From NCBI RefSeq assembly GCF_023343835.1, contig NC_064458.1, positions 4,729,829-4,793,828 of the forward strand: DNA of 64,000 nucleotides, read 5' to 3'. The notes beneath the pieces are model-generated. The model was not told the origin of the DNA. It saw only the letters and a list, made by a program, of their open reading frames with translations, and made no database searches. The DNA comes from Lagopus muta. Lineage: Eukaryota. Made by a program: the position numbers and the translations under genes. Positions within the stretch are counted from its first letter, which is position 1. Every line of letters starts with the position of its first letter. This document shows positions 1 through 64,000 of this stretch, in pieces.

Positions 1-85
1 AATCCACGCTCATTTACATCAGCTTGCTCAACTTGGTCAACATCAGCCAAGACAATAAATCCCACCCCCACCCCCATCAGCTTCA
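1..85 (+). repeat. 58-bp tandem repeat (partial + 1 unit) at unit boundary; contains AATAAA
   Basis: The units 'ctcaacttggtcaacatcagccaagacRaYaaatcccac...tcagcttg' are the same repeat as at 10021-10136. Confidence 0.7.
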
Positions 86-147
86 TTCTTCTCGTCTTTT
101 CCTGGGGTGGGCAGAGTTCAGACCTCGACCACAGGGTTGCCTTCTCC

Positions 148-1580
148 CCAGCAGAATGGCTCAGGTTGGAGGGGCCCTTAAATATCATCCGGCTCTAACC
201 CCCTTGCCGTGAGCAGGTTCATGCACCACCAGATCAGGATGCCCAGGATCCCATCCACCCTGGCCTCAAAGGACTCCAGCAACGGGGTGTCCTGAACCCC
301 TCAGGGAGGAACCTCGCTGTTCCAGTGCCTCGCCACTCCCTGAGGAAACAGTTTCTTTCTAACACCTCATCTCTCTCTATCCTCTTTTAGTTTCATGCCA
401 TTCCCCCTTGTCCTGTCACTATCAGAATGCATGAAAAAGTCAGTCCTCCTCCAGCTTGGCAGGACCCTTAAAAGTACGAGAAGGCTGTGGGCACAGAGGT
501 CTCCTCAGAGCCTTCTGTTCTGAAAGCAAAGTGAACCCCACTCCCTCAACCTGCCTTCTGAGGTGCGGTGCTCCAGGCCTTGTCTCCTCTTTGCGGCCCT
601 CCTCCGGACCCCCCCTCCCACCGCTCCACACCCCTCCTGTGCTTGGCACCCCAGGCTTGGGCGCAGTACTCCAGATGGATGCCCTCGCAAGGGCACAGCA
701 GAGACGGACAATCACCGCCCTGCCCTGCTGGACACCTTCCTCAGGCCTTCCGGGCTGCAGGCACGCGCTGCTGGCTCATCTCCGGCTTTTTGGCCATTAC
801 GACCCCCAGGTCCTTCTCCACAGGGCTTCTCTCGCTGTCTTCTCCTCCCAGTCTCCACCCGTATCTGCGACTGCCTCAACCCAATCGCAACACCTTGCAC
901 TGGGCCTTGTTAAACCTCACGAGATGCTCACGTGCCCTGTATTCCAGCCTGGGTCCAGGTCCCTCTGGATAGCGTCTCTGCCTTCTGCTGTGCCAAGCGC
1001 ACCATCAGCTCGGTGCCGTCAGCTGGGGGTGCACTCAATCCCACCATCTGTGTCCTTGATAAAAATGCTCACGAGCATCAGTCCCCAGACGGACCCCTGG
1101 GTGCCCGGCCTCCACCTGGACACAGAGCCGCTGGCAGCAATCCTCGGGCACAACATCCAAACAACCTGCATCCACCTGTCTGTTCAACACTCAAATGCAC
1201 ATCTCTCCACTTCAGACATTAGGAGGTGCTGTGGGACGAAGACATCAGTCGCCCTTCCTTTGTCCATCACAGCCATCACTCCATCACCAAAGGCCTCCAG
1301 ATGGCTCAGGCACAGCCGCCCTTGCTGAAGCCGTGCTGGCTGTCTTAGGTCGCCTCCCCATCTCGCGTGTGCCTTCACATCTCCTCCAGGAGGATCCACC
1401 CCGCCATGTTCCCAGGCCCACAGATGAGGCACAGCGGCCTTCAGGCCCAGCTGGCTTCTGGCCCAGCCCCACTGAGGCACGAGGTCTCAAGTCAGGATGG
1501 ATCAAGGCTCTGCTGGCAGGGCAGCCCAATTCTGGGGGTGTTTCATGGCTTGGGGTTGCCACTGTTCTGTATCGTTCATT
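148..1580 (-). mobile_element. CR1 LINE fragment (5'-truncated; RT C-terminal half + 3' end)
   Basis: The + strand reads the CR1 antisense sequence. The - strand encodes RT motifs (...QHGF.KG.SCL.NL..F.D.V...DKGRATDV...) and the C-terminus 'FPQGVARHWN..VQDTPLLESFEARVDGIL' followed by the ggttagagccggatgatatttaagggcccctccaacc tail. Confidence 0.85.
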
Positions 1581-2729
1581 CATTAGCAGCAAACCATTTC
1601 CATTTGTAGTATTTTTTAAAGCGTTGGGGGGAAAAAAAAGGAGAGAAACAAAGCGTAAAACTGGTGGGATATCTGACTTCTTTTTTCGTGAAGGTAGTGC
1701 GTCAATGCCTCGTTTGATGTCAATGGTTGCAATTTTTCGTGAGGTCTTAATGCGTTTGTCAGATTTCTGATGAAATTTTACTCTTGCCATGCAATTGTTC
1801 ACAAGCGTGCTGACTGCCAAAACGCGATGACGTGAATAAGGCTTGACTGCAAAGCGAGGGATATTTCTGTCTGTTAAAAGAGGTCTGACAGAAGTCCAGT
1901 CAGGAGACATGGTTAGATTTTGGAGTCGAATATCTGGTTGGAACTCCAGGCATTCCAATTGAAAACTGGCAGGTAATGCATTTGTATCAACTTAAAATGG
2001 GGTCACCCACATAAAGGGATGATTTTTTGGCAAAATTGAAACCGGTTTCCAAATTCCTTTATCAAAAGAGAAAGCATGGCTGCACATTCTTTGCTGTTCA
2101 GAGCACTGCGTGGGGCCGGGGCTGGGCTGCACTGCTGGCTGTGCGGAGCTGCGCATTGGGTACACCTGCTCTGGGTCCCAGAGAGAGCTCCAACACACAA
2201 AGTAAAGCAATACGGTGCCCAACTCTCTTGCAAAATACTACTTTAGGATTCAGCATTCACCAAGAAAGAGCAAACCTAGCTTTTACAACAGCTCACACAA
2301 ATTACCCAAAGACACCCTGTGAGACAGAAAGCATGAAGATTCATGGAGGCAATCAGCTTTTTTTGGGGTGGAGTTTCAAGCACGCAGCCCAGCCTGGAGC
2401 ACAGCCCCTTTTCCGTTTGTAATCCTGCAGGAGTAGAGCACCTGCTGGGGCACAGAGCATCATCTGGACAGTTTCCACTGACAGAAGTAGAGCATCATAC
2501 TGGGGCAGAAAAAGAAAAAAAAAAGAAAAGAGCATAGCTATATTAAAATACTTTGAACTGAACTTTTCACCCTGCAGGATGAGCTCACTTCAGGGCTCAC
2601 ATCGTGAGAGGTTTGGAAAAAAATATTCAAACATCCTGATTTGTGTTTCCAGTGCTACGGATTAAAAGCTGCAGAAATGCCTTCTCCTCCACCATCCATC
2701 AACTCTGATCCTGGGACAGAGACCCACAA

Positions 2730-2995
2730 ACTCCTCAGGGTTGGAAGGGTCCTCTGAGGGCCATCCGGACCAACCCCCCTGCAGCGCACAGGGACACCGC
2801 AGCTGGGTCAGGTCTCCAGGGACGGAGCACCCAGCGCACCTCTGTGCGACCTGTGCCAGTGCCTCACCACCTCTCTGCAGAAGATTTCGTCCCTATAGCC
2901 AACCTAAACCTCCCCTCTTGGAGCTTGCAGCCATTTCCCTCTCGGAGCTGGAAACCACACTGACACTTTGGTCAGTTTTGGAGCAGAAAATGAGA
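2730..2995 (-). mobile_element. CR1 3'-terminal fragment
   Basis: 'gggttggaagggtcctctgagggccatc...gtgccagtgcctcaccacc...gaagatttcgtccctatagccaacctaaacctcccct' matches the antisense CR1 3'-end architecture. Confidence 0.7.
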
Positions 2996-3049
2996 TGAGA
3001 TGTAGATAGACAGATAACTCGATGTTTTTCTTCCTTGATTTACTATTTA

Positions 3050-3600
3050 TTATGACCTCGCTGACCGACTGCACGCCGCACGCCCAGCACCGCCGCCAGC
3101 TCCAAGCACCACCAGCCCGCCGCGCCGCCAGCGCAGCGCCCTTACACCAACGAGCCGCCGCTTCCGCTCTTCTCGGCACATGCGCAGCACCAGCAGGAGG
3201 ACCCGCTACCATCGAGTTGGAGGGCTGGAGGCACAGAGCAGTCAGAGCAAAGAGGCACCACTTCCGGGTTTCCGGAGGCGTCAGTGTCTGGAGGATCGCT
3301 TCGTATTACCGCAGGGACGGGCGGTACGGAGCGGAGAGAGCAGAGCGACGCGTCGTGCCGCTCCGGGACGGCTCTGTGGTGCTCTGCGGGACCGTGCGGG
3401 CCCCGGGGGGCCCAGAGCGCCCAGAGCTCGTCTGACCCCCCGCTGCCCCTAAAACCGCCGCCGCGGCGGTCCCGACTGCAATTCTGCGCTCCGGTCAAGC
3501 GGTGGCAGCAGAGACCGAGAAAAGAGCGGCGTGGGGCGTGGGTACCGGCGATGGGAGCGGAGCGAGCCTGGGGCTTGGCTCTGCTCGGGTAAATGCGTCC
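3050..3600. promoter_or_regulatory. CpG island inside amplicon unit (orphan)
   Basis: Very CpG-dense (cgccgccagc..gccgcgccgccagcgcagcgcc...). ETS-like 'cacttccgggtttccggagg' and NRF1-like 'gcacatgcgcagc' motifs are present. The long GC-rich ORFs here (e.g. 3142..4026-) are compositional artefacts. Confidence 0.5.
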
Positions 3601-3949
3601 ATTCCAACTGCATTCAGGCTCGGCTAGCTCTGAGCTCTGCCAAAGTGGTTGGCATTTGTCATTGCTGAGCGCACAAAAGGCTCGACCAAAGGTGACGATG
3701 CCCGGAAGGCAGAAGGATGGAGAAAAGCGTGGCCACATCCCTGGCACGGAGCCGAGCCCGTAGCTGGAGAAGGGGGTTGTTCTGCCGGATGTGGACTGGG
3801 AGCGGTTCTGTGCCACGGCCCGAATCTGCCCTTCTTTGGCTTCGGTCGGGCCAGGAGCTGCTGCGCGGTGCCGCACACCGTGCGTGTGCCGTAACCCCAC
3901 GCTGCTCCGTGTGCACGGTGGTTGTGGAGGGCCGTGGTTGTGGGGGGGA

Positions 3950-5070
3950 CCCGAGACCGCCTTCAGCCGGGCGACTGACTCCTGGCTTCTCCGCTGTACT
4001 TCGTACAACCTGTGTTTGTTGTGCACCTTTCACAAGCGTGTGACAGTACAGTGTTTGCTCTGATGCCTTCACAAGGCTGTCACAGCCATGTCTCCTGTCT
4101 CCGGTTAGCCTGTCCACGGGTCCACCTGTGAACCAGACAGAAAGAGGGCGAGAATTCACAGTGTTACAGTTCTGTATGGCATTGTCACAGTCTGAGCCAC
4201 AAAGAAACACGTCGCTTCCTTCACACGCCTACAGAGTATTGAGAGTGAGACATAAATATGTGCGTATACATGCATACAGAGCGTCTGATCCTTCACCAAT
4301 CATAACAGAACTTCTTTTCACCAGCTGCGTATTCACATAGGTTTCACCTTTATAAATGTCCACAGTCCATAAATGCCTCATGAAGCTCATGCAGACTGGG
4401 ACGTGCTTGATCGTTTTTCCAAATCATTTCACTGATGGGCTCCGCCACAAGCTCACCTGAAGCGCAACGGTGCCCAAGCCCAGTGAAAAGTGTTGAAAAG
4501 CAGCAAGGGGCTGGAGATGGAGAAGGGTGAAAGAAGAGCTCGGGTGATGTTTGCACAAAGAACAGAACGTGGAGAGGAACAGCATCCCCAGGTCTTCAAA
4601 TAGACAGAAGTGTTGAGATTGTTTCACTCCCTTCTTCAAGAGTGGATGTGCAGTGGGGTTCATGCCAGCTGACCAGAAAGACACCAAACCTCTATTCATC
4701 AGGGGAAGAGAAGGGTTAGGATGAGCCTGGAAATTATCAACTACTTGGTGTACCATCCAGTCCCGGGACAATTCTAGAAGCTATCACCCAAAAAGTCTTT
4801 CTCAAAAGGTGAAATTTCCTAATGATTTTTGAAGTAGAAGTCACTCTAAGAGGAAATCAGATACAGTTGCACATACAGCACACAGTCCAAATGCGCAGAA
4901 ATTTCTGTGCAAACTGTGCAAAACAAAATGGTAACAAACTCGTGAATGCCTCAGAACAAAAACTGTGCTGCTATGCTCCTGCGAAAGGTGCAGAACAAAC
5001 ATGTTGTGCGTGAGCACAATGGAGAAGTCCGGAGTTTGTTGTCTTGCTTAAGGCGGTCTCGGTTCGATCC
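3950..5070. repeat. ~140-bp inverted-repeat pair (3950-4090 / 4930-5070) flanking ~850 bp; candidate non-autonomous element
   Basis: 3950-4090 is the ~75% reverse complement of 4930-5070 (shared blocks '...gagaccgcctt.ag...ttgt.cacctttc.caag..' ). The right arm ends in a tRNA-T-loop-like 'ggttcgatcccc'. Confidence 0.4.
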
Positions 5071-5149
5071 CCAGCCCCCCACACAACCACCACGCAATGG
5101 GAGAAGCATGACTGGTATGGCATGCACACGGTACATGGCACCAGGCACA

Positions 5150-6250
5150 CTCCACGCCATCTGGAAACTGCTCCTGAGCCAATTGGAAGGGCCCATCCTA
5201 TGGCATAAAATGCATTGCCGACTCCACAGTAGGACCGTCACCCCGGACTTTGGGAGAGCAGGACCTCCTCAGTGGGCCTGCTTGGAGGTATCCCATGGAC
5301 GGGAGCTTTGGCAAGTAGGCCCGAGAGAGCTGCTTGACACTTAAACACCGCTTCCTCCAAGCTCAAGATGGATGCATCCCTGAGAGCAAGAAAGCAGGGA
5401 AAAGTGGCAGGAGAACTGCTGGATAAGCAAGGGGCTCATGGATGGACTCAAAGGGAAGAGGAGCGTACACAGCACGTGGAAGAAGGGCATTTCTACTTGG
5501 AAAGAATGTATGAGCGTTGTCAGGGCCTGCAAGGATGCAATGAGGAAGGCTAAGGCACCCTTGGGATTAAATCCAGCAAAGGCGGTCGAGGAGAACAACA
5601 AGGGCTTTTGTGAGAATGTTGGTAGTAAAACTAAGACTGGAACACATGCGGGTCTGCCACTGAATGCCTTGGTAACAAGGGACAAAGAGAAGGCAGAGGT
5701 ACTGAATGCCTTCTTTGCTTCCATCTTTACTACTAAGATTGCCCCTCCTAAATCCCAGGCCCTGGCGGTAAGAGAGAGAGTCTGGGGAATTAAAGACTTC
5801 CTCCTGCTTGAGGAGGATCTGAACAGGAAGCGTGCAGGCAAAATCAGTGCTCGCAAATTCATGGGCCCTGTGGGGATGCACCCACGTGTGCTGAGAGAGC
5901 TGGTGGAGGTAATTGCTGAACTGCTCTCTATGATCTTGGAGAGGCCTTGGAGAACAGGAGAGCTGCCTGGATGCTGGAGGACAGCCAGCTTCGCACCAGT
6001 CATCGCACCGATGAGTGGGCAGTGAGATGGACTGGGAACTGGCTTGACGACCAAGAGATGATGGAGGGGCCTGGAGCATCTTCCTCACGAGAAAAGGCTG
6101 AGAGACCTAGGACTCTTCAGTCTGGAGAAGAAACGCATGAGCGGGGGATCTCATAACAGTTTGGCCCACTGCGACGGGCCCTGCGTCTGCTCCAAGCCAT
6201 GAGACAGGCCCTGCGCCAGCACCCGACTTCGTGACAGCCCACGTGGTTCA
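5150..6250 (+). mobile_element. CR1 LINE fragment with internal deletion (ORF2 middle joined to the RT C-terminus)
   Basis: The + strand ORFs read 'VLNAFFASIF...SMGPVGMHPRVLRELVEVIAELLSMILERPWRTGELP..W' (CR1 ORF2 sense) and then jump to 'KRLRDLGLFSLEKKRM'. The 5' limit is uncertain. Confidence 0.75.
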
Positions 6251-6749
6251 ACCAGAGAACCCAACTGTGCCAGTATCCATAGCCCTTATTAAAAAGAGCA
6301 AAATGAGGCCGTGAAAATCAGCTCCTTTAATAAGAAAGGAAATACGTTCTAAGAGGGGGGTAGAAGAAGAGGATGAGAATGAAGCCAGGCCATGACAAGA
6401 ACGGCAGGAGGAAGAGGCCGAACTCATAAAGGAGACGAGAACCATTTGACTCCTGAGCACGAGTGAGCTGACAGATATGTGAAAAGACTTCAGCTGTCAT
6501 GCAGGGGAGCACTCTGACACTGGGAGAACGGGGCCGCAAGCCTGGACTAGGCGGGCAGCAAAGGCAGGCATCTGGGATCCCTTTCACGGGCAGGGTGCAT
6601 TGGCAAAGCCCTTGGAAATGAGGCACGAGCCTTCCCCTCGTGGAGGTGACTCTCCGTAAGGGCCGAGAGGGAAAGGAGTCCCTTCAAAGAAGATCTGGTA
6701 TGTTACCCAGGCAAGCGGTGCACCGTGGGGAAAGGTGTGCCTGAGGGCA

Positions 6750-7046
6750 CCAGCTCTTCTGGAGGTGATGCGTAATGCTGAAAAAAGAGGGGAGATACAG
6801 ACTGGCTGTTGGCCGGCAATTGCTGATTCTGAGGGCCCAGGGCTGCCGCCATCTTGCTTGGGAGCCTGGGACGCATTCCGCCCCGAGGGGGTAACCGTGA
6901 TGTCACAGTGGTGGCAGGGAGCGGCCATTGTGACCCATGGGGCTGGGAGCAGAGCAAAGGCTGCCGGGCTCAGAGCGTGGTCAGTGCGGCCTGGTGAGGT
7001 GCAGAGAGAGCAGGGACTCTTCAAGTGCTCACCGTTGACGCGCAAC
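6750..7046 (+). promoter_or_regulatory. Candidate proximal promoter of PHF7-like copy 1
   Basis: This is the region immediately 5' of the ATG exon. It contains a CRE-like 'cgtgatgtcacag' (TGATGTCA) at about 6895-6906 and a 'gccggcaattgctg' CCAAT-like box at about 6815. Confidence 0.3.
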
Positions 7047-7089
7047 ATGTCCAGTAGGAAGCGGAAGGCCCCCGACTCCGGGGAGCAAG
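7047..7089 (+). CDS. PHF7-like copy 1, exon 1 (start codon; MSSRKRKAPDSGEQ + phase-1 G)
   Basis: ATG at 7047 with a CAAG|GTGAGA donor after 7089. The basic KRK N-terminus matches PHF7. The start is the first in-frame ATG of this exon. Upstream coding exons are not excluded. Confidence 0.45.
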
Positions 7090-7272
7090 GTGAGAGCAAA
7101 GCATCCCTGCGTGCAGCTCCCCGCCGCCGGGCAGAGGGGTGCTGGGGGTCTGCCAGCGGCAGAGAGGGAAGGAAGGGGCAGGAGCAAGGAGCACGGCCCT
7201 GGGGACCGCCCTCAGGGACAACTGGCCCCGCAAGGTGCTCACTGCTGCCCGCCTTTGCTCTCTCCTCTCCAG

Positions 7273-7364
7273 TGTGCATGCTGTGTCGCCGGGCGGATGT
7301 CGACCCGAACATCTGCGGGCGCACCTTTGCCGAGAGCGACCTTTGCGTGCATGAGTTCTGCTTG
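7273..7364 (+). CDS. PHF7-like copy 1, exon 2 (C2HC/pre-PHD)
   Basis: '(V)CMLCRRADVDPNICGRTFAESDLCVHEFCL' aligns to PHF7 '[30 protein letters not shown]'. The acceptor is ..ctccag| and the donor is TTG|gtgagt. Confidence 0.7.
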
Positions 7365-7460
7365 GTGAGTTCCAACCCTCAAGGGCTCCTGCCAGCTTCC
7401 TGCCAGGGATGCTCCCTTCCTGTCTGTCCTAACGAGATCCTGCTCTGCTCTTTCCCACAG

Positions 7461-7571
7461 CTTTTTTCTTTGAAGAAAAACACATTCTTTGAAGAAAGCG
7501 ACCCCTGGGAGGAAACGCTGCGCCTCCCCGTTGGGACCATCAGATGCAGAATCAAGCAGGCGGACCAGAAG
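7461..7571 (+). CDS. PHF7-like copy 1, exon 3
   Basis: 'LFSLKKNTFFEESDPWEETLRLPVGTIRCRIKQADQK' is the only open frame, flanked by cccacag| and AAG|gtgagc. It aligns weakly to PHF7 'ILSSKLPQRG...IKKEAARASRK'. Confidence 0.6.
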
Positions 7572-7809
7572 GTGAGCTTTGTGCCAGGAGAGGCTCACGC
7601 CAGCTTAGTCTGCACCCAGAGAAAGCAATGGCAGCCCTTCCAGCGGGCTCCAGGGCAAAGTCCTGCCATAGCAGACGAGCCTTCTCCGCCAGGCGGCTCT
7701 GCAGAGTGGAGCCCAGCAGCTTCCGCAGCCTGTGCCCTGCCCAGAGGTGTGGGGCCGGCCGTGGAGGCCCTGAGCCTGCTGCTGATCGGGGCTGCCTTGT
7801 TCCTTTCAG

Positions 7810-7934
7810 CAATGCTTTGTTTGTGGCGAGAGAGGAGCCGCCATCAGCTGCGCAGAGAGAGGCTGTGCACGCAGCTTCCACCTGCCCTGCGCCGCGGACG
7901 GTGAATGCGTCACCCAGTTCTTTGGGCAGCACAG
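7810..7934 (+). CDS. PHF7-like copy 1, exon 4 (ePHD)
   Basis: 'QCFVCGERGAAISCAERGCARSFHLPCAADGECVTQFFGQH(R)' aligns to PHF7 '[42 protein letters not shown]'. Confidence 0.75.
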
Positions 7935-8084
7935 GTAAGGGCTGTCAGCAGCAGCCAAGCCAGGGAGGAACCCACAGCGACAGCTCCCAGCAGCCTGCCA
8001 GAGATGGGGCCTGGGGCTCCTGCCTGCTGCTCTGCCCTCCTGGCAGTGCTTCTCACTGTGCCCATCACTTGCATCGTCCCCCAG

Positions 8085-8247
8085 GTCCTTCTGCTGCGAG
8101 CACCGCCCGCGACAGGCAGCGGAGGCAGCTCCACCCCAAGGCACTGACTGCGTCATCTGCCTGGAGCCCCTGGAGGACAGCACGTCCTACCAGACCCTGT
8201 GGTGCCCAGCGTGCAAGCACACCTGGTTCCACCGCCGCTGCGTCCAG
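8085..8247 (+). CDS. PHF7-like copy 1, exon 5 (RING/PHD start)
   Basis: 'SFCCEHRPRQ...CVICLEPLEDSTSYQTLWCPACKHTWFHRRCVQ' aligns to PHF7 'SFCDKHRPTQ...CILCCEDLSQQ...CCSQAIYHRKCIQ'. Confidence 0.75.
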
Positions 8248-8338
8248 GTAGAAGCCCTCCCCTCACCCTGCGGCCACGGCCCGCGCTCAGCAGCACCGAG
8301 CCCCGCTCACGCTCACGCTGCTTCTGCTTCTCCGGCAG

Positions 8339-8445
8339 GGGCAGGCCACGAACGCCGGCACCATGTGCTTCCAGTGCCCCATTTGTCGAGACACGGAGCA
8401 ATTCCGGGCAGAAATGTCCACTCTGGGGATCCAAGTCCCAGTCAG
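8339..8445 (+). CDS. PHF7-like copy 1, exon 6
   Basis: 'GQATNAGTMCFQCPICRDTEQFRAEMSTLGIQVPV(R)' aligns to PHF7 '[36 protein letters not shown]'. Confidence 0.75.
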
Positions 8446-8663
8446 GTTGGTGTCCTTCTCCCCAGCGCTGCAGATGGGAAGGCGCGAGCGCTGGGCCTGC
8501 CCAGGGACTGTCCCGGCAGGCCTGGCCCTTTGCTGTCTCACCAGCACAGGCCTCAGCTTCACGGAGAAGCTGGAAATGGGGTTGCCTTGGATGAACGGGG
8601 ATACCCCGGATCACACATGGCAGGGAACCGGGAACTCATCGCATTCCCTCCCTTCTCTTGTAG

Positions 8664-8769
8664 GAGACCGTCTTGGTGGGATGACAACACCTACCCATCA
8701 CTTCTGCGGAGGCACAGGCGCTGCGATGTCAGCAAGTGCCTTTACCCAGGAGGCAGGGAGCAGGCAGAG
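8664..8769 (+). CDS. PHF7-like copy 1, exon 7
   Basis: 'RPSWWDDNTYPSLLRRHRRCDVSKCLYPGGREQAE' aligns to PHF7 '[38 protein letters not shown]'. Confidence 0.7.
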
Positions 8770-8904
8770 GTGAATGGGTGAGTTACCTCAGCAGCCCTCT
8801 GGGCTTCTGCAGGGGATCTCCCCCTCAACACCGGATGGGGAACCAGGGCTGAGCACCGCAGATGTGCCGGCCGCTGCCTGGCTTGGCTCACTTTGTCCTC
8901 ACAG

Positions 8905-9046
8905 CCACAACCCGTTTGCTTCCCCAGGCCCTGGCAGCTGCTGCTCTGCAGCTCCTGTGCTGCAGAAGGGACCCACCGACGATGCTCCTACCTGAGCAAC
9001 AGAGTTGGCAGCTGGGAGTGTGACAGCTGTGCTGGCATAGGCACCG
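8905..9046 (+). CDS. PHF7-like copy 1, exon 8
   Basis: 'PQPVCFPRPWQLLLCSSCAAEGTHRRCSYLSNRVGSWECDSCAGIGT' aligns to PHF7 '[41 protein letters not shown]'. The acceptor ctcacag|CC at 8904 is used. The alternative acceptor at 8927 gives a stop. Confidence 0.6.
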
Positions 9047-9217
9047 GTAAGATGCAAACAGCTGTGGCTCCCTAGGCGGGGGCCGGGCAACGCCTGGCAG
9101 TGGGTGCTGCTCAGGGCGGCCCTGCCAGGCTCTCTCTGCCCCAGGAAGGAGGGCAGCCCGTTGCGACTCAAGGCTGCAGCTTCATCCCAATGATCACCTT
9201 CCTGCTTTCCTTTACAG

Positions 9218-9837
9218 CCTCCAGCAGCAACACGGAGCGCGCCGGACCCAGCACCAACACGGAGCGCGCCGGCCCCAGCACTTCCAGCCAAGGGGCTCCG
9301 GAGCCTCCCCGTGGCTCCCAGGGACCGGAGAACATCAGCTCCGGCTCCAGCAGCCAGGCAGCATCGGGCCCCTCACACCGGTCCCAGCTGCCTGAGAACA
9401 GCCGCCTGCCCAGTGAGCCTGGGACACGGCAGAGGGCAATCGGCCCACGCCTCCCTGAGGATCAGGAGGCATCTCTGCAGCGCCGAGGACGCCGCGGGAG
9501 CGGCCGTGCAACAGCCCCGCGCACCAGCAGCAGCTCCCGCAGGTCCACCCCACGGAGGGCACCGCGGCCCTCCAGCGACTCCCCGGTGGCTGCACCCAGA
9601 AGGAGCCCCAGGCAGCAGGGGACGGGCCGGGCACGAAGCCGCTCCCCGCTTCAAGATCGGGCCTCACGTTCCCAGAGCCGGCCCAGAAGAAGCCGTGGCA
9701 GCAGACAAACACCACGCCGAGCTGCACAGAGCAGCACCCTCTGCTCAGCCGCCCCAGTGACATCGAGGCCCTCGAGGGGTTCCCCGCTGCCTGGACACAG
9801 AAGACCCTCCAGGCAGCAAGGGAGGGCCCACACATGA
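9218..9837 (+). CDS. PHF7-like copy 1, exon 9: ~205-aa Ser/Arg/Pro-rich basic tail + TGA
   Basis: The acceptor is tttacag| at 9217, in frame with ORF 9100..9837. The encoded tail is 'ASSSNTERAGPSTNTERAGPST...RRGRRGSGRATAPRTSSSSRRSTPRRAPRPSS...RSRSPLQDRASRSQSRPRRSRGSRQTPRR...'. Confidence 0.6.
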
Positions 9838-10020
9838 AGCCCTTCCGCAGCGGGATGTCAGGCTGCGACTTCCCACACAGACCCCAGCACGCCGCAGCAG
9901 CCAAACCCAACAGCAGCGGCCAGCCTGGGCACAAAGCTGCTCCCAGGTCCATCTGCAGAACCACATCCCCACAGCCAGACCTCAGTCTGCACAGGAGCAG
10001 CCGGGTGCCAATGACACCTG

Positions 10021-10136
10021 CTCAACTTGGTCAACATCAGCCAAGACGACAAATCCCACGCTCATTTACATCAGCTTGCTCAACTTGGTCAACATCAGCC
10101 AAGACAATAAATCCCACCCCCACCCCCATCAGCTTC
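10021..10136 (+). repeat. 58-bp tandem repeat, 2 units, in the 3' UTR of PHF7-like copy 1
   Basis: Two consecutive 58-bp units. The second is diverged in its last third and carries AATAAA at 10106-10111. Confidence 0.8.
10106..10111 (+). terminator. AATAAA polyA signal of PHF7-like copy 1 (inside the 58-bp repeat)
   Basis: This is the first canonical AATAAA downstream of the stop at 9837. Confidence 0.45.
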
Positions 10137-10199
10137 ATTCTTCTCGTCTTTTCCTGGGGTGGGCAGAGTTCAGACCTCGACCACAGGGTTGCCTTCTCC

Positions 10200-11217
10200 C
10201 CAGCAGAATGGCTCAGGTTGGAGGGGCCCTTAAATATCATCCGGCTCTAACCCCCTTGCCGTGAGCAGGTTCATGCACCACCAGATCAGGATGCCCAGGA
10301 TCCCATCCACCCTGGCCTCAAAGGACTCCAGCAACGGGGTGTCCTGAACCCCTCAGGGAGGAACCTCGCTGTTCCAGTGCCTCGCCACTCCCTGAGGAAA
10401 CAGTTTCTTTCTAACACCTCATCTCTCTCTATCCTCTTTTAGTTTCATGCCATTCCCCCTTGTCCTGTCACTATCAGAATGCATGAAAAAGTCAGTCCTC
10501 CTCCAGCTTGGCAGGACCCTTAAAAGTACGAGAAGGCTGTGGGCACAGAGGTCTCCTCAGAGCCTTCTGTTCTGAAAGCAAAGTGAACCCCACTCCCTCA
10601 ACCTGCCTTCTGAGGTGCGGTGCTCCAGGCCTTGTCTCCTCTTTGCGGCCCTCCTCCGGACCCCCCCTCCCACCGCTCCACACCCCTCCTGTGCTTGGCA
10701 CCCCAGGCTTGGGCGCAGTACTCCAGATGGATGCCCTCGCAAGGGCACAGCAGAGACGGACAATCACCGCCCTGCCCTGCTGGACACCTTCCTCAGGCCT
10801 TCCGGGCTGCAGGCACGTGCTGCTGGCTCATCTCCGGCTTTTTGGCCATTACGACCCCCAGGTCCTTCTCCACAGGGCTTCTCTCGCTGTCTTCTCCTCC
10901 CAGTCTCCACCCGTATCTGCGACTGCCTCAACCCAATCGCAACACCTTGCACTGGGCCTTGTTAAACCTCACGAGATGCTCACGTGCCCTGTATTCCAGC
11001 CTGGGTCCAGGTCCCTCTGGATAGCGTCTCTGCCTTCTGCTGTGCCAAGCGCACCATCAGCTCGGTGCCGTCAGCTGGGGGTGCACTCAATCCCACCGTC
11101 TGTGTCCTTGATAAAAATGCTCACGAGCATCAGTCCCCAGACGGACCCCTGGGTGCCCGGCCTCCACCTGGACACAGAGCCGCTGGCAGCAATCCTCAGG
11201 CACAACATCCCGATGCC
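10200..11217 (-). mobile_element. CR1 fragment (copy of 148-1165), cut at the amplicon junction
   Basis: Direct-repeat copy of the CR1 at 148-1580, truncated at 11217. Confidence 0.8.
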
Positions 11218-11533
11218 TGCCTTTGCTGCCCGCCTAGTCCAGGCTAGCGGCCCCGTTCTCCCAGTGTCAGAGTGCTCCCCTGCATGACAGCTGAAGTCTT
11301 TTCACATATCTGTCAGCTCACTCGTGCTCAGGAGTCAAATGGTTCTCGTCTCCTTTTTGAGTTCGGCCTCTTCCTCCTGCCGTTCTTGTCATGGCCTGGC
11401 TTCATTCTCATCCTCTTCTTCTACCTCCCTCTTAGAACGTATTTCCTTTCTTACTAAAGGAGCTGATTTTCACGGCCTCATTTTGCTCTTTTTAATAAGG
11501 GCTATGGATACTGGCACAGTTGGGTTCTCTGGT

Positions 11534-12694
11534 TGAACCACGTGGGCTGTCACGAAGTCGGGTGCTGGCGCAGGGCCTGTCTCATGGCTTGGAGCAGACG
11601 CAGGGCCCGTCGCAGTGGGCCAAACTGTTATGAGATCCCCCGCTCATGCGTTTCTTCTCCAGACTGAAGAGTCCTAGGTCTCTCAGCCTTTTCTCGTGAG
11701 GAAGATGCTCCAGGCCCCTCCATCATCTCTTGGTCGTCAAGCCAGTTCCCAGTCCATCTCACTGCCCACTCATCGGTGCGATGACTGGTGCGAAGCTGGC
11801 TGTCCTCCAGCATCCAGGCAGCTCTCCTGTTCTCCAAGGCCTCTCCAAGATCATAGAGAGCAGTTCAGCAATTACCTCCACCAGCTCTCTCAGCACACGT
11901 GGGTGCATCCCCACAGGGCCCATGAATTTGCGAGCACTGATTTTGCCTGCACGCTTCCTGTTCAGATCCTCCTCAAGCAGGAGGAAGTCTTTAATTCCCC
12001 AGACTCTCTCTCTTACCGCCAGGGCCTGGGATTTAGGAGGGGCAATCTTAGTAGTAAAGATGGAAGCAAAGAAGGCATTCAGTACCTCTGCCTTCTCTTT
12101 GTCCCTTGTTACCAAGGCATTCAGTGGCAGACCCGCATGTGTTCCAGTCTTAGTTTTACTACCAACATTCTCACAAAAGCCCTTGTTGTTCTCCTCGACC
12201 GCCTTTGCTGGATTTAATCCCAAGGGTGCCTTAGCCTTCCTCATTGCATCCTTGCAGGCCCTGACAACGCTCATACATTCTTTCCAAGTAGAAATGCCCT
12301 TCTTCCACGTGCTGTGTACGCTCCTCTTCCCTTTGAGTCCATCCATGAGCCCCTTGCTTATCCAGCAGTTCTCCTGCCACTTTTCCCTGCTTTCTTGCTC
12401 TCAGGGATGCATCCATCTTGAGCTTGGAGGAAGCGGTGTTTAAGTGTCAAGCAGCTCTCTCGGGCCTACTTGCCAAAGCTCCCGTCCATGGGATACCTCC
12501 AAGCAGGCCCACTGAGGAGGTCCTGCTCTCCCAAAGTCCGGGGTGACGGTCCTACTGTGGAGTCGGCAATGCATTTTATGCCATAGGATGGGCCCTTCCA
12601 ATTGGCTCAGGAGCAGTTTCCAGATGGCGTGGAGTGTGCCTGGTGCCATGTACCGTGTGCATGCCATACCAGTCATGCTTCTCCCATTGCGTGG
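11534..12694 (-). mobile_element. CR1 fragment (inverted copy of 5150-6250)
   Basis: Mirror of the CR1 at 5150-6250 (ORF 11759..12346- is identical to 5438..6025+). Confidence 0.75.
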
Positions 12695-12713
12695 TGGTTG
12701 TGTGGGGGGCTGG

Positions 12714-13834
12714 GGATCGAACCGAGACCGCCTTAAGCAAGACAACAAACTCCGGACTTCTCCATTGTGCTCACGCACAACATGTTTGTTCTGCACCTTT
12801 CGCAGGAGCATAGCAGCACAGTTTTTGTTCTGAGGCATTCACGAGTTTGTTACCATTTTGTTTTGCACAGTTTGCACAGAAATTTCTGCGCATTTGGACT
12901 GTGTGCTGTATGTGCAACTGTATCTGATTTCCTCTTAGAGTGACTTCTACTTCAAAAATCATTAGGAAATTTCACCTTTTGAGAAAGACTTTTTGGGTGA
13001 TAGCTTCTAGAATTGTCCCGGGACTGGATGGTACACCAAGTAGTTGATAATTTCCAGGCTCATCCTAACCCTTCTCTTCCCCTGATGAATAGAGGTTTGG
13101 TGTCTTTCTGGTCAGCTGGCATGAACCCCACTGCACATCCACTCTTGAAGAAGGGAGTGAAACAATCTCAACACTTCTGTCTATTTGAAGACCTGGGGAT
13201 GCTGTTCCTCTCCACGTTCTGTTCTTTGTGCAAACATCACCCGAGCTCTTCTTTCACCCTTCTCCATCTCCAGCCCCTTGCTGCTTTTCAACACTTTTCA
13301 CTGGGCTTGGGCACCGTTGCGCTTCAGGTGAGCTTGTGGCGGAGCCCATCAGTGAAATGATTTGGAAAAACGATCAAGCACGTCCCAGTCTGCATGAGCT
13401 TCATGAGGCATTTATGGACTGTGGACATTTATAAAGGTGAAACCTATGTGAATACGCAGCTGGTGAAAAGAAGTTCTGTTATGATTGGTGAAGGATCAGA
13501 CGCTCTGTATGCATGTATACGCACATATTTATGTCTCACTCTCAATACTCTGTAGGCGTGTGAAGGAAGCGACGTGTTTCTTTGTGGCTCAGACTGTGAC
13601 AATGCCATACAGAACTGTAACACTGTGAATTCTCGCCCTCTTTCTGTCTGGTTCACAGGTGGACCCGTGGACAGGCTAACCGGAGACAGGAGACACGGCT
13701 GTGACAGCCTTGTGAAGGCATCAGAGCAAACACTGTACTGTCACACGCTTGTGAAAGGTGCACAACAAACACAGGTTGTACGAAGTACAGCGGAGAAGCC
13801 AGGAGTCAGTCGCCCGGCTGAAGGCGGTCTCGGG
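12714..13834. repeat. Inverted copy of the 140-bp IR-pair element
   Basis: Mirror of 3950-5070 within the inverted arm. Confidence 0.4.
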
Positions 13835-14183
13835 TCCCCCCCACAACCACGGCCCTCCACAACCACCGTGCACACGGAGCAGCGTGGGGTTACGGCACAC
13901 GCACGGTGTGCGGCACCGCGCAGCAGCTCCTGGCCCGACCGAAGCCAAAGAAGGGCAGATTCGGGCCGTGGCACAGAACCGCTCCCAGTCCACATCCGGC
14001 AGAACAACCCCCTTCTCCAGCTACGGGCTCGGCTCCGTGCCAGGGATGTGGCCACGCTTTTCTCCATCCTTCTGCCTTCCGGGCATCGTCACCTTTGGTC
14101 GAGCCTTTTGTGCGCTCAGCAATGACAAATGCCAACCACTTTGGCAGAGCTCAGAGCTAGCCGAGCCTGAATGCAGTTGGAAT

Positions 14184-14734
14184 GGACGCATTTACCCGAG
14201 CAGAGCCAAGCCCCAGGCTCGCTCCGCTCCCATCGCCGGTACCCACGCCCCACGCCGCTCTTTTCTCGGTCTCTGCTGCCACCGCTTGACCGGAGCGCAG
14301 AATTGCAGTCGGGACCGCCGCGGCGGCGGTTTTAGGGGCAGCGGGGGGTCAGACGAGCTCTGGGCGCTCTGGGCCCCCCGGGGCCCGCACGGTCCCGCAG
14401 AGCACCACAGAGCCGTCCCGGAGCGGCACGACGCGTCGCTCTGCTCTCTCCGCTCCGTACCGCCCGTCCCTGCGGTAATACGAAGCGATCCTCCAGACAC
14501 TGACGCCTCCGGAAACCCGGAAGTGGTGCCTCTTTGCTCTGACTGCTCTGTGCCTCCAGCCCTCCAACTCGATGGTAGCGGGTCCTCCTGCTGGTGCTGC
14601 GCATGTGCCGAGAAGAGCGGAAGCGGCGGCTCGTTGGTGTAAGGGCGCTGCGCTGGCGGCGCGGCGGGCTGGTGGTGCTTGGAGCTGGCGGCGGTGCTGG
14701 GCGTGCGGCGTGCAGTCGGTCAGCGAGGTCATAA
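14184..14734. promoter_or_regulatory. CpG island, inverted-arm copy
   Basis: Mirror of 3050-3600. Confidence 0.5.
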
Positions 14735-14788
14735 TAAATAGTAAATCAAGGAAGAAAAACATCGAGTTATCTGTCTATCTACATCTCA

Positions 14789-15054
14789 TCTCATTTTCTG
14801 CTCCAAAACTGACCAAAGTGTCAGTGTGGTTTCCAGCTCCGAGAGGGAAATGGCTGCAAGCTCCAAGAGGGGAGGTTTAGGTTGGCTATAGGGACGAAAT
14901 CTTCTGCAGAGAGGTGGTGAGGCACTGGCACAGGTCGCACAGAGGTGCGCTGGGTGCTCCGTCCCTGGAGACCTGACCCAGCTGCGGTGTCCCTGTGCGC
15001 TGCAGGGGGGTTGGTCCGGATGGCCCTCAGAGGACCCTTCCAACCCTGAGGAGT
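14789..15054 (+). mobile_element. CR1 3'-terminal fragment (inverted copy of 2730-2995)
   Basis: Mirror copy within the inverted arm. Confidence 0.7.
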
Positions 15055-16203
15055 TTGTGGGTCTCTGTCCCAGGATCAGAGTTGATGGATGGTGGAGGAG
15101 AAGGCATTTCTGCAGCTTTTAATCCGTAGCACTGGAAACACAAATCAGGATGTTTGAATATTTTTTTCCAAACCTCTCACGATGTGAGCCCTGAAGTGAG
15201 CTCATCCTGCAGGGTGAAAAGTTCAGTTCAAAGTATTTTAATATAGCTATGCTCTTTTCTTTTTTTTTTCTTTTTCTGCCCCAGTATGATGCTCTACTTC
15301 TGTCAGTGGAAACTGTCCAGATGATGCTCTGTGCCCCAGCAGGTGCTCTACTCCTGCAGGATTACAAACGGAAAAGGGGCTGTGCTCCAGGCTGGGCTGC
15401 GTGCTTGAAACTCCACCCCAAAAAAAGCTGATTGCCTCCATGAATCTTCATGCTTTCTGTCTCACAGGGTGTCTTTGGGTAATTTGTGTGAGCTGTTGTA
15501 AAAGCTAGGTTTGCTCTTTCTTGGTGAATGCTGAATCCTAAAGTAGTATTTTGCAAGAGAGTTGGGCACCGTATTGCTTTACTTTGTGTGTTGGAGCTCT
15601 CTCTGGGACCCAGAGCAGGTGTACCCAATGCGCAGCTCCGCACAGCCAGCAGTGCAGCCCAGCCCCGGCCCCACGCAGTGCTCTGAACAGCAAAGAATGT
15701 GCAGCCATGCTTTCTCTTTTGATAAAGGAATTTGGAAACCGGTTTCAATTTTGCCAAAAAATCATCCCTTTATGTGGGTGACCCCATTTTAAGTTGATAC
15801 AAATGCATTACCTGCCAGTTTTCAATTGGAATGCCTGGAGTTCCAACCAGATATTCGACTCCAAAATCTAACCATGTCTCCTGACTGGACTTCTGTCAGA
15901 CCTCTTTTAACAGACAGAAATATCCCTCGCTTTGCAGTCAAGCCTTATTCACGTCATCGCGTTTTGGCAGTCAGCACGCTTGTGAACAATTGCATGGCAA
16001 GAGTAAAATTTCATCAGAAATCTGACAAACGCATTAAGACCTCACGAAAAATTGCAACCATTGACATCAAACGAGGCATTGACGCACTACCTTCACGAAA
16101 AAAGAAGTCAGATATCCCACCAGTTTTACGCTTTGTTTCTCTCCTTTTTTTTCCCCCCAACGCTTTAAAAAATACTACAAATGGAAATGGTTTGCTGCTA
16201 ATG

Positions 16204-17636
16204 AATGAACGATACAGAACAGTGGCAACCCCAAGCCATGAAACACCCCCAGAATTGGGCTGCCCTGCCAGCAGAGCCTTGATCCATCCTGACTTGAGAC
16301 CTCGTGCCTCAGTGGGGCTGGGCCAGAAGCCAGCTGGGCCTGAAGGCCGCTGTGCCTCATCTGTGGGCCTGGGAACATGGCGGGGTGGATCCTCCTGGAG
16401 GAGATGTGAAGGCACACGCGAGATGGGGAGGCGACCTAAGACAGCCAGCACGGCTTCAGCAAGGGCGGCTGTGCCTGAGCCATCTGGAGGCCTTTGGTGA
16501 TGGAGTGATGGCTGTGATGGACAAAGGAAGGGCGACTGATGTCTTCGTCCCACAGCACCTCCTAATGTCTGAAGTGGAGAGATGTGCATTTGAGTGTTGA
16601 ACAGACAGGTGGATGCAGGTTGTTTGGATGTTGTGCCCGAGGATTGCTGCCAGCGGCTCTGTGTCCAGGTGGAGGCCGGGCACCCAGGGGTCCGTCTGGG
16701 GACTGATGCTCGTGAGCATTTTTATCAAGGACACAGACGGTGGGATTGAGTGCACCCCCAGCTGACGGCACCGAGCTGATGGTGCGCTTGGCACAGCAGA
16801 AGGCAGAGACGCTATCCAGAGGGACCTGGACCCAGGCTGGAATACAGGGCACGTGAGCATCTCGTGAGGTTTAACAAGGCCCAGTGCAAGGTGTTGCGAT
16901 TGGGTTGAGGCAGTCGCAGATACGGGTGGAGACTGGGAGGAGAAGACAGCGAGAGAAGCCCTGTGGAGAAGGACCTGGGGGTCGTAATGGCCAAAAAGCC
17001 GGAGATGAGCCAGCAGCGCGTGCCTGCAGCCCGGAAGGCCTGAGGAAGGTGTCCAGCAGGGCAGGGCGGTGATTGTCCGTCTCTGCTGTGCCCTTGCGAG
17101 GGCATCCATCTGGAGTACTGCGCCCAAGCCTGGGGTGCCAAGCACAGGAGGGGTGTGGAGCGGTGGGAGGGGGGGTCCGGAGGAGGGCCGCAAAGAGGAG
17201 ACAAGGCCTGGAGCACCGCACCTCAGAAGGCAGGTTGAGGGAGTGGGGTTCACTTTGCTTTCAGAACAGAAGGCTCTGAGGAGACCTCTGTGCCCACAGC
17301 CTTCTCGTACTTTTAAGGGTCCTGCCAAGCTGGAGGAGGACTGACTTTTTCATGCATTCTGATAGTGACAGGACAAGGGGGAATGGCATGAAACTAAAAG
17401 AGGATAGAGAGAGATGAGGTGTTAGAAAGAAACTGTTTCCTCAGGGAGTGGCGAGGCACTGGAACAGCGAGGTTCCTCCCTGAGGGGTTCAGGACACCCC
17501 GTTGCTGGAGTCCTTTGAGGCCAGGGTGGATGGGATCCTGGGCATCCTGATCTGGTGGTGCATGAACCTGCTCACGGCAAGGGGGTTAGAGCCGGATGAT
17601 ATTTAAGGGCCCCTCCAACCTGAGCCATTCTGCTGG
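16204..17636 (+). mobile_element. CR1 fragment (inverted copy of 148-1580)
   Basis: ORF 16304..16600+ carries the RT motifs. The C-terminus and 3' tail are at 17400-17636. Confidence 0.85.
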
Positions 17637-17710
17637 GGAGAAGGCAACCCTGTGGTCGAGGTCTGAACTCTGCCCACCCCAGGAAAAGACGAGAAGAATG
17701 AAGCTGATGG

Positions 17711-17872
17711 GGGTGGGGGTGGGATTTATTGTCTTGGCTGATGTTGACCAAGTTGAGCAAGCTGATGTAAATGAGCGTGGATTTGTCGTCTTGGCTGATG
17801 TTGACCAAGTTGAGCAAGCTGATGTAAATGAGCGTGGGATTTGTCGTCTTGGCTGATGTTGACCAAGTTGAG
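17711..17872 (-). repeat. 58-bp tandem repeat, 3 units (one extra versus the forward copy), in the 3' UTR of PHF7-like copy 2
   Basis: It has three units (47+57+58 bp) where the forward copy has two. This is why ORF 17586..18059 carries an extra 'TNPRSFTSACSTWSTSAKT' block. Confidence 0.8.
17725..17730 (-). terminator. AATAAA polyA signal of PHF7-like copy 2
   Basis: 'tttatt' on the + strand, inside the first (diverged) 58-bp unit. Confidence 0.4.
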
Positions 17873-18055
17873 CAGGTGTCATTGGCACCCGGCTGCTCCT
17901 GTGCAGACTGAGGTCTGGCTGTGGGGATGTGGTTCTGCAGATGGACCTGGGAGCAGCTTTGTGCCCAGGCTGGCCGCTGCTGTTGGGTTTGGCTGCTGCG
18001 GCGTGCTGGGGTCTGTGTGGGAAGTCGCAGCCTGACATCCCGCTGCGGAAGGGCT

Positions 18056-18675
18056 TCATGTGTGGGCCCTCCCTTGCTGCCTGGAGGGTCTTCTGTGTCC
18101 AGGCAGCGGGGAACCCCTCGAGGGCCTCGATGTCACTGGGGCGGCTGAGCAGAGGGTGCTGCTCTGTGCAGCTCGGCGTGGTGTTTGTCTGCTGCCACGG
18201 CTTCTTCTGGGCCGGCTCTGGGAACGTGAGGCCCGATCTTGAAGCGGGGAGCGGCTTCGTGCCCGGCCCGTCCCCTGCTGCCTGGGGCTCCTTCTGGGTG
18301 CAGCCACCGGGGAGTCGCTGGAGGGCCGCGGTGCCCTCCGTGGGGTGGACCTGCGGGAGCTGCTGCTGGTGCGCGGGGCTGTTGCACGGCCGCTCCCGCG
18401 GCGTCCTCGGCGCCGCAGAGATGCCTCCTGATCCTCAGGGAGGCGTGGGCCGATTGCCCTCTGCCGTGTCCCAGGCTCACTGGGCAGGCGGCTGTTCTCA
18501 GGCAGCTGGGACCGGTGTGAGGGGCCCGATGCTGCCTGGCTGCTGGAGCCGGAGCTGATGTTCTCCGGTCCCTGGGAGCCACGGGGAGGCTCCGGAGCCC
18601 CTTGGCTGGAAGTGCTGGGGCCGGCGCGCTCCGTGTTGGTGCTGGGTCCGGCGCGCTCCGTGTTGCTGCTGGAGG
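18056..18675 (-). CDS. PHF7-like copy 2, exon 9 (basic SR-rich tail; differs from copy 1 by Q->R: EASLRRRGRRG)
   Basis: Mirror of 9218-9837. ORF 18056..18793- differs from 9100..9837+ by a single residue. Confidence 0.6.
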
Positions 18676-18846
18676 CTGTAAAGGAAAGCAGGAAGGTGAT
18701 CATTGGGATGAAGCTGCAGCCTTGAGTCGCAACGGGCTGCCCTCCTTCCTGGGGCAGAGAGAGCCTGGCAGGGCCGCCCTGAGCAGCACCCACTGCCAGG
18801 CGTTGCCCGGCCCCCGCCTAGGGAGCCACAGCTGTTTGCATCTTAC

Positions 18847-18988
18847 CGGTGCCTATGCCAGCACAGCTGTCACACTCCCAGCTGCCAACTCTGTTGCTCA
18901 GGTAGGAGCATCGTCGGTGGGTCCCTTCTGCAGCACAGGAGCTGCAGAGCAGCAGCTGCCAGGGCCTGGGGAAGCAAACGGGTTGTGG
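18847..18988 (-). CDS. PHF7-like copy 2, exon 8
   Basis: Mirror of 8905-9046. Confidence 0.6.
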
Positions 18989-19123
18989 CTGTGAGGACAA
19001 AGTGAGCCAAGCCAGGCAGCGGCCGGCACATCTGCGGTGCTCAGCCCTGGTTCCCCATCCGGTGTTGAGAGGGAGATCCCCTGCAGAAGCCCAGAGGGCT
19101 GCTGAGGTAACTCACCCATTCAC

Positions 19124-19229
19124 CTCTGCCTGCTCCCTGCCTCCTGGGTAAAGGCACTTGCTGACATCGCAGCGCCTGTGCCTCCGCAGAAGTGATGGGT
19201 AGGTGTTGTCATCCCACCAAGACGGTCTC
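19124..19229 (-). CDS. PHF7-like copy 2, exon 7
   Basis: Mirror of 8664-8769. Confidence 0.7.
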
Positions 19230-19447
19230 CTACAAGAGAAGGGAGGGAATGCGATGAGTTCCCGGTTCCCTGCCATGTGTGATCCGGGGTATCCCCGTTC
19301 ATCCAAGGCAACCCCATTTCCAGCTTCTCCGTGAAGCTGAGGCCTGTGCTGGTGAGACAGCAAAGGGCCAGGCCTGCTGGGACAGTCCCTGGGCAGGCCC
19401 AGCGCTCGCGCCTTCCCATCTGCAGCGCTGGGGAGAAGGACACCAAC

Positions 19448-19554
19448 CTGACTGGGACTTGGATCCCCAGAGTGGACATTTCTGCCCGGAATTGCTCCGT
19501 GTCTCGACAAATGGGGCACTGGAAGCACATGGTGCCGGCGTTCGTGGCCTGCCC
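19448..19554 (-). CDS. PHF7-like copy 2, exon 6
   Basis: Mirror of 8339-8445. Confidence 0.75.
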
Positions 19555-19645
19555 CTGCCGGAGAAGCAGAAGCAGCGTGAGCGTGAGCGGGGCTCGGTGC
19601 TGCTGAGCGCGGGCCGTGGCCGCAGGGTGAGGGGAGGGCTTCTAC

Positions 19646-19808
19646 CTGGACGCAGCGGCGGTGGAACCAGGTGTGCTTGCACGCTGGGCACCACAGGGTC
19701 TGGTAGGACGTGCTGTCCTCCAGGGGCTCCAGGCAGATGACGCAGTCAGTGCCTTGGGGTGGAGCTGCCTCCGCTGCCTGTCGCGGGCGGTGCTCGCAGC
19801 AGAAGGAC
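19646..19808 (-). CDS. PHF7-like copy 2, exon 5
   Basis: Mirror of 8085-8247. Confidence 0.75.
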
Positions 19809-19958
19809 CTGGGGGACGATGCAAGTGATGGGCACAGTGAGAAGCACTGCCAGGAGGGCAGAGCAGCAGGCAGGAGCCCCAGGCCCCATCTCTGGCAGGC
19901 TGCTGGGAGCTGTCGCTGTGGGTTCCTCCCTGGCTTGGCTGCTGCTGACAGCCCTTAC

Positions 19959-20083
19959 CTGTGCTGCCCAAAGAACTGGGTGACGCATTCACCGTCCGCG
20001 GCGCAGGGCAGGTGGAAGCTGCGTGCACAGCCTCTCTCTGCGCAGCTGATGGCGGCTCCTCTCTCGCCACAAACAAAGCATTG
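19959..20083 (-). CDS. PHF7-like copy 2, exon 4
   Basis: Mirror of 7810-7934. Confidence 0.75.
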
Positions 20084-20321
20084 CTGAAAGGAACAAGGCA
20101 GCCCCGATCAGCAGCAGGCTCAGGGCCTCCACGGCCGGCCCCACACCTCTGGGCAGGGCACAGGCTGCGGAAGCTGCTGGGCTCCACTCTGCAGAGCCGC
20201 CTGGCGGAGAAGGCTCGTCTGCTATGGCAGGACTTTGCCCTGGAGCCCGCTGGAAGGGCTGCCATTGCTTTCTCTGGGTGCAGACTAAGCTGGCGTGAGC
20301 CTCTCCTGGCACAAAGCTCAC

Positions 20322-20432
20322 CTTCTGGTCCGCCTGCTTGATTCTGCATCTGATGGTCCCAACGGGGAGGCGCAGCGTTTCCTCCCAGGGGTCGCTTTCT
20401 TCAAAGAATGTGTTTTTCTTCAAAGAAAAAAG
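20322..20432 (-). CDS. PHF7-like copy 2, exon 3
   Basis: Mirror of 7461-7571. Confidence 0.6.
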
Positions 20433-20528
20433 CTGTGGGAAAGAGCAGAGCAGGATCTCATTAGGACAGACAGGAAGGGAGCATCCCTGGCAGGAAGCTG
20501 GCAGGAGCCCTTGAGGGTTGGAACTCAC

Positions 20529-20620
20529 CAAGCAGAACTCATGCACGCAAAGGTCGCTCTCGGCAAAGGTGCGCCCGCAGATGTTCGGGTCGACATCCGC
20601 CCGGCGACACAGCATGCACA
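20529..20620 (-). CDS. PHF7-like copy 2, exon 2
   Basis: Mirror of 7273-7364. Confidence 0.7.
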
Positions 20621-20803
20621 CTGGAGAGGAGAGAGCAAAGGCGGGCAGCAGTGAGCACCTTGCGGGGCCAGTTGTCCCTGAGGGCGGTCCCCAGGGCCGT
20701 GCTCCTTGCTCCTGCCCCTTCCTTCCCTCTCTGCCGCTGGCAGACCCCCAGCACCCCTCTGCCCGGCGGCGGGGAGCTGCACGCAGGGATGCTTTGCTCT
20801 CAC

Positions 20804-20846
20804 CTTGCTCCCCGGAGTCGGGGGCCTTCCGCTTCCTACTGGACAT
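20804..20846 (-). CDS. PHF7-like copy 2, exon 1
   Basis: Mirror (27893-x) of 7047-7089. Identical at the protein level (ORF 19989..20996-). Confidence 0.45.
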
Positions 20847-21143
20847 GTTGCGCGTCAACGGTGAGCACTTGAAGAGTCCCTGCTCTCTCTGCACCTCACC
20901 AGGCCGCACTGACCACGCTCTGAGCCCGGCAGCCTTTGCTCTGCTCCCAGCCCCGTGGGTCACAATGGCCGCTCCCTGCCACCACTGTGACATCACGGTT
21001 ACCCCCTCGGGGCGGAATGCGTCCCAGGCTCCCTAGCAAGATGGCGGCAGCCCTGGGCCCTCAGAATCAGCAATTGCCGGCCAACAGCCAGTCTGTATCT
21101 CCCCTCTTTTTTCAGCATTACGCATCACCTCCAGAAGAGCTGG
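20847..21143 (-). promoter_or_regulatory. Candidate proximal promoter of PHF7-like copy 2
   Basis: Mirror of 6750-7046. Confidence 0.3.
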
Positions 21144-21642
21144 TGCCCTCAGGCACACCTTTCCCCACGGTGCACCGCTTGCCTGGGTAACATACCAGAT
21201 CTTCTTTGAAGGGACTCCTTTCCCTCTCGGCCCTTACGGAGAGTCACCTCCACGAGGGGAAGGCTCGTGCCTCATTTCCAAGGGCTTTGCCAATGCACCC
21301 TGCCCGTGAAAGGGATCCCAGATGCCTGCCTTTGCTGCCCGCCTAGTCCAGGCTTGCGGCCCCGTTCTCCCAGTGTCAGAGTGCTCCCCTGCATGACAGC
21401 TGAAGTCTTTTCACATATCTGTCAGCTCACTCGTGCTCAGGAGTCAAATGGTTCTCATCTCCTTTATGAGTTCGGCCTCTTCCTCCTGCCGTTCTTGTCA
21501 TGGCCTGGCTTCATTCTCATCCTCTTCTTCTACCCCCCTCTTAGAACGTATTTCCTTTCTTATTAAAGGAGCTGATTTTCACGGCCTCATTTTGCTCTTT
21601 TTAATAAGGGCTATGGATACTGGCACAGTTGGGTTCTCTGGT

Positions 21643-22370
21643 TGAACCACGTGGGCTGTCACGAAGTCGGGTGCTGGCGCAGGGCCTGTCTCATGGCTTG
21701 GAGCAGACGCAGGGCCCGTCGCAGTGGGCCAAACTGTTATGAGATCCCCCGCTCATGCATTTCTTCTCCAGACTGAAGAGTCCTAGGTCTCTCAGCCTTT
21801 TCTCGTGAGGAAGATGCTCCAGGCCCCTCCATCATCTCTTGGTCGTCAGCCAGTTCCCAGTCCATCTCACTGCCCACTCATCGGTGCGATGACTGGTGCG
21901 AAGCTGGCTGTCCTCCAGCATCCAGGCAGCTCTCCTGTTCTCCAAGGCCTCTCCAAGATCATAGAGAGCAGTTCAGCAATTACCTCCACCAGCTCTCTCA
22001 GCACACGTGGGTGCATCCCCACAGGGCCCATGAATTTGCGAGCACTGATTTTGCCTGCACACTTCCTGTTCAGATCCTCCTCAAGCAGGAGGAAGTCTTT
22101 AATTCCCCAGACTCTCTCTCTTACCGCCAGGGCCTGGGATTTAGGAGGGGCAATCTTAGTAGTAAAGATGGAAGCAAAGAAGGCATTCAGTACCTCTGCC
22201 TTCTCTTTGTCCCTTGTTACCACGGCATTCAGTGGCAGACCCGCATGTGTTCCAGTCTTAGTTTTACTACCAACATTCTCACAAAAGCCCTTGTTGTTCT
22301 CCTCGACCGCCTTTGCTGGATTTAATCCCAAGGGTGCCTTAGCCTTCCTCATTGCATCCTTGCAGGCCCT
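21643..22370 (-). mobile_element. CR1 fragment (inverted copy of 5520-6250), truncated at the amplicon edge
   Basis: Mirror of the CR1 at 5150-6250. The copy stops at 22370. Confidence 0.75.
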
Positions 22371-22800
22371 GACAGAACAGTGGCAACCCCAAGCCATGAA
22401 ACACCCCCAGAATTGGGCTGCCCTGCCAGCAGAACCTTTATCCATCCTGATTTGAGACCTCGTGCCTCAGTGGGGCTGGGCCAGAGGCCAGCTGGGCCTG
22501 AAGGCCGCTGTGCCTCATCTGTGGGGCATGGGCTTCTCCAGCACATCGTCCTGTTACATCCATCCCATGCCCCTCTGTGTATCTGCTGACACCTGCCTGC
22601 TGTGGGGCTGCCCATGGTGGCTGTACAGCAGGTCAGCCAGTGCAGCTGCTGACAGCTCCACCGTGCTCTGCAGCTCACAGTGCTCGTACCCCTCCTTGGG
22701 CTGGATCTTCCTGAGGTCCCTCGTGGATTTTGAGAAGATACACATCCCCAGATGCCTGAGGGCGTGCCATAGGAGATTGGACACCATGTAGTCCATACTG
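22371..22800 (+). mobile_element. Diverged CR1 fragment abutting the amplicon edge
   Basis: 22371-22525 is ~93% similar to 16208-16362, i.e. it is a paralogous CR1 RT region and not part of U. Beyond 22525 it diverges, and 'MPQWGWARGQLGLKAAVPHLW..' (ORF 22462..22791+) still reads as CR1-like. The far boundary is uncertain. Confidence 0.5.
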
Positions 22801-23789
22801 CCTCCTGATGCCGTAGTTCACTGAAACACTGCTGCAGGTGGTGCTTGCAGCTGTGAGACGTTCAGAATGTAATTCTTAACAGCAAGAGTTTTTCAGGACT
22901 CCCCTCACCTGACTCCATGGGGCCGAGAATCTTCTCATGGTTCCTTCAGAATGTGGGCTGACTACAGTGTTATATTAGAGCTTTATTATTACATATAGTC
23001 TTAGGAATAGAGTCAAGAATATGCAGCAGTAGTTGTTTAATCATCAACATGGAATCAATTACTTCCCTCTTTCATTCCTCTTGGTTATCCTAGATGTTTC
23101 TGTCACAGCCACTCACACACAGCTGTGGACACCCTCAAGGACTTACAGGGCTTTTGGATTGATATCTGCCACTGCTCATCCCACTTGACGATGTTTGGCA
23201 GGACGAAGACAGACCCCAGCATTCTGGTTACAAGTTTCAGAATTACATAAACATTTTAGCAAGTAGAATTGCTTATCATTGCCTACTTTTCTAGCACTTA
23301 GCGTCGCTAACTGCTCCACAGAACATCTAGCAATTAGTGTAGCTTTCTTATTATCTAGAATCCTTACTTCACCCCATTTTTCAGTCACTGGGACCCTTGG
23401 CAGATCCACTGTTAATCAGTATGAAATGCAGGAATTGTAACGTAGAGTCAGACTCTACCTACAAGATCACAAGTTGGAGGATGCAGTGGAAGAAGTAGTT
23501 GCTGGCCACCAAGAAACCATGGGCTTTGCATCAGCTCTGATCTGATCCCCACTTAGGGCATGCCTAAGATGTTACCTGGATGTTGCAGCCAATACTTCAG
23601 TTTTGATTTCACTTTCAAATTGCACACTGAAAGATTGCATACCTCTGGTGAGCCAACACCAGAGTGATAATGCTGATGGGAAGAATCCCGCTGGCCACAG
23701 AAAAGTGGCTGAAATGGATGTCCTCAAATCTGGGTGAGGTAATGGAGGAGAAGTGGGGTTACATGTGAGTGGCTGCTTCCATGTAAAGC

Positions 23790-24240
23790 TACATGCTCTG
23801 GCATGGAATCAGAGAATGAGAGAACCACCAGGGCATCATCAAACCATCAAAATGCAGAAGCATAGAGTCAAAGAATCAGAGAATCCAGAATCATGCAATC
23901 AGCTAATTATATGCTCTAGAATCATAATAATTGAATAAAAGAAGCTCAGAAACAGAGAATTCTCAGAATCAGAGAATTTAGAATCAGAATTATCATAGAA
24001 TCATTGAATAGCAGAAGCATAGAATCAGTGAATCAGAGAATCATTGTAGAATCATCAAGTCATGGAATCATAGAACAGCTGAGGTTGGAAGAGGCCTGAC
24101 AGATCATCCAGTCCCAGTTTTCTGCCCTGGCCAGGGACAACTTCCATCAGATCAGGCCATCCAGGGCCTCATCCAGCCTGGCCCTGAACGCTTCCACAGT
24201 TGGGGAGACCTGCGCTGAGGTTCACACATGCAACTCTATG
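23790..24240 (-). mobile_element. CR1 3' end with (catagaatc)n tail
   Basis: '..atcatagaacagctgaggttggaagaggcctgacagatcatccagtcccag..ggccatccagggcctcatccagcctggccctgaacgcttccacag' is the antisense of the CR1 ORF2 C-terminus plus tail. It is preceded by degenerate cagagaatc/catagaatc repeats. Confidence 0.8.
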
Positions 24241-25669
24241 AGGTCAGGCTCCCTGGGATTCCTTTTTGCTTGTGTATTTTATATGAACACTTTTTTTTCC
24301 TGAGTCATGGAAAAGGAGGTTTTGTGAAGGGCACAGCAGTGTTGGATTTCTTTTGGAAAGGTCTTAAAAATATTTAAAAAGTATTAAAAATATTAAAATC
24401 CATCTTCTGAAGAAAACCTCTCAGCACTTGTACCTGGCAGCAGTGCTTTGGTTTTCTACATAACCCATTCCATAAGGAGCGCTGGGTGATGCTCTTCAAC
24501 ACCATTGGTTATGAGCTTGCTCCATGCCAAATTTCCCTCTGTGGGAGTGAGAAAACAAAATAATGCTTGTGCCCACCAACTCCTGTTAGTCTGATTGGTT
24601 TCTGCCCAGGACAAAACTATGAGGACTGCAAAGATGTCAGAGGGAAAATTAGAAGGGCAAAGTGCAGCTGGAGTTCCATCTGGCTATGGCTGTTGAAGGC
24701 ACTTAAAAAATGCTGCTCTAAGTGCAGTAGAAGCTAAGGGAGGATAAAGGAGAATCCCCAGCCTTCATGGGATGGAGGGGTGGAAACACAGGCTGAAGTC
24801 CTTAATGCCTTGTGGGCCTATGTCAGATTCTGTGAGGATTCGGTGAGTTTTATGGGAGAGTTGTTTATGGGGTTAATTAAATTAATTAAATTAATTAATT
24901 GTTTCTACGTTCTATGATGGTTCTATTATTCCAGACTGGTGATTTTATGATGAGCCGATGCTTCTATGACTGTATGTTCTAGATTCAATGAGTGCAGATT
25001 TCATAATATCTCCATGATGATTCAATACTTCTAGATTGTCTGGCTCTGTGTAGATTCCCTGATGATAGGTTCTCTGATCCCATGGTGATTCTGGGCTTCC
25101 ATGGTTTGATGGTTCTGATTTATCACAAAGAGGACGGATTCCCAGATTTGTATCTGTAAAGCAAGGTATTTTCCAACCCACACCCATGCTTAACATGTGG
25201 AATCGTTCCAAGCGGCCGACATGTCCCAAGCAGAATCTATTTCAGAAGGCTGTTTATAAAAGAAACAACCGCAGAAGGCAACAATTCCAAGAAAAACAAA
25301 CGGGCAGAAATTCAGGTTTAAGCCCCGGCACTTCCTAAAGCAAAATATCACCCAAAACCATGAAGCTAACAGGCAAAAGAGGGTTGTTTTTGTTTTGCTT
25401 CGTTTCCCCAAAATACTTGGCTACAATTTTTTCTGAAATTTTACAACATTACCTTTGGGTTTTTCCAATTCTTGGTGCACATTGAAATGAAAGAGCAGAG
25501 TAAAAGGACTGTTGCTTTTATGCATGTGTGCCTGTGTGTGTCTTTATACACACATGCAAATCTCTTTTACTGTAGATTATAATTACTATTCTTTATCATA
25601 TGTAACTGATGTATAGTGCTGTGTAGCTTATAAACAGGAATTTGTACAGCTGAGATTGGCACAGGGTGT

Positions 25670-25800
25670 GTGATCCTAATGTCATCACCAGACAAATTCT
25701 GGTAGATTTTCCTTCCTGTTTTATAACAAAGCCCTACTCCTCCCTCTTTGCAAATGACACCAGTTTGGAGCAGAAGCACCAAGCCTGGGCTTATGACTGG
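25670..25800 (+). mobile_element. CR1 fragment (FADDTKL region)
   Basis: 'tttgcaaatgacaccagtttggagcagaagcaccaagcc' reads FANDTSLEQK. Its inverted partner is at 26880-27010. Confidence 0.5.
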
Positions 25801-26289
25801 AATCTTGCTCACAGGTTTAGTTTTCAATTGTATTGCTTATTATTTCCTTATGTTACCACACTTTGCTCAGGAATCTTCATTCCTTTCTCACACCCTTATT
25901 TTTCTTCCACAATATATTCACAGGTCTAGTTTTCTAACTACGTCTCCAGTACTGCAATTTTATCAGAAATTCTGCTGTGCCCTAGTAACACTACTATTTT
26001 CTTCCCTAAACATATTCATTCTTTGATTTGTTCTAACCATATTTTTAATGTTTTTCATTAAATTACTGTGATTTGCTCAGAAATGTTCCTATTCCCTGCT
26101 CACAGCCTTATTTTCCTTCCGGAACACATTCACTGGTTACTTCATTTTTAACCATGTCCTCAGTATTTTGCCATAACTGTTTGCAATTTGCTTTTTCTCG
26201 TTTCTGCTTGAAAATACATCGAAAATGTCAATAAAACTTGAGTTAACACATTTACCCTGAGGTAGGGAAAGGGGCTCCTAGTCCCCATC

Positions 26290-26790
26290 CCTCAGCCCCA
26301 CAGCCTCTAGGGCCCCACTTGCTGTGACCTCACTGTTCCCAGGGCAAAGCCTTTGACACTGTCTCCCACAATATTCTCCTGGAGAAGTTGTCAGCCCACG
26401 GCTTGGGCTGGTACACTTTTTGCTGGGTGAAGAACTAGATGGATGGCCAGGCCCAGAGAGTAGTGGTGAATGGAGTTACACCCAGCTGGTGAATGGTCGT
26501 GAGTGGTGTTGCACAGGGGTTGGTAATGGGGCCTGTCCTGTTCGGTATCTTTTTAGATGACCTGGACGAGGGGATCGAACGCACTTACTTAAGTCTGCAG
26601 ATGACACCAAGCTGGTAGGAAGTGTCAATCTGTCTGGGGGTAGGATATTAGCAAAGATTTCTTCTACAAGTGCGGTCATGTGCTGAAACAGGCTGCCCAG
26701 GGAGGTGGCTGAGTCACTGTCCCTGGAGGCTTTCAAGAAACATACATATTTGGCACTAAGGGACATGGCCTCCAGCCCATGGAGACCTTA
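26290..26790 (+). mobile_element. CR1 fragment, sense, internally deleted
   Basis: '[72 protein letters not shown]' continues to '...AAQGGG.VTVPGGFQET' (CR1 ORF2 RT and C-terminus). Confidence 0.8.
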
Positions 26791-26879
26791 TTGCATTGGA
26801 GACCTCATAAGCCCAAGGAAATCCAACACCATGGAGATCCCCCTACCTTGAAGACACCAATCTATTGATAACCCAATCC

Positions 26880-27010
26880 ATTGAAACAACATAGCCTGTA
26901 GACACCTCCACCCCAGGCTTGGTGCTTCTGCTCCAAACTGGTGTCATTTGCAAAGAGAGAGGAGTAGGGCTTTGTTATAAAAAAGGGAGGAAAATCAACC
27001 AGAATTTGTC
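26880..27010 (-). mobile_element. CR1 fragment, inverted partner of 25670-25800
   Basis: The reverse complement matches 25690-25800 over ~100 bp. Confidence 0.5.
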
Positions 27011-27146
27011 TGGTTGGCGGTAGATGGATGGTTGGACTGGTTGATCTTGGAGGTCTTTTCCAACTTTGGTGATACTACTTCAGACACTTTGACATCTCCA
27101 CCCCAGCCTCACCATCATTATGACATCACTACTGCTATCACTCTGC

Positions 27147-27152
27147 TTTATT
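27147..27152 (-). terminator. MVP: AATAAA polyA signal of MVP
   Basis: 'tttatt' on the + strand, about 80 nt 3' of the stop. Confidence 0.5.
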
Positions 27153-27228
27153 TTGGAAAAAATAAAAAATAAAGGAAGCTTTGAGTGCTCAGCATCCTGG
27201 GATTTCTGCCTTCTGTTAGTGCTGAGCC

Positions 27229-27357
27229 CTACGAGGCTGAGGGCTCCGGAGGAACCGCCAGCCCCAGCAGCCCCCGGGCGGTGCTGAAGAGGTTCAGGGG
27301 GGCAGCTCCATCGGTGATGAGGGCAGACTGCAGTCCGAGGCCCTGCAGCAGCTTCAC
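27229..27357 (-). CDS. MVP: MVP exon 16 (last; [42 protein letters not shown])
   Basis: Near-identical to the human MVP C-terminus '[32 protein letters not shown]'. The acceptor is cag|GTG and the stop is TAG. Confidence 0.85.
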
Positions 27358-27467
27358 CTGGAAAGCACAGTGCAGGCACTGCCCCATCGTGGCACAGAGA
27401 CCTGGTGGCCCCACCAGCCTTGGGGGCCCTAACCTGGAGACCTCATACTCCATGAAGAGCCCACAAC

Positions 27468-27950
27468 ACTGGCCACCTCCAGCCCATGGAGACCTCGTCC
27501 CATTGGAGACCTCATAACCCAAGGAAATTCAGCGCCATGGTGATCCCCCTACCTTGAAGACACCGATCTACTGATAACCCAATCCATGGAAACAACATGT
27601 AGACACCTCCACCCCATGGAGACACTGCTCCACTAAAAGCCTGTACCCTATGAAGATCCCGTAACTCCATAGAGACTTCGTAACCCATGGAGGCTCAACT
27701 CAATGGACACCCCCTATGTTTTGCCACCCTCTACCCCACAGAGGCCCCCAAAACCACATGGAGCTCATGGAGACCCAATACAATGAAGATCCTGCCCCAC
27801 TGACACGATGTATCCAATGGAAACCCTGTAACCGAACAGAGTTCCCACCCTATGGAGCCCCAAGCCACGGGCACCCTATAGCCCATCAAGACTGCCGTGC
27901 TTTTGAAACCCCATGGCCACCCAAAGCTGACACTTAACCCCACCCCCAGC
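27468..27950. repeat. Degenerate 'ccatggagacc..' satellite-like array in the last MVP intron (related copy at 26775-26900)
   Basis: Repeated 'c(c)atggagac(c/a)..' blocks. 27468-27610 is a direct repeat of 26775-26900. Confidence 0.6.
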
Positions 27951-27959
27951 CCCACATAC

Positions 27960-28148
27960 CTGCAGCTCAGGCCCAGCACGGGCGATGTCCCGGATGGTCT
28001 CAGGCCCCAGGGCTGCTGCCACCTCCCGCACCTTTGAGGACTCCACGGCCGCCAGCGCCTGTGCCCGCGCCGCCTCCGCCTCTGCCCGCGCCCGCTGCGC
28101 CCGCACCTCCTGCGCCTGCATCCGCTCCAGCCGCGCCAGCTCTGCCTC
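27960..28148 (-). CDS. MVP: MVP exon 15 (EAELARLERMQAQEV...IRDIARAGPELQ)
   Basis: Aligns to human '[63 protein letters not shown]'. Flanked by cccag| and CAG|gtatgt. Confidence 0.85.
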
Positions 28149-28219
28149 CTGGGCACGGGGAGGAGGTAAGGCCTCACCCCACCTTATGAGACACCGCCAC
28201 AGCCCTGCTCGTAACGCAC

Positions 28220-28346
28220 CGTCTCTATGGCAACAGCCTCTGCCTTCAGCTTGGCCTGCAAGATGGCGGCCTCGGCCTCGATGCGTGCAGCCTCTGCCCT
28301 GGCCTGGGCCTCCGCCCGCGCTGCGCCTGCACTCTCCACCGCAGCG
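28220..28346 (-). CDS. MVP: MVP exon 14 ((S)[42 protein letters not shown])
   Basis: Aligns to human '[42 protein letters not shown]'. The donor is ACG|gtgcgt. Confidence 0.85.
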
Positions 28347-28609
28347 CTGCAAGGAGTGCTGTCACATGCCAAGCCTGCCGGGGCCACATCCCCTCCTCCC
28401 ACCCGGTAGCCTACAAGCAAGGAGACTGCCCTACTTCTGTAGGCCGATGGATCCCAGCACTCCCAGAGCCCCAGCACTCGCTCCAGCTGGGGCACATGGG
28501 GACACTGGAACAGGTGGAGCCTCGGGCAAATGGAGGTCCCCGGCAGCCTTCCCAAGTTGGCAGGTGAGCGTGATGCATGCTGGGAAGGGGGAGAACCAAG
28601 ATGGCTGAC

Positions 28610-28726
28610 CTGAGGGCCTCCAACTCCAGCAGCTCCCTGCGTGCCCGCTCTGCCTCCGCCTGGTCCAACAGCCGCTGGCGCTCCAGGCGGCCCCGGGCCT
28701 CCTGTGCCAGGCGCTCAGCTTCATGC
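28610..28726 (-). CDS. MVP: MVP exon 13 ([38 protein letters not shown])
   Basis: Aligns to human '[38 protein letters not shown]'. Confidence 0.85.
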
Positions 28727-28734
28727 CTGTGGGA

Positions 28735-29440
28735 TGAAGGGACACTGTGGGCATGTGGGACACTGGGGGGACACTGGGGGCCAACTGGGGACACTGGGAG
28801 GATGCAGACAGGACAGTGGGAGGACAGTTGGAGACACGTTGAGGTCACTGGAGCACAGGACACTGGGGATGCTGTGGGAACTCTGGGGTTCTGAGGATAC
28901 TGAGGACACACAGGTGACATTGGGGATGGGACATTTGGGACACATTAGAGACACTGGGAACACACTGGGGACACTGGGAATGCTTTGGGGATACTGGGAC
29001 ACAGAACGATGCAGGTGATGCTGAAGATATGTGGGACATTAGGATGGAGGGTATGTGGAATGAAGTTTGGGGGCACGGAGGATATGGAAGACATTTGGAA
29101 ACATGGGAGATAAAGAGGATATTTGGGGACATAGGACTGAGGACATTTGGTGGCATGGAACGCATAGAAGATGCTTGGGGATGTGGGACAAGGACATCTG
29201 TGGACAAGAGGGATAGAGAGGATATTTGGGGACACTTGGGAATATAGAGAACACTTGAGCGAATGGGAGATGTAGAGGAAATTTGGGGATGTATGGGATA
29301 TAGAGGACATTTGGGGACACAGGGGACATAGAGGACACCTGGGGATAAAGAGGTCATATGGGGACAGGAAGTGGAAAAGGAGAGGTGGGAATATGGCAAC
29401 ACATGGCATACAGAGAGGCAAAAGAAGACATATGGCAACA
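28735..29440. repeat. Minisatellite (~18-20 bp 'atagaggacatttggggaca') in MVP intron 12 (second block 29750-29890 in intron 11)
   Basis: Long run of 'ggacac(t)tgggga / atagaggatatttggggac' units. Confidence 0.7.
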
Positions 29441-29485
29441 AGAACACAAGGGGGGCAAACCAAGGTGACACAGGGAACTGGGGAC

Positions 29486-29697
29486 CTGGCGGCAGCCTCC
29501 TGGGAGTTGGTGGCGATCTCGATGGCCAGCTGGACGCTGCGCTGCAGTGCGTCGCGTGTGCGTTGGTCCACAGGTTCCACACTCTGGATGTCGACGCTCG
29601 TCACCACCAGCCCATTGGGGACAAAGCGCAGGTGCTCCCGCAGCCGTCCACCCTCGTCAAAGCCAAAGACAGCTGAGCAGATGAGGCGATTGGAATT
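29486..29697 (-). CDS. MVP: MVP exon 12 ([70 protein letters not shown])
   Basis: Aligns to human '[80 protein letters not shown]'. Confidence 0.85.
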
Positions 29698-30207
29698 CTG
29701 GGGACAGCAGGGACAGCAGTGTCACTGCGGGACGAGGACAAGGGCAGGGGACCAGGGGGGCATCAGGGCCATTTAGGGGTGTGAGGGACATAGAGGGTAT
29801 TTGGTGACAGGAGAGATCTGGGAAATGGGATATAGAAGATACTTGGGGATATGGAGATATAAGGGCATCTGTGGACATCTGGGGACAATATCATAGTGTA
29901 GGCTGTTGGGGCAGTGAGCACAATGGGGACATGGGGTGACACTGAGGAACCTGCAAGGATTTATCAAAGCCAAGCAGGGATGTTGAGAATTCTGTTGATG
30001 TCCCCAGAGGCTCTTGGAGACAGCAGAGACTCAGGGACATGGGGAACCCCATTCTGGTGACATCTGAGCGAGCCAAGATAACATAAACAAAATGTGGGGA
30101 CGTAGGGGGAGGTGACACAGGAGGACGCAAGGCAATGACTTAGGGTGGCGTGGCTGGGGGAAGCATGGGTGATAAGTGGGGGAACCAAGGGGTGGCAAGA
30201 GGTGGAC

Positions 30208-30346
30208 CTTGTGGAAGTCATCAAAGGTGACAGCAGCGACAGCTCCACGCACACGGGAGGCCAGGGCCTTGCAGGCATCCCCCACAAAGTCAGGAACACT
30301 GAAGAGACGCCCCAGAGCCTTTGGATCCTCAGGCACCTCAAAGTGC
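30208..30346 (-). CDS. MVP: MVP exon 11 ((W)[46 protein letters not shown])
   Basis: Aligns to human '[48 protein letters not shown]'. Confidence 0.85.
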
Positions 30347-30479
30347 CTGTGGGGAAATGTCCTCATGTCACCACCCCATACCACAATCCTGGTCCTAACC
30401 CTGATTCTCAAAGCTACCTCTGTCCCCAGGCCACCAACCCATGGGCTTTGGCTGTCCTACAGTGAAATTCCACCCAAGA

Positions 30480-30880
30480 CCACCCATACTGCACCCAAGA
30501 ACAAATCAAACTTAAGACCACTCTAACTCCACCTCAAACCCAAGACCATCCCACGCCCCACCCCAAGACCAACCCAAACCTCAACCAAGACCACCCTAAA
30601 TCCAAGACCACCCCAAACCCCACCCAAGATCATTCACAAACTCCACCCAATCCTAACCCATAGCTCACCTGAGACCACCCCAAACTCAAGGCCAACCCAA
30701 ACGCCACCCAAAACCAACCCAAATCCCACACCAAGACCACCTCAAGACCCAGGACCAAACCAAACCCCACCCAAGACCACCTCACCCTTACCCAAAGACT
30801 ACCCCATACACAAGATCACTCCATACTCAAGACCACCCAATCCTAAGACCACCCCAACTCCCACCTAAGACCCCTCAGCC
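30480..30880. repeat. Minisatellite (~15-bp 'ccaagaccaccccaaa') in MVP intron 10
   Basis: Tandem '..aagaccacc(c)caaa(c)cc..' units. Confidence 0.7.
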
Positions 30881-30891
30881 CCCAGCCCCAC

Positions 30892-31089
30892 CAGTTGTAG
30901 GCCAGCTGCAGCTGCAGCCGTGCATGGTCAGCTGTCTCAATGGTGACAATGTCAGCACAGAAGTCAGGGCCGAGGCGCAGGCAGAGGCTGCGGCGTGCAT
31001 GGGGCCTTTTGGGGCGGCCTCCAGATAGGGACAGCACCGTCAGCTGCTCACCAGGGCCCAGCACCACCAGCTCGGGGCCCAGTACCACT
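30892..31089 (-). CDS. MVP: MVP exon 10 ((R)[65 protein letters not shown](W))
   Basis: Aligns to human '[67 protein letters not shown]'. Confidence 0.85.
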
Positions 31090-31119
31090 CTGCAATGGGG
31101 TGGAGAAAGAGCATCGTAA

Positions 31120-31760
31120 GGTAAAATGAGGCCCAGGGGTCCTTCAAGCCGAGGACCCTGCAAACCCCAGAATCCTACAAACCCTAGAATCCTATGAAAC
31201 TTACAATCTTACAAAGCCTAGAAACCATAGAGTCCCACGATACCTATAATAACCTGAGTAAGCATCGTGAGTAAGTACCCATAAGCATCACTGTGCTCCT
31301 TACTCTCACCCCAAAACCCTACAGTCACATTGGAGATTCTGCAGCACAGGAAGGTCATCAGGAGGTAGTAGAGGGCTGGACAATCCTTGGCAGCCCCAGA
31401 ATTCAACAAATCTACAGCACTCTACAGTCATATAACTCTAGAACCCCAGAACCCTAGAATCCTAGAACTCTGGAGTCCTATAAACACAGAACCCTAGGAT
31501 GCTTAGAATACAAGAATTTTATAAACACCCTAGAACTCTATAAACATGGAATGCTAGAATCCTGGAATCATGGAATTTAGAATCTTAAAAAACTAGAATG
31601 CTAGAATCCCTGAATTGTTGAAACTGAGAGTCCTAAAAACCTACAGTCCTTGAATCCTAGAGTCCTGCAGTCCCAGAAACCCAGCAACCTAGGAAATGCA
31701 GAACCCTAGAATCCCAGAAACATAAAAACCTAGAACCCTACAAACCCAGAATATCCTGAG
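31120..31760. repeat. Minisatellite (~9-10 bp 'cctagaatc') in MVP intron 9
   Basis: Tandem 'ccctagaatcc / cctagaactc' units. Confidence 0.7.
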
Positions 31761-31885
31761 TTTGAATGGATCCAATAGGTTGGCTTTTAGGAAAAAACAA
31801 AGCCAGGGATCCCAGCAAAATTCTCCAAACTCAGTGCCTGCCCCACATCCCATTGTCCCCATGCCTCTCAACTGAAGGCACTTAC

Positions 31886-32136
31886 CGTGCTCGCCGCTCC
31901 CGGTAGTCATAGACCTGCACAGCAGCATTATGGGGCACCTGATATGTGACAGCACGGGTCCGGTCCCGTTCCTGGACCCCAAAACTGGGGCCTGAGGATG
32001 ACTGGATGCCCAAATCTTGACCAGCTGTGTCCCCACGAGCCTCAGCCAACAGGGTCTCAACCCCTTGGGGCAGCTCCTTCTCCCACAGCTCCTCGGCCTC
32101 CGTCAGCATGTAGGTCTGCCCCGTCACCACCCGCAC
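31886..32136 (-). CDS. MVP: MVP exon 9 ([30 protein letters not shown]...[17 protein letters not shown](R))
   Basis: Aligns to human '[30 protein letters not shown]...[18 protein letters not shown]'. Confidence 0.85.
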
Positions 32137-32159
32137 CTGTATGGAAACCAGTGTGGGGC

Positions 32160-32745
32160 TAGGGTGTCACCAGGAATACTAGGAGGACTGGAAGAGGTGT
32201 CTGAAAGGATTCATGGGGTACGTGGAACTCTTGGATGGGGCTTAGGGGCACTGGAAGAGGATTTCAGGCCTACTGGGAGTACTGGGAGAGCATGTGGAGG
32301 CACAGAAAGGGCTACTGAGAGCAGCTATATGGGATACTGGGAGCTCTAGGATGAGCTGTGGGAAGTGTCTGGGGGCACTGGGATGGGATTTGGGGAGTGC
32401 AAAGAACACTTGGAAGGGACTTGGGGAAACTGAGAGGGAATTATGTGTGCTGGGGGACACTGGGAGAGACTGGAAAGGTGTGTGGGGGCACTAGGGAGGG
32501 GGACTTTGGGGGCACTGGGAAGGGATTGTTGAGGGACTGAGAGAGGAAAGGGGTTACTAGGAGCCCTTGGAGGGGTATCCAAAGGGATGTGGGGGGCTCT
32601 TGGAGATCCTAGATGGGCTCTGTAGGTACTGGAAGCAGCTATATGGGATACTGGAAGCACTGGGATGAGCTGAGGAAGGTTTCTAGAGACACTGGAAAGC
32701 AGTGTGAGGGACACTGAGGTAGGTTTAGGGGCACTGAGCACCCAT
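32160..32745. repeat. Minisatellite (~20-bp 'gggcactgggaagggatt') in MVP intron 8
   Basis: Repeated 'gg(g)cactgg(g/a)a(g/a)(g)gga(t)tt..' units. Confidence 0.65.
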
Positions 32746-32771
32746 GGGATCTGTAGGAACAGGACTCTCAC

Positions 32772-32930
32772 CTTGCCGGTGCGGATGTCCCGCACATAGA
32801 TGCCCTCGTTCTCAGCCAGGGCCAGTGCACGGCGTCGCTCCAGCACAGTCACCTCAGCTGGTGGCACGTACTCGAGAGGACCCCGGGCCAACCAGCGGTC
32901 CCCTGCACGCCGTATCACCTCCGTCCCATC
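32772..32930 (-). CDS. MVP: MVP exon 8 ([53 protein letters not shown])
   Basis: Aligns to human '[50 protein letters not shown]'. Confidence 0.85.
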
Positions 32931-33282
32931 CTGAGGATGCAGCGGTGGCATCAGCACCAACCTGGGGACATGGGATGTGGGGACCCTACCCAATCGCTGG
33001 CTGGGGATGTGGGACCTCCAGAATCTCCCAGGTGTCCCCCTGTCCCCAGGTATCATCATGTATCCCAGGTGCCCCCTATGCACCTCACCTGTTCCCATGT
33101 ACCCCAGGCGTCCCCCATGAACCTCACCTGTCCCCACCTGCCTCCAATGCACCTTACCAATTCCAGTGTTCCCACGAGTCTCCTTTGCTCCCCCCCCCCA
33201 GTTCCCCCAGTTGTTCCCTCTGTCCCCCATTCGCCCACCACCCCCAGTCTCCACCACGTGATGCTATGAGCTTCAGTGTCAC

Positions 33283-33408
33283 CTCGTCAGTGTCCTTGAT
33301 TGTCTGCAGAGCCTGAAGAAGTAGCCCCTCATCCTCAGAGAGCACATAGACATCCTCGATGCCAGCCTGGAGCCTCTCACCCGGCTGCAGGAAGAAGGAT
33401 TTCTCCCC
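33283..33408 (-). CDS. MVP: MVP exon 7 ([42 protein letters not shown])
   Basis: Aligns to human '[44 protein letters not shown]'. Confidence 0.85.
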
Positions 33409-33629
33409 CTGGGGACACAGGAACATCACCTCAGGGATTTCATGTGCTCTCAGGAGTAAATTAGGGTCCCTGGTGGCCACTGGCCACCCCTGAGATATCG
33501 TGGGGATACCTATGGGTACATCAGAGCCACCTGCAGGTCCCTGAGGTCCATTTACATGGTCCTCTGGGGTACCCAACTTGTCCTCAAGGACCTGCAGGTG
33601 ACATCTCTGTGGTCCCATGAGGTGTGCAC

Positions 33630-33866
33630 CTTGATCACACGCTTCTGTCCCAGCTGGGGCTGCCCGTTGGGTCCCACAGGGTCGAGCACCACGCAGTACT
33701 GTCGAGGACCCAAAGTTGTCACCAGCACCTCAGCCACCACCTCCTCGAAGACATCAGGGACGTAGGCCTCACTCTGCTCCTGTGTCACCAGCCACTCCTC
33801 TCCTGTGCGGCGCACATGTCCCTGCGCATCCTCAAAGGTCCGGGTAGCTCGCAGGTGGAGGGCTTT
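33630..33866 (-). CDS. MVP: MVP exon 6 ([79 protein letters not shown])
   Basis: Aligns to human '[80 protein letters not shown]'. Confidence 0.85.
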
Positions 33867-34065
33867 CTGTGGGACAATGAGATCAAAGCGCATGATGGGA
33901 CCCCAATTCTGTCCCAGAGGGTCTTTATCACCTGCATGTGCTAGGAGACAGAGTGATGGGACACCTAAACTTGTCCCAGATTTGGGTTCAGGGAAAAAAA
34001 ATCCTGGAGTGTCCCTGTCACCCATGGGTGTAGGGGAGACCACAGGGGATCCCATGTCCCTGTAC

Positions 34066-34160
34066 CTTGTCAGTGAGGACATAGGCATCCACGACATCGA
34101 CCACCTCCTCGTAGACCCCTGGCAGGTAGGCACCCACCCGCTTCACCAGCCACTCCTCAC
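34066..34160 (-). CDS. MVP: MVP exon 5 ((G)[31 protein letters not shown])
   Basis: Aligns to human '[32 protein letters not shown]'. Confidence 0.85.
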
Positions 34161-34189
34161 CTGGAAACAGTATTATGGGGTGATCAAGG

Positions 34190-34550
34190 AGTTAAGGGGG
34201 CTGGTGCAGACTGGGGGAGACAGGGAGGGTTGGGGAGATTTGGGTTGGGAAGGGGTCTGAAGGGTGCTGGGGGTCCTGTGGGACAAACCTAGGGGTGTCT
34301 GGAGTCCTAAGGGTGGGACTGGATGATCTCAGACGTCATTAGGGTGGGATGAGACAACTCCAAAGGTGGGAAGGGACAAAACTAAGGGTCGTTAGGGTGG
34401 GATGGGATGACCTCAACGGTGTCTGGGATCACGAGGGTGGGATGGGACTATCCCAAGGGTCATTTGGGTGAGAAGGGACAATCCCACTGGTCATCAGAGT
34501 GAGACGGGATGATCCCAAGGGCCATTGGGGGGGGAAAAGACAATCCCAAG
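34190..34550. repeat. Minisatellite (~35-bp 'gggtgggatgggatgatcccaagggtcat..') in MVP intron 4
   Basis: About 9 imperfect tandem units. Confidence 0.7.
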
Positions 34551-34558
34551 GGTATTAC

Positions 34559-34690
34559 CTGTGACACGCCGCGTGCCCTGACGGTCGAGGCACTCCTTGC
34601 GTGCCCTCAGGCGGATGGCCTGGTTGTGCCTGATGACGGTGGCCTGCAACGTCTCAACCACCTCTACCTCCTTGTGGGGGATGTAGGTGC
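34559..34690 (-). CDS. MVP: MVP exon 4 ((G)[43 protein letters not shown])
   Basis: Aligns to human '[43 protein letters not shown]'. Confidence 0.85.
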
Positions 34691-34761
34691 CTGTGGAGCC
34701 GGGGCACCATCAGCAACCCAAGATGTCCCCAAGGTGTCCTTAAAGTGTGCCCCTTGCTCAC

Positions 34762-34885
34762 CAGGACCCTCGAAGAGCCACTCATCGCCTGCCACAAACT
34801 TGTTCCCATCCTCATCCTCAAAGTCAAGCAAGGCTCGAAGGCGCAGGGCAGTATCAGCCAGCACCACCTGCAGCGGGGTGACACC
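34762..34885 (-). CDS. MVP: MVP exon 3 ([41 protein letters not shown](G))
   Basis: Aligns to human '[41 protein letters not shown]'. Confidence 0.85.
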
Positions 34886-34899
34886 CTGTGGACACAAGG

Positions 34900-35780
34900 G
34901 TCAGGGCTGAGGGTGACATCCTGGGGACACAGAGGTCAGGGCTGAGGGTGACAACCTAGGGATGTCTGGAAGACAATGGGGGACAGAAGTGACGGTGGCA
35001 TGGCAGGGGGCATAGCGGAAAAGGTTTCTCTGGGACATGACCTCAGGACATGGGGGTCATGACAAGTCTATCAGAGGGATGCAAGGGTCCTGGTAGGGCA
35101 GTGGCAGGTACTCAGGCACAAAGCAGGGACAAGGGGAACACATGGAGGGCTACGGGAAGCTGTGGGAGTTCTACAGGAACGATTATAGTCAATGAGACAG
35201 CTATAGACAGTTTACAGGACGTATAGCAAACTGAACAGAGGGGTCAGAGGAGCTATAGGGGATTACAGGAGGAGCTATAGAGGCTATGGAAGGACACAGA
35301 AAAGAGTTGCAGAGGGGGACCTGGGAGACTATAGAATCTATAGGAGACCATGGAGGGGAAGGTAGAGGACTTATAGGGGGACTATAAGAACCACAGAAGC
35401 TATAAGGTGTTGTGGAGCTTCTGAAGAGCTGAAGGAGAATGTGGGCTGGGAAGATTACCAGAAACTAACTATAGGATCTCTGGGATGGCTGCTGGTGAGC
35501 TACAGATGCTCCAGGAATCATGAAAACCTAGAAGAGCTATGCAAGCTAAGGGGGATCACATCAAACTGCAAACTACAGATGCTATATAAGACTAAGCTAG
35601 TGTATACTGTCACACACTGAAAAAGCTACAGGAGGCTGTGGATAACCCCACAGGGGGCTACAGGGAGCTGTAGGCACCCTGAAACCCATAGGTAGAGGTG
35701 CTGGAAGTCTTTGCAGGGTGGCAGGGAAAGGATAGCTGAGGTTATAGGGGGCTATAGGAGCAATGTAGGGTGGCTATGCG
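34900..35780. repeat. Minisatellite (~20-bp 'ggagctatagggggctata') in MVP intron 2
   Basis: Many 'gagctatag(g/a)gg' units. Confidence 0.65.
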
Positions 35781-35783
35781 TAC

Positions 35784-35979
35784 CTGCTGGAGCTCCTCAC
35801 CGGGGTACAGGGGAAAGGGCTCCTGGGTGAGGCGGACATCAAGGTCAGCATGCCGCAGCTGGGCCTGCCCCGCACCATCGAACAGCACAGCTCCCGTTGG
35901 ACCCCGGGCCACAGGATTGAGCACCACGCAGTAGTGCCGGGGGGGAACTATCACCATGCGCTTGGGGGAAAAGACCACC
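35784..35979 (-). CDS. MVP: MVP exon 2 ((R)[65 protein letters not shown])
   Basis: Aligns to human '[67 protein letters not shown]'. Confidence 0.85.
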
Positions 35980-36249
35980 CTGCAGGTGCCCCCGCACATC
36001 TGCCATCAGCTCTGTAGGACTGTTGGAGCTCCACAGCACCCCTCACATACTCCACAACCCTTGTTTCACCCCACAGACCTCCCATGGAACTCTAAGGACT
36101 TATGGAACACAACCAGATAGAAGAGGCCTCCATGATCATACAGAATTCCTATAACTGTACAGAGCCCCCCACTGACCTACAGAGCCCATCACGGCCCTAG
36201 ATGTGGGACTGGGTCTCTCCAGCCCACTGCTTGAACCCCAGGCAGGTAC

Positions 36250-36368
36250 CTCTCATGGTCCTGCCGGATGTAGGAGTGAGGTCCAACCTCCACACGAGTG
36301 ACGTTGCTGTTGAGGTCCAGCACGTGGATGTAGTGGTAGGGGGGTATGCGGATCACAGGGTCCTCCAT
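36250..36368 (-). CDS. MVP: MVP exon 1 coding part ([39 protein letters not shown])
   Basis: The ATG (rc) at 36366-36368 sits in a 'tccccATGg' context. Aligns to human '[41 protein letters not shown]'. The donor is GAG AG|gtacct. Confidence 0.85.
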
Positions 36369-36699
36369 GGGGAAGAAGACTTCCTCACAGTGGAGCAGGA
36401 GACCTTGCTGGAACGTGCTGTGGAGCAGAACAGCTCGATGAGGCTCAGCGTAGGTGGTAGACCTTGAAACAGGGTAGAAAAATTGTCACGAGGCACCTTG
36501 AAATGTGTGAGGGGAAACCTCCAAAGGAGTGGCAGGAACTGCTGTGGGGCAGAAGAGCTTTGTGCCAGGCAAATGAGGGAGAAGGAGACCTCACTTGGGG
36601 CAGAGGACCTCACCGCGGGGCACAACACCCGGCTGTGGGGCAGGAGGACGCGGAAATGACTATTTTTAACTTTTTCTTTTCTACTTCCCTTTGGTCTGG

Positions 36700-37150
36700 C
36701 CCAGCCCTGCTGGCAGACGGAGCCCGGCCCATCAGGGCCGCCCCAGGGCCGGGTTTCCACACCCGAAATGCCGCACCCCGGGCAAGGTTCGCCCTCAGAA
36801 AGGATTTATGCCGCGTTGTAGGGCTGCAGGTAACGGATTAGGATCAGGATGAGAATTATGCGGTTGGCTGAGCCCGAACGGCGCTGGCAGCCCCCAGGCA
36901 GGCCCTGCGCTGTCTCTAGGCAGCCGGCGCCGCCATGACGTCCGCTTCCCCGGAAGGGGGGGAGGAAGAAAGGGGGCGCGGGCGTTCCCGCTGCTTCCGC
37001 CTTCCGCCGCAGAGCGTGTTCCCATTGGCTGTAAGGGCGGGAGGGAGGGAGGAAGGCTGAGGGAGGGGCGGGGGGGAAGCGGTGGGAAGGGTCGCGTTGG
37101 AGGGGCAGCGAAAAAGGGTCAGAGGCTGCTGGGGGCTGCAGAGGACACCG
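36700..37150. promoter_or_regulatory. CpG island / candidate bidirectional promoter upstream of MVP
   Basis: CpG-dense. It contains a palindromic CRE 'ccatgacgtccgc' (TGACGTC), an inverted CCAAT box 'cccattggctg', ETS-like 'cccggaagg' and GC boxes. A '+'-strand 'CGAG|GTACTG' donor-like site lies at about 37160. Confidence 0.5.
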
Positions 37151-37439
37151 AGTGCCGCCCCGAGGTACTGTCGCTCCCTGGTGTCACCAGCGTCGCTCCC
37201 TGGGGCTCTGTGTCAACCCAGGTTTCACCCAGTGTCACCCACTGCCGCCTCCTGAGAGGCTTTCGATCCAGGGGTCACCTTAGGGGCTGTGTCATCCCTG
37301 CTGTCACCGCTGCCACCCTCCGAGTGGGTTTTGTCATCCCTGCTGTCACGCAGTGCCGCCTCCACACCTCAGTGCTGCGTTCAATCCGAGTGAATGTCAC
37401 AGAATCTTGGAGTAACGGAGTTATTGCAGGGATAACAGG

Positions 37440-37790
37440 AGACACGTGGACCCCTTTGTCCTTCTCATTGCTCCTCCTGTTGCTCCTTCCTTCCTAATTC
37501 CTTTCCTCGTTTCTTTGGTCCCTTCTTTGTTCCTTTCCAATTTCTTTACTATTCTTTGCTTGCTCCTTGCCCGACCCTTTCTCTGTCCTTTTTCCCATCC
37601 CTTTCTCATTTCCTTTCCCACCCCATGTCCATTCCTTCCTTGTTCCTTGTGCACTTCTTTACTATTCCTTGTTTCTTCCTTTCCCATTCATTTTTTTTCT
37701 TTTTTCTCCCCCACATTTCACCCCTCTTTTCCGTTTTTTTTGCACTTCCCTTACCCATCTCTTTGCCTTCTTTTGCCCCTAGCAGTGTCC
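37440..37790. repeat. CT-rich low-complexity tract
   Basis: cttccttcc / tctttc pyrimidine-rich run. Confidence 0.6.
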
Positions 37791-38782
37791 CTGGGCTCCA
37801 AACTGGAGGAGCACGTTGTCATTGACACACTGTGGTCATCCTGAACTGGTGCTTCAAGCAGAGACTGCTCAACATGAGGAGGATCTGCATGTTCATGCTG
37901 GACAAGGCTGGACCTCATGATTGACATGCAGGACTTCTCCTCCCAGAGCATCCACATCCAGAGATGGATCACAGAAACCTGCTTTTGGCACAGGAAAATG
38001 CAAAAGGGGAGAGTTAGAAGGTAAGATTTTTTTATAAAGGGCTCACTTTATCCAAAATATAAAATTTTCCATTAAAGACTCACTTTATCCATTATTAAAA
38101 TGTAAGAGTTTCACACAAAAGTGCCAAAGAGCTGCTAGTGCTTATGAGTCCTCAATACTAATGAGTTCTGAGGGCTAACAGGTTGTCAGTCTATTCAATC
38201 CCAATTGCTATGTAGCTCCTCTTTTTAATGAATCCTTAGTGCTAATGAGCTGCTAGGGCAAACAAGTTTTTCTCCTGCCCCAGGGCTCTCCTAAAAGACT
38301 GACAGATGCTGCTTTTCTCTGCCACCTTCTGTAAAATGTGTGGAAGTTCACCTTGTAGATCATCTCCAGATCCATCATCATCAAGCTGTGGCAGGAGAAG
38401 CTTGCCCTAACCAACACCAGGCTACTGCTTTGTCTGCAGGAACTGGGAGCAGAAGTATGCAGCCCTCTGCAACCGCTATGGCAGCATTTCCAGGCCTTAA
38501 TGTTCTGCCAGGTACAGCTCATTGGTAAGCAGTGAGCTGCCAGTGATCCATCTGACATGATCAAGCCCAGTGTGATGTCAGCTCTGCTTCAATGATCGCC
38601 AAAAACGAGGGAACAAGGTGCAAGGGACGGATGGGAAACACACAGTGAGAATTAAAAGCTCAGAGTGGTAACAGCATCTAATAGTTGGAACCAAGCCAGT
38701 TGCTTGGCTTTCGTGGTGGGCATTACGTGGAAACCATGCTCTGTTCCCTCAACCTTTGTGTTCAAAAGCATTTGGTGACCCA

Positions 38783-38813
<31 letters not shown>

Positions 38814-41800
38814 TTTTTTGCCTTAGTTTGAGGCTCTGCCTATTCCAAAGCACCAGAGACTTGGAAAAGAGCAGGGGTGTTGGGAATATGTGGGACTGGC
38901 AGCGAGGGAGTAAGGATTTGGGTAAAGTGATGGACAGGCTTTAAGTTAGAGGAACAATAGTAGGGATTTGGAGAAGTTAAAGGTACATAGATTGAAACCA
39001 ACAGTTGCAGAGCTGCTGGAGAAGCTCGGTTGCCTTCTTTCATCCATGCAGACCTGCTGGAGGGCAGACTGACTCAGTGAAGATGATTCTAGATGGGCAC
39101 TGAGTGGTCCTTCATTCATTCTCTATACTTCTGTCTCCCTTTTTTCCAAACCATCTGTTAGGAAAAGTTCTGCTGAGAATGAACTTTTATGCATGTAGAG
39201 AAAGGAATAAAAAAAATAATAATAATCTCAAGGAATCCATACCTAGTGACGCAAAGAGAAGCGTGGAAGATTCAAAGTCTTGGCCTGAGAAAATTATTTG
39301 GTCAGCAATATAAAAAATGGAGAGAGCAGACAGTCAAGACCAGAAATGTAGATTTGCCAGTAATCAAGCCAGATGCTTAAGATTTTGATGGTATATTTGT
39401 GGTGACAGGGAGGAGTGTGTTAAGTGGTGCACATTAGATAAGCTAGGCATCACTTGGAAACCTGTGTGCCTGGAGCACTTAGTGTCATGCTCAGGGTGCT
39501 GCCAGGGTAGAGGTCCTGTCCACAGGAAGAAATGAGCAAGACATATGGAAGGACGGGGAGCCACATTTTAACCTTGAGTTGATGGCTAGATAGGAAGGAT
39601 CTTGGAGCACTAACTTGGTCTAGGGAAGAGAAACCAGAAGTGTAACTGGATGTGAGTTCTCCTCTTTTGCTGTTGTCTTGTCTGCCCACCTCAGCTTGGG
39701 CAGAGCCATGGAAGCCCTCAGTCTTGTTCTCCCAAGGGATTCTGTTCGATGCTGGAACTATGAAAGTAGGTTTATGCTCCCACCCCAGGGAGCTGGGTAA
39801 CTTCCCAGTTCTGAGGCACGCAGGTGGGAGAGGGCAGGCCACTGCCTCTGCCCCTTTCTGTCTCTGCTTAATGGCAGCATTTCTTCTTCTTCCTGTCAAG
39901 ACCCTGCTCAAGAAGTTGTCTCACTCCAATCTATAGGAGGGAGAGGAGGTTCTTTTGTTGTCTATCTACTCGGTGTGAAACAACAGTTCAAATGTTGGTC
40001 CGACCAGTTTATTACAAATCTTCATTAGGGAAATGGGGAAGGGGAGGACGGACACTATTATGAATTAGAGTAATGGGGAAGGGAAGGAGGGCGATAGAAA
40101 AGATAGGAAAGAAGAAAAGAAGAAGCAAGGAGTCTTTATAGGAAGCAAGAGGGAGATGATCACCACCATGGATCCAGCGTGGTTTGTAGTTCAGTCATTG
40201 ATCTTCAGTAGGGTGGGTGGCCAGACAGAGTTGGTCTGTTGATGACGGCGATGACAACGACCGTGGCAATGATGGCCCCTTTTCAATGGTTTCAAAGCAG
40301 CCGAGTCAGCTGTCTTTGGAGTGACAGCTCAAATCCACAGTGGTTGAGTCAGCTCTCCTTGGAGTGGCAGCTTCTGGCTCTGGGATCTCAGCAGAAACTC
40401 CTTTGTTCTTCCGGGCCTTGCCAGCAGATAAGAGGGAGCAGGGATGCCCATCTGCATCCTGTTTTTCATGGGACACAATGGTATCATTCCCCAGTTTTCC
40501 CATACCTAGCTGGAGCTGTTTAGTCACAGGCCAGATCTTCAGCCAGTGAACACTCCCGAGTGCTCTCTTCCAGAGGCAAGCAGCTCTGGAGGAAGGGGCT
40601 TTCAAATGTTCCCAAAGCGATATCGATTGTCACACGGTTAGCACCCATCACTTGCCTCCTCAACAAATCGATCAGAGTTTTATCACACAAAATACCTCAG
40701 GAAGCAAGCTTTGAGCCAAAAAAAAAAAAAACAAAAAAAACAAAAAAAAAACCAAAGAAGGATTCTCGCAGAAGTACATTGTAGTTGTAAGGAATTACAG
40801 ATTTTATTTTAAACAGTCAGTCTTGGGGTGTGGAGCCTTGAAAGATATGTCTCAGATAGTAGTGTTGCAGAAACACAGGCCGTATCCTTGCCTCCAGCCA
40901 TGACACTTGGGAAACCCTCACTGGAAGCCAGTCGGAGCTGACTTACATGCGCTTGCTAATTCAGAGGGAAAAACGGTTTTGTGTTTGAGGTGGGTTTCAG
41001 TTATTTCTCAGGCTTTTGCTTTGATGCTCAACTGATGCTTTCGAAAGTTAATTTGGTTATTTATTAACGAGGCTGTCTTACTGCAAGCAAAGACCTCATG
41101 GAGCTCAATATATATCTCGTTCCACAAATTTTTATTAGAAAGAATGAATACTACAACTTTGCAAGGATTTTAGCAGTATGTAAATCTTCCATGATAAACT
41201 AGCTTTAGCTACAGAAATTACAGGGACCAACACTTATTTCTGCTGGTTCATTTATAATTTACACCAATGTCATACTTTGCCCATGGTAATAAATTCCATT
41301 CATGATGCAGTTCTAGTTTCAGTTTTGATGATAAAACAGAAGTGTCCACAGTGGTCTGTTGCAGCGGAGCGTTCTCAAGGCTGGGATTGCTGTTCTCTGT
41401 ACACTGCCTTCCTTCTCTATGTGCTCACTAGTGAGTTTCTAACCTTAAGTATATTACTAAAAATGTTGAAAGCATTCTTGCCCTTACAGTGAGCAAGGTA
41501 GCAAGCTGAGGAGCAGACTTGGGGTCGCATTTTCATTGCAGTAATGGTTTCAAGGCTCTTGCTTGCTTCTATCAATACTGTAAAATAAAAATCTTTTGCA
41601 AGAGAAAAACTTCAGTGCATTTTTTTTCTCTTTGTTATTTCTGAAATGCTGGCTACCACACTTGAAGTGGAACAATATGAGTAAATGACAAATACACAAA
41701 GGTTTTTCTGGAGAGAGCAAGGTCTGATGTGGAGGGTTGAACTATTAAATCAGCCAGTTGAATGAAGTTCCCATTACTTCATTCTACATTGCAGAGTTCT

Positions 41801-43755
41801 CCATTAGCCACATAAAGAACACTGGAACTATAAAGTAAAAATGCTATGCTGCTCTCTGCAGAAAAAAATGGCCTGTAGAAATAATGGACAGTGAGGGGAG
41901 GGGTGGGAGGAACTCAGAAGAGCTCTGTGCAGACAGTAGCGTACAGGTTTTGCTGAACTGCTTACATGAAATGATGTTTCAGGCTCAATCATAACTGTGT
42001 AGTCAAAGTAGTCACATGCCACACAAAACTTTCCTCCAAAGTCTCAGAAGATAGTTTGATGCTACATTGTGATGGCCAAGTGCAGGTTCAAGAAGTGAAA
42101 AGTCTCACAGTAGCTTTCTCACCTTCAGTTGCTTTGTAGCATGAATTGATTTTGCATGGTTTGTTAGATTTACCGTGGTTGTTGGCATCGAGGAGTAAGT
42201 GCAGCTGTTCTGCTGAAACACCTGCAGCCTGTTCTCTGCATTATCCATGCATATGACGGGGAGGTCAGCACCAGAATGACAATCTTGTCTCATTTCCATA
42301 AGAACTTTATCTACTTATTTTTTCTTTTTTTCTGGGCTCAGATTTACAGAAGCGCAGGAAAACAGGCTTTTGGTTTTCTTTATTTTTGTCCAAATTAATT
42401 TCCAAAGGAAACGCTGCATTTGTGAAAACGAGGAGTAAGCATGGAAGCTATTGGTAAGTTTTCCTGAAACACCACATCAGTTTTGCAAGTCTGAGCAAGG
42501 TGTATTCCAAAATGTCTAATTGAAATCTTCCCCTTTGGTAGAGCTGTTCACAATTTGGTCACAGGTCCTATGTTTGTACTTCCCAAGGGAGTCTCTCCTC
42601 ACCCCTCATTTGTTTGAGTAGAAGCCCAAGCTTTTTGTTTATTGACTGGAGAAGTGTACCAACCAGAGCAACTCCTGCACACCAATCTCTCCCAGAGAAG
42701 CATCCAATTTGAGGAAGGATAACTGCGAGTTCAGAATTATCATTTCAAAGAAATGAATCTCAGAACTTGCTCACAGCTGTTCTTAGTTCCTGTTGATGGC
42801 AATCAGAGCTAAGTTTTATTTTGTCATTAATATATCATTATAATGCTCTCCTGTTGTTTTTTTTAAAATAATTTATTTTCTGATTTTGGGAAGAAACTAA
42901 TGTTCCTGAAATGTTCCTGAAAAACTTTATAGGATATTGCATATTATGCCTTGTCTCAACCTTGGTTATTTTCTAAGTCTCAGTCCCAAAAGTATCTCAG
43001 TCAGAAGAAAACTGACTTGGTTGTGTAAGGCTGTTAGTGACCTCTGCAGACTGACCTCCTCTCTCCTGCATCTGCAAATCTCGGCTCTTTCCCTAATCCC
43101 TGAATCTGCTCCACAAAGCCCTGCTGCAAATTCTCACCCTGCACACTGTCTCAGCTCAGCTAATGGTGGTGTTTCCCTCTATTGGGAACATCCCGGTTCT
43201 TCCCCAGCTCTCCCCACCTCCTGCCCTCTTCCCAACCCAGCTCAGCCCAGCAGACCAGTGGCAGTGCCCACCGCTGGGTATGCAATGCCACCACAGCCCA
43301 GAAGCTCTGAAGGCACAGCAGCTGTTAGGCTGGGGCTGTGGCCTGGGGAAACAGAGGTCGGTGAAGCTCCAGGCCCAGAAGACCCCCAGCACAGACTGCC
43401 TGTGCCAGTGCCATCCTCTTCTCAGCCTAGCACAAGAGTCCTGGCCCAGCACAGCCTGCCCCCAGCAAATGCCTGCAGAAATAGCTTTCTCTTTCTCACC
43501 TGTCCCTCCCTGAAGGCACAGAAATGCTCTCTTGCTCTTCTCCAGAGCCATCCCTGCTCCTGGAGAGCCTTGTCCAGGGCAGCTTGTCCATGCTGGCCTG
43601 GCTGGCTGCTCCTGGTTCCCTCCCCGTGTTCCCCACAAGGCCCTGATCTGGTGGTACTACTCTGAAGTGATGGATCTGTGGTGACCCTGCCCAGGTTATG
43701 CTGCTCAGGGTGGGCAGCAGACACAGATGGATGGAGATCTCTGCTGCCTCTTGCC

Positions 43756-43794
43756 ATCTAATCTAATCTAATCTAATCTAATCTAATCTAATCT
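43756..43794. repeat. (ATCTA)n microsatellite, ~8 units
   Basis: atctaatctaatcta... Confidence 0.9.
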
Positions 43795-44574
43795 TGCATC
43801 TAGTGCTAAAGGCTCTGCAGCCAAGGACAGTGCTTGGCAGGAGCGTGGGGTGCCTCTAATGTCACAAAGGGCACTTGAGTGCTGAACCAGATCTGACCCA
43901 CAGGGCTTCAAAAAGTCTGTACTGGATCACGCTCCAGATAAGTCAACAAATATTTGTTGTCTGCTTGAACAAGTGCCACTGAGAAGGGAGCCCTGGGTCC
44001 AGTGACTGGTCACTAGCAGATCACTGTGGGACTGTAAGCCTGTGTACTTCAGCTCATGGAGAGCCCCAGACAACAAAAGAGCAGAGAGCAGCTCCTTGTG
44101 TGCACTGCTGACACCAGCTTTGAAAGAGGCCTGGATTCTGGCTCTGCCCTGAGCAGGCCTTTAGTTAGGTATGCTACTGTAGAGACAGCAGGACTGCTAT
44201 CAAGTAAATTGAGAACTGAAGACTAACAGGAATGGAGAGGCACAACAGGAGAGCAAGGAAGTGGAGGGAGAGCAGTGCTCAAAAGACCACATTCAGCTGC
44301 TGCTCATGGCCATGGTTTCAGGAAAGCAACAGCCCCAACTCAAAGGCAGCAGAGAGGAAGAGCCCAGCCGGCATTGAGGGGCAGACCACAGGGGCACCAG
44401 GTCTGCTGCTCCATGTGGCAGATGGTTTCCTGGCTCCTTGAAACTCTCCCACATATGCGGGTTGCTCAAGAGGACAAGGGAGACATGGGAGCTGAGACAA
44501 AAGAATTTCTGCTGGCTTCTTCATTGTGTTCATCTGCACAGGAAGCCTGGTTCTGCAGGTACACAAGATCATAG

Positions 44575-45000
44575 AATTATAGAATCATAGGATGTTTAGG
44601 GTTGGAAGAGACCTTAAAGGTAGTGTAGCTCAAACTACATCAGGTTACCCAGGGCCCCATCCAACCTGACCCCAAACTTCTCCAGGGGTGGGACATCCAG
44701 GCCTCTGGTTGTTTTTGTAGAGAGGGACAATCATCTCCCTCGTCCTGCTGGTCACCCCTCTGTTGATGCAGCCCAGATGAGTTGGCCTTCAGGGCTACAA
44801 GCACGCACTGCTGGCTCACATCCAGCTTTTCATCCACCAGAACTCTGGCAGACAGAAGTCCTTCTCAGTAGGGTTGCTCTCAGTGAAATCTCTCAATCTG
44901 CACATATCTCTACGTTTGCCCCAGCCCAAGGCAACACATTGCACTTGAACTTTTTGAACTTTGTTAGGACCGCAGAGTCCTAGTTTTCAAGTTGGACTTG
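44575..45000 (-). mobile_element. CR1 fragment (3' end + RT piece, internally deleted)
   Basis: 'atagaatcatagaatcataggatgtttagggttggaagagaccttaaagg..' followed by '..ctggtcacccctctgttgatgcagcccagat..gcacgcactgctggctcacatccagcttttcatccaccag' (CR1 antisense). Confidence 0.8.
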
Positions 45001-45129
45001 TAATGACATGACTAGGTAAAAAAAAATGAACAGATAGGAGGCTAAGAATTTGAATATAAAAGTATTTAAATCTTAATCCAAGTATGAGGAAATAGTAATG
45101 AAAGTAAAAAGATTGTTCTAATAATTTTG

Positions 45130-46100
45130 GATACACCATGGAATTCCTCTGAATTTCCTCACTGTGTTTTTGAGCTCCTGGTTCCTCATGCTGTAGATGA
45201 GGGGGTTCACTGCTGGAGGCACCACTGAGTACAGAACTGCAACCAACAGGTCAAGAGATGGGGATGAAATGGAGGGGGGTTTGAGATAGGCGAACATGAG
45301 AGTGCTGACAAAGAGCAAGACAGCCAGGTGAAAGGCATGTGGAGAAGGCTCTGTGCCATCCCTGCTCTGAGGGCATCCTCAGCAGGCCCTGAAGATCTGC
45401 AGATAGGACAGCACAATGAAAACAAAGCACACGAAGATTAAACAAAGGCTAAAATCAATAATCCCAGCTTCCCTGAGATTGTCTGACTCTGAGCAGGAGG
45501 GCTTGAGGATCTGGGCGATTTCACAGAACTGGCATTGCTTTTACAGAATGGTATTGAGAATGTATTGGCTGTGTGCAACAGAGCATAAAGAAACCCACTG
45601 CCCCAGGCAGCTGCAGCCATGGTGGCAACAAGCTCTGCTGCCCAGCAGGATGTTGTAGTGCAGGGGCTTGCAGATGGAAACGTAGTGGTCGTAGGCCATG
45701 ACAGTGAGAAGGAAGTATTCTGCATCAAAAAAGAATAGTAAAAAAAAGACTTGTGCAGCACATTCAGCAAAGGAGATGTCCCTGGAGTCCCAAAGGACAT
45801 TGGCCATTGCTTTGGGGAGAGTGGTGGAGATGCAGCCCAGGTTCAGGAGGGCGAGGTTGAGGAGGAAGAAGTGCATGGGGTGTGCACGTGGTGGTCGCAG
45901 GCTACGGCTGTGCTGATGAGGCCGTTGCCAGGAGGGCGGCCAGGCAGATGTCCAGCAAGAGCCAGAAATGCAGGAGCTGCAGCTGCTGCGTGTCTGCAAG
46001 CACCAGGAGGAGAAACTCATTGATGGAGCTGCTGTTGGACAACTGCTGCTGCTGGGCTTGGAGACCTGTACAAGGAGGATAAGACAAAGAGGTGTTAGGA
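45130..46100 (-). pseudogene. Olfactory receptor pseudogene (class-II OR-like, multiple frameshifts)
   Basis: OR signatures are split over three or more frames on the - strand. These are the N-terminus '..NSSSINEFLLLVLADTQQLQLLHFWLLL', 'PMHFFLLNLALL..MAYDHYVSICKPLHYNILL', 'HRAFSTC' and the C-terminus '..VVPPAVNPLIYSMRNQELKNTVRKF'. Confidence 0.7.
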
Positions 46101-46559
46101 TTGGATTTAGGAGAGTTAATCCCCAACCAGACCTGTTGGCACATGTGAAGCCTTCCGCCTGCAAAAGGCTTCATACAGGTGTTCGTTTTCGTTAGGGACT
46201 CAACGGTCTGTCCATCTACCTCGGTGCACACCAATGTGGTGGGTGGTAAAATGGCGTTTATTGCAGGGAGCGCGTCCTTTTTAAAACTTTTCCCCATGCC
46301 TTAGGGCTACTACCTGACCAATGGACATGTGGAATGTCTTGTTTCTTCCTTATTTGGTCTATCCTGTTCTTCTCCCTTATCTTCAGGTCATTTGTTGCCA
46401 TGGTTTCCCAGGGGCCGAGGGGCCCCTGTCGACCCTGTTCGACTACACACATGGAGCTGCCCAAGTATCTGAAGGGGAATTTTGAATCCCTGCACTGAAT
46501 TAGTCAGATTCTATCCAGCTGCCCTGCGGGGATATTCCCTGCTTGTCAAAATGAGAAAT

Positions 46560-46900
46560 GAAACTGACATATAGAATCACAGAATGGTTTGGGATGGAAG
46601 GGACCTTGGAGATCACCTCGTTCCAACCCCTCTGCTGCAGGCAGGGACACTTCCTTCGAGACCAGGCTGCTCACAGCCCCATCCAGCCTGGCCTGGAGCG
46701 CTTCCAGACAGACGGCATCCACCACCTCACTGGGCAACCTGTGCCAGCGTCTCACCACCCTCACAGGAAAGATTTTATTCCTAATATCTAGTTTAAGTCT
46801 AACTCACCCAGTTTAAAGCTATGTCCCCTTGTCCTGTCACTACGTGCCCTTATAAGAAGTCCCACCTCAGGTTTCCTATAGGCCCTTTCAGGATCTGCAG
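46560..46900 (-). mobile_element. CR1 3'-terminal fragment
   Basis: 'atagaatcacagaatggtttgggatggaagggaccttggagatcacctcgttccaacccc..gggcaacctgtgccagcgtctcaccaccctcacaggaaagattttattcctaatatc'. Confidence 0.8.
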
Positions 46901-49900
46901 CTCCCACATCTGTGAATGGCAGGAGGAGGAACTGGAAGGAGGAAGGTGTTGTTGGACATTTGTTTAGCTGGGGCCAGTTCAAGGAGAACAAGACAGGCTA
47001 GGCTTGGTGATGGAGCTACCATTGTACATTTCTACATAGTTTTCTGATGAAAATGATATATAAAGTTTATCAGCTTTATCTGAAGAAAACTTTGCAAACC
47101 TTACAGCAACCCCCCACACAGAGCCTTAAACTTTTCAGGAGAAACTTTCTGCAGCTGTCTGACTTGATCTCTGGCTGGTGCTGAGAGTGCCATTGGGAAC
47201 AGAGGCTGCTGCAGGTTTCAGAGGAGCCCTTCCTCTCACGCAGCAGAAGGGAAAGAGGAACGTGGGGGGAAACTCAGATTCACTCTGCTTATAACATCAC
47301 TGAGTTTTTCTGTGCCATTTCTTTCAACTCATCCAACTGCAGAGAAGAGCTAAGGGGATTTTATTTGGTTTATTTTATTACAGCTGTCCCCATAACTCTC
47401 AGAAGAGGTGTTGGGTAGCTGAAAGCCATGTGGACTCCAAGGGAAATCCTATGGGTTCCAGGAGGCAAGCTGACTGTCCCCTGGTGAAGAGTGAGGAGAG
47501 CAGTTCTGTCCATCCACCCTGTTCCCAGCTGTGCTGTGTCACACCTCTGTGAGTTGCAGGATGGTCACGCTCAGGTGTTACCTTGTTCTGGGTGCAGCAG
47601 AGACTCTGGGTCAATGTGCAGTGTAAAGAATCGTCCTTTCCTCGAGATGTCTGAGCAGGACCTCAGCTCTTCCCTCCTAGCCAGGAATACAGAGGCCTCA
47701 TTTCTGTCTGCACACAGAGAGCCATCCAGTAGCATCTACATGGCCTTAGCACTGAGGTGTGTCCTTTGTGGGTCACCTAGGCAACACAAAGATCTAGTGA
47801 GAAAGCTGCGTACTTCTGGAGAGCAGCACACAGCCCCGAAAGATGCCCCATAGACACTGCTGCATACCCTAAAGCTGGGGTGTCCCTGTATCCCAGCTCC
47901 TTACACTGCAGTATCAGGAGGACACTTGGTCATTGTTCCTTCAGGCACCGCTGCACAGCAGGACCACTGGGCTGGTGTCTGAATGATGACCAAATCCTCC
48001 CCTCCTCCCCTACTGCTTTAGTCGGTCCAAAGTGGATCACAGTGACATGCCACAGGGTTCCTGTCAAGGGAAGAGGGGCACACACAGACAGAGTGTGGGA
48101 GCTTCTCTTCTGGGCTCTGGCTGCTGTGCTGGTGATGCTTGCCTGAGACCCTATGGCTTGGGGGAGTGGGAGAGACCAGGGAAGAACTGCTCCAGAGAAA
48201 GCATCTGCATGGCAGGGCGCAGCCAGGAGGTGCCAGAATCCCCCTCCCATGGCAGTTCCTTCCCACAGCCTGTGCATCTCTGCTGCCTGCAGCCGTCCCT
48301 GATGGGAGCTGCTTCTCTGTTCCCACATTTCCTGCCTACCTGTGCTCACAGATCCCACCCTGCACTGCCTGGAGCAGGGAATCACTGACTTGGAGCAGGA
48401 TCTCCTCCTTTGTGATGGAAAAATGATGGGAACACTCCCAGAAGATCCTATAAGCAGTGGGATATGCTAACTTCAGGTGATCTCTCAACGTACTGCATCT
48501 GCCTTGCCTTCAGCCAAACTTACTGTGTGAAGAGCACTGAGGAGTTCTTCCACACAGCCTTTAACACCTCTTTCCTTCCCTGCTCTCCCTGTGCCAGCTG
48601 CAGGCCAGTCCCCAGCTCTTGGTGCAGAAGAGCTGCTCTTGGACATAGCTGTCTGTCTGCAGCACTGCTGTTTGCCAGCAGCTCCCTGCTTCTCAGAAAG
48701 CACAGCTCAGCTCAGCAGCAGAGGTACAGCCCGAGGCATCACTTTCTATGCCCCAAACCAACCTCCCTGGAGATGTCCCTGAGGCTCCAGGGCTCACAGC
48801 TCCTGAAAAGCAGCAGGGCCCCTCCTGGAGAGCTCACTTTGAAGCAAGCTGAAGGAATCGTTACCGACTCTCTCTAGCACTGCACAGACTCCCGCTGCAG
48901 GAATTGCCCTCCCAGGGTGTGCTGGTGGTATGCAGGAGGTGCCGTGTTCCCCTCTGGAATCCCTTACCCATTGTCAGGCAGCACGCCGGGGCAATGTCAG
49001 GCAGCAATCTCTTCCCTGTGCAGCGCAGGGATCTGCCTGATTCATTGTGGGCATCTCTGCTCTCATCAGTAGTTTGGAGCTGGAGAGGGATTCAGCTGCC
49101 CCTGCTGTGTACCTCACAGACACAGGAGCTGGATTCCTCTTGCCTCAGCTCAGTGTGCACAGAATGAATGTTACCTTCTTGTCTGAGCTGCTGTGCTAAT
49201 TAATAGGCTGCTATGAAGAATGTTAACTCCATCCCAGTCAAACCCCATACAATTGTGTTTGGTCAGAGTAGATGTGGCTGACCTGATCTGAGTGCAGGGA
49301 AGTGGGGAAAGAACAAAGGGCAGTGAGCAAATGAAATTGAAAAGATAGAAAAGGAAAATTCTTACTTTCTTAAGGGGAATAAATCACCAAGAATGCAGAC
49401 CAGCACTGGGTCTAGAGAAATTACTGATCACTGTGACCCTATTATCACCTTATTGTTGCTTAGAGCAGACCGTGGTGCTGACCTCCACTGCACCCCTTTG
49501 TCTAGAGTCTTAGCGAAGAGGTTAGAGAATATAACACCTAGCATCAGCCCCTGGGAAGCAAAGCAAGAATGTCCATCTGGACCTTGTGATATCAGTCATC
49601 ACACTCTGAGCCTTGATATTTGGTCATTTTCAATCAATCTCACCTGCCATTTATCTAATTTATGTTGTGTCAGCTGACTAGGAGAATGCCTAAGGAATGG
49701 TGACTGGCCCTTCAGACACTTGCTTTTGCAGGTCTTAAACATGTGACTGACATTTGCATGCTTCCAGTCTTTGGGGAACTTTCCCACTCTCTATGACATT
49801 GCAAAGAACATTGAGAGTGGCTTAACAGCAATGTCTTCCAGCTCCCTCAGCGCACATGGGTGCAGCTCACCAGAGCCCATGGATTTATAGGTGTCCTGTT

Positions 49901-50699
49901 TGTTTAACCTGATGATCCCTAGCAAGAGGAAATCTTCCTTGCTCTGGGCTTTCCTCTGGTCTCAGGGCCCTTGGATACCCAAAGTTCTGTCTTAGCAGAG
50001 AAGACTGAGTTGAGGGAGTGTGTATTTCAGGCTTTTCTGTTTAACTTGTTAACAAGACTCCTGTCCTGTCTTCGGTGAGACATTTTCCTACCCTTTCCTT
50101 TGCTCTTATGTATGTGTGAAGGTCTTCTGTTCACCCTTCAAGTCCCTTGCCAAATTCAACTAAAAATGGGCACTGGCTGTCTTAAGCTTCTCTCTGCATG
50201 CTTGATCTCCAGATCAAGCATTAACAAACACCAAAATGAATGTCACCCACAATCATTCATGTTGGTCTGCATGCTGTAATAGCTCAGCTATTTCAGTATC
50301 TATCCCAGATCCTTGTGTCTACAGAAGCACTGGGTGGGTGGAGTAGGCAAGAAGGGGTTTTGCTTGCAGCCCTCAGCATCAACTTGCCTCCATCCATTCC
50401 TTTCCTTTGAGTTCTTACCGTCAGCCTGTCAGTGATGGGATGGATACTGCCTGCATGGATCTTGTGTTTTCTTCTGCGGTAGAAGCTGTCTCTTTGAGGG
50501 CAGAATATAGTTCCTCTGCTCTGTCCTTTTAGTCCCTGTGACTTTTTAACCTGTTTCATTGCATAGCTCTCTGTCGAGTGGTTAGGACGGCTAAGGTCTC
50601 TATTCTCAGAGGGCGCTAATCCTGTAATTAGAGGATGAGGGCCATGTACTTAGGAGGAGATAATCACCTATTGAACTTACCCTCTATACTGTGGGGTGC

Positions 50700-51340
50700 T
50701 CCTCCTCCCAGCTCCTCCTGCCAGCGCGAACTGCCGAGCAATCTGCCAGTCTCTGCATGAGACCCTGTGCACACTGCGTGAAATAACCCCTGCATCAGCA
50801 TGGGAGGGGATGGTGGCTGACTGGCCCTGCGCCTTGGCAGAGAAGGACCTTAAGAACCTTAAGGACCTTGGCATCCACACGGGCAACAAGCTGACCATGA
50901 AATAGCGATGTGCTGCTTCTGCAAAGAAGAATAACAGCCTCCTGGGGGAGCAGATGAAGGGAGGTGTTTGTTCTTCTCTGCTCAGCGCTGGTAAAGCAAA
51001 TTCTGCTGAACTGTGACCAGTACAGAACTGGGCACTGCAATATGAAAAGGACGTGAATTTAGTGGGGCAAGTCCTGCAAAGGCCTTTGAATTGGACTGGG
51101 GCATCCTTTATGAGAAGGGAGGCTAAGAGAGCAGTTGCTGCTCAGCCTGGAGAAGAGAAGGCTCCAAGGGGAAGTATGTCAACGTATATAAACATCTGAT
51201 GGGAGGACCTGAGGGGGAGCCAGGCTCCTCCCAATTATGCTCAGCAACAGGTCAAGGGGCAGTGAGTTCCAGGTGAAACACATGAAGTCTCATGAGAGTT
51301 TTAGAAAAGCACTTGCTTACTGTGGACTGTTGACCAATAG
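50700..51340 (+). mobile_element. CR1 fragment (RT C-terminal region, sense)
   Basis: 'AEKDL..KDLGI.TGNKLTMK' is similar to CR1 'EKDLGVLVDNKLNMS'. '..LSLEKRRLQGE...SNRSRGSEFQVKHMK' is similar to CR1 'LFSLEKRRLRGDL...SDRTRGNGHKLKHRK'. Confidence 0.6.
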
Positions 51341-51519
51341 CAGGAAAAGCACTTGTAGTAGCACAGTGTTTATTTCCGATTACCAACCCTGTGCCATTAT
51401 GGTACTGAACAGAATATGATGGTGACCCCAGGTATGCAGTAGCTTTCTGCTACCTTTGGGTAGTAATGATTTCAGGAATTTTCTGCCATTTATAATGACC
51501 TAAACATATTTTTGTTATT

Positions 51520-51880
51520 GACCCAAAAATGAGGAATGAGAGTGTGACCCGAGACAGCCAGCACGGCTTCACCATGGTAAGGTCGTGCTTGACCAATCTG
51601 GTGGCCTGCTGTGATGGAGTGACGGCATCAGTGGACAAGGGAAAGGCAATCAATGTCATTACCTGGACTTGAGCAAGGACTTTGACACGGTCCCCCACCA
51701 CATCCTTATCTCCAAATTGGAGGGATGTGGATTTGATGGGTGGACCACCCGATGGATAAGGAATTGGTTGGAAGGCTGCAGACAGGGTGGTGATCAATGG
51801 CTCTGTGTCCAGGTGGAGGCTGGCAATGAGCAGCGTCCCCCAAGGCTCTGTCTTGGGACCGAGTTTTATAACTTTAAAAA
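51520..51880 (+). mobile_element. CR1 fragment (RT N-terminal region, sense)
   Basis: '[34 protein letters not shown]...LEGCGFDGWTTRWIRNWLEGCRQGGDQWLCVQVEAGNEQRPPRLCLGT' is similar to CR1 '[84 protein letters not shown]'. Confidence 0.8.
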
Positions 51881-54800
51881 AAGTTTTATAACTTGTTATT
51901 TGAGGATCTTCCAGAAAGCCAGAATTGTTAACAGGTAGAAACACAGCCGAATGGTTGCAGAAGATCTTGGATCTGTTCTAAATGTGTAGTGTGGCTGTAA
52001 AACAGAAGTATTACAAGTATAGCTGTTATTAAAAAATAATAATAAAATCTCATGCTATGCTATGAAGAATTTAGCTATCACATACAAGGACACTCCTGGC
52101 AAACTCAACAACTCTTCAAAGCCTGCCCAAGCAAAATTCCAGATTGGTAACAGGTCCTGTCCAGTACAAAAAAGTACAAAGTAGCCCTAGCAAGTGCATT
52201 TCAGTACATGTTCAAGTGAAGCCTTATGTCAGCAGACCGTGATACAACACAGTGCTCCTAACTGTTCATGCATGATCTTCACTTCAGGCAAAATTCTGCA
52301 CCCTTTACTCAGGCACAGCTCCCAGGAGCCAACATGGGGAGAGAAGCACAAAGGAGGAGGACCTTTTCCTTGCAAGTGGAGATCTTTGATTTCCTGGACA
52401 CATCAGCATAGATGCAATCCCACTTGGGACACAAAGCAGGCAGCTGCATGCTTTCCCATGCTCTTACCGGGGCAATGTTGTGAACTAGCTTCTGTAAGAA
52501 TGAAGAGACCTATGCAGCTGGTTCATTTTGCCTCCATGGAACACAGCAGAAATCTTTCTCAGATTTGTCTCAAGTGACTCAAAAGGGCATCAGCAGAAAA
52601 GTAGTGTCATTATAATGTTAATGTTTTTTATTTTAATATCATACTCAGTTTATTTAACGCTCAAGGGGCTGGCATCAAGAGAATGATTTTGAAAACAGTT
52701 TGAAATATTTCAATTACAAAGAAAAGAAAAATCTTATTTTTTATTTTTTAAATTTTCCTAATTCTTGCTCTCTGACTCATGACTTACAAGCTGTTACACA
52801 GGCTATGGCATTACTTTGTGCTTTATAAAAATACCTGTCTTTTCATAGCAGTGCATAAGTGGAACAGTAGTTGTTTTCTGTGCTTCTCCCTCTTCACCTT
52901 TTGGCTCAACTTGATCTATGCTACTCCCTAGACCTTCAGTATTCCCATGTCATGGTTCTGGTGAGCCAGGTGATAGCAATATTGGACATAACAGCGCATC
53001 TACTGCTACAACACCAGTCGGAAATGCAGTACTGTGATCCCACTACTGATCACTCTCTTCTTTTCTGAACTATAATCCCCAGTGGTGAATTAGTAGAACA
53101 GCTCATAAGAATAACTCCAAGCCTCCAAGCTTCATTTGTTTAATTTCCTGTGAAGACAGTTATGCTATATCACAAGTATTAGTAAAACAAAAAGGGAAAT
53201 CCCCTAGAAATGCATCTCAGTGAGATTTTAATCCCACTTTACTCATTCACAATATTCTATTAAACTCTCAGTTTTTCATAAGAAGCCACAACTTCAGATA
53301 GAGTTCTTGTGAAAAAAAGTGAGAGCATTCCAAGGTTCTGATACTGAAGCAGACTACAACGGGCTGCCGTGTGAAATTCCAGGGCTAAGACACTCACAAG
53401 CACAACCCTTCTGCAGCTGAATGTTGAAATTCCTTTATTTTCGCTGATGTCACAAGGTATTAAAAGCATTTGAGGGTTTTGTGCGTCATTTTCTCCTGTA
53501 ATGAATCCTGGCCATCTACCAACCATACATGAATCACAACCTGCAGAAGCAGGGACTAGAAGAAAAAAAAGCAAGCGTAAAGAAAAGATCCACCTCCCAT
53601 ACTATTCCTGCAGTCAGCACACCTCAGCGTTCCATACCAGCTGACACACAAGACAGCAAACGTTACACAGGAGGGCAATGCAGCTACCAGTAGCAGAACT
53701 AGTGCAATAAGCAAAGGGCACCAGAAAAAGAATGAAAAGAAAGATTACCTGAGTTTAACCTATTTTTGGTTTGAGGAGTAGTTGATATGTTTTCTCACTT
53801 TTTAAACTCCAACCATTATACAAAGCTGTATCAACACTTAGCACCTAAAGGCAAATTCACAATTTTATCACCTGGTAATGTTAGAGCATTAAGGGGACTT
53901 ATTTGCTATTAAAAAGTAGTAATAATAATAAAACTCCTAAAAGCTCTCTTTATTCTCTTCTAGTCTAAAAAGAACAAATGATAAAGGGAAAGGGAGAAAG
54001 AGGACTGGAAATTTACTTGAAGAATCTTTTTGACCCACTTAGAAATCTATAATATTAAATTACTGCTAATGCATTTTGGGTTTATCTGAACAGAAAGAAC
54101 TAAAAAAAAAAAAAGAAACACACAGTGGGTGACTCAGCATGAAGTGTTATCAATAAAATGTTTTCTTGCCCTTAGAACAATGCATTTAAAAATATTTACA
54201 TCTCAGTATCAATCGAGAAAACAATGGCTTCCTTGTTCCAAAAGAAAAAAAAGCACATACAGAAGGTAATCCACCACATTGTAGAATTTAACATAAGCCT
54301 CCATGCTGAGGAAAATAGGAGCAGGGCAGACTCTGCAACAACTTCACTTTGATACTTGCTGTAAGTACTGGAAAGCCTTGATTGCAACCATAATTCTGTT
54401 CTAAAGTGACAGCCTTATGATTCACGAATCAAGCTATGCAAGGTGTGAATTACTCTGTAAGAGCACAGCACACTCAGCTGAGCTGCTTTTAGAGCCACCA
54501 TCCAATACAGCGAGTTGTGCAAGGAACTCCGGCTGAAGTCCTCCAGAGTCCCAAAAGGACCTGGCCTCCTTGCAGGGCCATGAAATGCACAAGTCCAGAT
54601 GGCAGAAAGAGACACTGCTCAGGAAAGGTGTCACCAGGACCTACTGCACTGCTGGCTCAGCACAGCACACGTGGTACTGAAGGGAAGGTGACATGAGAAC
54701 TTGTAAGCAGCCGGGTTGGTTGTCTTGTCTGGATTTTCAGTTAGTCTTTCCAATGCTCACTTAGACATTGTCAAACTGGACTGTTTTACTCAGTTGCATG

Positions 54801-57800
54801 CAGGCCAGCTGTCATTTTTAATGCCCCTTGCAAAGGTGTGTGAAGAGAGCTGTGTTGTTCTCATGTTTCAAAATCACTAGTGACATGCTTTGCTTCTACT
54901 GGCAAATGCCCAAAGGATGGTTAGAAATAGTTTCCTGAATGGCATTTTACCTGGGTATAAAATAGCAAAGGTTTATTCACCTCTCTTTTTGAAATAGTTC
55001 TTCTCCAGAATGCCTGGTATTTGTTGGACTTCATCAGATACTGAGTGTAGAGGCACTTGGGAATAGGGAGGCCTGGGCTCCTTGCTATAATAAATACATC
55101 TCAACGGGAAATAAAAAACCTTCAGAAAAAGTCAATGAGAAAGGACATCTCAGTGAGAAGCTTCTTGTCTAAACTAGAAGACATGGAGTATGAACGGAGT
55201 TCTCCCACATATATACTCCATTGAGTAATTTGTTAGTGGGAAGAGGACGGCAGATTGCTTCCGACAAGTGTTTTCTGAGAACAAGAGGAAGAAGCATCCC
55301 ACTGAGCACACCAGGTTGTGAAAAGACAGTTGCTATAATTCTTAATTTTTTTTATCAATTTCACCTCAGGTGAACTTTCTGATCCACTGAAAATATTTGC
55401 TTTCTAAATTGATCTTCCTGTGAAACTCAGTCTTGTAGTAAAGTTTGATTGAATGTAGCTGGCACAGACCAGTGCCCAGAGCCTATGTGCACACAATTCT
55501 GAGTCCATAGGGAGATATGCAAGACAAAGAAAGTGTACATTTCCACAAAGGAACTGGAAGAATCTGTAGAATTCAGCGTAGATACCTGCTGTAAGGAAAA
55601 ATGATGCAAGTCTGAGGTGACTCATGAATGAGGTGGTGGAGAAGGGAAGTGGAGAGCAAGGTTGTCCATGCAGTTACTTGTCCAGACCTCCTTAGGAGAC
55701 AGCCTGGGAAAACTATAAAATGAAGAAAGCTTCAATCACTTCTTAGATTAACAAAAAAAGTAATTAAAAAAAACCTTAAACGTGATTAACTCTTTTTTTT
55801 TAATTATCCTAGGAAGTTTTCTCTTCATCTACAACCTTGAAACCATAATAATTAACTGGACAAGTCTGGATAACTTGAAGGAAATGCTTGTTAGGTCTTT
55901 CTGCACTGTAATGAGCCCCACTGCATGTTTGCGGAGTCTGTTAACTTCAGATACTGAGAGGAGGCTGATGTAACCACACAACGAAGGAAATGCTGAAGTG
56001 TCTTTGAGTATCAACTGGCTCCCGTGGGGGCCATTACTGACAAAAGCTCCTGAAGGTCTTTTTTGAGCAGGTAATTAGAGATCATGATTACAAGTAGGCA
56101 AAGGCCCCATGCAATGACTTTAATGTTGAGAAGAGCCCTCGGCTGATGTGATGAGACAGAATGGCTTAGCCATAGCTCCAGATCTTGGGAAGGGAGGTCC
56201 TCACATAAGGTCCAGAGCTCCTCCACAGTCAGTGGGAAGTATGGTCTGTAATGTTCTGTGAAGGAGAATGATATGACACCTCCTGGTCACCCTATGGGGT
56301 TGCAAGGCCCCAGTGTCATGACAGCATGTCCCCTCACGAGCCTCGGTAGTAGACACTACTACCATAGCCAAGTGGACAAAGACCTTGGTTCTGTAGGAGC
56401 CTTGTGGCCTTGCCAATGCTGTTTGCCATCTCCAGCAGAGGCTGTTCACCTAGAGTGCCCTCCATGTGCTCAGGAGTGCAGAGGGATGCACTGTCCTGCA
56501 GCCAGCAGCAGAGGCCAGGAATGGCGCTGCCTGCTCAGCACGGGCAGGAATGTCCCAGGGAGAAGGGCAGCAGGGCACTGGGTTTGCTGTGCTCCTCCGA
56601 TGGACAGAGCTGTCACAGGAGTGCTGCAGCTCGGCGGGACAGCACAGAACTGCAGGCTCCATCATGCTGTTGGTGTCTTCCAGGTTGTCCTGAGAATCAA
56701 TGTGGTCTCAGCTGCCAAGCATCAGACTGAGCTCTCCATGTCACTGGCCAAAGGCATGAGGGCTGCAACAAAAAACAGAGCAGAGATAAAACAACCAGCA
56801 GGGGAACTCTGCAGACCCACGCCAGCGCCATGTGTTTCTGTTCTAGGTGAGGCAGGACAAATGGATCTGATGAAGCTGCTGATCAAGAAAACTCCAAATG
56901 CATTAGAAGCACAAAATCATCTCTCTCTAAGGATTTTATGGTTCTATGATTTTTTTGTTACTTTTTTTTTCTAAACAAATTCCCTTATGCTGATTTCCTC
57001 AAGTACAAGGACCACCCGTAGCCGGATCTTTTCTTTAATGAGCAGATCTCAAAACTTAATTCTGAAAACCTTTAGTTGAAGAGCTGAAACATAGCCATCA
57101 GTGACAGGGTCACTTTTGATTAAAAAGACAGGCATTTATTTGCATGCAGTGCTAAATGTTTCTCACAGCTTGCTGGGATTCTGTAGAAACTCAATCAGAT
57201 CTAGAAGAGTTCAGCCTTTTTAACTTTGAGATATGCTATAGGGATTTTTTTTAGAGCATAGAAATTTCATTAACACGAGCAAATAGAAAAAAATACATTT
57301 TTAAGAATGTAGACCACACGTGTGAACATTATTTTGCTGTATCTTTCTGTGCATCATGTTTTCCTCTATGTGTCCAGAAATATTTTTGTGTACATGATGC
57401 TGGTATTCTAATAAGTTACTTTCAGAGCAACCTGCTCTTCTGCCAGGTTTTAAGGATCATATATGTTCACGTAAGTAATGCTGAGTCCCTCGCTAATGCA
57501 ATAAAATAAAGAACAATAGAAGAGCTACTGGAATGCCCTGCGAGGCCTGAGGTGATTATGCAGTGAGCACAGAACTGCTCAGAATCCTGAAAACTCACAC
57601 CCAAATCCTTCCATCCTTCCTCCTCTCTCAGTACCTCTCAGTAGGTACTTTGATCATGGCAATATCCTTGCAACAACAAATCAAGCTGGTGTGTCTTTTC
57701 TAACTCATTCTTTTTAAATGATTTGCCCTTTTGCCTCACATTTCCCTTGTGCTGGGGGTGAAATGCTACTTCTCCTTGTTGCATGATGTCAGCATCACAC

Positions 57801-60423
57801 TGGGGGAGAACTGGGATGAAACCTGGGTCTGGTTCTGAGAAAAGATACTGCTTCATCAGGTAGAGTAACAGGAAGCTGCTCTTGGATGCACCGATGAAGT
57901 AACAGCTCACAAACCTTCTCATTTTTTTCTTTTTTATGTAGGCTCACTTTGTCCTCTCCCTCTGTAATCAGAATGATATACTGTATGCTCCGAGTTTTTC
58001 ATAAATTCTGTTTAGAATGATTTCTCTCAGCTTCTAAGAAACTGTAGAATTTCATTTTAAGAGTACATCTCATCTACTGGGTAACCCAAAAACTGATCAT
58101 TCCAACACTAAGGAGAAATGAATCAGACAAATTCAAAAGCGCTAAAATTCTTACTTCTCTGCAAATAATACCAAGTAGCTGTATATTTACCCACTGGATT
58201 CAGAGATTTGGTTCCTTCCTTTTTTCCTAGACAGAGCATGACTTTTGACTTTTTTTTGCAACAATTTTTATGCTGTTTATCAAATCATTCTATTCCATTT
58301 GTAGGCAATCCTGAACTTGTTTCTCAGCACCCTCCGTGGTGAAATGGTGGCCTATCAGCCACCTTAGACTGAAGATGATAGGTGAGATTAAATTCTTAAA
58401 TTTCAGTCAAAGCTTTATTTTCATGGAGAGAAAAGTCATTAGACAAAGACCTGATTCATCCCTTCTCGCCTGCCTTTTCCTAACATGGCATCTGAGCAGC
58501 TAAGGTTCCTGTAGTTTTTGGAAACTAGAAATGGAGAAATGTAACGGACACATTTCTAAAGGTCTTCACTGAACATTTGATAGGATTGAAGAATCACAGG
58601 AGGGGAGACAATACATTCCCTGTTTCCGGAAGTAAAGTTATATGCAAAAAAATCAACTCTTGTCTGCATCACTAGGGAACAATTCAATTTCTGATTATAA
58701 AAGCATTTTTTTCCTTTTTTTTTTTGTTCTTTTTTTTTTTCCCCTTGAGATTTGGATAGATGCACTAACTCAAACGAACCACCTTAGAACTGCCGGTGTT
58801 TTTTGGTGTCATGGGTTATTCTTAGATAGAAGCCCGTGACGGGGGGGCACAGCCCCGGGAAGAAGAGGGAAAAAGGGTACGAATGGTTTGTCGCCAGCCG
58901 TCCGGCCCCGGGCTGCGTGCGCTCCGGGAGAGGGGGAAGGGCAGAGAGCTGGCACAACGGCAGCGATCTGAGGAAGGGTAATTTACTGAATCTAACTAAA
59001 TCAAACAAAACGAGAGAGACAGGACTCAAAAAGTGAGAGTCAAATCGCGATAGTGCGACGAAAGCACGCGCTTTCTCCGCGGCGAGCTGAGACGTTGAGC
59101 CAGGCCGGACGGAGAGGGGCAGACCTCCGGGTCCCGACCGCAGCTCCCCGCCACTTTCTCTGCCCTCCACGTCCTCCGGGGATGCCGCCCCCTCCCTTCC
59201 CATCAGGACACTCAAAGAGTCCACAAAAGGCAGCAAAAGGAACCAGAACATTCACTCGTTAACTCCCGCTGGTCCACGTGATGTTCTGATGTGGAACACT
59301 GACAACAACAAACAAATCACGAAACCACAACATCTGGGTTGGCAGAGAGCACAGTGCTTCTAAGAAGGAACCGATAAGTACTGATCAGTCTGCGAACGCA
59401 AATCATTTTGCAGGCCTCAAACATTGCAGCTTTTTAGTAGATACACACTTTGAGAGTAATGATTAACATGGTTCTGTGGGAATCAAATGTTGTTTCTGCA
59501 TTAGAATTGAATAATATATATATTTTTTTATCTCATGATCTCTGCTATCATAGTTCTTTTTGGGAGTCCTGATTTGCAGAATCAAACTCTCTAACCCACA
59601 TAAGGTTAAAGAGCAGATACGTTTATTTCAGTGCTGCTCCACACGCCGGGTGCCAGGGGGATCGCTCCTCCTAGCTTGCACACCACAGAGTGGGGTCTCG
59701 ATACATTCCTTAGCCAAGCCATACATATTCATTAGAATACGCCTGGGCTGACAAAACGGTTAGACTAAACAATAAATCTCCCTTGGGTTAGCAAAAGATT
59801 AAACAAAGCGATGCTACTTGTGACCTCTTTTGAGTTAACATAACCAGGCGATGTTATGGACCCCTTACATCTTACCTCTTGTGTTCTTTAGCTTACCATC
59901 TCAGTCCTTCTAATTAACTTGGGGAAGATCTCTGATAGTTTACATCACTTATCCTCTAGATGAACCTTTCCAGGAACGCATGCTCTGTATGTAGGTGTAT
60001 GTGTGTATATTTTGTCACACACACTGCAAAAATATCCTGCATGAGAGCAAACCAGCGAATAAGAGATGGCCTGCCCGAGGAAGCGCTTGGAGAGACATCG
60101 AAAGGCCTGGCATCATCCCTTTCCCCACCCTCCCCCCGGCTGTAAGCCTTCTGATAAGATTGTGAACCTGGAGTACCCAGCCAGTGGGGAAACAGGGGAG
60201 GGCATGCACTTGTGCGGTGCAGGTCCATCCTATGTTCCATCAGTCCCATGCAGACCATCACCAGGTGTTGTATGTGATCTGACAGCAACACTGGAACGCT
60301 TGATGGCATTTCATTCCTTCTGGTGATCCTGAAGGCTCACAGACTCACGGGCAGAAATACAGATGTTTCAGAGGTACCAGGAGGGGAAGGTCTGCTCTCC
60401 AGGGCAAGATACAGGCTGTATTT

Positions 60424-61200
60424 CTATCCTGGGTCAACACTTCCACCTGTACTGGGGCACATCCTGGCCGCCTGTACCACACCTTCTGGTCTGCGGTGCG
60501 TAACGATATCAGGCACCAAAGGAGGTGTCCTGATCTGCCACAGGGACACGATGGGGGTCCCTTTAGCGACAAAGATCGGAGTGTTGACCACAATATCAGT
60601 AGGCCATGTACCTGTTACTGGAGGGACTGCTGAGCCTCCCACCTCCAATAGTCTCCCCCAAGGTGCAAGTAGGCCACACCACTTGGGTCCTACCTGCACC
60701 TTCCAGGGCCATTTTATTTTATGGGTACCCGGATTTAAACTCTCAGGGGCAGGGAGCAGAAGATTATTTTTGTTACCAATCTGGGGTCTTACCTGATGAT
60801 CAGTGCCCGTAATTTGGATCCTAAGCGGGGTGGCCCATGTCGTCTGCAACATTCTCAGGGCACTGGGTCTGCCGTCTCGAGGTCTTTCATTCAGATCCTG
60901 CAGGGTTTCATACAGCCTTTTCGTCCACCCCTGCAGGGACTGGGAGTCTGTCTTCAGGGCAGCCTTAAGAATACCGTTATAACGTTCAATGAGGCCTGCC
61001 CCTGTTGGATTATACGGCAGGTGGAAACGCCACAATGTTATTTTCTTCTGCCCAGCACTGTATCGTTGCACCATAAAATGAGTCCCTTGGTCGCTCTCGA
61101 TGACTTGAGGTGTCCCGTAGGCAGACATCAGTTTAGTGAGTGCCTTGACGGTATATGCCTGGTTTGCTCTCGGTACTGGATAGGCCTGCAGTAAAAACCT
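60424..61200 (-). mobile_element. Retroviral-type integrase fragment (catalytic-core C-terminal half + C-terminal domain), 5'-truncated
   Basis: '..TPQVIESDQGTHFM....ITLWRFHLPYNPTGAGLIERYNGILKAALK..' contains the second D and the E of the DDE core. 'SDQG' is most like spuma/ERV-L class integrases. '..KIKWPWKVQVGPKWCGLLAPWGRL' reads like an SH3-like C-terminal domain. The upstream part of the 537-aa ORF is GC-rich read-through. Confidence 0.55.
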
Positions 61201-61249
61201 GCTGCAGACACCGCTGAGGCACTCGCACTGCACGGCCGTCTTCTTCTTC

Positions 61250-62050
61250 CCGTGCTGCCGGACCGCTCTCTGCAGGGCTGCGCTAAGTTCCTGCTGCCGC
61301 CGCCAGAACCGCAGCTCCTGTGCTGACGGGCGGTGGAGAGGGCGCGCGGCGACAGGCATCGGCGTGGGCAGCCGGGCCGCGGCCTTCCGGGATGCGCGCG
61401 GCGATGACGCAAAGACGCCGCAACCGCGGAACGAAAGGACCCCGCGCGCGGCGCCCGCCCCGTTCCGCGGCACGACCAATGGCCGAGCGCGGCCTCTCCG
61501 CCAATGGCGGCTGCGGCTGCGGCCGCGGGGCCCCGGCGATGGTGCTGGCGGAGCTGCGGCGCTCCACCGCCCCGTGTCCTCGCCGCCGCCCGCGCCGTGC
61601 TTCGGGGACGCCGGGCGCTCAGGGGAAGGCGGCGCGGAGGCCCGTCCCTCCCGGGTCGGCACCGAGCCGTCCTGCGCAGTCGCCGTTTGGACGGGAGCCG
61701 GCTTGGAACGCGGTCGTGTCTCTGTTTGTCGCTCTGTGCGTTCGTCGATTAAACGTTTCCCGTTCGTTTCTAGGCGCTTCTGCCCGCGGTCGTTTCTGCA
61801 GCTCCGGTAACACCCCCCGCCCCCTCCCGCCCCCCCCCCCCGTGTCCGTGCCCACCGCCGGGTAAGGACGGGGCGGCGCAAACGGCCGTGTCGCAGCACT
61901 GCGAGCGCCGGCCCCGTTCCTCCCCCCGCATCCCCTCCCCTCCTCGGCACCGCGTGGGAAATGGCTGGGATTCCGGGAGAGCTGGGGCGGCTCAGCCTGC
62001 AGACGAGGAGGCTCGGGGCGATCCCGTGCGCGGCCATCGGTCCGTGCAGG
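61250..62050. promoter_or_regulatory. CpG island with a possible + strand first exon (donor CCGCCGG|GTAAGGAC at about 61862)
   Basis: Extremely CpG-rich (gcggctgcggctgcggccgcgggg...). All long ORFs here are compositional. Confidence 0.4.
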
Positions 62051-62439
62051 GAGGCGCGGAGAGGACGGAGCCCGGCTGCGCCCGGCGGTGCCGAGCAGCG
62101 GAAGCAGGCAGGAGGCAGGAGGGAGACCTGGAGGGCTTAGGGCAGTGGCTGGGGGCTCTTGAAGGGGCTTTGAGGTGCTGTGGGTTCAGAATTGCGGTTT
62201 TTCCTCATGTTTCACACAGAAGGTGGCAGCTTGGCTCAGTACCTCAAGGTGGCAGCCGGACCCCCAACAACAACAACAGAAACATCCGCTGCCCAGAGTC
62301 CTGTGTATGGCTGTGGGAAAGATGGAGGGTGGAATAAATGTAGAACATGCACGGGAGGCTATCAGATCAAATTCAAAGTTGGCACCAAGCTTCCCCCTGC
62401 AGTTTAAACACCTACCAATAAGTCCCGCCAGTTCCTCAG

Positions 62440-63075
62440 CTAGAACCCTTTCCCCGTGGAGACAGGCTGCTTCCATTTGCAGCCATCATGCCAGGTGCCG
62501 AGTAAATTGCCCTGTGACCAAAAAAAAACCAAACTCCTGTGTTTGCACCGACTCCTAAGCCATTTGTTCAAGAGCTGGGTTTTTAGGCTCATCCCAGTAT
62601 CCTTCCCTGCCACTGAAGGTACAGATGTAATAACCACCTGCACACCTGTTCCCTGCACACCTGTTCCTTCAACTACCCACCCCAGCCCCCTGAATTCATC
62701 TTTGATAGCCTTCAGGCTTTTCTCACTAACTTCTTCACTGCCAGCCTGTACTATCAATAGTGGACAGTAGTCAGAAGGGCAGATCAGTCTGGGAAGTCTC
62801 CTAGCAATGTCCCTGACCCGTGCCCCAGGGAGGCAGCACACCTCTCTGCAGGTAGGGTTGGGCCGGCATATAGGGCCTTCAGTTCCTTGCAGCAGGGAGT
62901 CACCTATGACCACCACCCTTCTGTCCTTCCGGGTGGAGGAAGTCTTGAGGCGTGGGGGTGACCGCTTCCCCCAAGGCACCCTCATGGGTGGACCTCCCTC
63001 CACACCTGCACACACCTCTCCCTCAGGTTCCAGGGCCTCAAATCTATTCACAGAGGCACCTGGGGAGCCGAGCAT
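62440..63075 (-). mobile_element. LINE-type ORF1 with SGNH/GDSL esterase domain (CR1/L2-clade-like), open 211 codons
   Basis: It carries the GDSL block 'KDRRVVVIGDSLLQG' and 'VCCLPGARVRDIARRLPRLI...PLLIVQAGSEEV..' resembling the LINE ORF1 esterase 'C.PGA...DI' + 'GTND' blocks. It ends in a '..WHDGCKWKQPVSTGKGF' DG.H-like block. An internal GTGVQ duplication is present. Confidence 0.45.
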
Positions 63076-64000
63076 GGTCGGGGGGAGACACCCACATCAT
63101 CGGGTCGGTATCTGTTTCCACCCATCCTTCGCTCTCAAACTGCTTTGCTCTGCTCGGCAGCAACAGGGCAGAGGCTCCACCACTGTGCAGTGGATATTAC
63201 CTTGCCCTTTTGAGAGAGAGTTACAGTGGTTTCGACCCAGTCCCACACCCCCTAGTTCTTCATTAGTATTGCGAGGAGTAGGAGAGCCGCTCTCGAGAGA
63301 GGTACCGGGCTGCTCCGACGCCTCGGGAATCCCTGGATGAGGGAAAACCGAGCGAATCCCCTGTGCACCCCACGATCAGCTGCCTCAGCTCTGCCTAGGG
63401 CAGCTCCGAAGCAGCAAGCCTCAGCGATCAAAAGAACCCTTTCCCTTCCCCCCCCCCCCCCCTTTCACAATACGATTCAATCAAATCCCAGGCTCCTCCA
63501 CTAAAATGAGCTGCAATTAATCCATGCCACAGAAAACAGTTGCCGATACGAGGCTTGTACTGTCAGCTCACAGCCACCAACAATCCCTCCAACGCAGTAT
63601 TTCTATTGCCAGACCTAAGTAATTTCTCAGTGCACTTAAAGAAGGTATTACTGGTCTCATTGCTGCTGAGAGTGGCAAATGAACCCAAGTCTGCCTGACA
63701 GCTCTGCATCGCTCACAGCAAAGCTGCACAAGCAAACAAAAAGCTCTCAGCTGCAGAAACTGAGAAACATACTTCACTCCTGACTTGCACAAGTAGGGGT
63801 AGAAGGACCTCCACACTGCTTGGCCTCGCCAAGGAGTTCACACAGCTCTAAGTACCACCATTCACACACACACTCAGATCACTCTACAACTAACAACTGC
63901 CACTGACTGATGCTCAAAGCCAGAGACCCTCAGGGGCCTCGTTAGACCCAGCCCACAAAGTCTAAAGCAGAACCCTTAACCCAAAATGGCAATAGGTTAC

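Follow-up and report, generated by a model that had tools for sequence, protein, structure and literature searches.

Near-identical copies of a ~10-kb unit lie in both orientations in the left part of the window (the whole 64-kb stretch of Lagopus muta DNA analysed here), and each orientation carries its own PHF7-like gene, which raises the question of how such an arrangement arose and what keeps its copies alike. Self-BLAST of the window sets the unit period at 10,051 bp, through a direct repeat of positions 1-1158 at 10052-11210 (99.66% identity), and detects two inverted matches, of 1-6578 with the reverse complement of 11207-17783 (99.89%) and of 5518-10114 with that of 17779-22374 (99.72%). 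This agrees with the original prediction of 1.12 forward (more exactly, 1.115) and 1.11 inverted copies of a ~10-kb unit, directly abutting without any spacer; its estimate of ~99.8% arm identity falls within the 99.7-99.9% found. The forward block comprises a complete unit, c1 (1..10051, plus strand, unit positions U1-U10051), colinear in alignment with the 9.75-kb unit of chicken, and a partial one, c2 (10052..11210, plus strand, U1-U1158), which ends at the head-on junction J1. The inverted block is formed by the partial units c3 (11207..17783, minus strand, U6578 down to U1) and c4 (17779..22374, minus strand, U10114 down to U5518), the latter being the terminal gene-bearing unit beside the gene for the major vault protein (MVP). 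Unit c1 runs past the left edge of the window, and the earlier suggestion that the amplicon continues there is supported by an annotated L. muta paralogue (P0001), whose residue 57 is unlike that of either window copy.

Differences among the copies are nearly all substitutions rather than homopolymer indels, with 9 between c1 and c3 in 6.6 kb and 13 between c1 and c4 in 4.6 kb. The arms diverge by 0.1-0.3%, a figure similar in magnitude to the heterozygosity of grouse (0.37% in Tympanuchus), so that divergence alone would also be compatible with allelic sequence. At the unit boundary, TRF detects a 58-bp tandem repeat of 2.0 copies (10019..10135, plus strand), and its counterpart in the inverted arm is a 57/58-bp repeat of 2.7 copies (17719..17874, minus strand). 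The unit also contains a CR1-like LINE ORF2 fragment (5438..6025, plus strand, a listed open reading frame), mirrored at ~11759-12346 and at ~21867-22374, where the right-hand junction J2 truncates it. We take this fragment to be CR1 from a recognised ORF2 motif; a Pfam search of the ORF gave no match.

The gene copies had been described as convergent, a description that exon models on both strands bear out, with one intact gene per orientation. Copy A (7047..9837, plus strand) has nine coding exons, with GT-AG at every intron, and encodes 497 amino acids from the methionine at 7047; its product is identical to P0126 (XP_048783379/80), and the RefSeq models prolong its ORF upstream to 6768. 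Copy B (18056..20846, minus strand) has the same nine exons with canonical splice sites, and is matched exactly by an annotated L. muta protein (P0128, XP_048783196.1), including the read-through of the extra 58-bp repeat unit. Its 497-aa product departs from that of copy A in Q379R (residue 472 in the 590-aa model), and a stop codon interrupts its doubtful upstream extension. A derived His57 is common to A and B and missing from a third copy. Pfam matches of the window gene model are zf-HC5HC2H (PF13771, E=2.7e-11), zf-RING_2 (PF13639) and PF13832, homologues of the gene carry PF26054 in precomputed annotation, and the best homologue match, 97% identical, is named "PHD finger protein 7-like [Lagopus muta]". 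An extended PHD (zf-HC5HC2H) is thus followed by a RING finger and a C-terminal PHD_G2E3, the order of the PHF7/G2E3-type family. With dN/dS values of 0.31-0.48 against L. leucura, Tympanuchus and chicken, both copies are intact and selectively constrained coding sequences.

In chicken, PHF7 is a testis-enriched, amplified family, whose paralogues show a relative testis expression of at least 50% and whose expansion (Fouchecourt et al. 2022, Genomics) comprises 63 reported co-orthologs (PMC6609395). By analogy with this literature, the ptarmigan copies would have a testis function. The amplification of PHF7 in galliforms is already published, and the ptarmigan array is a new example of a known structure type. 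Literature counts of PHF7-like copies range from 0 to 68 between chicken annotations; in the case of the present locus, gene counts, orthology calls and variant calls need long-read validation.

The two junctions lie close to where the original prediction had placed them, the exact positions being 11,207-11,210 rather than 11217 for the head-on one, and 22,372-22,374 rather than 22370 for the right one. As read directly from the sequence, J1 (11207..11210) joins U1158(+) to U6578(-) through a 4-bp microhomology, ATCC, beyond which its two sides share no homology, and a 1-bp deletion lies next to it. The sides are out of phase and not mirror-symmetric, which contradicts the reading of this junction as a head-on palindrome. 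The nearest inverted homologues around J1 are 4.6 or 5.4 kb apart, and the DNA between them is unit sequence including a gene copy, so that the inverted arms around a unique spacer that define a palindrome are not found in L. muta. Seven of the nine differences between c1 and c3 are found no more than 250 bp from J1 (binomial P=3.9e-9), and c2 has a private G>A 12 bp from it; together, these private substitutions flank both sides of the junction at ~10x the background density. The cluster holds more substitutions than would have built up neutrally after L. muta and L. leucura separated (6 observed against 1.1 expected, P=0.001), and may therefore reflect error-prone repair at the formation of J1 rather than escape from conversion. 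The 40-mer spanning J1 was not found in the chicken, L. leucura and Tympanuchus loci L001-L008, and a further L. leucura locus (L009), which aligns to the window only right of 16,547, does not contain the junction; J1 is known from one assembly, the L. muta reference. The microhomology, the 1-bp deletion and the adjoining substitutions seem to mark it as a real repair junction and not an assembly error, and by these features it looks like a secondary end-joining junction within an older inverted array.

The second junction, J2 (22372..22374), joins U5518(-) to U1570'(-) through a 3-bp microhomology, ACA, and is equivalent to the loss of 3.9 kb from the terminal unit. L. leucura has this junction too, where a 14.3-kb colinear alignment at 98.5% (window 16547-30838) passes through it and covers c4 over its full length, and Tympanuchus carries the undeleted version of the region. 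What had been taken for a ~93% identical CR1 piece at the right edge is actually the terminal unit of the array (22372..22532, minus strand, U1570'-U1411'), 96.3% identical to the internal copies. In Tympanuchus this edge piece runs without a break into U1571 and onwards in one direction and into the MVP spacer in the other, and the alignment of the chicken spacer terminates at 22,532. The piece is thus the ancestral terminal unit, from which it follows that the array truly ends at 22,532. A unique spacer (22533..27013, minus strand) then leads to MVP; it aligns with the chicken sequence downstream of that gene (L004 300-4717, 82-86%), as well as with Tympanuchus and L. leucura. The MVP gene itself (27014..36485, minus strand) is recognised by Pfam matches to Vault_2, Vault and MVP_shoulder on minus-strand ORFs, and positions 27014-27969 align with the 3′ end of the chicken gene. 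MVP is a conserved flank that fixes the ancestral orientation of the array.

At the orthologous chicken locus (CM028509.1), MVP is followed by a tandem series of at least seven PHF7-like genes, repeated every ~9.75 kb, and the six gene places compared all encode an identical 484-aa protein. Neighbouring chicken units are 99.4-99.65% identical to each other and only 75-88% identical to the ptarmigan unit. Head-to-tail units beside MVP, of 10,051 bp in L. muta and ~9.75 kb in chicken, identify both loci as members of the same tandem family; in the chicken stretches examined, all units are head-to-tail and codirectional with MVP. In the case of L. leucura, with MVP on the plus strand, the gene order is MVP(+), b(+), a(-) and a ceramide-synthase-like (CERS-like) gene (-); this independent assembly shows a convergent pair as in L. 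muta, and J2. The centre differs between the two species: that of L. leucura is much closer to a palindrome, in which 5,644-bp arms, 99.8% identical, enclose a 4.2-kb spacer that is present once between them and consists of unit sequence, U1673-5754, and of ~135 bp foreign to the unit. The breakpoint of the inverted junction at this centre, x, is base-for-base identical in Tympanuchus, which indicates that both orientations predate L. leucura and Tympanuchus. The spacer of L. leucura is, relative to the arms, the flipped form of the Tympanuchus order.

Despite this age, the copies are much closer within species than between species. Within-species identity is 99.7-99.9% in L. muta, 99.8-100% in L. 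leucura and, as given above, similarly high in chicken. Plus and minus copies of L. muta are 99.84% identical and the L. leucura arms 100% over the compared 3.1 kb, as against 98.67% between L. muta and L. leucura, 97.7% with Tympanuchus and 88.9% with chicken. Copies cluster by species and never by orientation (39 species-fixed against 0 orientation-specific sites), which suggests that those of both orientations have been homogenised together within each species, the pattern of concerted evolution. The L. leucura arms differ only in their outermost 1,146 bp and innermost 60 bp, the middle 4.4 kb being identical, an identity that could in part reflect assembly collapse. These patterns appear to point to homogenisation, through gene conversion or unequal exchange, and not just to a single recent duplication, gene conversion being the putative mechanism. 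Of the alternatives offered by the original prediction, very recent duplication or ongoing conversion, the second better fits a within-species identity far above that between species and orientations that predate the species.

Inverted arms of such identity around a family that is testis-enriched in chicken had suggested a sex-linked (Z/W) ampliconic palindrome, like those of the mammalian Y or the avian W, and the sequenced bird was a female, whose W is present in the assembly. However, the array lies between the CERS-like gene and MVP on a 4,861,958-bp L. muta scaffold, and the same flanks are kept on the L. leucura and Tympanuchus scaffolds and on a 5.4-Mb chicken chromosome record, which, by accession order, is presumably chromosome 28. 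Judging from the conserved MVP-side synteny with this chicken microchromosome and from the size class of the 4.86-Mb scaffold, the locus is an old autosomal galliform array on a microchromosome and not on Z or W, so that the sex-chromosome framing is not supported and sex linkage has a negligible probability. A different alternative is an assembly artefact, near-identical 10-kb repeats being difficult to assemble: J1, and hence the forward block, could be the product of a HiFi read that was chimeric or folded back, or of a false join or duplication of the two haplotypes of a simpler array whose true centre was L. leucura-like. Indeed, L. leucura and Tympanuchus have a different centre in common and lack J1, and the arm divergence resembles allelic heterozygosity. 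Nevertheless, the 64-kb window contains no N, so none lies at any junction, and the L. muta assembly was built by hifiasm from 57.75x HiFi coverage with purge_dups. As the sides of J1 share 4 bp only, an overlap-based assembler would need reads containing the junction; a chimeric join of ordinary copies would show none of the private substitutions around it, and the fact that the copies differ by substitutions and not by homopolymer indels also argues against an artefact. Moreover, the convergent pair, J2, the edge piece and the minus-strand units are all reproduced in the independent L. leucura assembly, and an artefactual J1 is accordingly rated as improbable.

A further alternative accepts the structure as real and attributes its identity to a very recent inverted duplication in L. 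muta, by fold-back or template switching (MMBIR), with no ongoing conversion between arms. The microhomology, 1-bp deletion and nearby point changes of the L. muta-specific J1 are typical of replicative repair, His57 unites A and B to the exclusion of the third copy, and the differences between c1 and c4 are evenly spread along the unit, with no concentration at its edges. On the other hand, plus and minus units and J2 were already present in the Lagopus ancestor, yet 14 derived sites in 3.1 kb are common to the L. muta copies, among which no site is specific to an orientation; the arms of L. leucura, identical over their central 4.4 kb, flank a junction that was in place before Lagopus and Tympanuchus separated; and the chicken tandem array is equally homogeneous within its species over a much deeper divergence. 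A recent duplication thus seems unlikely as the source of the identity. The reading that we consider probable is that the multi-copy PHF7-like array is real and lies on an autosomal microchromosome, with its MVP-proximal end in the window, and that it has been partly inverted, homogenised and remodelled by J1 and J2.

According to this reading, the ~10-kb unit, with one PHF7-like gene each, would have formed an old galliform tandem array beside MVP, whose CERS-like-side end would have been inverted in the grouse ancestor. Units in both orientations would have coexisted since then, resulting in convergent genes, with direct copies homogenised by unequal exchange and inverted ones by gene conversion, a process that would weaken at the homology boundaries. 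One end-joining event, J2, would have produced the 3.9-kb deletion of the terminal unit common to L. leucura, and another, J1, specific to L. muta, would have joined 1158(+) to 6578(-). The simplest origin of J1 would be a ~10-kb deletion, preceded by a tandem gain on the minus side, which would have taken with it a gene copy and the earlier centre of the palindrome; both this deletion and the order of events are inferred. The deletion model requires an intermediate with two minus-strand gene units, which is unobserved.

Among known systems, the chicken PHF7 array beside MVP is similar in gene family, ~10-kb one-gene unit, position and within-species near-identity, whereas it is purely head-to-tail and codirectional with MVP in the stretches examined, and in the ptarmigan array units occur in either orientation, the genes converge and two junctions are of end-joining type. 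The sex-chromosome palindromes with arm-to-arm gene conversion (P1-P8 of the human and primate Y, and W-linked ones of sparrows and blackbirds) share with the grouse locus inverted arms of at least 99.8% identity, a testis-type gene, arms more alike within than between species, divergence confined to the ends, and a spacer in either orientation. However, the grouse locus is autosomal, its arms, of 5-11 kb, are short beside the tens of kb to Mb of those palindromes and form part of a tandem array, and the L. muta junction is phase-shifted, with a "spacer" that is unit sequence with a gene copy. In turn, J1 recalls the inverted duplications or DUP-INV junctions of MMBIR or alternative end-joining in its 3-4 bp microhomology, its small indel and the surplus of point changes over the adjoining few hundred bp, but it arose inside an already inverted array and may be a deletion, its mechanism being deduced from the junction sequence. 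It is an evenly balanced question whether the testis-type array of grouse holds a palindrome system, autosomal and microchromosomal, that behaves like those of the Y or W, with arm conversion and edge decay, a spacer in either orientation, and loss of the centre. If so, three closely related species in three structural states would offer a tractable natural series for the formation, homogenisation and decay of palindromes outside the sex chromosomes. The locus shows that, in birds, near-perfect inverted and tandem amplicons with a spermatogenesis-type gene extend beyond the sex chromosomes, and it may also provide a coordinate-level case of the signature of concerted evolution, an inverted arrangement older than the species with near-identical copies in each.

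Self-comparison of the window reproduced almost exactly the tandem-plus-inverted geometry of the original prediction. The first 1158 nucleotides are directly repeated (1-1158 and 10052-11210, 99.66% identity), which sets the period of the unit at 10,051 bp, and two long inverted matches are found, with 1-6578 being the reverse complement of 11207-17783 (99.89%) and 5518-10114 that of 17779-22374 (99.72%). In unit coordinates (U, with U1 at window position 1), this comparison gives a full forward copy c1 (U1 to U10051), a forward copy c2 running from U1 to U1158 and stopping at the junction J1, an inverted copy c3 (U6578 to U1) and an inverted copy c4 (U10114 to U5518), which ends at the right-hand junction J2. 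Both predicted junctions are present, with J1 at 11,207-11,210 instead of 11217, and J2 at 22,372-22,374 instead of 22370. The window contains no N, so every junction lies inside contiguously assembled sequence. A 58-bp repeat at the unit boundary shows 2.0 copies in the forward block as compared to 2.7 in the inverted one. Past J2, another 161 bp of unit sequence (22,372-22,532, corresponding to U1570-U1411 inverted) extend the array to its end at 22,532, with an identity of only 96.3%, which replaces the ~93% previously assigned to this edge piece. Rfam and tRNA scans gave no match anywhere in the window, and a CR1-like ORF within the unit showed no match to Pfam.

Each orientation contains one PHF7-like gene, and the pair is convergent. 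Pfam detects a PHD-like zf-HC5HC2H domain plus a RING finger. The protein search returned, at 97% identity, 'PHD finger protein 7-like [Lagopus muta]' and then hundreds of avian PHF7-like proteins. Exon models guided by the L. muta protein match consist of nine exons, with GT-AG in all introns, for both copy A (7047-9837, plus strand) and copy B (20846-18056, minus strand), whose products differ in one residue of a 497-aa protein. In copy B, a stop codon interrupts an upstream stretch that is included in some RefSeq isoforms and absent in chicken. The RefSeq models matching both copies map to an L. muta record of 4,861,958 bp, where XP_048783379/80 (P0126) corresponds to copy A, and XP_048783196.1 (P0128) is an exact match to copy B, in which it also reads through the additional 58-bp repeat unit. 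The window thus belongs to the L. muta reference assembly. The alternative C-terminus of this latter model, spliced into and translated through the downstream 58-bp tandem repeat (17719-17874), seems to be either an artefact of the annotation or an isoform of minor importance. A third model in the same record, P0001 (XP_048783370-73), carries Arg at residue 57, against His in both copies of the window, so that at least one further gene copy exists outside the window, which backs the earlier claim that the amplicon runs past the left edge. Values of dN/dS of 0.31-0.48 versus L. leucura, Tympanuchus and chicken indicate that the gene is under constraint and not decaying.

Minus-strand ORFs at 28.9-36.5 kb show Vault, Vault_2 and MVP_shoulder domains (Pfam), which places MVP to the right of the array, on the minus strand. 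In the case of chicken (GRCg7b CM028509.1, 5.44 Mb, which from the accession order we take to be chromosome 28; GRCg7w CM028550.1), a PHF7-like tandem array maps about 10 kb past MVP, with a period of ~9.75 kb and at least seven genes, all codirectional with MVP. The six chicken loci examined encode an identical 484-aa protein, neighbouring chicken units are 99.4-99.65% identical, ptarmigan and chicken units are colinear (75-88% identity), and window positions 27,969-22,532, read on the minus strand, align with the chicken sequence downstream of MVP. It follows that the array is an old one among galliforms and occupies an autosomal locus that is conserved, that its tandem units evolve in concert, and that the minus orientation of copy B is the ancestral one relative to MVP, the 'forward' block being the inverted part. 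The linkage to MVP, as in chicken, speaks against a location in a sex chromosome (Z/W). The chicken array (CM028509.1 and CM028550.1) includes units with shorter products (398 and 414 aa) among the identical 484-aa copies (loci L004 and L005 versus L001), and the distance from MVP to the first unit differs between the two assemblies; copy number and content are probably different in each assembly.

Two loci of L. leucura (L007 and L009) were merged to 34 kb (JAHKMA010000059.1, record positions 37,453-71,531). In window orientation, its left part comprises a ceramide-synthase-like (CERS-like) gene on the plus strand, its flank and unit sequence from U6207 through gene a(+) to U1 and on to U5754, followed by an AT-rich junction sequence of ~135 bp (x'). 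The right part runs on the minus strand from U1672 to U1, gene b and U5518, and then crosses J2 and the edge piece to reach the spacer and MVP(-). The locus forms a true palindrome, whose arms measure 5,644 bp, are 99.8% identical and carry one PHF7-like gene each, and whose spacer is 4.2 kb long. Merged positions 19,778-34,079 align unbroken to window 16,547-30,838 (98.5%), so an independent assembly also contains J2, the edge piece and c4, together with the beginning of c3, all of which existed before the two Lagopus species diverged. In Tympanuchus pallidicinctus (loci L008 and L010, from a HiFi/NextDenovo assembly), the x junction has a breakpoint identical to that of L. leucura (...AAAACTGGTGG joined to AATATTATAAATTTCATG...), and a minus-strand piece continues from U5754 to U1411 directly into the MVP spacer. 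This continuity identifies window 22,372-22,532 as the ancestral edge of the array, and J2 as a deletion of 3.9 kb in its terminal unit. Moreover, Tympanuchus JAPCYR010000043.1 carries the whole module twice in tandem, as a 16.7-kb duplication (L008 1-4945 versus 16679-21621, direct, 99.76%). The module has four parts, a PHF7-like gene, a partial unit in inverted orientation, spacer from the MVP side (2.3 kb) and flank of the CERS-like gene (4.5 kb), and this arrangement is a third, distinct structural state of the locus. The x sequence was not found in the window, the 40-mer spanning J1 was not found in L001-L008, and L009 aligns to the window only right of 16,547. J1 is therefore confined to L. 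muta, or in any case to the one assembly of it examined.

J1 (...GGCACAACATCC joined to CGATGCCTGCC...) shows 4 bp of microhomology (ATCC) and one A missing relative to the inverted unit, and J2 shows 3 bp of microhomology. The L. muta assembly was obtained from a female bird (HiFi 57.75x, hifiasm + purge_dups + Hi-C), and it seems quite improbable that J1 is an artefact of this procedure. The flanks of J1 have no homology to each other beyond the 4 bp, so an overlap assembler would need J1-containing reads to build it, and a scaffolding misjoin is ruled out by the zero Ns. A chimeric read or a haplotype join would bring ordinary copies together, and no substitution cluster would be expected, but c3 and c1 differ at nine sites, seven of them in the last 250 bp beside J1 (binomial P=3.9e-9), and c2 carries one change of its own, located 12 bp away from J1. 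Within the 250 bp at J1, c3 has six derived changes, where the rate of the L. muta lineage would predict 1.1 (P=0.001), and the variant table indicates that the copy differences are substitutions, not homopolymer indels. The cluster could result from error-prone repair synthesis at J1 formation, or from a boundary older than it appears that escaped homogenisation, and either reading is biological. A diverged array-boundary copy from the CERS-like side (U6207-6578) was rejected as the source of these substitutions, since the boundary copy of L. leucura has the c1/c4 states and not those of c3. Overall, two end-joining junctions seem to be present, J2 being ancient and independently confirmed, and J1 likely lineage-specific.

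As for the origin of J1, we infer a deletion model starting from an ancestral grouse layout in which forward sequence from U1 to U1672 would be followed by x, U5754(-) to U1(-) and a gene(-). One deletion from a centre like that of L. leucura fails, as U5755-6578 is missing beside x, so that a minus-side tandem gain would be required beforehand, through unequal exchange in U5518-5754, which this isomer contains as a direct repeat. The subsequent deletion of ~9.9 kb, from (+)U1159 to (-)U6579 of the following unit, would produce exactly U1158(+) joined to U6578(-), followed by U1(-), gene B(-) and U5518(-) up to J2. Under this deletion model, the leftward full-length forward units could be minus units flipped through recombination between inverted copies, which would also explain the opposite spacer orientation of L. 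leucura and Tympanuchus. Alternatively, J1 may have arisen through a simple inversion that broke the units at U1158/1159 and U6578/6579, or through a fold-back or template-switch duplication.

Sites were compared over 3.1 kb (U8041 to U1148) among the plus and minus copies of L. muta, both L. leucura arms and Tympanuchus as the outgroup. Fixed differences between species that are nevertheless common to both orientations within species were found at 39 sites, with no orientation-specific site. Because the x junction and J2 are shared, both orientations were present in the common ancestor, and this ancestry together with the 39/0 pattern requires that copies of opposite orientation exchange sequence, or that re-duplication has taken place repeatedly. 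All 11 differing columns between the L. leucura arms lie at most 1,146 bp from the outer end or 60 bp from the inner end, with no difference in the middle 4.4 kb, which appears to be the edge effect expected of gene conversion; the L. leucura assembly does separate arm differences located over 1 kb away from a boundary. The inner-end variants are absent from Tympanuchus and therefore arose after junction formation, and a date at x-junction formation for the boundary variants was rejected, the Tympanuchus junction copy being without them. In L. muta, c1 and c3 show two differences in 6.3 kb far from J1, c1 and the terminal unit c4 differ at 13 evenly spread sites, and the edge piece beyond J2 is 3.7% diverged, so homogenisation is weaker toward the array end.

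Gene conversion is well known to maintain palindromes on sex chromosomes, and the interpretation of the L. muta amplicon as a palindrome of this sex-chromosome or ampliconic type holds for its homogenisation behaviour, but not for its location, which is not sex-linked, nor for its structure, which, unlike a strict palindrome, has no unique spacer and a phase-shifted junction. The comparisons rather indicate a real, autosomal and concertedly evolving array in tandem and inverted orientation, whose gene family would be, by analogy, of a testis type. PHF7 amplification in galliforms is already known from published work, with 63 co-orthologs of testis-enriched expression in chicken (PMC6609395), clusters on several chromosomes and annotation counts from 0 to 68 (PMC11835228), and an expanded family in turkey too (PMC10360393). 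No published report was found of the inverted configuration of grouse at the MVP-linked array, or of its three species-specific states.

Other features were observed in the window. A 570-aa open frame on the minus strand (60427-62136), in a stretch of 61% GC, has no Pfam match at E<=0.001, and a retroviral integrase-like motif (DQGTHF...LPYNPTGAGLIERYNGILK) was spotted by eye in its C-terminal half, which suggests an endogenous retrovirus fragment. A second minus-strand frame (45544-46170) matches the olfactory-receptor / 7tm_1 profile over positions ~27-117 only, and is an OR gene in incomplete or pseudogenised form. Degenerate 8-bp tandem repeats, (AGAATCAT)n and (CTAGAATC)n, occur at 23856-24075 and 31438-31752 (~27 and ~39 copies), one in the spacer and the other within MVP, and presumably resemble the 8-bp microsatellite tails of CR1. 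Finally, 46573-46757 and 51536-51859 show a ~73% match to parts of the chicken PHF7-like unit, and are probably copies of interspersed repeats also present within the unit (around U1090-1400).

What the first reader, a model, noticed from the sequence alone, without database searches (positions are those of the whole stretch)
7047..9837. PHF7-like E3 ligase gene with an appended ~200-aa protamine-like Ser/Arg/Pro-rich basic tail
Exons 2-8 align residue-for-residue with the ePHD + RING/PHD core of PHF7 (C-x2-C ... FVC..GAAI.C....C...FHLPC ... SFC..HRP ... WEC..C). PHF7 is the testis H2A ubiquitin ligase needed for histone-to-protamine exchange. The last exon does not follow the short PHF7 C-terminus. 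It encodes a long low-complexity tail (RRGRRGSGRATAPRTSSSSRRSTPRRAPRPSS...RSRSPLQDRASRSQSRPRRSRGSRQTPRR) with an NTERAGPST x2 internal duplication. The tail is reminiscent of SR-protein or protamine/transition-protein arginine tracts. The fusion of a chromatin-writer core to a DNA- or RNA-binding basic tail, in an amplified gene, looks like a lineage-specific innovation.
Basis: partly seen in the sequence, partly recalled or inferred. Interest (0 to 1): 0.75.

Follow-up and report, generated by a model that had tools for sequence, protein, structure and literature searches.

The report
Bird PHF7-like gene, long basic tail
This is a real gene already in RefSeq, one copy of the known bird-wide amplification of the testis chromatin ubiquitin ligase PHF7; its long arginine/serine-rich tail is genuine, but it grew from a short tail already present in turtles and ratites and most bird copies carry it, so it is not a new fusion.

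Summary
Nine exons with canonical AG/GT sites (7047-9837, + strand) encode a 497-aa protein, not 502. It is identical to RefSeq XP_048783379.1, "PHD finger protein 7-like" of Lagopus muta.

Residues 11-299 match solved PHF7 (E=1.5e-59), and all 28 zinc ligands are present. Exon 9 encodes a 207-aa tail: pI 12, S 21%, R 19%, P 13%, no Lys, net charge +29, predicted disordered.

The tail is truly coding:
- It has the same frame and stop in five galliform orthologues.
- Its only indels against chicken are 27 and 12 nt.
- dN/dS is 0.51 (CI 0.32-0.87).
- A chicken mRNA contig joins exons 8 and 9 exactly.

The tail is not a fusion and is not specific to this gene. The terminal exon sits behind the same phase-1 intron in turtle (49 aa), rhea (59 aa) and here (206 aa). 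About 90 other bird PHF7-like proteins carry similar tails. It is neither a canonical RS domain nor a protamine. The avian PHF7 amplification is published.

One possibly unreported point: the long-tailed bird copies have lost the positive charge of the DNA-binding ePHD while the tail gained about +20. This suggests DNA binding moved to the tail. That is inferred, not tested.

The parts
7047..7089 (+). Exon 1, coding part: ATG and MSSRKRKAPDSGEQ, a basic N-terminal cluster
   Evidence: The chicken orthologue starts 3 codons upstream. An in-frame upstream ORF back to 6660 is used by the RefSeq 590-aa isoforms. It has pLDDT about 30 and is absent from the 484-497-aa models of the five other galliforms, so it is probably 5' UTR.
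7273..8247 (+). Exons 2-5 (7273-7364, 7461-7571, 7810-7934, 8085-8247): ePHD (aa 16-131) and the first half of the RING (from aa 146)
   Evidence: Pfam zf-HC5HC2H E=3.6e-12 and zf-RING_2 E=2.7e-6. PHF7 8jwj E=1.5e-59. Zinc ligands are invariant in 44 bird paralogues.
8339..9046 (+). Exons 6-8 (8339-8445, 8664-8777, 8928-9046): end of the RING, the E2-contacting linker (W218, W219) and the C-terminal PHD (aa 234-286), ending CAGIGT with a phase-1 donor G|GTAAGA
   Evidence: PDB 1weq (PHF7 PHD) E=7.2e-15 over aa 222-290. Splice sites.
9218..9477 (+). Exon 9, proximal tail (aa 292-378): Ser/Gly/Pro/Glu-rich and near-neutral. It includes the 27-nt tandem duplication NTERAGPST x2 (TRF 9221-9281).
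   Evidence: The duplication is present in Lagopus, Tympanuchus, Meleagris and Chrysolophus and single in Gallus.
9478..9837 (+). Exon 9, distal tail (aa 379-497) and the TGA stop. The composition was computed on aa 386-497: Arg 25%, Ser 21%, Pro 13%, net +26, no Lys or Glu. It contains one copy of the roughly 62-aa module RSRSPLQ...SRPRRSRGSR...RQQGRAHT, which is tandemly repeated in paralogues.
   Evidence: Repeated modules in turkey P0006 and guineafowl P0010.
9838..10130 (+). 3' UTR with a 58-nt x2 tandem repeat (10019-10135) that carries the AATAAA signal
   Evidence: The chicken mRNA contig L006 ends just after the homologous AATAAA.
18056..20846 (-). Second, inverted copy of the whole gene. 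Its exons are 20846-20804, 20620-20529, 20432-20322, 20083-19959, 19808-19646, 19554-19448, 19229-19116, 18965-18847 and 18675-18056. The protein differs only by Q379R.

Best explanation
Identity (shown). The locus is a RefSeq-annotated member of the avian PHF7-like gene amplification in rock ptarmigan (Lagopus muta). It sits in a roughly 10-kb repeat unit that is present at least twice in the window.

Protein (shown). It has an intact ePHD-RING-PHD zinc-finger core of the PHF7 histone ubiquitin-ligase type. This is followed by a 207-aa intrinsically disordered tail rich in arginine, serine and proline, with net charge about +29.

Origin of the tail (shown). The tail is the ancestral sauropsid PHF7 terminal exon, which encodes about 50-60 aa ending in a short RSR...RPR basic cluster in turtle and rhea. 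It was lengthened in place by internal duplication and low-complexity growth in the amplified bird genes.

Mechanism (inferred, about 45%). In mammalian PHF7 the strongly basic ePHD supplies the main DNA/nucleosome contact. In the long-tailed bird paralogues, including this one, the ePHD has lost that positive charge. The polybasic tail most likely takes over as a non-specific electrostatic DNA/nucleosome tether and nuclear-retention signal. It would hold the RING-PHD module on spermatid chromatin, and its many Ser, Ser-Pro and Thr-Pro sites make it tunable by phosphorylation.

Expression. Testis expression is inferred from chicken literature, not shown for this locus.
For: Identity:
- The 497-aa model equals XP_048783379.1/XP_048783380.1.
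- PHF7 8jwj matches at E=1.5e-59 over aa 11-299, with Pfam support.
- All 28 Cys/His zinc ligands are invariant in 44 paralogues.

The tail is coding:
- The orthologues keep the same frame and the same C-terminal end (RQQGRAHT; RQQGRART in turkey).
- There are only 27-nt and 12-nt indels against chicken.
- Pooled dN/dS from two independent species pairs is 0.51 (CI 0.32-0.87) for the tail and 0.32 (CI 0.18-0.58) for the core.
- The intronless chicken contig L006 from SRR32603924 joins exons 2-9 at the annotated junctions.

Disorder: pLDDT is about 30 with no secondary structure across the tail, and the tail falls on the disordered side of a charge-hydropathy plot.

In-place expansion:
- The same phase-1 intron after CAG-x-G-x is found in turtle L007, rhea L008 and here. 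The terminal exon encodes 49, 59 and 206 aa respectively.
- The proximal tail is similar to rhea (E=0.002).
- No non-PHF7 homologue of the tail was found.

Family-wide feature: 88 bird PHF7-like proteins have a median tail length of 227 aa and a median net charge of +24.

Charge relocation:
- ePHD net charge is +4 to +11 in mammals, +5/+6 in turtles, +8 in rhea and a median of +4 in 58 outgroup representatives.
- It is -1 here and a median of -2 in long-tailed birds.
- Lee et al. 2023 (PMC10760634) showed that PHF7 binds the nucleosome mainly through ePHD-DNA contacts, via the patches R67/K71/R76 and K87/R88/R92. Here these positions are K50/E57/E62 and R73/C74/Q78.

Testis bias: reported for the chicken copies in PMC6609395.
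Against: - No experiment or expression data exist for this locus, and the tissue of SRR32603924 is unknown.
- Within birds, ePHD charge and tail charge correlate only weakly (r=-0.18).
- Residue equivalences in the ePHD loop lie next to an alignment gap.
- The upper confidence limit of tail dN/dS (0.87) allows weak constraint.
- S/R/P/A/G richness is what a 71%-GC exon tends to encode.
- The E2-contact residue E232, whose E232R mutant abolishes UBE2D2 binding (PMC10760634), is Trp (W219) here. Ligase activity of this clade is therefore itself unproven.
- Crocodilian and squamate PHF7 were not sampled.
Confidence: 0.55

Rival explanations
1. The tail works as an RS-like, kinase-regulated domain. 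SRPK, CLK or Akt phosphorylation would direct the ligase to RNA, splicing speckles or RS-binding partners, rather than the tail acting as a DNA tether.
For: There are 17 RS/SR dipeptides in the tail against 3 in the core. The tail has an RSRSP motif, two RxRxxS Akt-type sites and six S/T-P sites. NCBI's pipeline named paralogues 'serine/arginine repetitive matrix protein 2-like'. RS stretches in chromatin proteins such as turkey LBR are SRPK1 substrates (PMC4841541).
Against: The best 50-aa window has 36% RS content and the longest alternation is RSRS. No R-x-R/K-x-x-x-R docking motif is present, and there is no RRM. Turkey LBR has five consecutive RS repeats. The >40% RS and RRM criteria for canonical RS domains come from my own recollection of the SR-protein nomenclature.
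Confidence: 0.2
2. The tail is mostly a weakly constrained by-product. Replication slippage and GC-biased evolution in a GC-rich, rapidly duplicating array lengthened a short basic C-terminus. Only a nuclear localisation or solubility role is selected, and the exact length and sequence do not matter.
For: Exon 9 is 71% GC with GC2 of 0.79. Tail length varies from 150 to 370 aa among paralogues through tandem module gain or loss. The tail has a higher dN/dS than the core, with an upper limit of 0.87. An open frame of this length is expected in 29% of composition-matched sequences. The Drosophila Phf7 C-terminus is likewise fast-evolving (PMC7973481).
Against: dN/dS is below 1 in pooled independent comparisons. 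The RSRSPLQ.RA..SQSRPRR module is conserved across Galliformes. Strong positive charge with Lys avoidance recurs in about 90 paralogues across bird orders. The ePHD charge loss coincides with it.
Confidence: 0.2
3. Exon 9 is an annotation artefact. The real protein would end soon after the PHD, or use another 3' exon, and the long ORF would be untranslated 3' UTR.
For: ORF length alone is not significant. One Gnomon isoform (P0128) splices out of the tail at about 9586 into the 3' UTR.
Against: The frame is conserved with the same stop in five galliform orthologues. Indels are in multiples of three. dN/dS is below 1. The spliced chicken mRNA contig carries the full ORF. The terminal exon is homologous and coding in turtle and rhea.
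Confidence: 0.03
4. The gene is a G2E3 orthologue rather than a PHF7 family member.
For: PHF7 evolved from G2E3 (PMC7973481). Some paralogues carry automatic 'G2/M phase-specific E3 ubiquitin-protein ligase-like' names.
Against: Bona fide avian G2E3 (P0199, 743 aa) is 34-35% identical and its 458-aa C-terminal region bears no resemblance to this tail. There is no HECT hit here. The turtle PHF7 representative P0165 (E=6.9e-75, 43%) and the mammalian PHF7 representative P0196 (E=2.2e-56, 37%) both score better than avian G2E3 P0199 (E=3.5e-54, 35%).
Confidence: 0.01

Closest known systems
Mammalian PHF7 (E3 ubiquitin ligase; structures 8jwj and 8jwu; Lee et al. 2023, PMC10760634)
   Same: The same three-domain ePHD-RING-PHD core, aligned end to end over aa 11-299 (E=1.5e-59). 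All zinc ligands are kept, and the linker Trp (W231 equivalent) is kept.
   Different: The mammalian tail is 50-85 aa, pI 6-10, net charge -3 to +7, and ends in a Lys/Arg cluster. Here the tail is 207 aa, pI 12, +29, with no Lys. The mammalian ePHD is +4 to +11; here it is -1. The E2-contact E232 is Trp here. The gene is single-copy in mammals and amplified in birds.
Avian PHF7-like expansion (Fouchecourt et al. 2019, PMC6609395, and 2022 Genomics 114:110411; PMC11835228; PMC10360393)
   Same: This gene is a member. RefSeq names it PHF7-like. Its chicken orthologues form a tandem array with a 9.76-kb period on a 5.4-Mb chromosome record. Tails of the same type occur in about 90 paralogues.
   Different: Nothing material. 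This copy carries one basic module where some paralogues carry two to five.
Turtle and palaeognath PHF7 / PHF7-like (Lepidochelys P0165, Rhea P0104)
   Same: The terminal exon is homologous, behind the same phase-1 intron. The exon start is the same (A-S-S/R...), and there is an S/P/A-rich stretch followed by an RSR...RPR basic end.
   Different: The tail is only 55-64 aa with net +7/+8, and the ePHD is still basic at +5 to +8.
Drosophila Phf7 with its evolutionarily novel C-terminus (Yang 2021, PMC7973481)
   Same: A conserved three-zinc-finger module carries a long, fast-evolving C-terminal region without recognisable domains. In the fly this region is functionally required for germline masculinisation.
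   Different: The origin is independent: insect and amniote Phf7 are reported as not orthologous. There is no sequence similarity, and the fly tail was not described as polybasic.
RS domains (SR proteins, SRRM2, lamin B receptor) and protamines
   Same: Disordered, Arg- and Ser-rich, Lys-poor, with RSRSP-type motifs that are potential SRPK or Akt sites.
   Different: It falls below RS-domain criteria (36% RS, run of 2) and has no RRM. Arg is at most 32% per 60 aa, far below protamine levels as I recall them. No homology was detected.

Membership tests
PHF7 family (ePHD-RING-PHD histone E3 ligases) | N-terminal extended PHD (zf-HC5HC2H) with three zinc sites | tested here: met
   Pfam PF13771 at E=3.6e-12, 46.8 bits against a cut-off of 29.1, over aa 41-131. 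The 12 Cys/His ligands C16...H130 are invariant in 44 paralogues.
PHF7 family (ePHD-RING-PHD histone E3 ligases) | Central RING finger | tested here: met
   Pfam zf-RING_2 at 28.0 bits against a cut-off of 27.3, over aa 145-195. Ligands C146, C149, C164, C167, H173, C176, C191 and C194 are present.
PHF7 family (ePHD-RING-PHD histone E3 ligases) | C-terminal PHD (PHD_G2E3 type) directly after a short linker | tested here: met
   PDB 1weq (PHF7 PHD) at E=7.2e-15 over aa 222-290. PF26054 is precomputed for the identical RefSeq protein.
PHF7 family (ePHD-RING-PHD histone E3 ligases) | End-to-end collinear similarity to solved PHF7 | tested here: met
   8jwj at E=1.5e-59, query 11-299 against chain 6-291.
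PHF7 family (ePHD-RING-PHD histone E3 ligases) | Conserved E2 (UBE2D2) contact residues in the linker (W231, E232, F238, Y242) | tested here: inconclusive
   W231 corresponds to W218 and is kept. E232 corresponds to W219. By the alignment, F238 corresponds to Y224 and Y242 to L228. E232R abolishes binding in mammalian PHF7. The effect of Trp is unknown.
PHF7 family (ePHD-RING-PHD histone E3 ligases) | Ubiquitin-ligase activity on H3K14 or H2AK119, and H3K4me2/3 reading | not testable with these tools
   This needs in vitro ubiquitination and binding assays.
1:1 orthologue of mammalian PHF7 | Single-copy gene at the conserved syntenic locus | tested here: not met
   The gene sits in a roughly 10-kb repeat unit with two copies in the window. 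The chicken orthologues form a tandem array. Short-tailed bird and turtle proteins are closer to mammalian PHF7. Synteny itself was not examined.
G2E3 | C-terminal HECT-like domain after the three zinc fingers | tested here: not met
   No HECT hit at E<=0.1. The C-terminus is a low-complexity disordered tail. Avian G2E3 P0199 is 34-35% identical.
SR protein / canonical RS domain | RS domain of at least 50 aa with more than 40% RS content in consecutive RS/SR repeats, plus an RRM (criteria recalled from the SR-protein nomenclature, not checked here) | tested here: not met
   The best 50-aa window has 36% RS content and the longest run is RSRS. No RRM was found in Pfam.
Protamine / transition protein | Small protein (about 50-110 aa) with Arg as the majority residue (protamine), or Arg+Lys-rich (TNP) | tested here: not met
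   The tail is part of a 497-aa protein. Maximum Arg is 32% in any 60 aa, and there is no Lys. No homologue outside PHF7-like was found.

The most novel reading that the evidence does not exclude
In the amplified bird PHF7-like genes, the nucleosome/DNA-binding function has moved from the folded ePHD to an expanded polybasic disordered tail. The ePHD net charge falls from about +6 to +9 down to about -2, while the tail rises from about +8 to between +24 and +30. Some clades, including this one, have also altered the E2-contact residue E232 to Trp. The array copies would then be rewired chromatin binders, or even ligase-dead competitors, in spermatids. That would resemble the ampliconic, possibly conflict-driven, testis gene families of mammalian sex chromosomes.
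Probability: 0.25. Interest if true: 0.55.

Novelty: already known. Interest (0 to 1): 0.3.

Why it matters
As a gene, it matters little. It is annotated in RefSeq, belongs to a published bird-specific amplification of PHF7, and its tail is shared by most paralogues.

The useful results are these:
- A clear statement that the tail is a genuine, constrained coding region.
- Evidence that it arose by growth of the ancestral terminal exon rather than by fusion.
- A testable lead. The long-tailed bird copies have lost the basic ePHD surface that mammalian PHF7 uses to bind nucleosomal DNA, and have gained a polybasic tail.

If the tail really replaces the ePHD as the DNA anchor, the family would be a natural example of a binding function migrating from a folded domain to a disordered region. 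It might also help explain why birds keep dozens of testis-expressed PHF7 copies.

Tried and rejected
- ORF length as evidence for coding was rejected. 29% of composition-matched simulations are open in a fixed frame.
- The tail-only homology search returned only six galliform PHF7-like fragments and did not even recover the parent protein. The word-based candidate step was swamped by low-complexity sequences. It shows no foreign donor but is not exhaustive.
- My first transfer of exon boundaries to chicken by genomic MAFFT mis-set exon 3. I replaced it with an exact protein-guided spliced mapping.
- I first read the self-similarity as a simple palindrome centred near 11208. No inverted repeat spans that point. 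It is a junction between two oppositely oriented array segments in different register.
- A look-up of the exact 497-aa product in the contig index failed, because only the longest isoform is indexed.
- Fouchecourt et al. 2022 and Warren et al. 2010 are not held in the library. I therefore could not check whether the tail has already been described there.
- The Tamandua representative of mammalian PHF7 has an aberrant isoform tail. I replaced it with other mammals.
- The G2E3, protamine and canonical RS-domain readings were considered and rejected (see the membership tests).
- A resemblance of RSRSP to chicken protamine rests on my memory only and was not tested.


Full report
**1. What is in the sequence**

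I read 6500-10500 and anchored the splice sites. This gave nine exons: 7047-7089, 7273-7364, 7461-7571, 7810-7934, 8085-8247, 8339-8445, 8664-8777, 8928-9046 and 9218-9837. Every intron is GT...AG, the frame is continuous, and the stop is TGA at 9835-9837.

The first 290 residues have pI 7.7. The last 207 (aa 291-497) have pI 12.0 with S 20.8%, R 19.3%, P 13.0%, A 9.7%, G 8.7% and no Lys, Phe, Tyr, Trp or Met.

The tail has two parts:
- A near-neutral Ser/Gly/Pro/Glu-rich proximal half, net +3 over aa 291-385.
- A distal half, aa 386-497, with Arg 25%, Ser 21%, Pro 13% and net +26.

NTERAGPST is duplicated at aa 296-313. This is a 27-nt tandem repeat at 9221-9281.

**2. Identity of the core**

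- phmmer against PDB sequences gives PHF7 (8jwj) at E=1.5e-59 over query 11-299, and the isolated PHF7 PHD (1weq) at E=7.2e-15 over aa 222-290.
- Pfam finds zf-HC5HC2H and zf-RING_2 above their curated cut-offs and no HECT domain.
- In an alignment of 44 bird family members, all 28 Cys/His zinc ligands of the three fingers are invariant.
- Bona fide avian G2E3 (743 aa) is only about 34% identical.

**3. It is already annotated**

The large protein search returned a 100%-identical, 100%-coverage hit: "PHD finger protein 7-like" of Lagopus muta. The window is therefore rock ptarmigan DNA.

The cluster contains a 497-aa member, XP_048783379.1/XP_048783380.1, that is letter-for-letter my model. 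RefSeq therefore already joins exon 8 to exon 9.

The longer RefSeq isoforms (590 aa) start at an upstream in-frame ATG. That extension is absent from the 484-497-aa models of the five other galliforms and has pLDDT about 30. I regard it as 5' UTR.

**4. Is the tail really coding?**

ORF length is not evidence here. Exon 9 is 71% GC, 29% of first-order Markov simulations are open in a fixed frame, and another frame has a 180-codon open stretch.

The evidence comes from comparison and transcripts:
- Orthologues in L. leucura, Tympanuchus, Meleagris, Chrysolophus and Gallus keep the frame through to the same C-terminal end, RQQGRAHT, with one substitution (RQQGRART) in turkey.
- Against chicken genomic DNA, the terminal exon has only two indels, of 27 nt and 12 nt.
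- I mapped exact CDSs for chicken, turkey and Tympanuchus and computed Nei-Gojobori dN/dS. Two phylogenetically independent pairs were pooled (Lagopus-Tympanuchus and Meleagris-Gallus). The core gives 0.32 (bootstrap CI 0.18-0.58) and the tail gives 0.51 (CI 0.32-0.87). The tail is constrained, though less than the core.
- A 2,490-nt Logan contig from run SRR32603924 carries an uninterrupted 479-aa ORF. It matches chicken exons 2-9 at 98-100% with every intron removed at the annotated sites, and it ends just after AATAAA. This is a spliced mRNA that contains the exon 8|9 join. It uses an alternative 5' exon. Its tissue is unknown to me.

**5. Structure**

AlphaFold2 with the 44-sequence alignment gives pLDDT of about 70-90 for the ePHD and RING. 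Across the whole tail it gives about 30 with no secondary structure. This agrees with the charge-hydropathy position of the tail.

**6. Not a fusion and not lineage-specific**

Tails of the 135 bird proteins collected up to that point were measured after the WEC..C motif. Most are 150-370 aa with pI about 12, S about 20%, R 15-28%, P 8-17% and K about 0. They come from Galliformes, Anseriformes, owls, raptors, gulls, loons, cranes, parrots and passerines.

Several paralogues carry the distal basic module in tandem. Turkey P0006 has two copies and guineafowl P0010 has three. Zebra finch P0139 has about five copies of a different RS-rich unit.

Outgroups show where the tail came from:
- Turtle PHF7 (P0165) ends in a 55-aa tail, ...GGRRPGPTALTSRSRLSRPRK.
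- Rhea P0104 ends in a 64-aa tail...ERRPSRSRLARRSQNPYRRP.
- At DNA level the last intron is phase 1 and lies at the same place in all three. The junctions are turtle CAGPAGA|ASRQ, rhea CAGLGP|ASSA and ptarmigan CAGIGT|ASSS. The terminal exon encodes 49, 59 and 206 aa respectively.
- The proximal tail of ptarmigan and rhea is detectably similar (E=0.002).
- A search with the tail alone found only galliform PHF7-like fragments.

The tail is therefore the ancestral terminal exon grown in place, not a captured domain.

Mammalian PHF7 tails are 50-85 aa with pI 6-10 and a short Lys/Arg end.

**7. How 'protamine/SR-like' is it?**

The resemblance is only compositional:
- The best 50-aa window has 36% of residues in RS/SR dipeptides.
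- The longest alternation is RSRS.
- There is no SRPK docking consensus.
- There are two RxRxxS sites and six S/T-P sites.
- The maximum Arg content is 32% in 60 aa.

There is no RRM. Canonical RS-domain and protamine memberships are not met.

**8. Amplification and context**

A second copy lies on the minus strand at 20846-18056. It has six substitutions over 3.1 kb and one amino-acid change, Q379R.

Self-BLAST shows a unit of roughly 10.05 kb. It is present 1.1 times in direct orientation (1-11210) and then about 1.1 times inverted (11207-22374), joined out of register at about 11208. The chicken orthologues form a direct tandem array with a 9.76-kb period.

The avian PHF7 expansion is documented in the literature:
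- 63 predicted chicken co-orthologues, testis-enriched, with multiple copies also in zebra finch, turkey and duck (PMC6609395).
- Annotated copy number ranges from 0 to 68 depending on the assembly (PMC11835228).
- Expansion in turkey (PMC10360393).

**9. Likely mechanism**

Lee et al. 2023 (PMC10760634) reported the following for mammalian PHF7:
- It binds nucleosomes mainly through a highly basic ePHD contacting DNA, via the patches R67/K71/R76 and K87/R88/R92.
- It reads H3K4me2/3 with the C-terminal PHD.
- It clamps UBE2D2 between RING, linker and PHD, with contacts W231, E232, F238 and Y242.

By the alignment, the six patch residues are K50, E57, E62, R73, C74 and Q78 in this protein. Across bird paralogues only the R88 position is mostly basic.

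ePHD net charge shows the same shift:

| Group | ePHD net charge |
|---|---|
| Ten mammals | +4 to +11 |
| Turtles | +5/+6 |
| Rhea | +8 |
| 58 mostly non-avian representatives | median +4 |
| This gene (orthologues -1 to -4) | -1 |
| 88 long-tailed bird paralogues | median -2 |

Tail net charge moves the other way. It is -3 to +8 in mammals, turtle and rhea, and +27 to +30 here.

The simplest reading is that electrostatic DNA/nucleosome anchoring and nuclear retention have shifted to the disordered tail, with Ser/Thr phosphorylation as a plausible switch. This is inference, and several points weaken it:
- Within birds the two charges correlate weakly (r=-0.18).
- The ePHD loop alignment is next to a gap.
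- The E232-equivalent residue is Trp in this clade (9 of 44 aligned sequences). Ligase competence with UBE2D2 is therefore unproven.

**10. Verdict**

The object is an already annotated member of a published gene-family expansion. Its tail is a family-wide, in-place elaboration of an ancestral short basic C-terminus.

The only element I could not find described is the apparent relocation of positive charge from the ePHD to the tail. I could not read Fouchecourt et al. 2022 or Warren et al. 2010 to check.

Noticed in passing
window 1-22374: A repeat unit of roughly 10.05 kb carries the PHF7-like gene. It is present about 1.1 times in direct orientation (1-11210) and then about 1.1 times inverted (11207-22374) at 99.7-99.9% identity. 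The two segments are joined out of register near 11208, so the two genes converge tail to tail. This could be real ampliconic structure or an assembly artefact.
   Followed up: partly
window 8673-8678 (aa W218-W219): The linker residue equivalent to PHF7 E232 is Trp in this gene and its galliform orthologues (motif PSWWDD) and in 9 of 44 aligned bird paralogues. In mammalian PHF7 the E232R mutant abolishes UBE2D2 binding. Most paralogues keep Glu.
   Followed up: partly
window 6660-7046: An in-frame ORF upstream of the ATG at 7047 is used by the RefSeq 590-aa and 574-aa isoforms. It is absent from the 484-497-aa models of the five other galliforms and has pLDDT about 30, so it is probably 5' UTR read as CDS.
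   Followed up: partly
window about 9586-9957 and about 10158-10268: RefSeq isoform XP_048783196.1 (P0128, 574 aa) splices out of the middle of the tail (after ...PSSDSP) into the 3' UTR and beyond. This removes the most basic module. It may be a cryptic or low-confidence Gnomon intron. That model carries His in the upstream region, like the plus-strand copy, but Arg at residue 379, like the minus-strand copy.
   Followed up: no
window 10019-10135: A 58-nt x2 tandem repeat in the 3' UTR. Only the second copy carries an intact AATAAA; the first reads GACAAA.
   Followed up: no
window 32346-33257 (-): An ORF with a Major Vault Protein repeat (Pfam Vault, E=3.9e-7). It is probably an MVP exon.
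   Followed up: no
window 45541-46164 (-): An ORF fragment matching olfactory-receptor / rhodopsin-family 7TM domains (E about 1e-14 to 5e-15). It covers only part of the domain and is probably an OR pseudogene or fragment.
   Followed up: no
window 60424-62037 (-): A 537-aa ORF in a GC-rich region with no Pfam hit. Its C-terminal half contains retroviral-integrase-like motifs (...VIESDQGTHF...LPYNPTGAGLIERYNGILK...). It is probably an endogenous retrovirus remnant. The recognition is by eye only.
   Followed up: no
L001 (chicken CM028509.1) 259-22762: Three chicken orthologues lie in direct tandem with a 9.76-kb period. The mRNA contig L006 uses alternative 5' exons about 0.7-1.7 kb upstream of exon 2, which gives a different N-terminus (MQRRKEGTGSSG...).
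   Followed up: partly
P0139 (zebra finch PHF7-like, 635 aa): The tail contains about five tandem copies of a roughly 46-aa RS-rich unit (SPRRSRSRQQHRALSPPVRSRSRRDRS...). This is far more RS-like than the ptarmigan tail, so passerine copies may come closer to a true RS domain.
   Followed up: no

Follow-up and report, generated by a model that had tools for sequence, protein, structure and literature searches.

The MVP gene and its product

The window, a 64,000-nucleotide stretch of Lagopus muta DNA, contains a complete gene for major vault protein (MVP) on its minus strand. Exons were located by tblastn with a human MVP query and then delimited by searching for splice sites. This yielded a coding span of 36368..27229 from ATG to TAG, with 16 coding exons, 849 codons and GT..AG boundaries in 15 of 15 introns. 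The original prediction of a complete 16-exon gene with canonical introns was thus borne out, its end coordinates and codon count being reproduced exactly. The coding features, including an alternative start, are as follows:

27229..36368, minus strand: MVP coding span, ATG to TAG, 849 codons
37281..37337, minus strand: upstream alternative first coding exon of annotated isoform X1; MTKPTRRVAAVTAG..; joins an exon-1 extension near 36419
36250..36368, minus strand: coding exon 1 (ATG at 36368)
35784..35979, minus strand: coding exon 2
34762..34885, minus strand: coding exon 3
34559..34690, minus strand: coding exon 4
34066..34160, minus strand: coding exon 5
33630..33866, minus strand: coding exon 6
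33283..33408, minus strand: coding exon 7
32772..32930, minus strand: coding exon 8
31886..32136, minus strand: coding exon 9
30892..31089, minus strand: coding exon 10
30208..30346, minus strand: coding exon 11
29486..29697, minus strand: coding exon 12
28610..28726, minus strand: coding exon 13
28220..28346, minus strand: coding exon 14
27960..28148, minus strand: coding exon 15
27229..27357, minus strand: coding exon 16 (TAG at 27231-27229)

The predicted exon chain has indirect support from NCBI gene predictions with the same product. Against "major vault protein isoform X1 [Lagopus leucura]", the reported identity and coverage of our protein are both 100%; by eye, we counted two substitutions. 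The locus DNA is ~98.8% identical to that of L. leucura, and 16 coding exons were likewise found in six other bird MVP loci. The protein has Pfam matches to Vault (8e-66), Vault_2, Vault_3, Vault_4 and MVP_shoulder (3e-49), all exceeding curated cut-offs, in the order Vault repeats, then shoulder. Near-collinearity with human MVP also held: the alignment pairs residues 2-845 with residues 4-856 of the human chain from solved vault structures (1273 bits). Judged from these matches, the locus is an intact, already annotated grouse major vault protein gene.

Tandem arrays in the MVP introns

Arrays were called with TRF over the 6590 intron bases, with a score of at least 50 as the array cut-off and at least 30 as a looser one. 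The unit sizes agree with those originally listed, and arrays occur in eight of the 15 introns:

36158..36199, minus strand: intron 1 array, 20 bp x 2.1 (TRF); sense GGTCCGTGGTGGGCTCTGTA
34876..34962, minus strand: intron 2 array, 35 bp x 2.5; extends over the 3' splice site into exon 3 (first ~10 nt)
34434..34557, minus strand: intron 4 array, 31 bp x 4.0 (TRF)
33027..33257, minus strand: intron 7 arrays, 20 bp x 5.7 and 39 bp x 2.1, plus 9/17-bp units; sense GGGGACACCTGGG..
32271..32473, minus strand: intron 8 degenerate repeats, 32 bp x 2.0 and shorter
31157..31752, minus strand: intron 9 arrays, 8/16-bp period x 39 at 31419-31752 and 17 bp x 2.2 at 31157-31194; sense TTCTAGGGTTTGTAGGA
30535..30856, minus strand: intron 10 arrays, 11-41-bp units (17/23/41 at a TRF score of at least 50); sense TGGTCTTGGGGTGGGGTTTGGG
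28727..29366, minus strand: intron 12 arrays, 11/20/28/52-bp units; sense TGTCCCCAAATGTCCTCTATATCCC; family common to intron 11

No clear array was found by TRF in introns 3, 5, 6, 11, 13, 14 and 15, so the prediction of minisatellites in each intron was an overstatement. Units are 8-52 bp long, as a rule in 2-10 copies (39 for the 8-bp period) with 59-88% matches. The 15/21-bp periodicity at 28048-28140 is coding, belonging to an Ala/Arg/Glu-rich stretch of exon 15, and is not an intronic array.

The predicted large share of intron sequence was confirmed, far above the shuffle level. Arrays cover 21.7% of intron bases (TRF score at least 50) or 26.5% (at least 30), compared with 2.1% and 4.4% in the rest of the window. 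At the stricter cut-off, 1429 nt lie in arrays, versus 11 +/- 23 nt (~0.2%) in 30 dinucleotide-preserving shuffles. The union of TRF calls (score at least 30) and self-BLAST amounts to 39% of intron sequence and reaches 47-77% in each of introns 4, 7, 8, 9, 10 and 12. G4 motifs occur at 0.98 per kb in MVP versus 0.16 per kb in the remaining window; the gene has a moderate GC content (0.52-0.59 per 2-kb bin), not an extreme one. The part of the window at 38-60 kb is AT-richer (GC 39-52%) and nearly array-free, and the first 22 kb contain inverted duplications that are 99.7-99.9% identical.

Some units appear to include splice-site sequence. While BLAST of exons against introns in the window gave no match above the shuffle maximum of 30.2 bits, direct reading suggests that the intron 2 unit repeats the acceptor plus ~10 nt of exon 3: every unit contains a copy of ..TGTGTCC(C/A)CAG plus G(G/A/T)TGTCACCC. 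There are three additional acceptor-like copies in intron 11 and additional donor-like and acceptor-like copies in intron 12, where the reading frame stays open for 180 codons past exon 12. In Tympanuchus, a predicted isoform reads through intron 12; comparison by eye with the ptarmigan intron 12 translation suggested an 8-codon difference. The acceptor-like copies in introns 2, 11 and 12, together with this predicted isoform, suggest that the arrays may affect splicing.

Distribution of the array families

BLAST of each intron against the others gave self matches only, apart from introns 11 and 12, which match each other. The families are therefore mostly private to their introns, as predicted, with three departures: the family shared by introns 11 and 12, a 7-mer present in several introns, and a motif shared with an intergenic array. 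The 7-mer, the acceptor-like core TGTCCCC, has 17 sense-strand copies in seven introns and no same-strand copy in ~54 kb outside. The intergenic array, with an 8-bp AGAATC/TAGAATC period, lies ~3 kb beyond MVP at 23856-24075 and has TAGAATC in common with the intron 9 array; the motif reaches 15-23 per kb in these two arrays versus 0.1 per kb elsewhere.

The original prediction was also open to refutation by families shared genome-wide. With the exception of loose TAGAATC, family motifs have 0-1 copies in the 53.6 kb of the window outside MVP plus ~52 kb of flanks at seven other loci. Over the ~106 kb to which this check extended, the motifs are thus essentially absent, TAGAATC apart. No Rfam family matched anywhere in the window.

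Comparison with other birds

The repeats are present in other bird MVP orthologues, with each family at the matching intron in species after species. The intron 1 core GCTCT[GA]TAGG is confined to intron 1, with 16 copies in Alectura, 16 in cuckoo and 39 in emu, and the intron 8 sense motif TCCCAGT[GA]C was found in intron 8 only, in seven of seven bird species scored. Homologous arrays occur in Bambusicola, Callipepla and Alectura. Copy number of a given motif varies between species from 0-2 up to 39-64, and array load (TRF score at least 50) ranges from 2% in merganser, which has an intact 16-exon MVP, through 11-23% in quail, bamboo partridge and ptarmigan and 35% in cuckoo to 76% in megapode and 89% in emu; these values are to be read with the N-gaps of the Alectura assembly in mind, and with three comparison assemblies that we take to be short-read, in which arrays may be collapsed or gapped. 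Exon-edge copies are extensive in emu, where intron 2 holds 16 copies of the terminal 78 nt of exon 2 and intron 11 holds three of the initial 45 nt of exon 12. The TRF consensus of the cuckoo intron 10 array apparently includes the end of exon 10, by our reading.

Relative to L. leucura, an independent assembly, 13 of 15 intron lengths are identical, which argues that the arrays are not currently unstable. Substitutions amount to 0.81% within arrays and 0.75% outside. Only two indels occur in 6.6 kb of intron, both within arrays; one is a single 17-bp block of intron 10 (17 bp is a TRF period there), lost between the two species. These comparisons mark the arrays in ptarmigan as relics, short and degenerate. 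We rejected assignment to classical hypervariable minisatellites on the low copy numbers and matches given above and the intron lengths shared with the sister species.

Chromosomal setting

The intronic minisatellite-like pattern termed "sequence stuttering" has been described as a hallmark of avian dot-chromosome genes, whose median simple-repeat intron coverage is 7-93% (Hron et al. 2026, Genome Biol Evol 18:evag038; PMC12954441). One of its three defining features is intraspecific intron length polymorphism (PMC12954441). Intronic minisatellites are also reported for the euchromatic A compartment of zebra finch dot chromosomes (bioRxiv 10.1101/2025.10.17.683159). The MVP pattern fits stuttering and would be expected on such a chromosome. 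Thus, the repeat density is unusual, as originally held, when set against ordinary chromosomes, but is the norm for dot-chromosome genes.

The chromosome records that carry MVP orthologues are 3.3 Mb in emu, 1.7 Mb in merganser and 16.6 Mb in cuckoo. The downstream neighbour of emu MVP encodes a TRAM_LAG1_CLN8 domain and would be compatible with TLCD3B. In human, the 16p11.2 neighbours of MVP include PPP4C, ALDOA and KAT8. The chicken supplement of Hron et al. places these three genes on dot chromosome 38; the genes that the study names do not include MVP (PMC12954441). We infer that the ptarmigan MVP locus may also lie on a dot chromosome; the AT-richer, nearly array-free part of the window at 38-60 kb and the 16.6-Mb cuckoo record speak against this. 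The microchromosome-like, recombination-active setting of the original prediction agrees with this literature and with the small emu and merganser records.

Origin of the intron arrays

The most probable account is that this is a functional, ordinary MVP orthologue whose introns carry short imperfect arrays from local duplication, as in the stuttering of genes in euchromatic dot-chromosome DNA. Short imperfect tandem arrays would arise when intron sequence, in some cases with splice-site sequence, is duplicated locally. A local seed may be copied head to tail by replication slippage or template switching, with unequal exchange or gene conversion, and GC-rich, G-quadruplex-prone, highly recombining DNA could provide the substrate. 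We propose that selection would purge only changes that harm exons or true splice sites, so that each block is confined between two exons, and the arrays themselves would be tolerated by-products and not functional elements. The ptarmigan arrays, with almost no length change relative to the sister species, would be quiescent and decaying; the intron-specific seeds found in ptarmigan appear to have grown to tens of copies with higher-order units in emu, megapode and cuckoo, and in merganser, the arrays would have been nearly lost. A local origin is supported by the exon- and splice-edge copies and by the lack of the motifs in the ~106 kb outside MVP. The near-equal substitution rates within and outside arrays suggest that these behave neutrally. 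Weighing against the account are the moderate GC content of the gene, the length stability relative to L. leucura and the strand-specific, position-locked motifs.

Alternatively, the motifs may be selected intronic splicing elements, with copy number tuning the splicing of short GC-rich introns; candidates would be C-rich TGTCCCC-type elements for poly(C)-binding proteins and G-run/UAGG-type elements for hnRNPs. Consistent with this are the strand specificity of TGTCCCC, the position-locking of motifs across deep avian splits, the fact that arrays never disrupt exons or true splice sites, and the suggestion, in the preprint 10.1101/2025.10.17.683159, that intronic non-B DNA may act in splicing. 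However, merganser MVP is intact with hardly any array content, copy number swings widely across species, the substitution rate in arrays equals that outside, and the units are degenerate. In addition, the acceptor consensus of MVP's own introns is itself TGTCCCCAG, which explains the shared strand-specific core without function. Selected splicing elements are therefore unlikely, yet strand-specific motifs locked in position across such splits are unlike purely neutral, fast turnover, and this leaves room for a functional seed within the locally duplicated arrays.

That genome-wide satellite or transposon-derived families landed in the MVP introns is a very improbable origin. The intergenic array with the intron 9 TAGAATC motif is what such dispersal could produce, but the diagnostic motifs of the other families are missing from the window outside MVP and from the flanks at seven other loci, some units include the adjoining exon edge, and Rfam gave no match in the window. 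Each family also keeps its intron in species after species, which is not a product of dispersal. We accordingly rejected classification as a dispersed repeat over the ~106 kb outside MVP, setting aside loose TAGAATC. Mis-collapsed or mis-expanded low-complexity sequence is scarcely credible as the source: dot-chromosome sequence is notoriously difficult to sequence and assemble (PMC12954441; 10.1101/2025.10.17.683159), and the inverted duplications of the window's first 22 kb could be such an artefact, but the same arrays, and the lengths of 13 of 15 introns, recur in the independent L. leucura assembly, homologous arrays are found in the three other galliform genera named above, and the spliced product is an intact MVP.

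Comparison with known systems

Ptarmigan MVP has the domain order of human and rat MVP (structures e.g. 4V60, 4HL8), with Vault repeats, shoulder and C-terminal helical part. In the homologue search, it showed 68% identity to mammalian MVP sequences; it is ~40 residues shorter than human and rat MVP, at the C-terminus and in two loops.

Classical Jeffreys-type hypervariable minisatellites are GC-rich tandem arrays of 10-50 bp units in recombination-active DNA. The MVP arrays share their unit size, GC-richness, tandem order and link to recombination-active DNA; they differ in being short and degenerate and in occupying successive introns of one gene, each with its own unit. The zebra finch dot-chromosome minisatellites likewise occupy much of the intron sequence, with enrichment of G4 and direct-repeat motifs; that work, in the text available, is a genome-wide songbird survey without gene-by-gene or cross-species unit orthology (10.1101/2025.10.17.683159).

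The closest parallel is stuttering in chicken dot-chromosome genes (such as PHF8 on chr29 and PPP4C, ALDOA and KAT8 on chr38), where each intron likewise contains one or several imperfect motifs, tens of bp long, that have expanded locally into blocks isolated between exons and leave the coding sequence intact. MVP, too, has imperfect tandem blocks confined to single introns (eight of 15, with BLAST matches to self only except between introns 11 and 12). Exon-edge and splice-site copies, known from the chicken genes, are strong in the emu orthologue and may be weakly present at ptarmigan intron 2/exon 3. In contrast to the chicken cases, the ptarmigan arrays are small (22-39% of intron), old and near length-stable between two Lagopus species. 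Whereas Hron et al. (PMC12954441) found differing clusters in the orthologous introns of related species, MVP adds to published stuttering a set of intron-specific motifs that stay at the same introns across Galliformes, with three families extending to cuckoo and emu.

MVP gene model and product

We located MVP by six-frame translation and tblastn, using a human MVP as a guide, which served as a lead for locating exons only; identity conclusions rest on database searches. A splice-junction search, in which GT..AG pairs were scored by alignment to the guide, then yielded 16 coding exons on the minus strand, from an ATG at 36368 to a TAG at 27231-27229. The model has 849 codons and 15 GT..AG introns totaling 6590 nt, and its ends and codon count agree with the original prediction. 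A plus-strand gene was rejected: MVP lies on the minus strand, and repeat composition accounts for the open frames that cross the region on the other strand.

The product has a reported full-length identity of 100% with NCBI "major vault protein isoform X1 [Lagopus leucura]", with two substitutions seen in a by-eye comparison with the L. leucura protein record P0001, and the window DNA is 98.8% identical to L. leucura contig JAHKMA010000059.1, which marks it as the DNA of a close relative. The protein shares 92% identity with a merganser MVP and 68% with mammalian MVPs, contains Vault, Vault_2/3/4, and MVP_shoulder domains, and aligns through residues 2-845 with residues 4-856 of the solved human MVP. 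Annotated isoform X1 is 36 residues longer, via an upstream exon (37337-37281) that joins near 36419. This is an annotated, intact MVP orthologue, most likely ordinary and functional, and the picture of the gene itself is unchanged.

Tandem arrays in the introns

The original prediction that MVP introns carry tandem repeats was confirmed. Arrays with a TRF score ≥50 cover 21.7% of the introns (1429/6590 nt), compared with 2.1% of the window outside the MVP span and 11 ± 23 nt in dinucleotide shuffles; at a score ≥30, the values are 26.5%, 4.4%, and 158 ± 56 nt. About 25 of the 47 TRF rows of the whole 64 kb sit within the 9-kb gene. The heading of the original prediction put a family in each intron, and its text in at least seven; the eight introns listed below have arrays at ≥50, and 7 of the 15 lack a clear array.

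Arrays in MVP introns of the window (TRF score ≥50)
Intron 1: period 20 bp
Intron 2: period 35 bp
Intron 4: period 31 bp
Intron 7: periods 20/39 bp
Intron 8: period 32 bp
Intron 9: periods 8/16 bp
Intron 10: periods 17/23/41 bp
Intron 12: periods 11/20/28/52 bp

The arrays are short and degenerate (59-88% matches). Coverage rises to 39% once self-BLAST matches are added, reaching 47-77% in introns 4, 7, 8, 9, 10, and 12. At 28048-28140 the periodicity belongs to coding sequence, in an Ala/Arg/Glu-rich stretch of exon 15. MVP has six times the G4 motif density of the rest of the window, and eight of the nine G-quadruplex-type motifs in the gene (28731-35827) lie on the plus strand, the gene's template strand. 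The whole window was scanned against Rfam (gathering thresholds) with no RNA family matched, and the conserved intron motifs are thus not explained by a snoRNA or miRNA.

The pyrimidine-rich array of intron 12 (28948-29485, minus strand) leaves the frame open for 180 codons past exon 12, a length reached by only 18 of 2000 mononucleotide shuffles; the intron 8 frame is likewise open, for 141 codons. A predicted NCBI "isoform X2" of MVP from Tympanuchus pallidicinctus (P0018) is exactly this intron 12 read-through, differing by eye from the window translation by eight codons within the array. This isoform may reflect an error of annotation or an intron genuinely retained.

Privacy of the repeat families

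The families had been described as private to each intron, and at the alignment level this largely holds. Intron-by-intron BLAST (E ≤ 1e-3) gave matches within the same intron only, except between introns 11 and 12, and the diagnostic family motifs were missing from the window sequence beyond MVP (53.6 kb) and from a total of ~52 kb flanking seven other loci. Three kinds of sharing qualify the claim. One family, TGTCCCCAA-ATGTCC, is common to introns 11 and 12. The 7-mer TGTCCCC has 17 sense-strand copies over seven introns and no same-strand copy beyond the gene. MVP introns have this same sequence as their acceptor consensus, e.g., TGTGTCCCCAG|G in intron 6 and CTGTCCCCAG|A in intron 11, and thus the shared core may come from seeding by similar splice sites rather than from common descent. 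Finally, the TAGAATC motif of intron 9 (8-bp period) also occurs in an intergenic array at 23856-24075. That array, also of 8-bp period, consists of 27 copies of (C/A)TAGAATC, ends in ..GCTGAGGTTGGAA, and has a motif of a type that may be common in bird genomes.

Copies of splice sites and exon edges

By direct reading, the last 2.5 units of intron 2 are ..gttgtcaccctcagccctgacctctgtgtccccag / gatgtcaccctcagccctgacccttgtgtccacag / GGTGTCACCCC.., so every such unit duplicates the acceptor together with ~10 nt from the start of exon 3. A decoy acceptor 35 nt upstream of exon 3 would, if used, lengthen the message by 35 nt and break the frame. Intron 11 holds a further three copies of its own acceptor 12-mer (≤2 mismatches), and intron 12 has additional donor-like and acceptor-like copies. 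When exons were screened against introns for stuttering, following the approach of Hron et al. (blastn-short, with a shuffled-intron control), no match passed the threshold in L. leucura, Bambusicola, Alectura, or the window. The short intron 2/exon 3 junction repeat is visible by direct reading only, the window copies being too short for this screen. A search for 11-nt exon-edge copies (≤1 mismatch) in adjacent window introns found none.

Longer copies occur in other birds. In emu, the final 78 nt of exon 2 recur 16 times in intron 2, with a 155-bp period and 94% matches, and emu intron 11 contains three copies of the first 45 nt of exon 12; the exon-stuttering regions span about 6124-10690 and 26510-29057 of the emu locus (L006). 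In the cuckoo, the 83-bp unit of intron 10 contains what we read as the end of exon 10. These orthologues appear to record the same copying process as the window on a larger scale. Mergus intron 9 (4.4 kb) is nearly repeat-free apart from a 41-nt copy of the exon 10 start at intron positions 1523-1563 (90% identity).

Comparison across species

We compared orthologous loci from L. leucura, Bambusicola, Callipepla, Alectura, Mergus, Dromaius, Phaenicophaeus, and one turtle. With window exons as blastn queries, all 16 coding exons were recovered in the first six, except in Alectura, whose gapped record gave no match for exons 5 and 14; the cuckoo and turtle genes were mapped by tblastn chains (16 blocks each).

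Intron coverage by arrays (TRF score ≥50) and, for the seven birds counted, copies of GCTCT[GA]TAGG and of TCCCAGT[GA]C
Window: 21-22%; 1; 4
L. leucura: 23%
Bambusicola: 22%; 2; 4
Callipepla: 11%; 1; 2
Alectura: 76%; 16; 12
Mergus: 2%; 0; 4
Emu: 89% of 29 kb; 39; 33
Cuckoo: 35%; 16; 4
Turtle: 24%

Across Galliformes, introns 1, 2, 4, 7, 8, 9, 10, 12, and 15 keep the same unit consensus at the same intron, and window vs. Alectura comparisons gave 16, 54, and 23 HSPs in introns 1, 9, and 10, respectively. Motif counts extend this pattern: GCTCT[GA]TAGG, where present in the seven birds counted, occurs in intron 1 only, TCCCAGT[GA]C is nearly confined to intron 8 in seven of seven bird species, and ATGTCC[CT]C is found mostly in introns 2, 11, and 12. 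All three are absent from turtle MVP, whose arrays use other units; turtle introns 4, 7, and 14 (Malaclemys, L007) hold GC-rich arrays whose units, 61-233 bp long, show no relation to the bird motifs. This locking of motifs by intron suggests that the seeds are old or recurrently re-used, with copy number and higher-order structure differing by lineage.

Between the window and L. leucura there are only two intron indels, both within arrays, one of them removing a 17-bp block from intron 10, 17 bp being among the TRF periods of that intron. Arrays and the sequence outside them have equal substitution rates (0.81% vs. 0.75%). By this pattern, the ptarmigan arrays look like quiet relics.

Sequence flanking MVP

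Features of the window outside MVP
1-6578 and 17783-11207: inverted duplication, 99.9%
5518-10114 and 22374-17779: inverted duplication, 99.7%
1-1158 and 10052-11210: direct duplication, 99.7%
11207-12266 and 21315-22374: direct duplication, 99.1%
45541-46164, minus strand: ORF fragment with olfactory-receptor/7tm_1 domains (Pfam 7tm_4, 5e-15)
60424-62037, minus strand: 537-aa ORF in a GC-rich stretch; its integrase-core (rve) match is weak and falls short of the Pfam cut-off

The near-perfect large duplications at 1-22374, downstream of MVP, may be genuine, forming a palindromic segmental duplication, or may have arisen in assembly; the matching L. leucura stretch includes a gene called at 497 aa, whose domains are PHD/zf-HC5HC2H (G2E3-type). 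A Pfam search of ten long ORFs outside MVP returned only the olfactory-receptor fragment and the weak integrase-like match, and none of the expected 16p11.2 neighbors (CDIPT, PAGR1, and others). The former may be a pseudogene or a single exon, since its profile is covered only in part, and the latter may be an endogenous-retrovirus remnant. GC content is 50-66% over the first 38 kb and 39-52% at 38001-60000, upstream of MVP, where there are A/T runs and tandem arrays are nearly absent; this places a sharp compositional boundary within the window.

Origin of the arrays

A functional role of the arrays in splicing is disfavored, because the merganser gene lacks them and they evolve at the same rate as the remaining intron. 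Most likely, this is a functional MVP whose introns carry the decayed products of local, splice-site-proximal duplication. Array anatomy and the literature point to slippage or template switching, together with unequal exchange, in GC-rich, G4-prone, recombining DNA as the probable mechanism; the decayed arrays would be tolerated as neutral by-products.

We give even odds to a further proposal, that stuttering in MVP is not free-running and species-specific but starts from an ancient, position-locked seed in each intron, the arrays having been expanded, decayed, or purged independently by lineage. The seeds would be GCTCT[GA]TAGG in intron 1, TCCCAGT[GA]C in intron 8, and ATGTCC[CT]C in introns 2, 11, and 12, retained ever since the ancestor shared by palaeognaths, Galloanserae, and Neoaves; they would have expanded in emu, megapode, and cuckoo, decayed in ptarmigan and quail, and been purged in merganser. 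Several look like the introns' own splice-site sequences.

If ancient seeds are real, MVP becomes a tractable clock for array birth and death. If the pattern holds genome-wide, the mechanism is constrained, with seeded local duplication, often splice-site-proximal, favored over random de novo repeats, and bursts of instability become datable. The locus is also a clean, small example of the intronic stuttering that hampers sequencing and annotation of avian dot-chromosome genes; the arrays make acceptor and donor look-alikes and long open frames, by which gene prediction can be misled.

Chromosomal setting and comparison with known stuttering

PPP4C, ALDOA, and KAT8 are 16p11.2 neighbors of human MVP. 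All three are placed on chicken chr38 (supplement, PMC12954441); MVP is not named in the text or the searched supplements of that study, and the text of Huang et al. 2023 does not name it either, so its chicken chromosome, expected to be chr38, is one that we infer. The MVP orthologues lie on chromosome records of 3.3 Mb in emu and 1.7 Mb in merganser.

In chicken dot-chromosome genes, each intron holds one imperfect motif or several, tens to hundreds of bases in size and expanded locally; the blocks are isolated within introns, and now and then an exon edge is copied along with its splice site (Hron et al. 2026, Genome Biol Evol, PMC12954441). Simple repeats cover a median of 7-93% of intron sequence on dot chromosomes and ~0 on others, and intron lengths differ between individual chickens (PMC12954441). 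On zebra finch dot chromosomes, minisatellite-like, G4-rich repeats make up most intronic euchromatic sequence (10.1101/2025.10.17.683159). The original prediction, partly supported overall, had the right idea in a microchromosome-type setting, but the pattern it called unusual is the norm there.

Stuttering has been reported as not found outside birds, gerbils excepted (Hron et al., PMC12954441). The 24% array coverage of turtle MVP, a single gene with unrelated units, hints that the process may predate birds. For dot-chromosome genes, the published view is of unrelated, recent, independently arisen clusters in orthologous introns, whereas the MVP seeds recur by intron; ancient seeds, if real, would qualify that view. 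Our cross-species comparison suggests motifs that are old and intron-specific, with lineage-specific copy number. On the basis of one gene at nine loci, what appears new relative to published work is that intron-specific seeds are deeply conserved and locked in position while expansion is lineage-specific.
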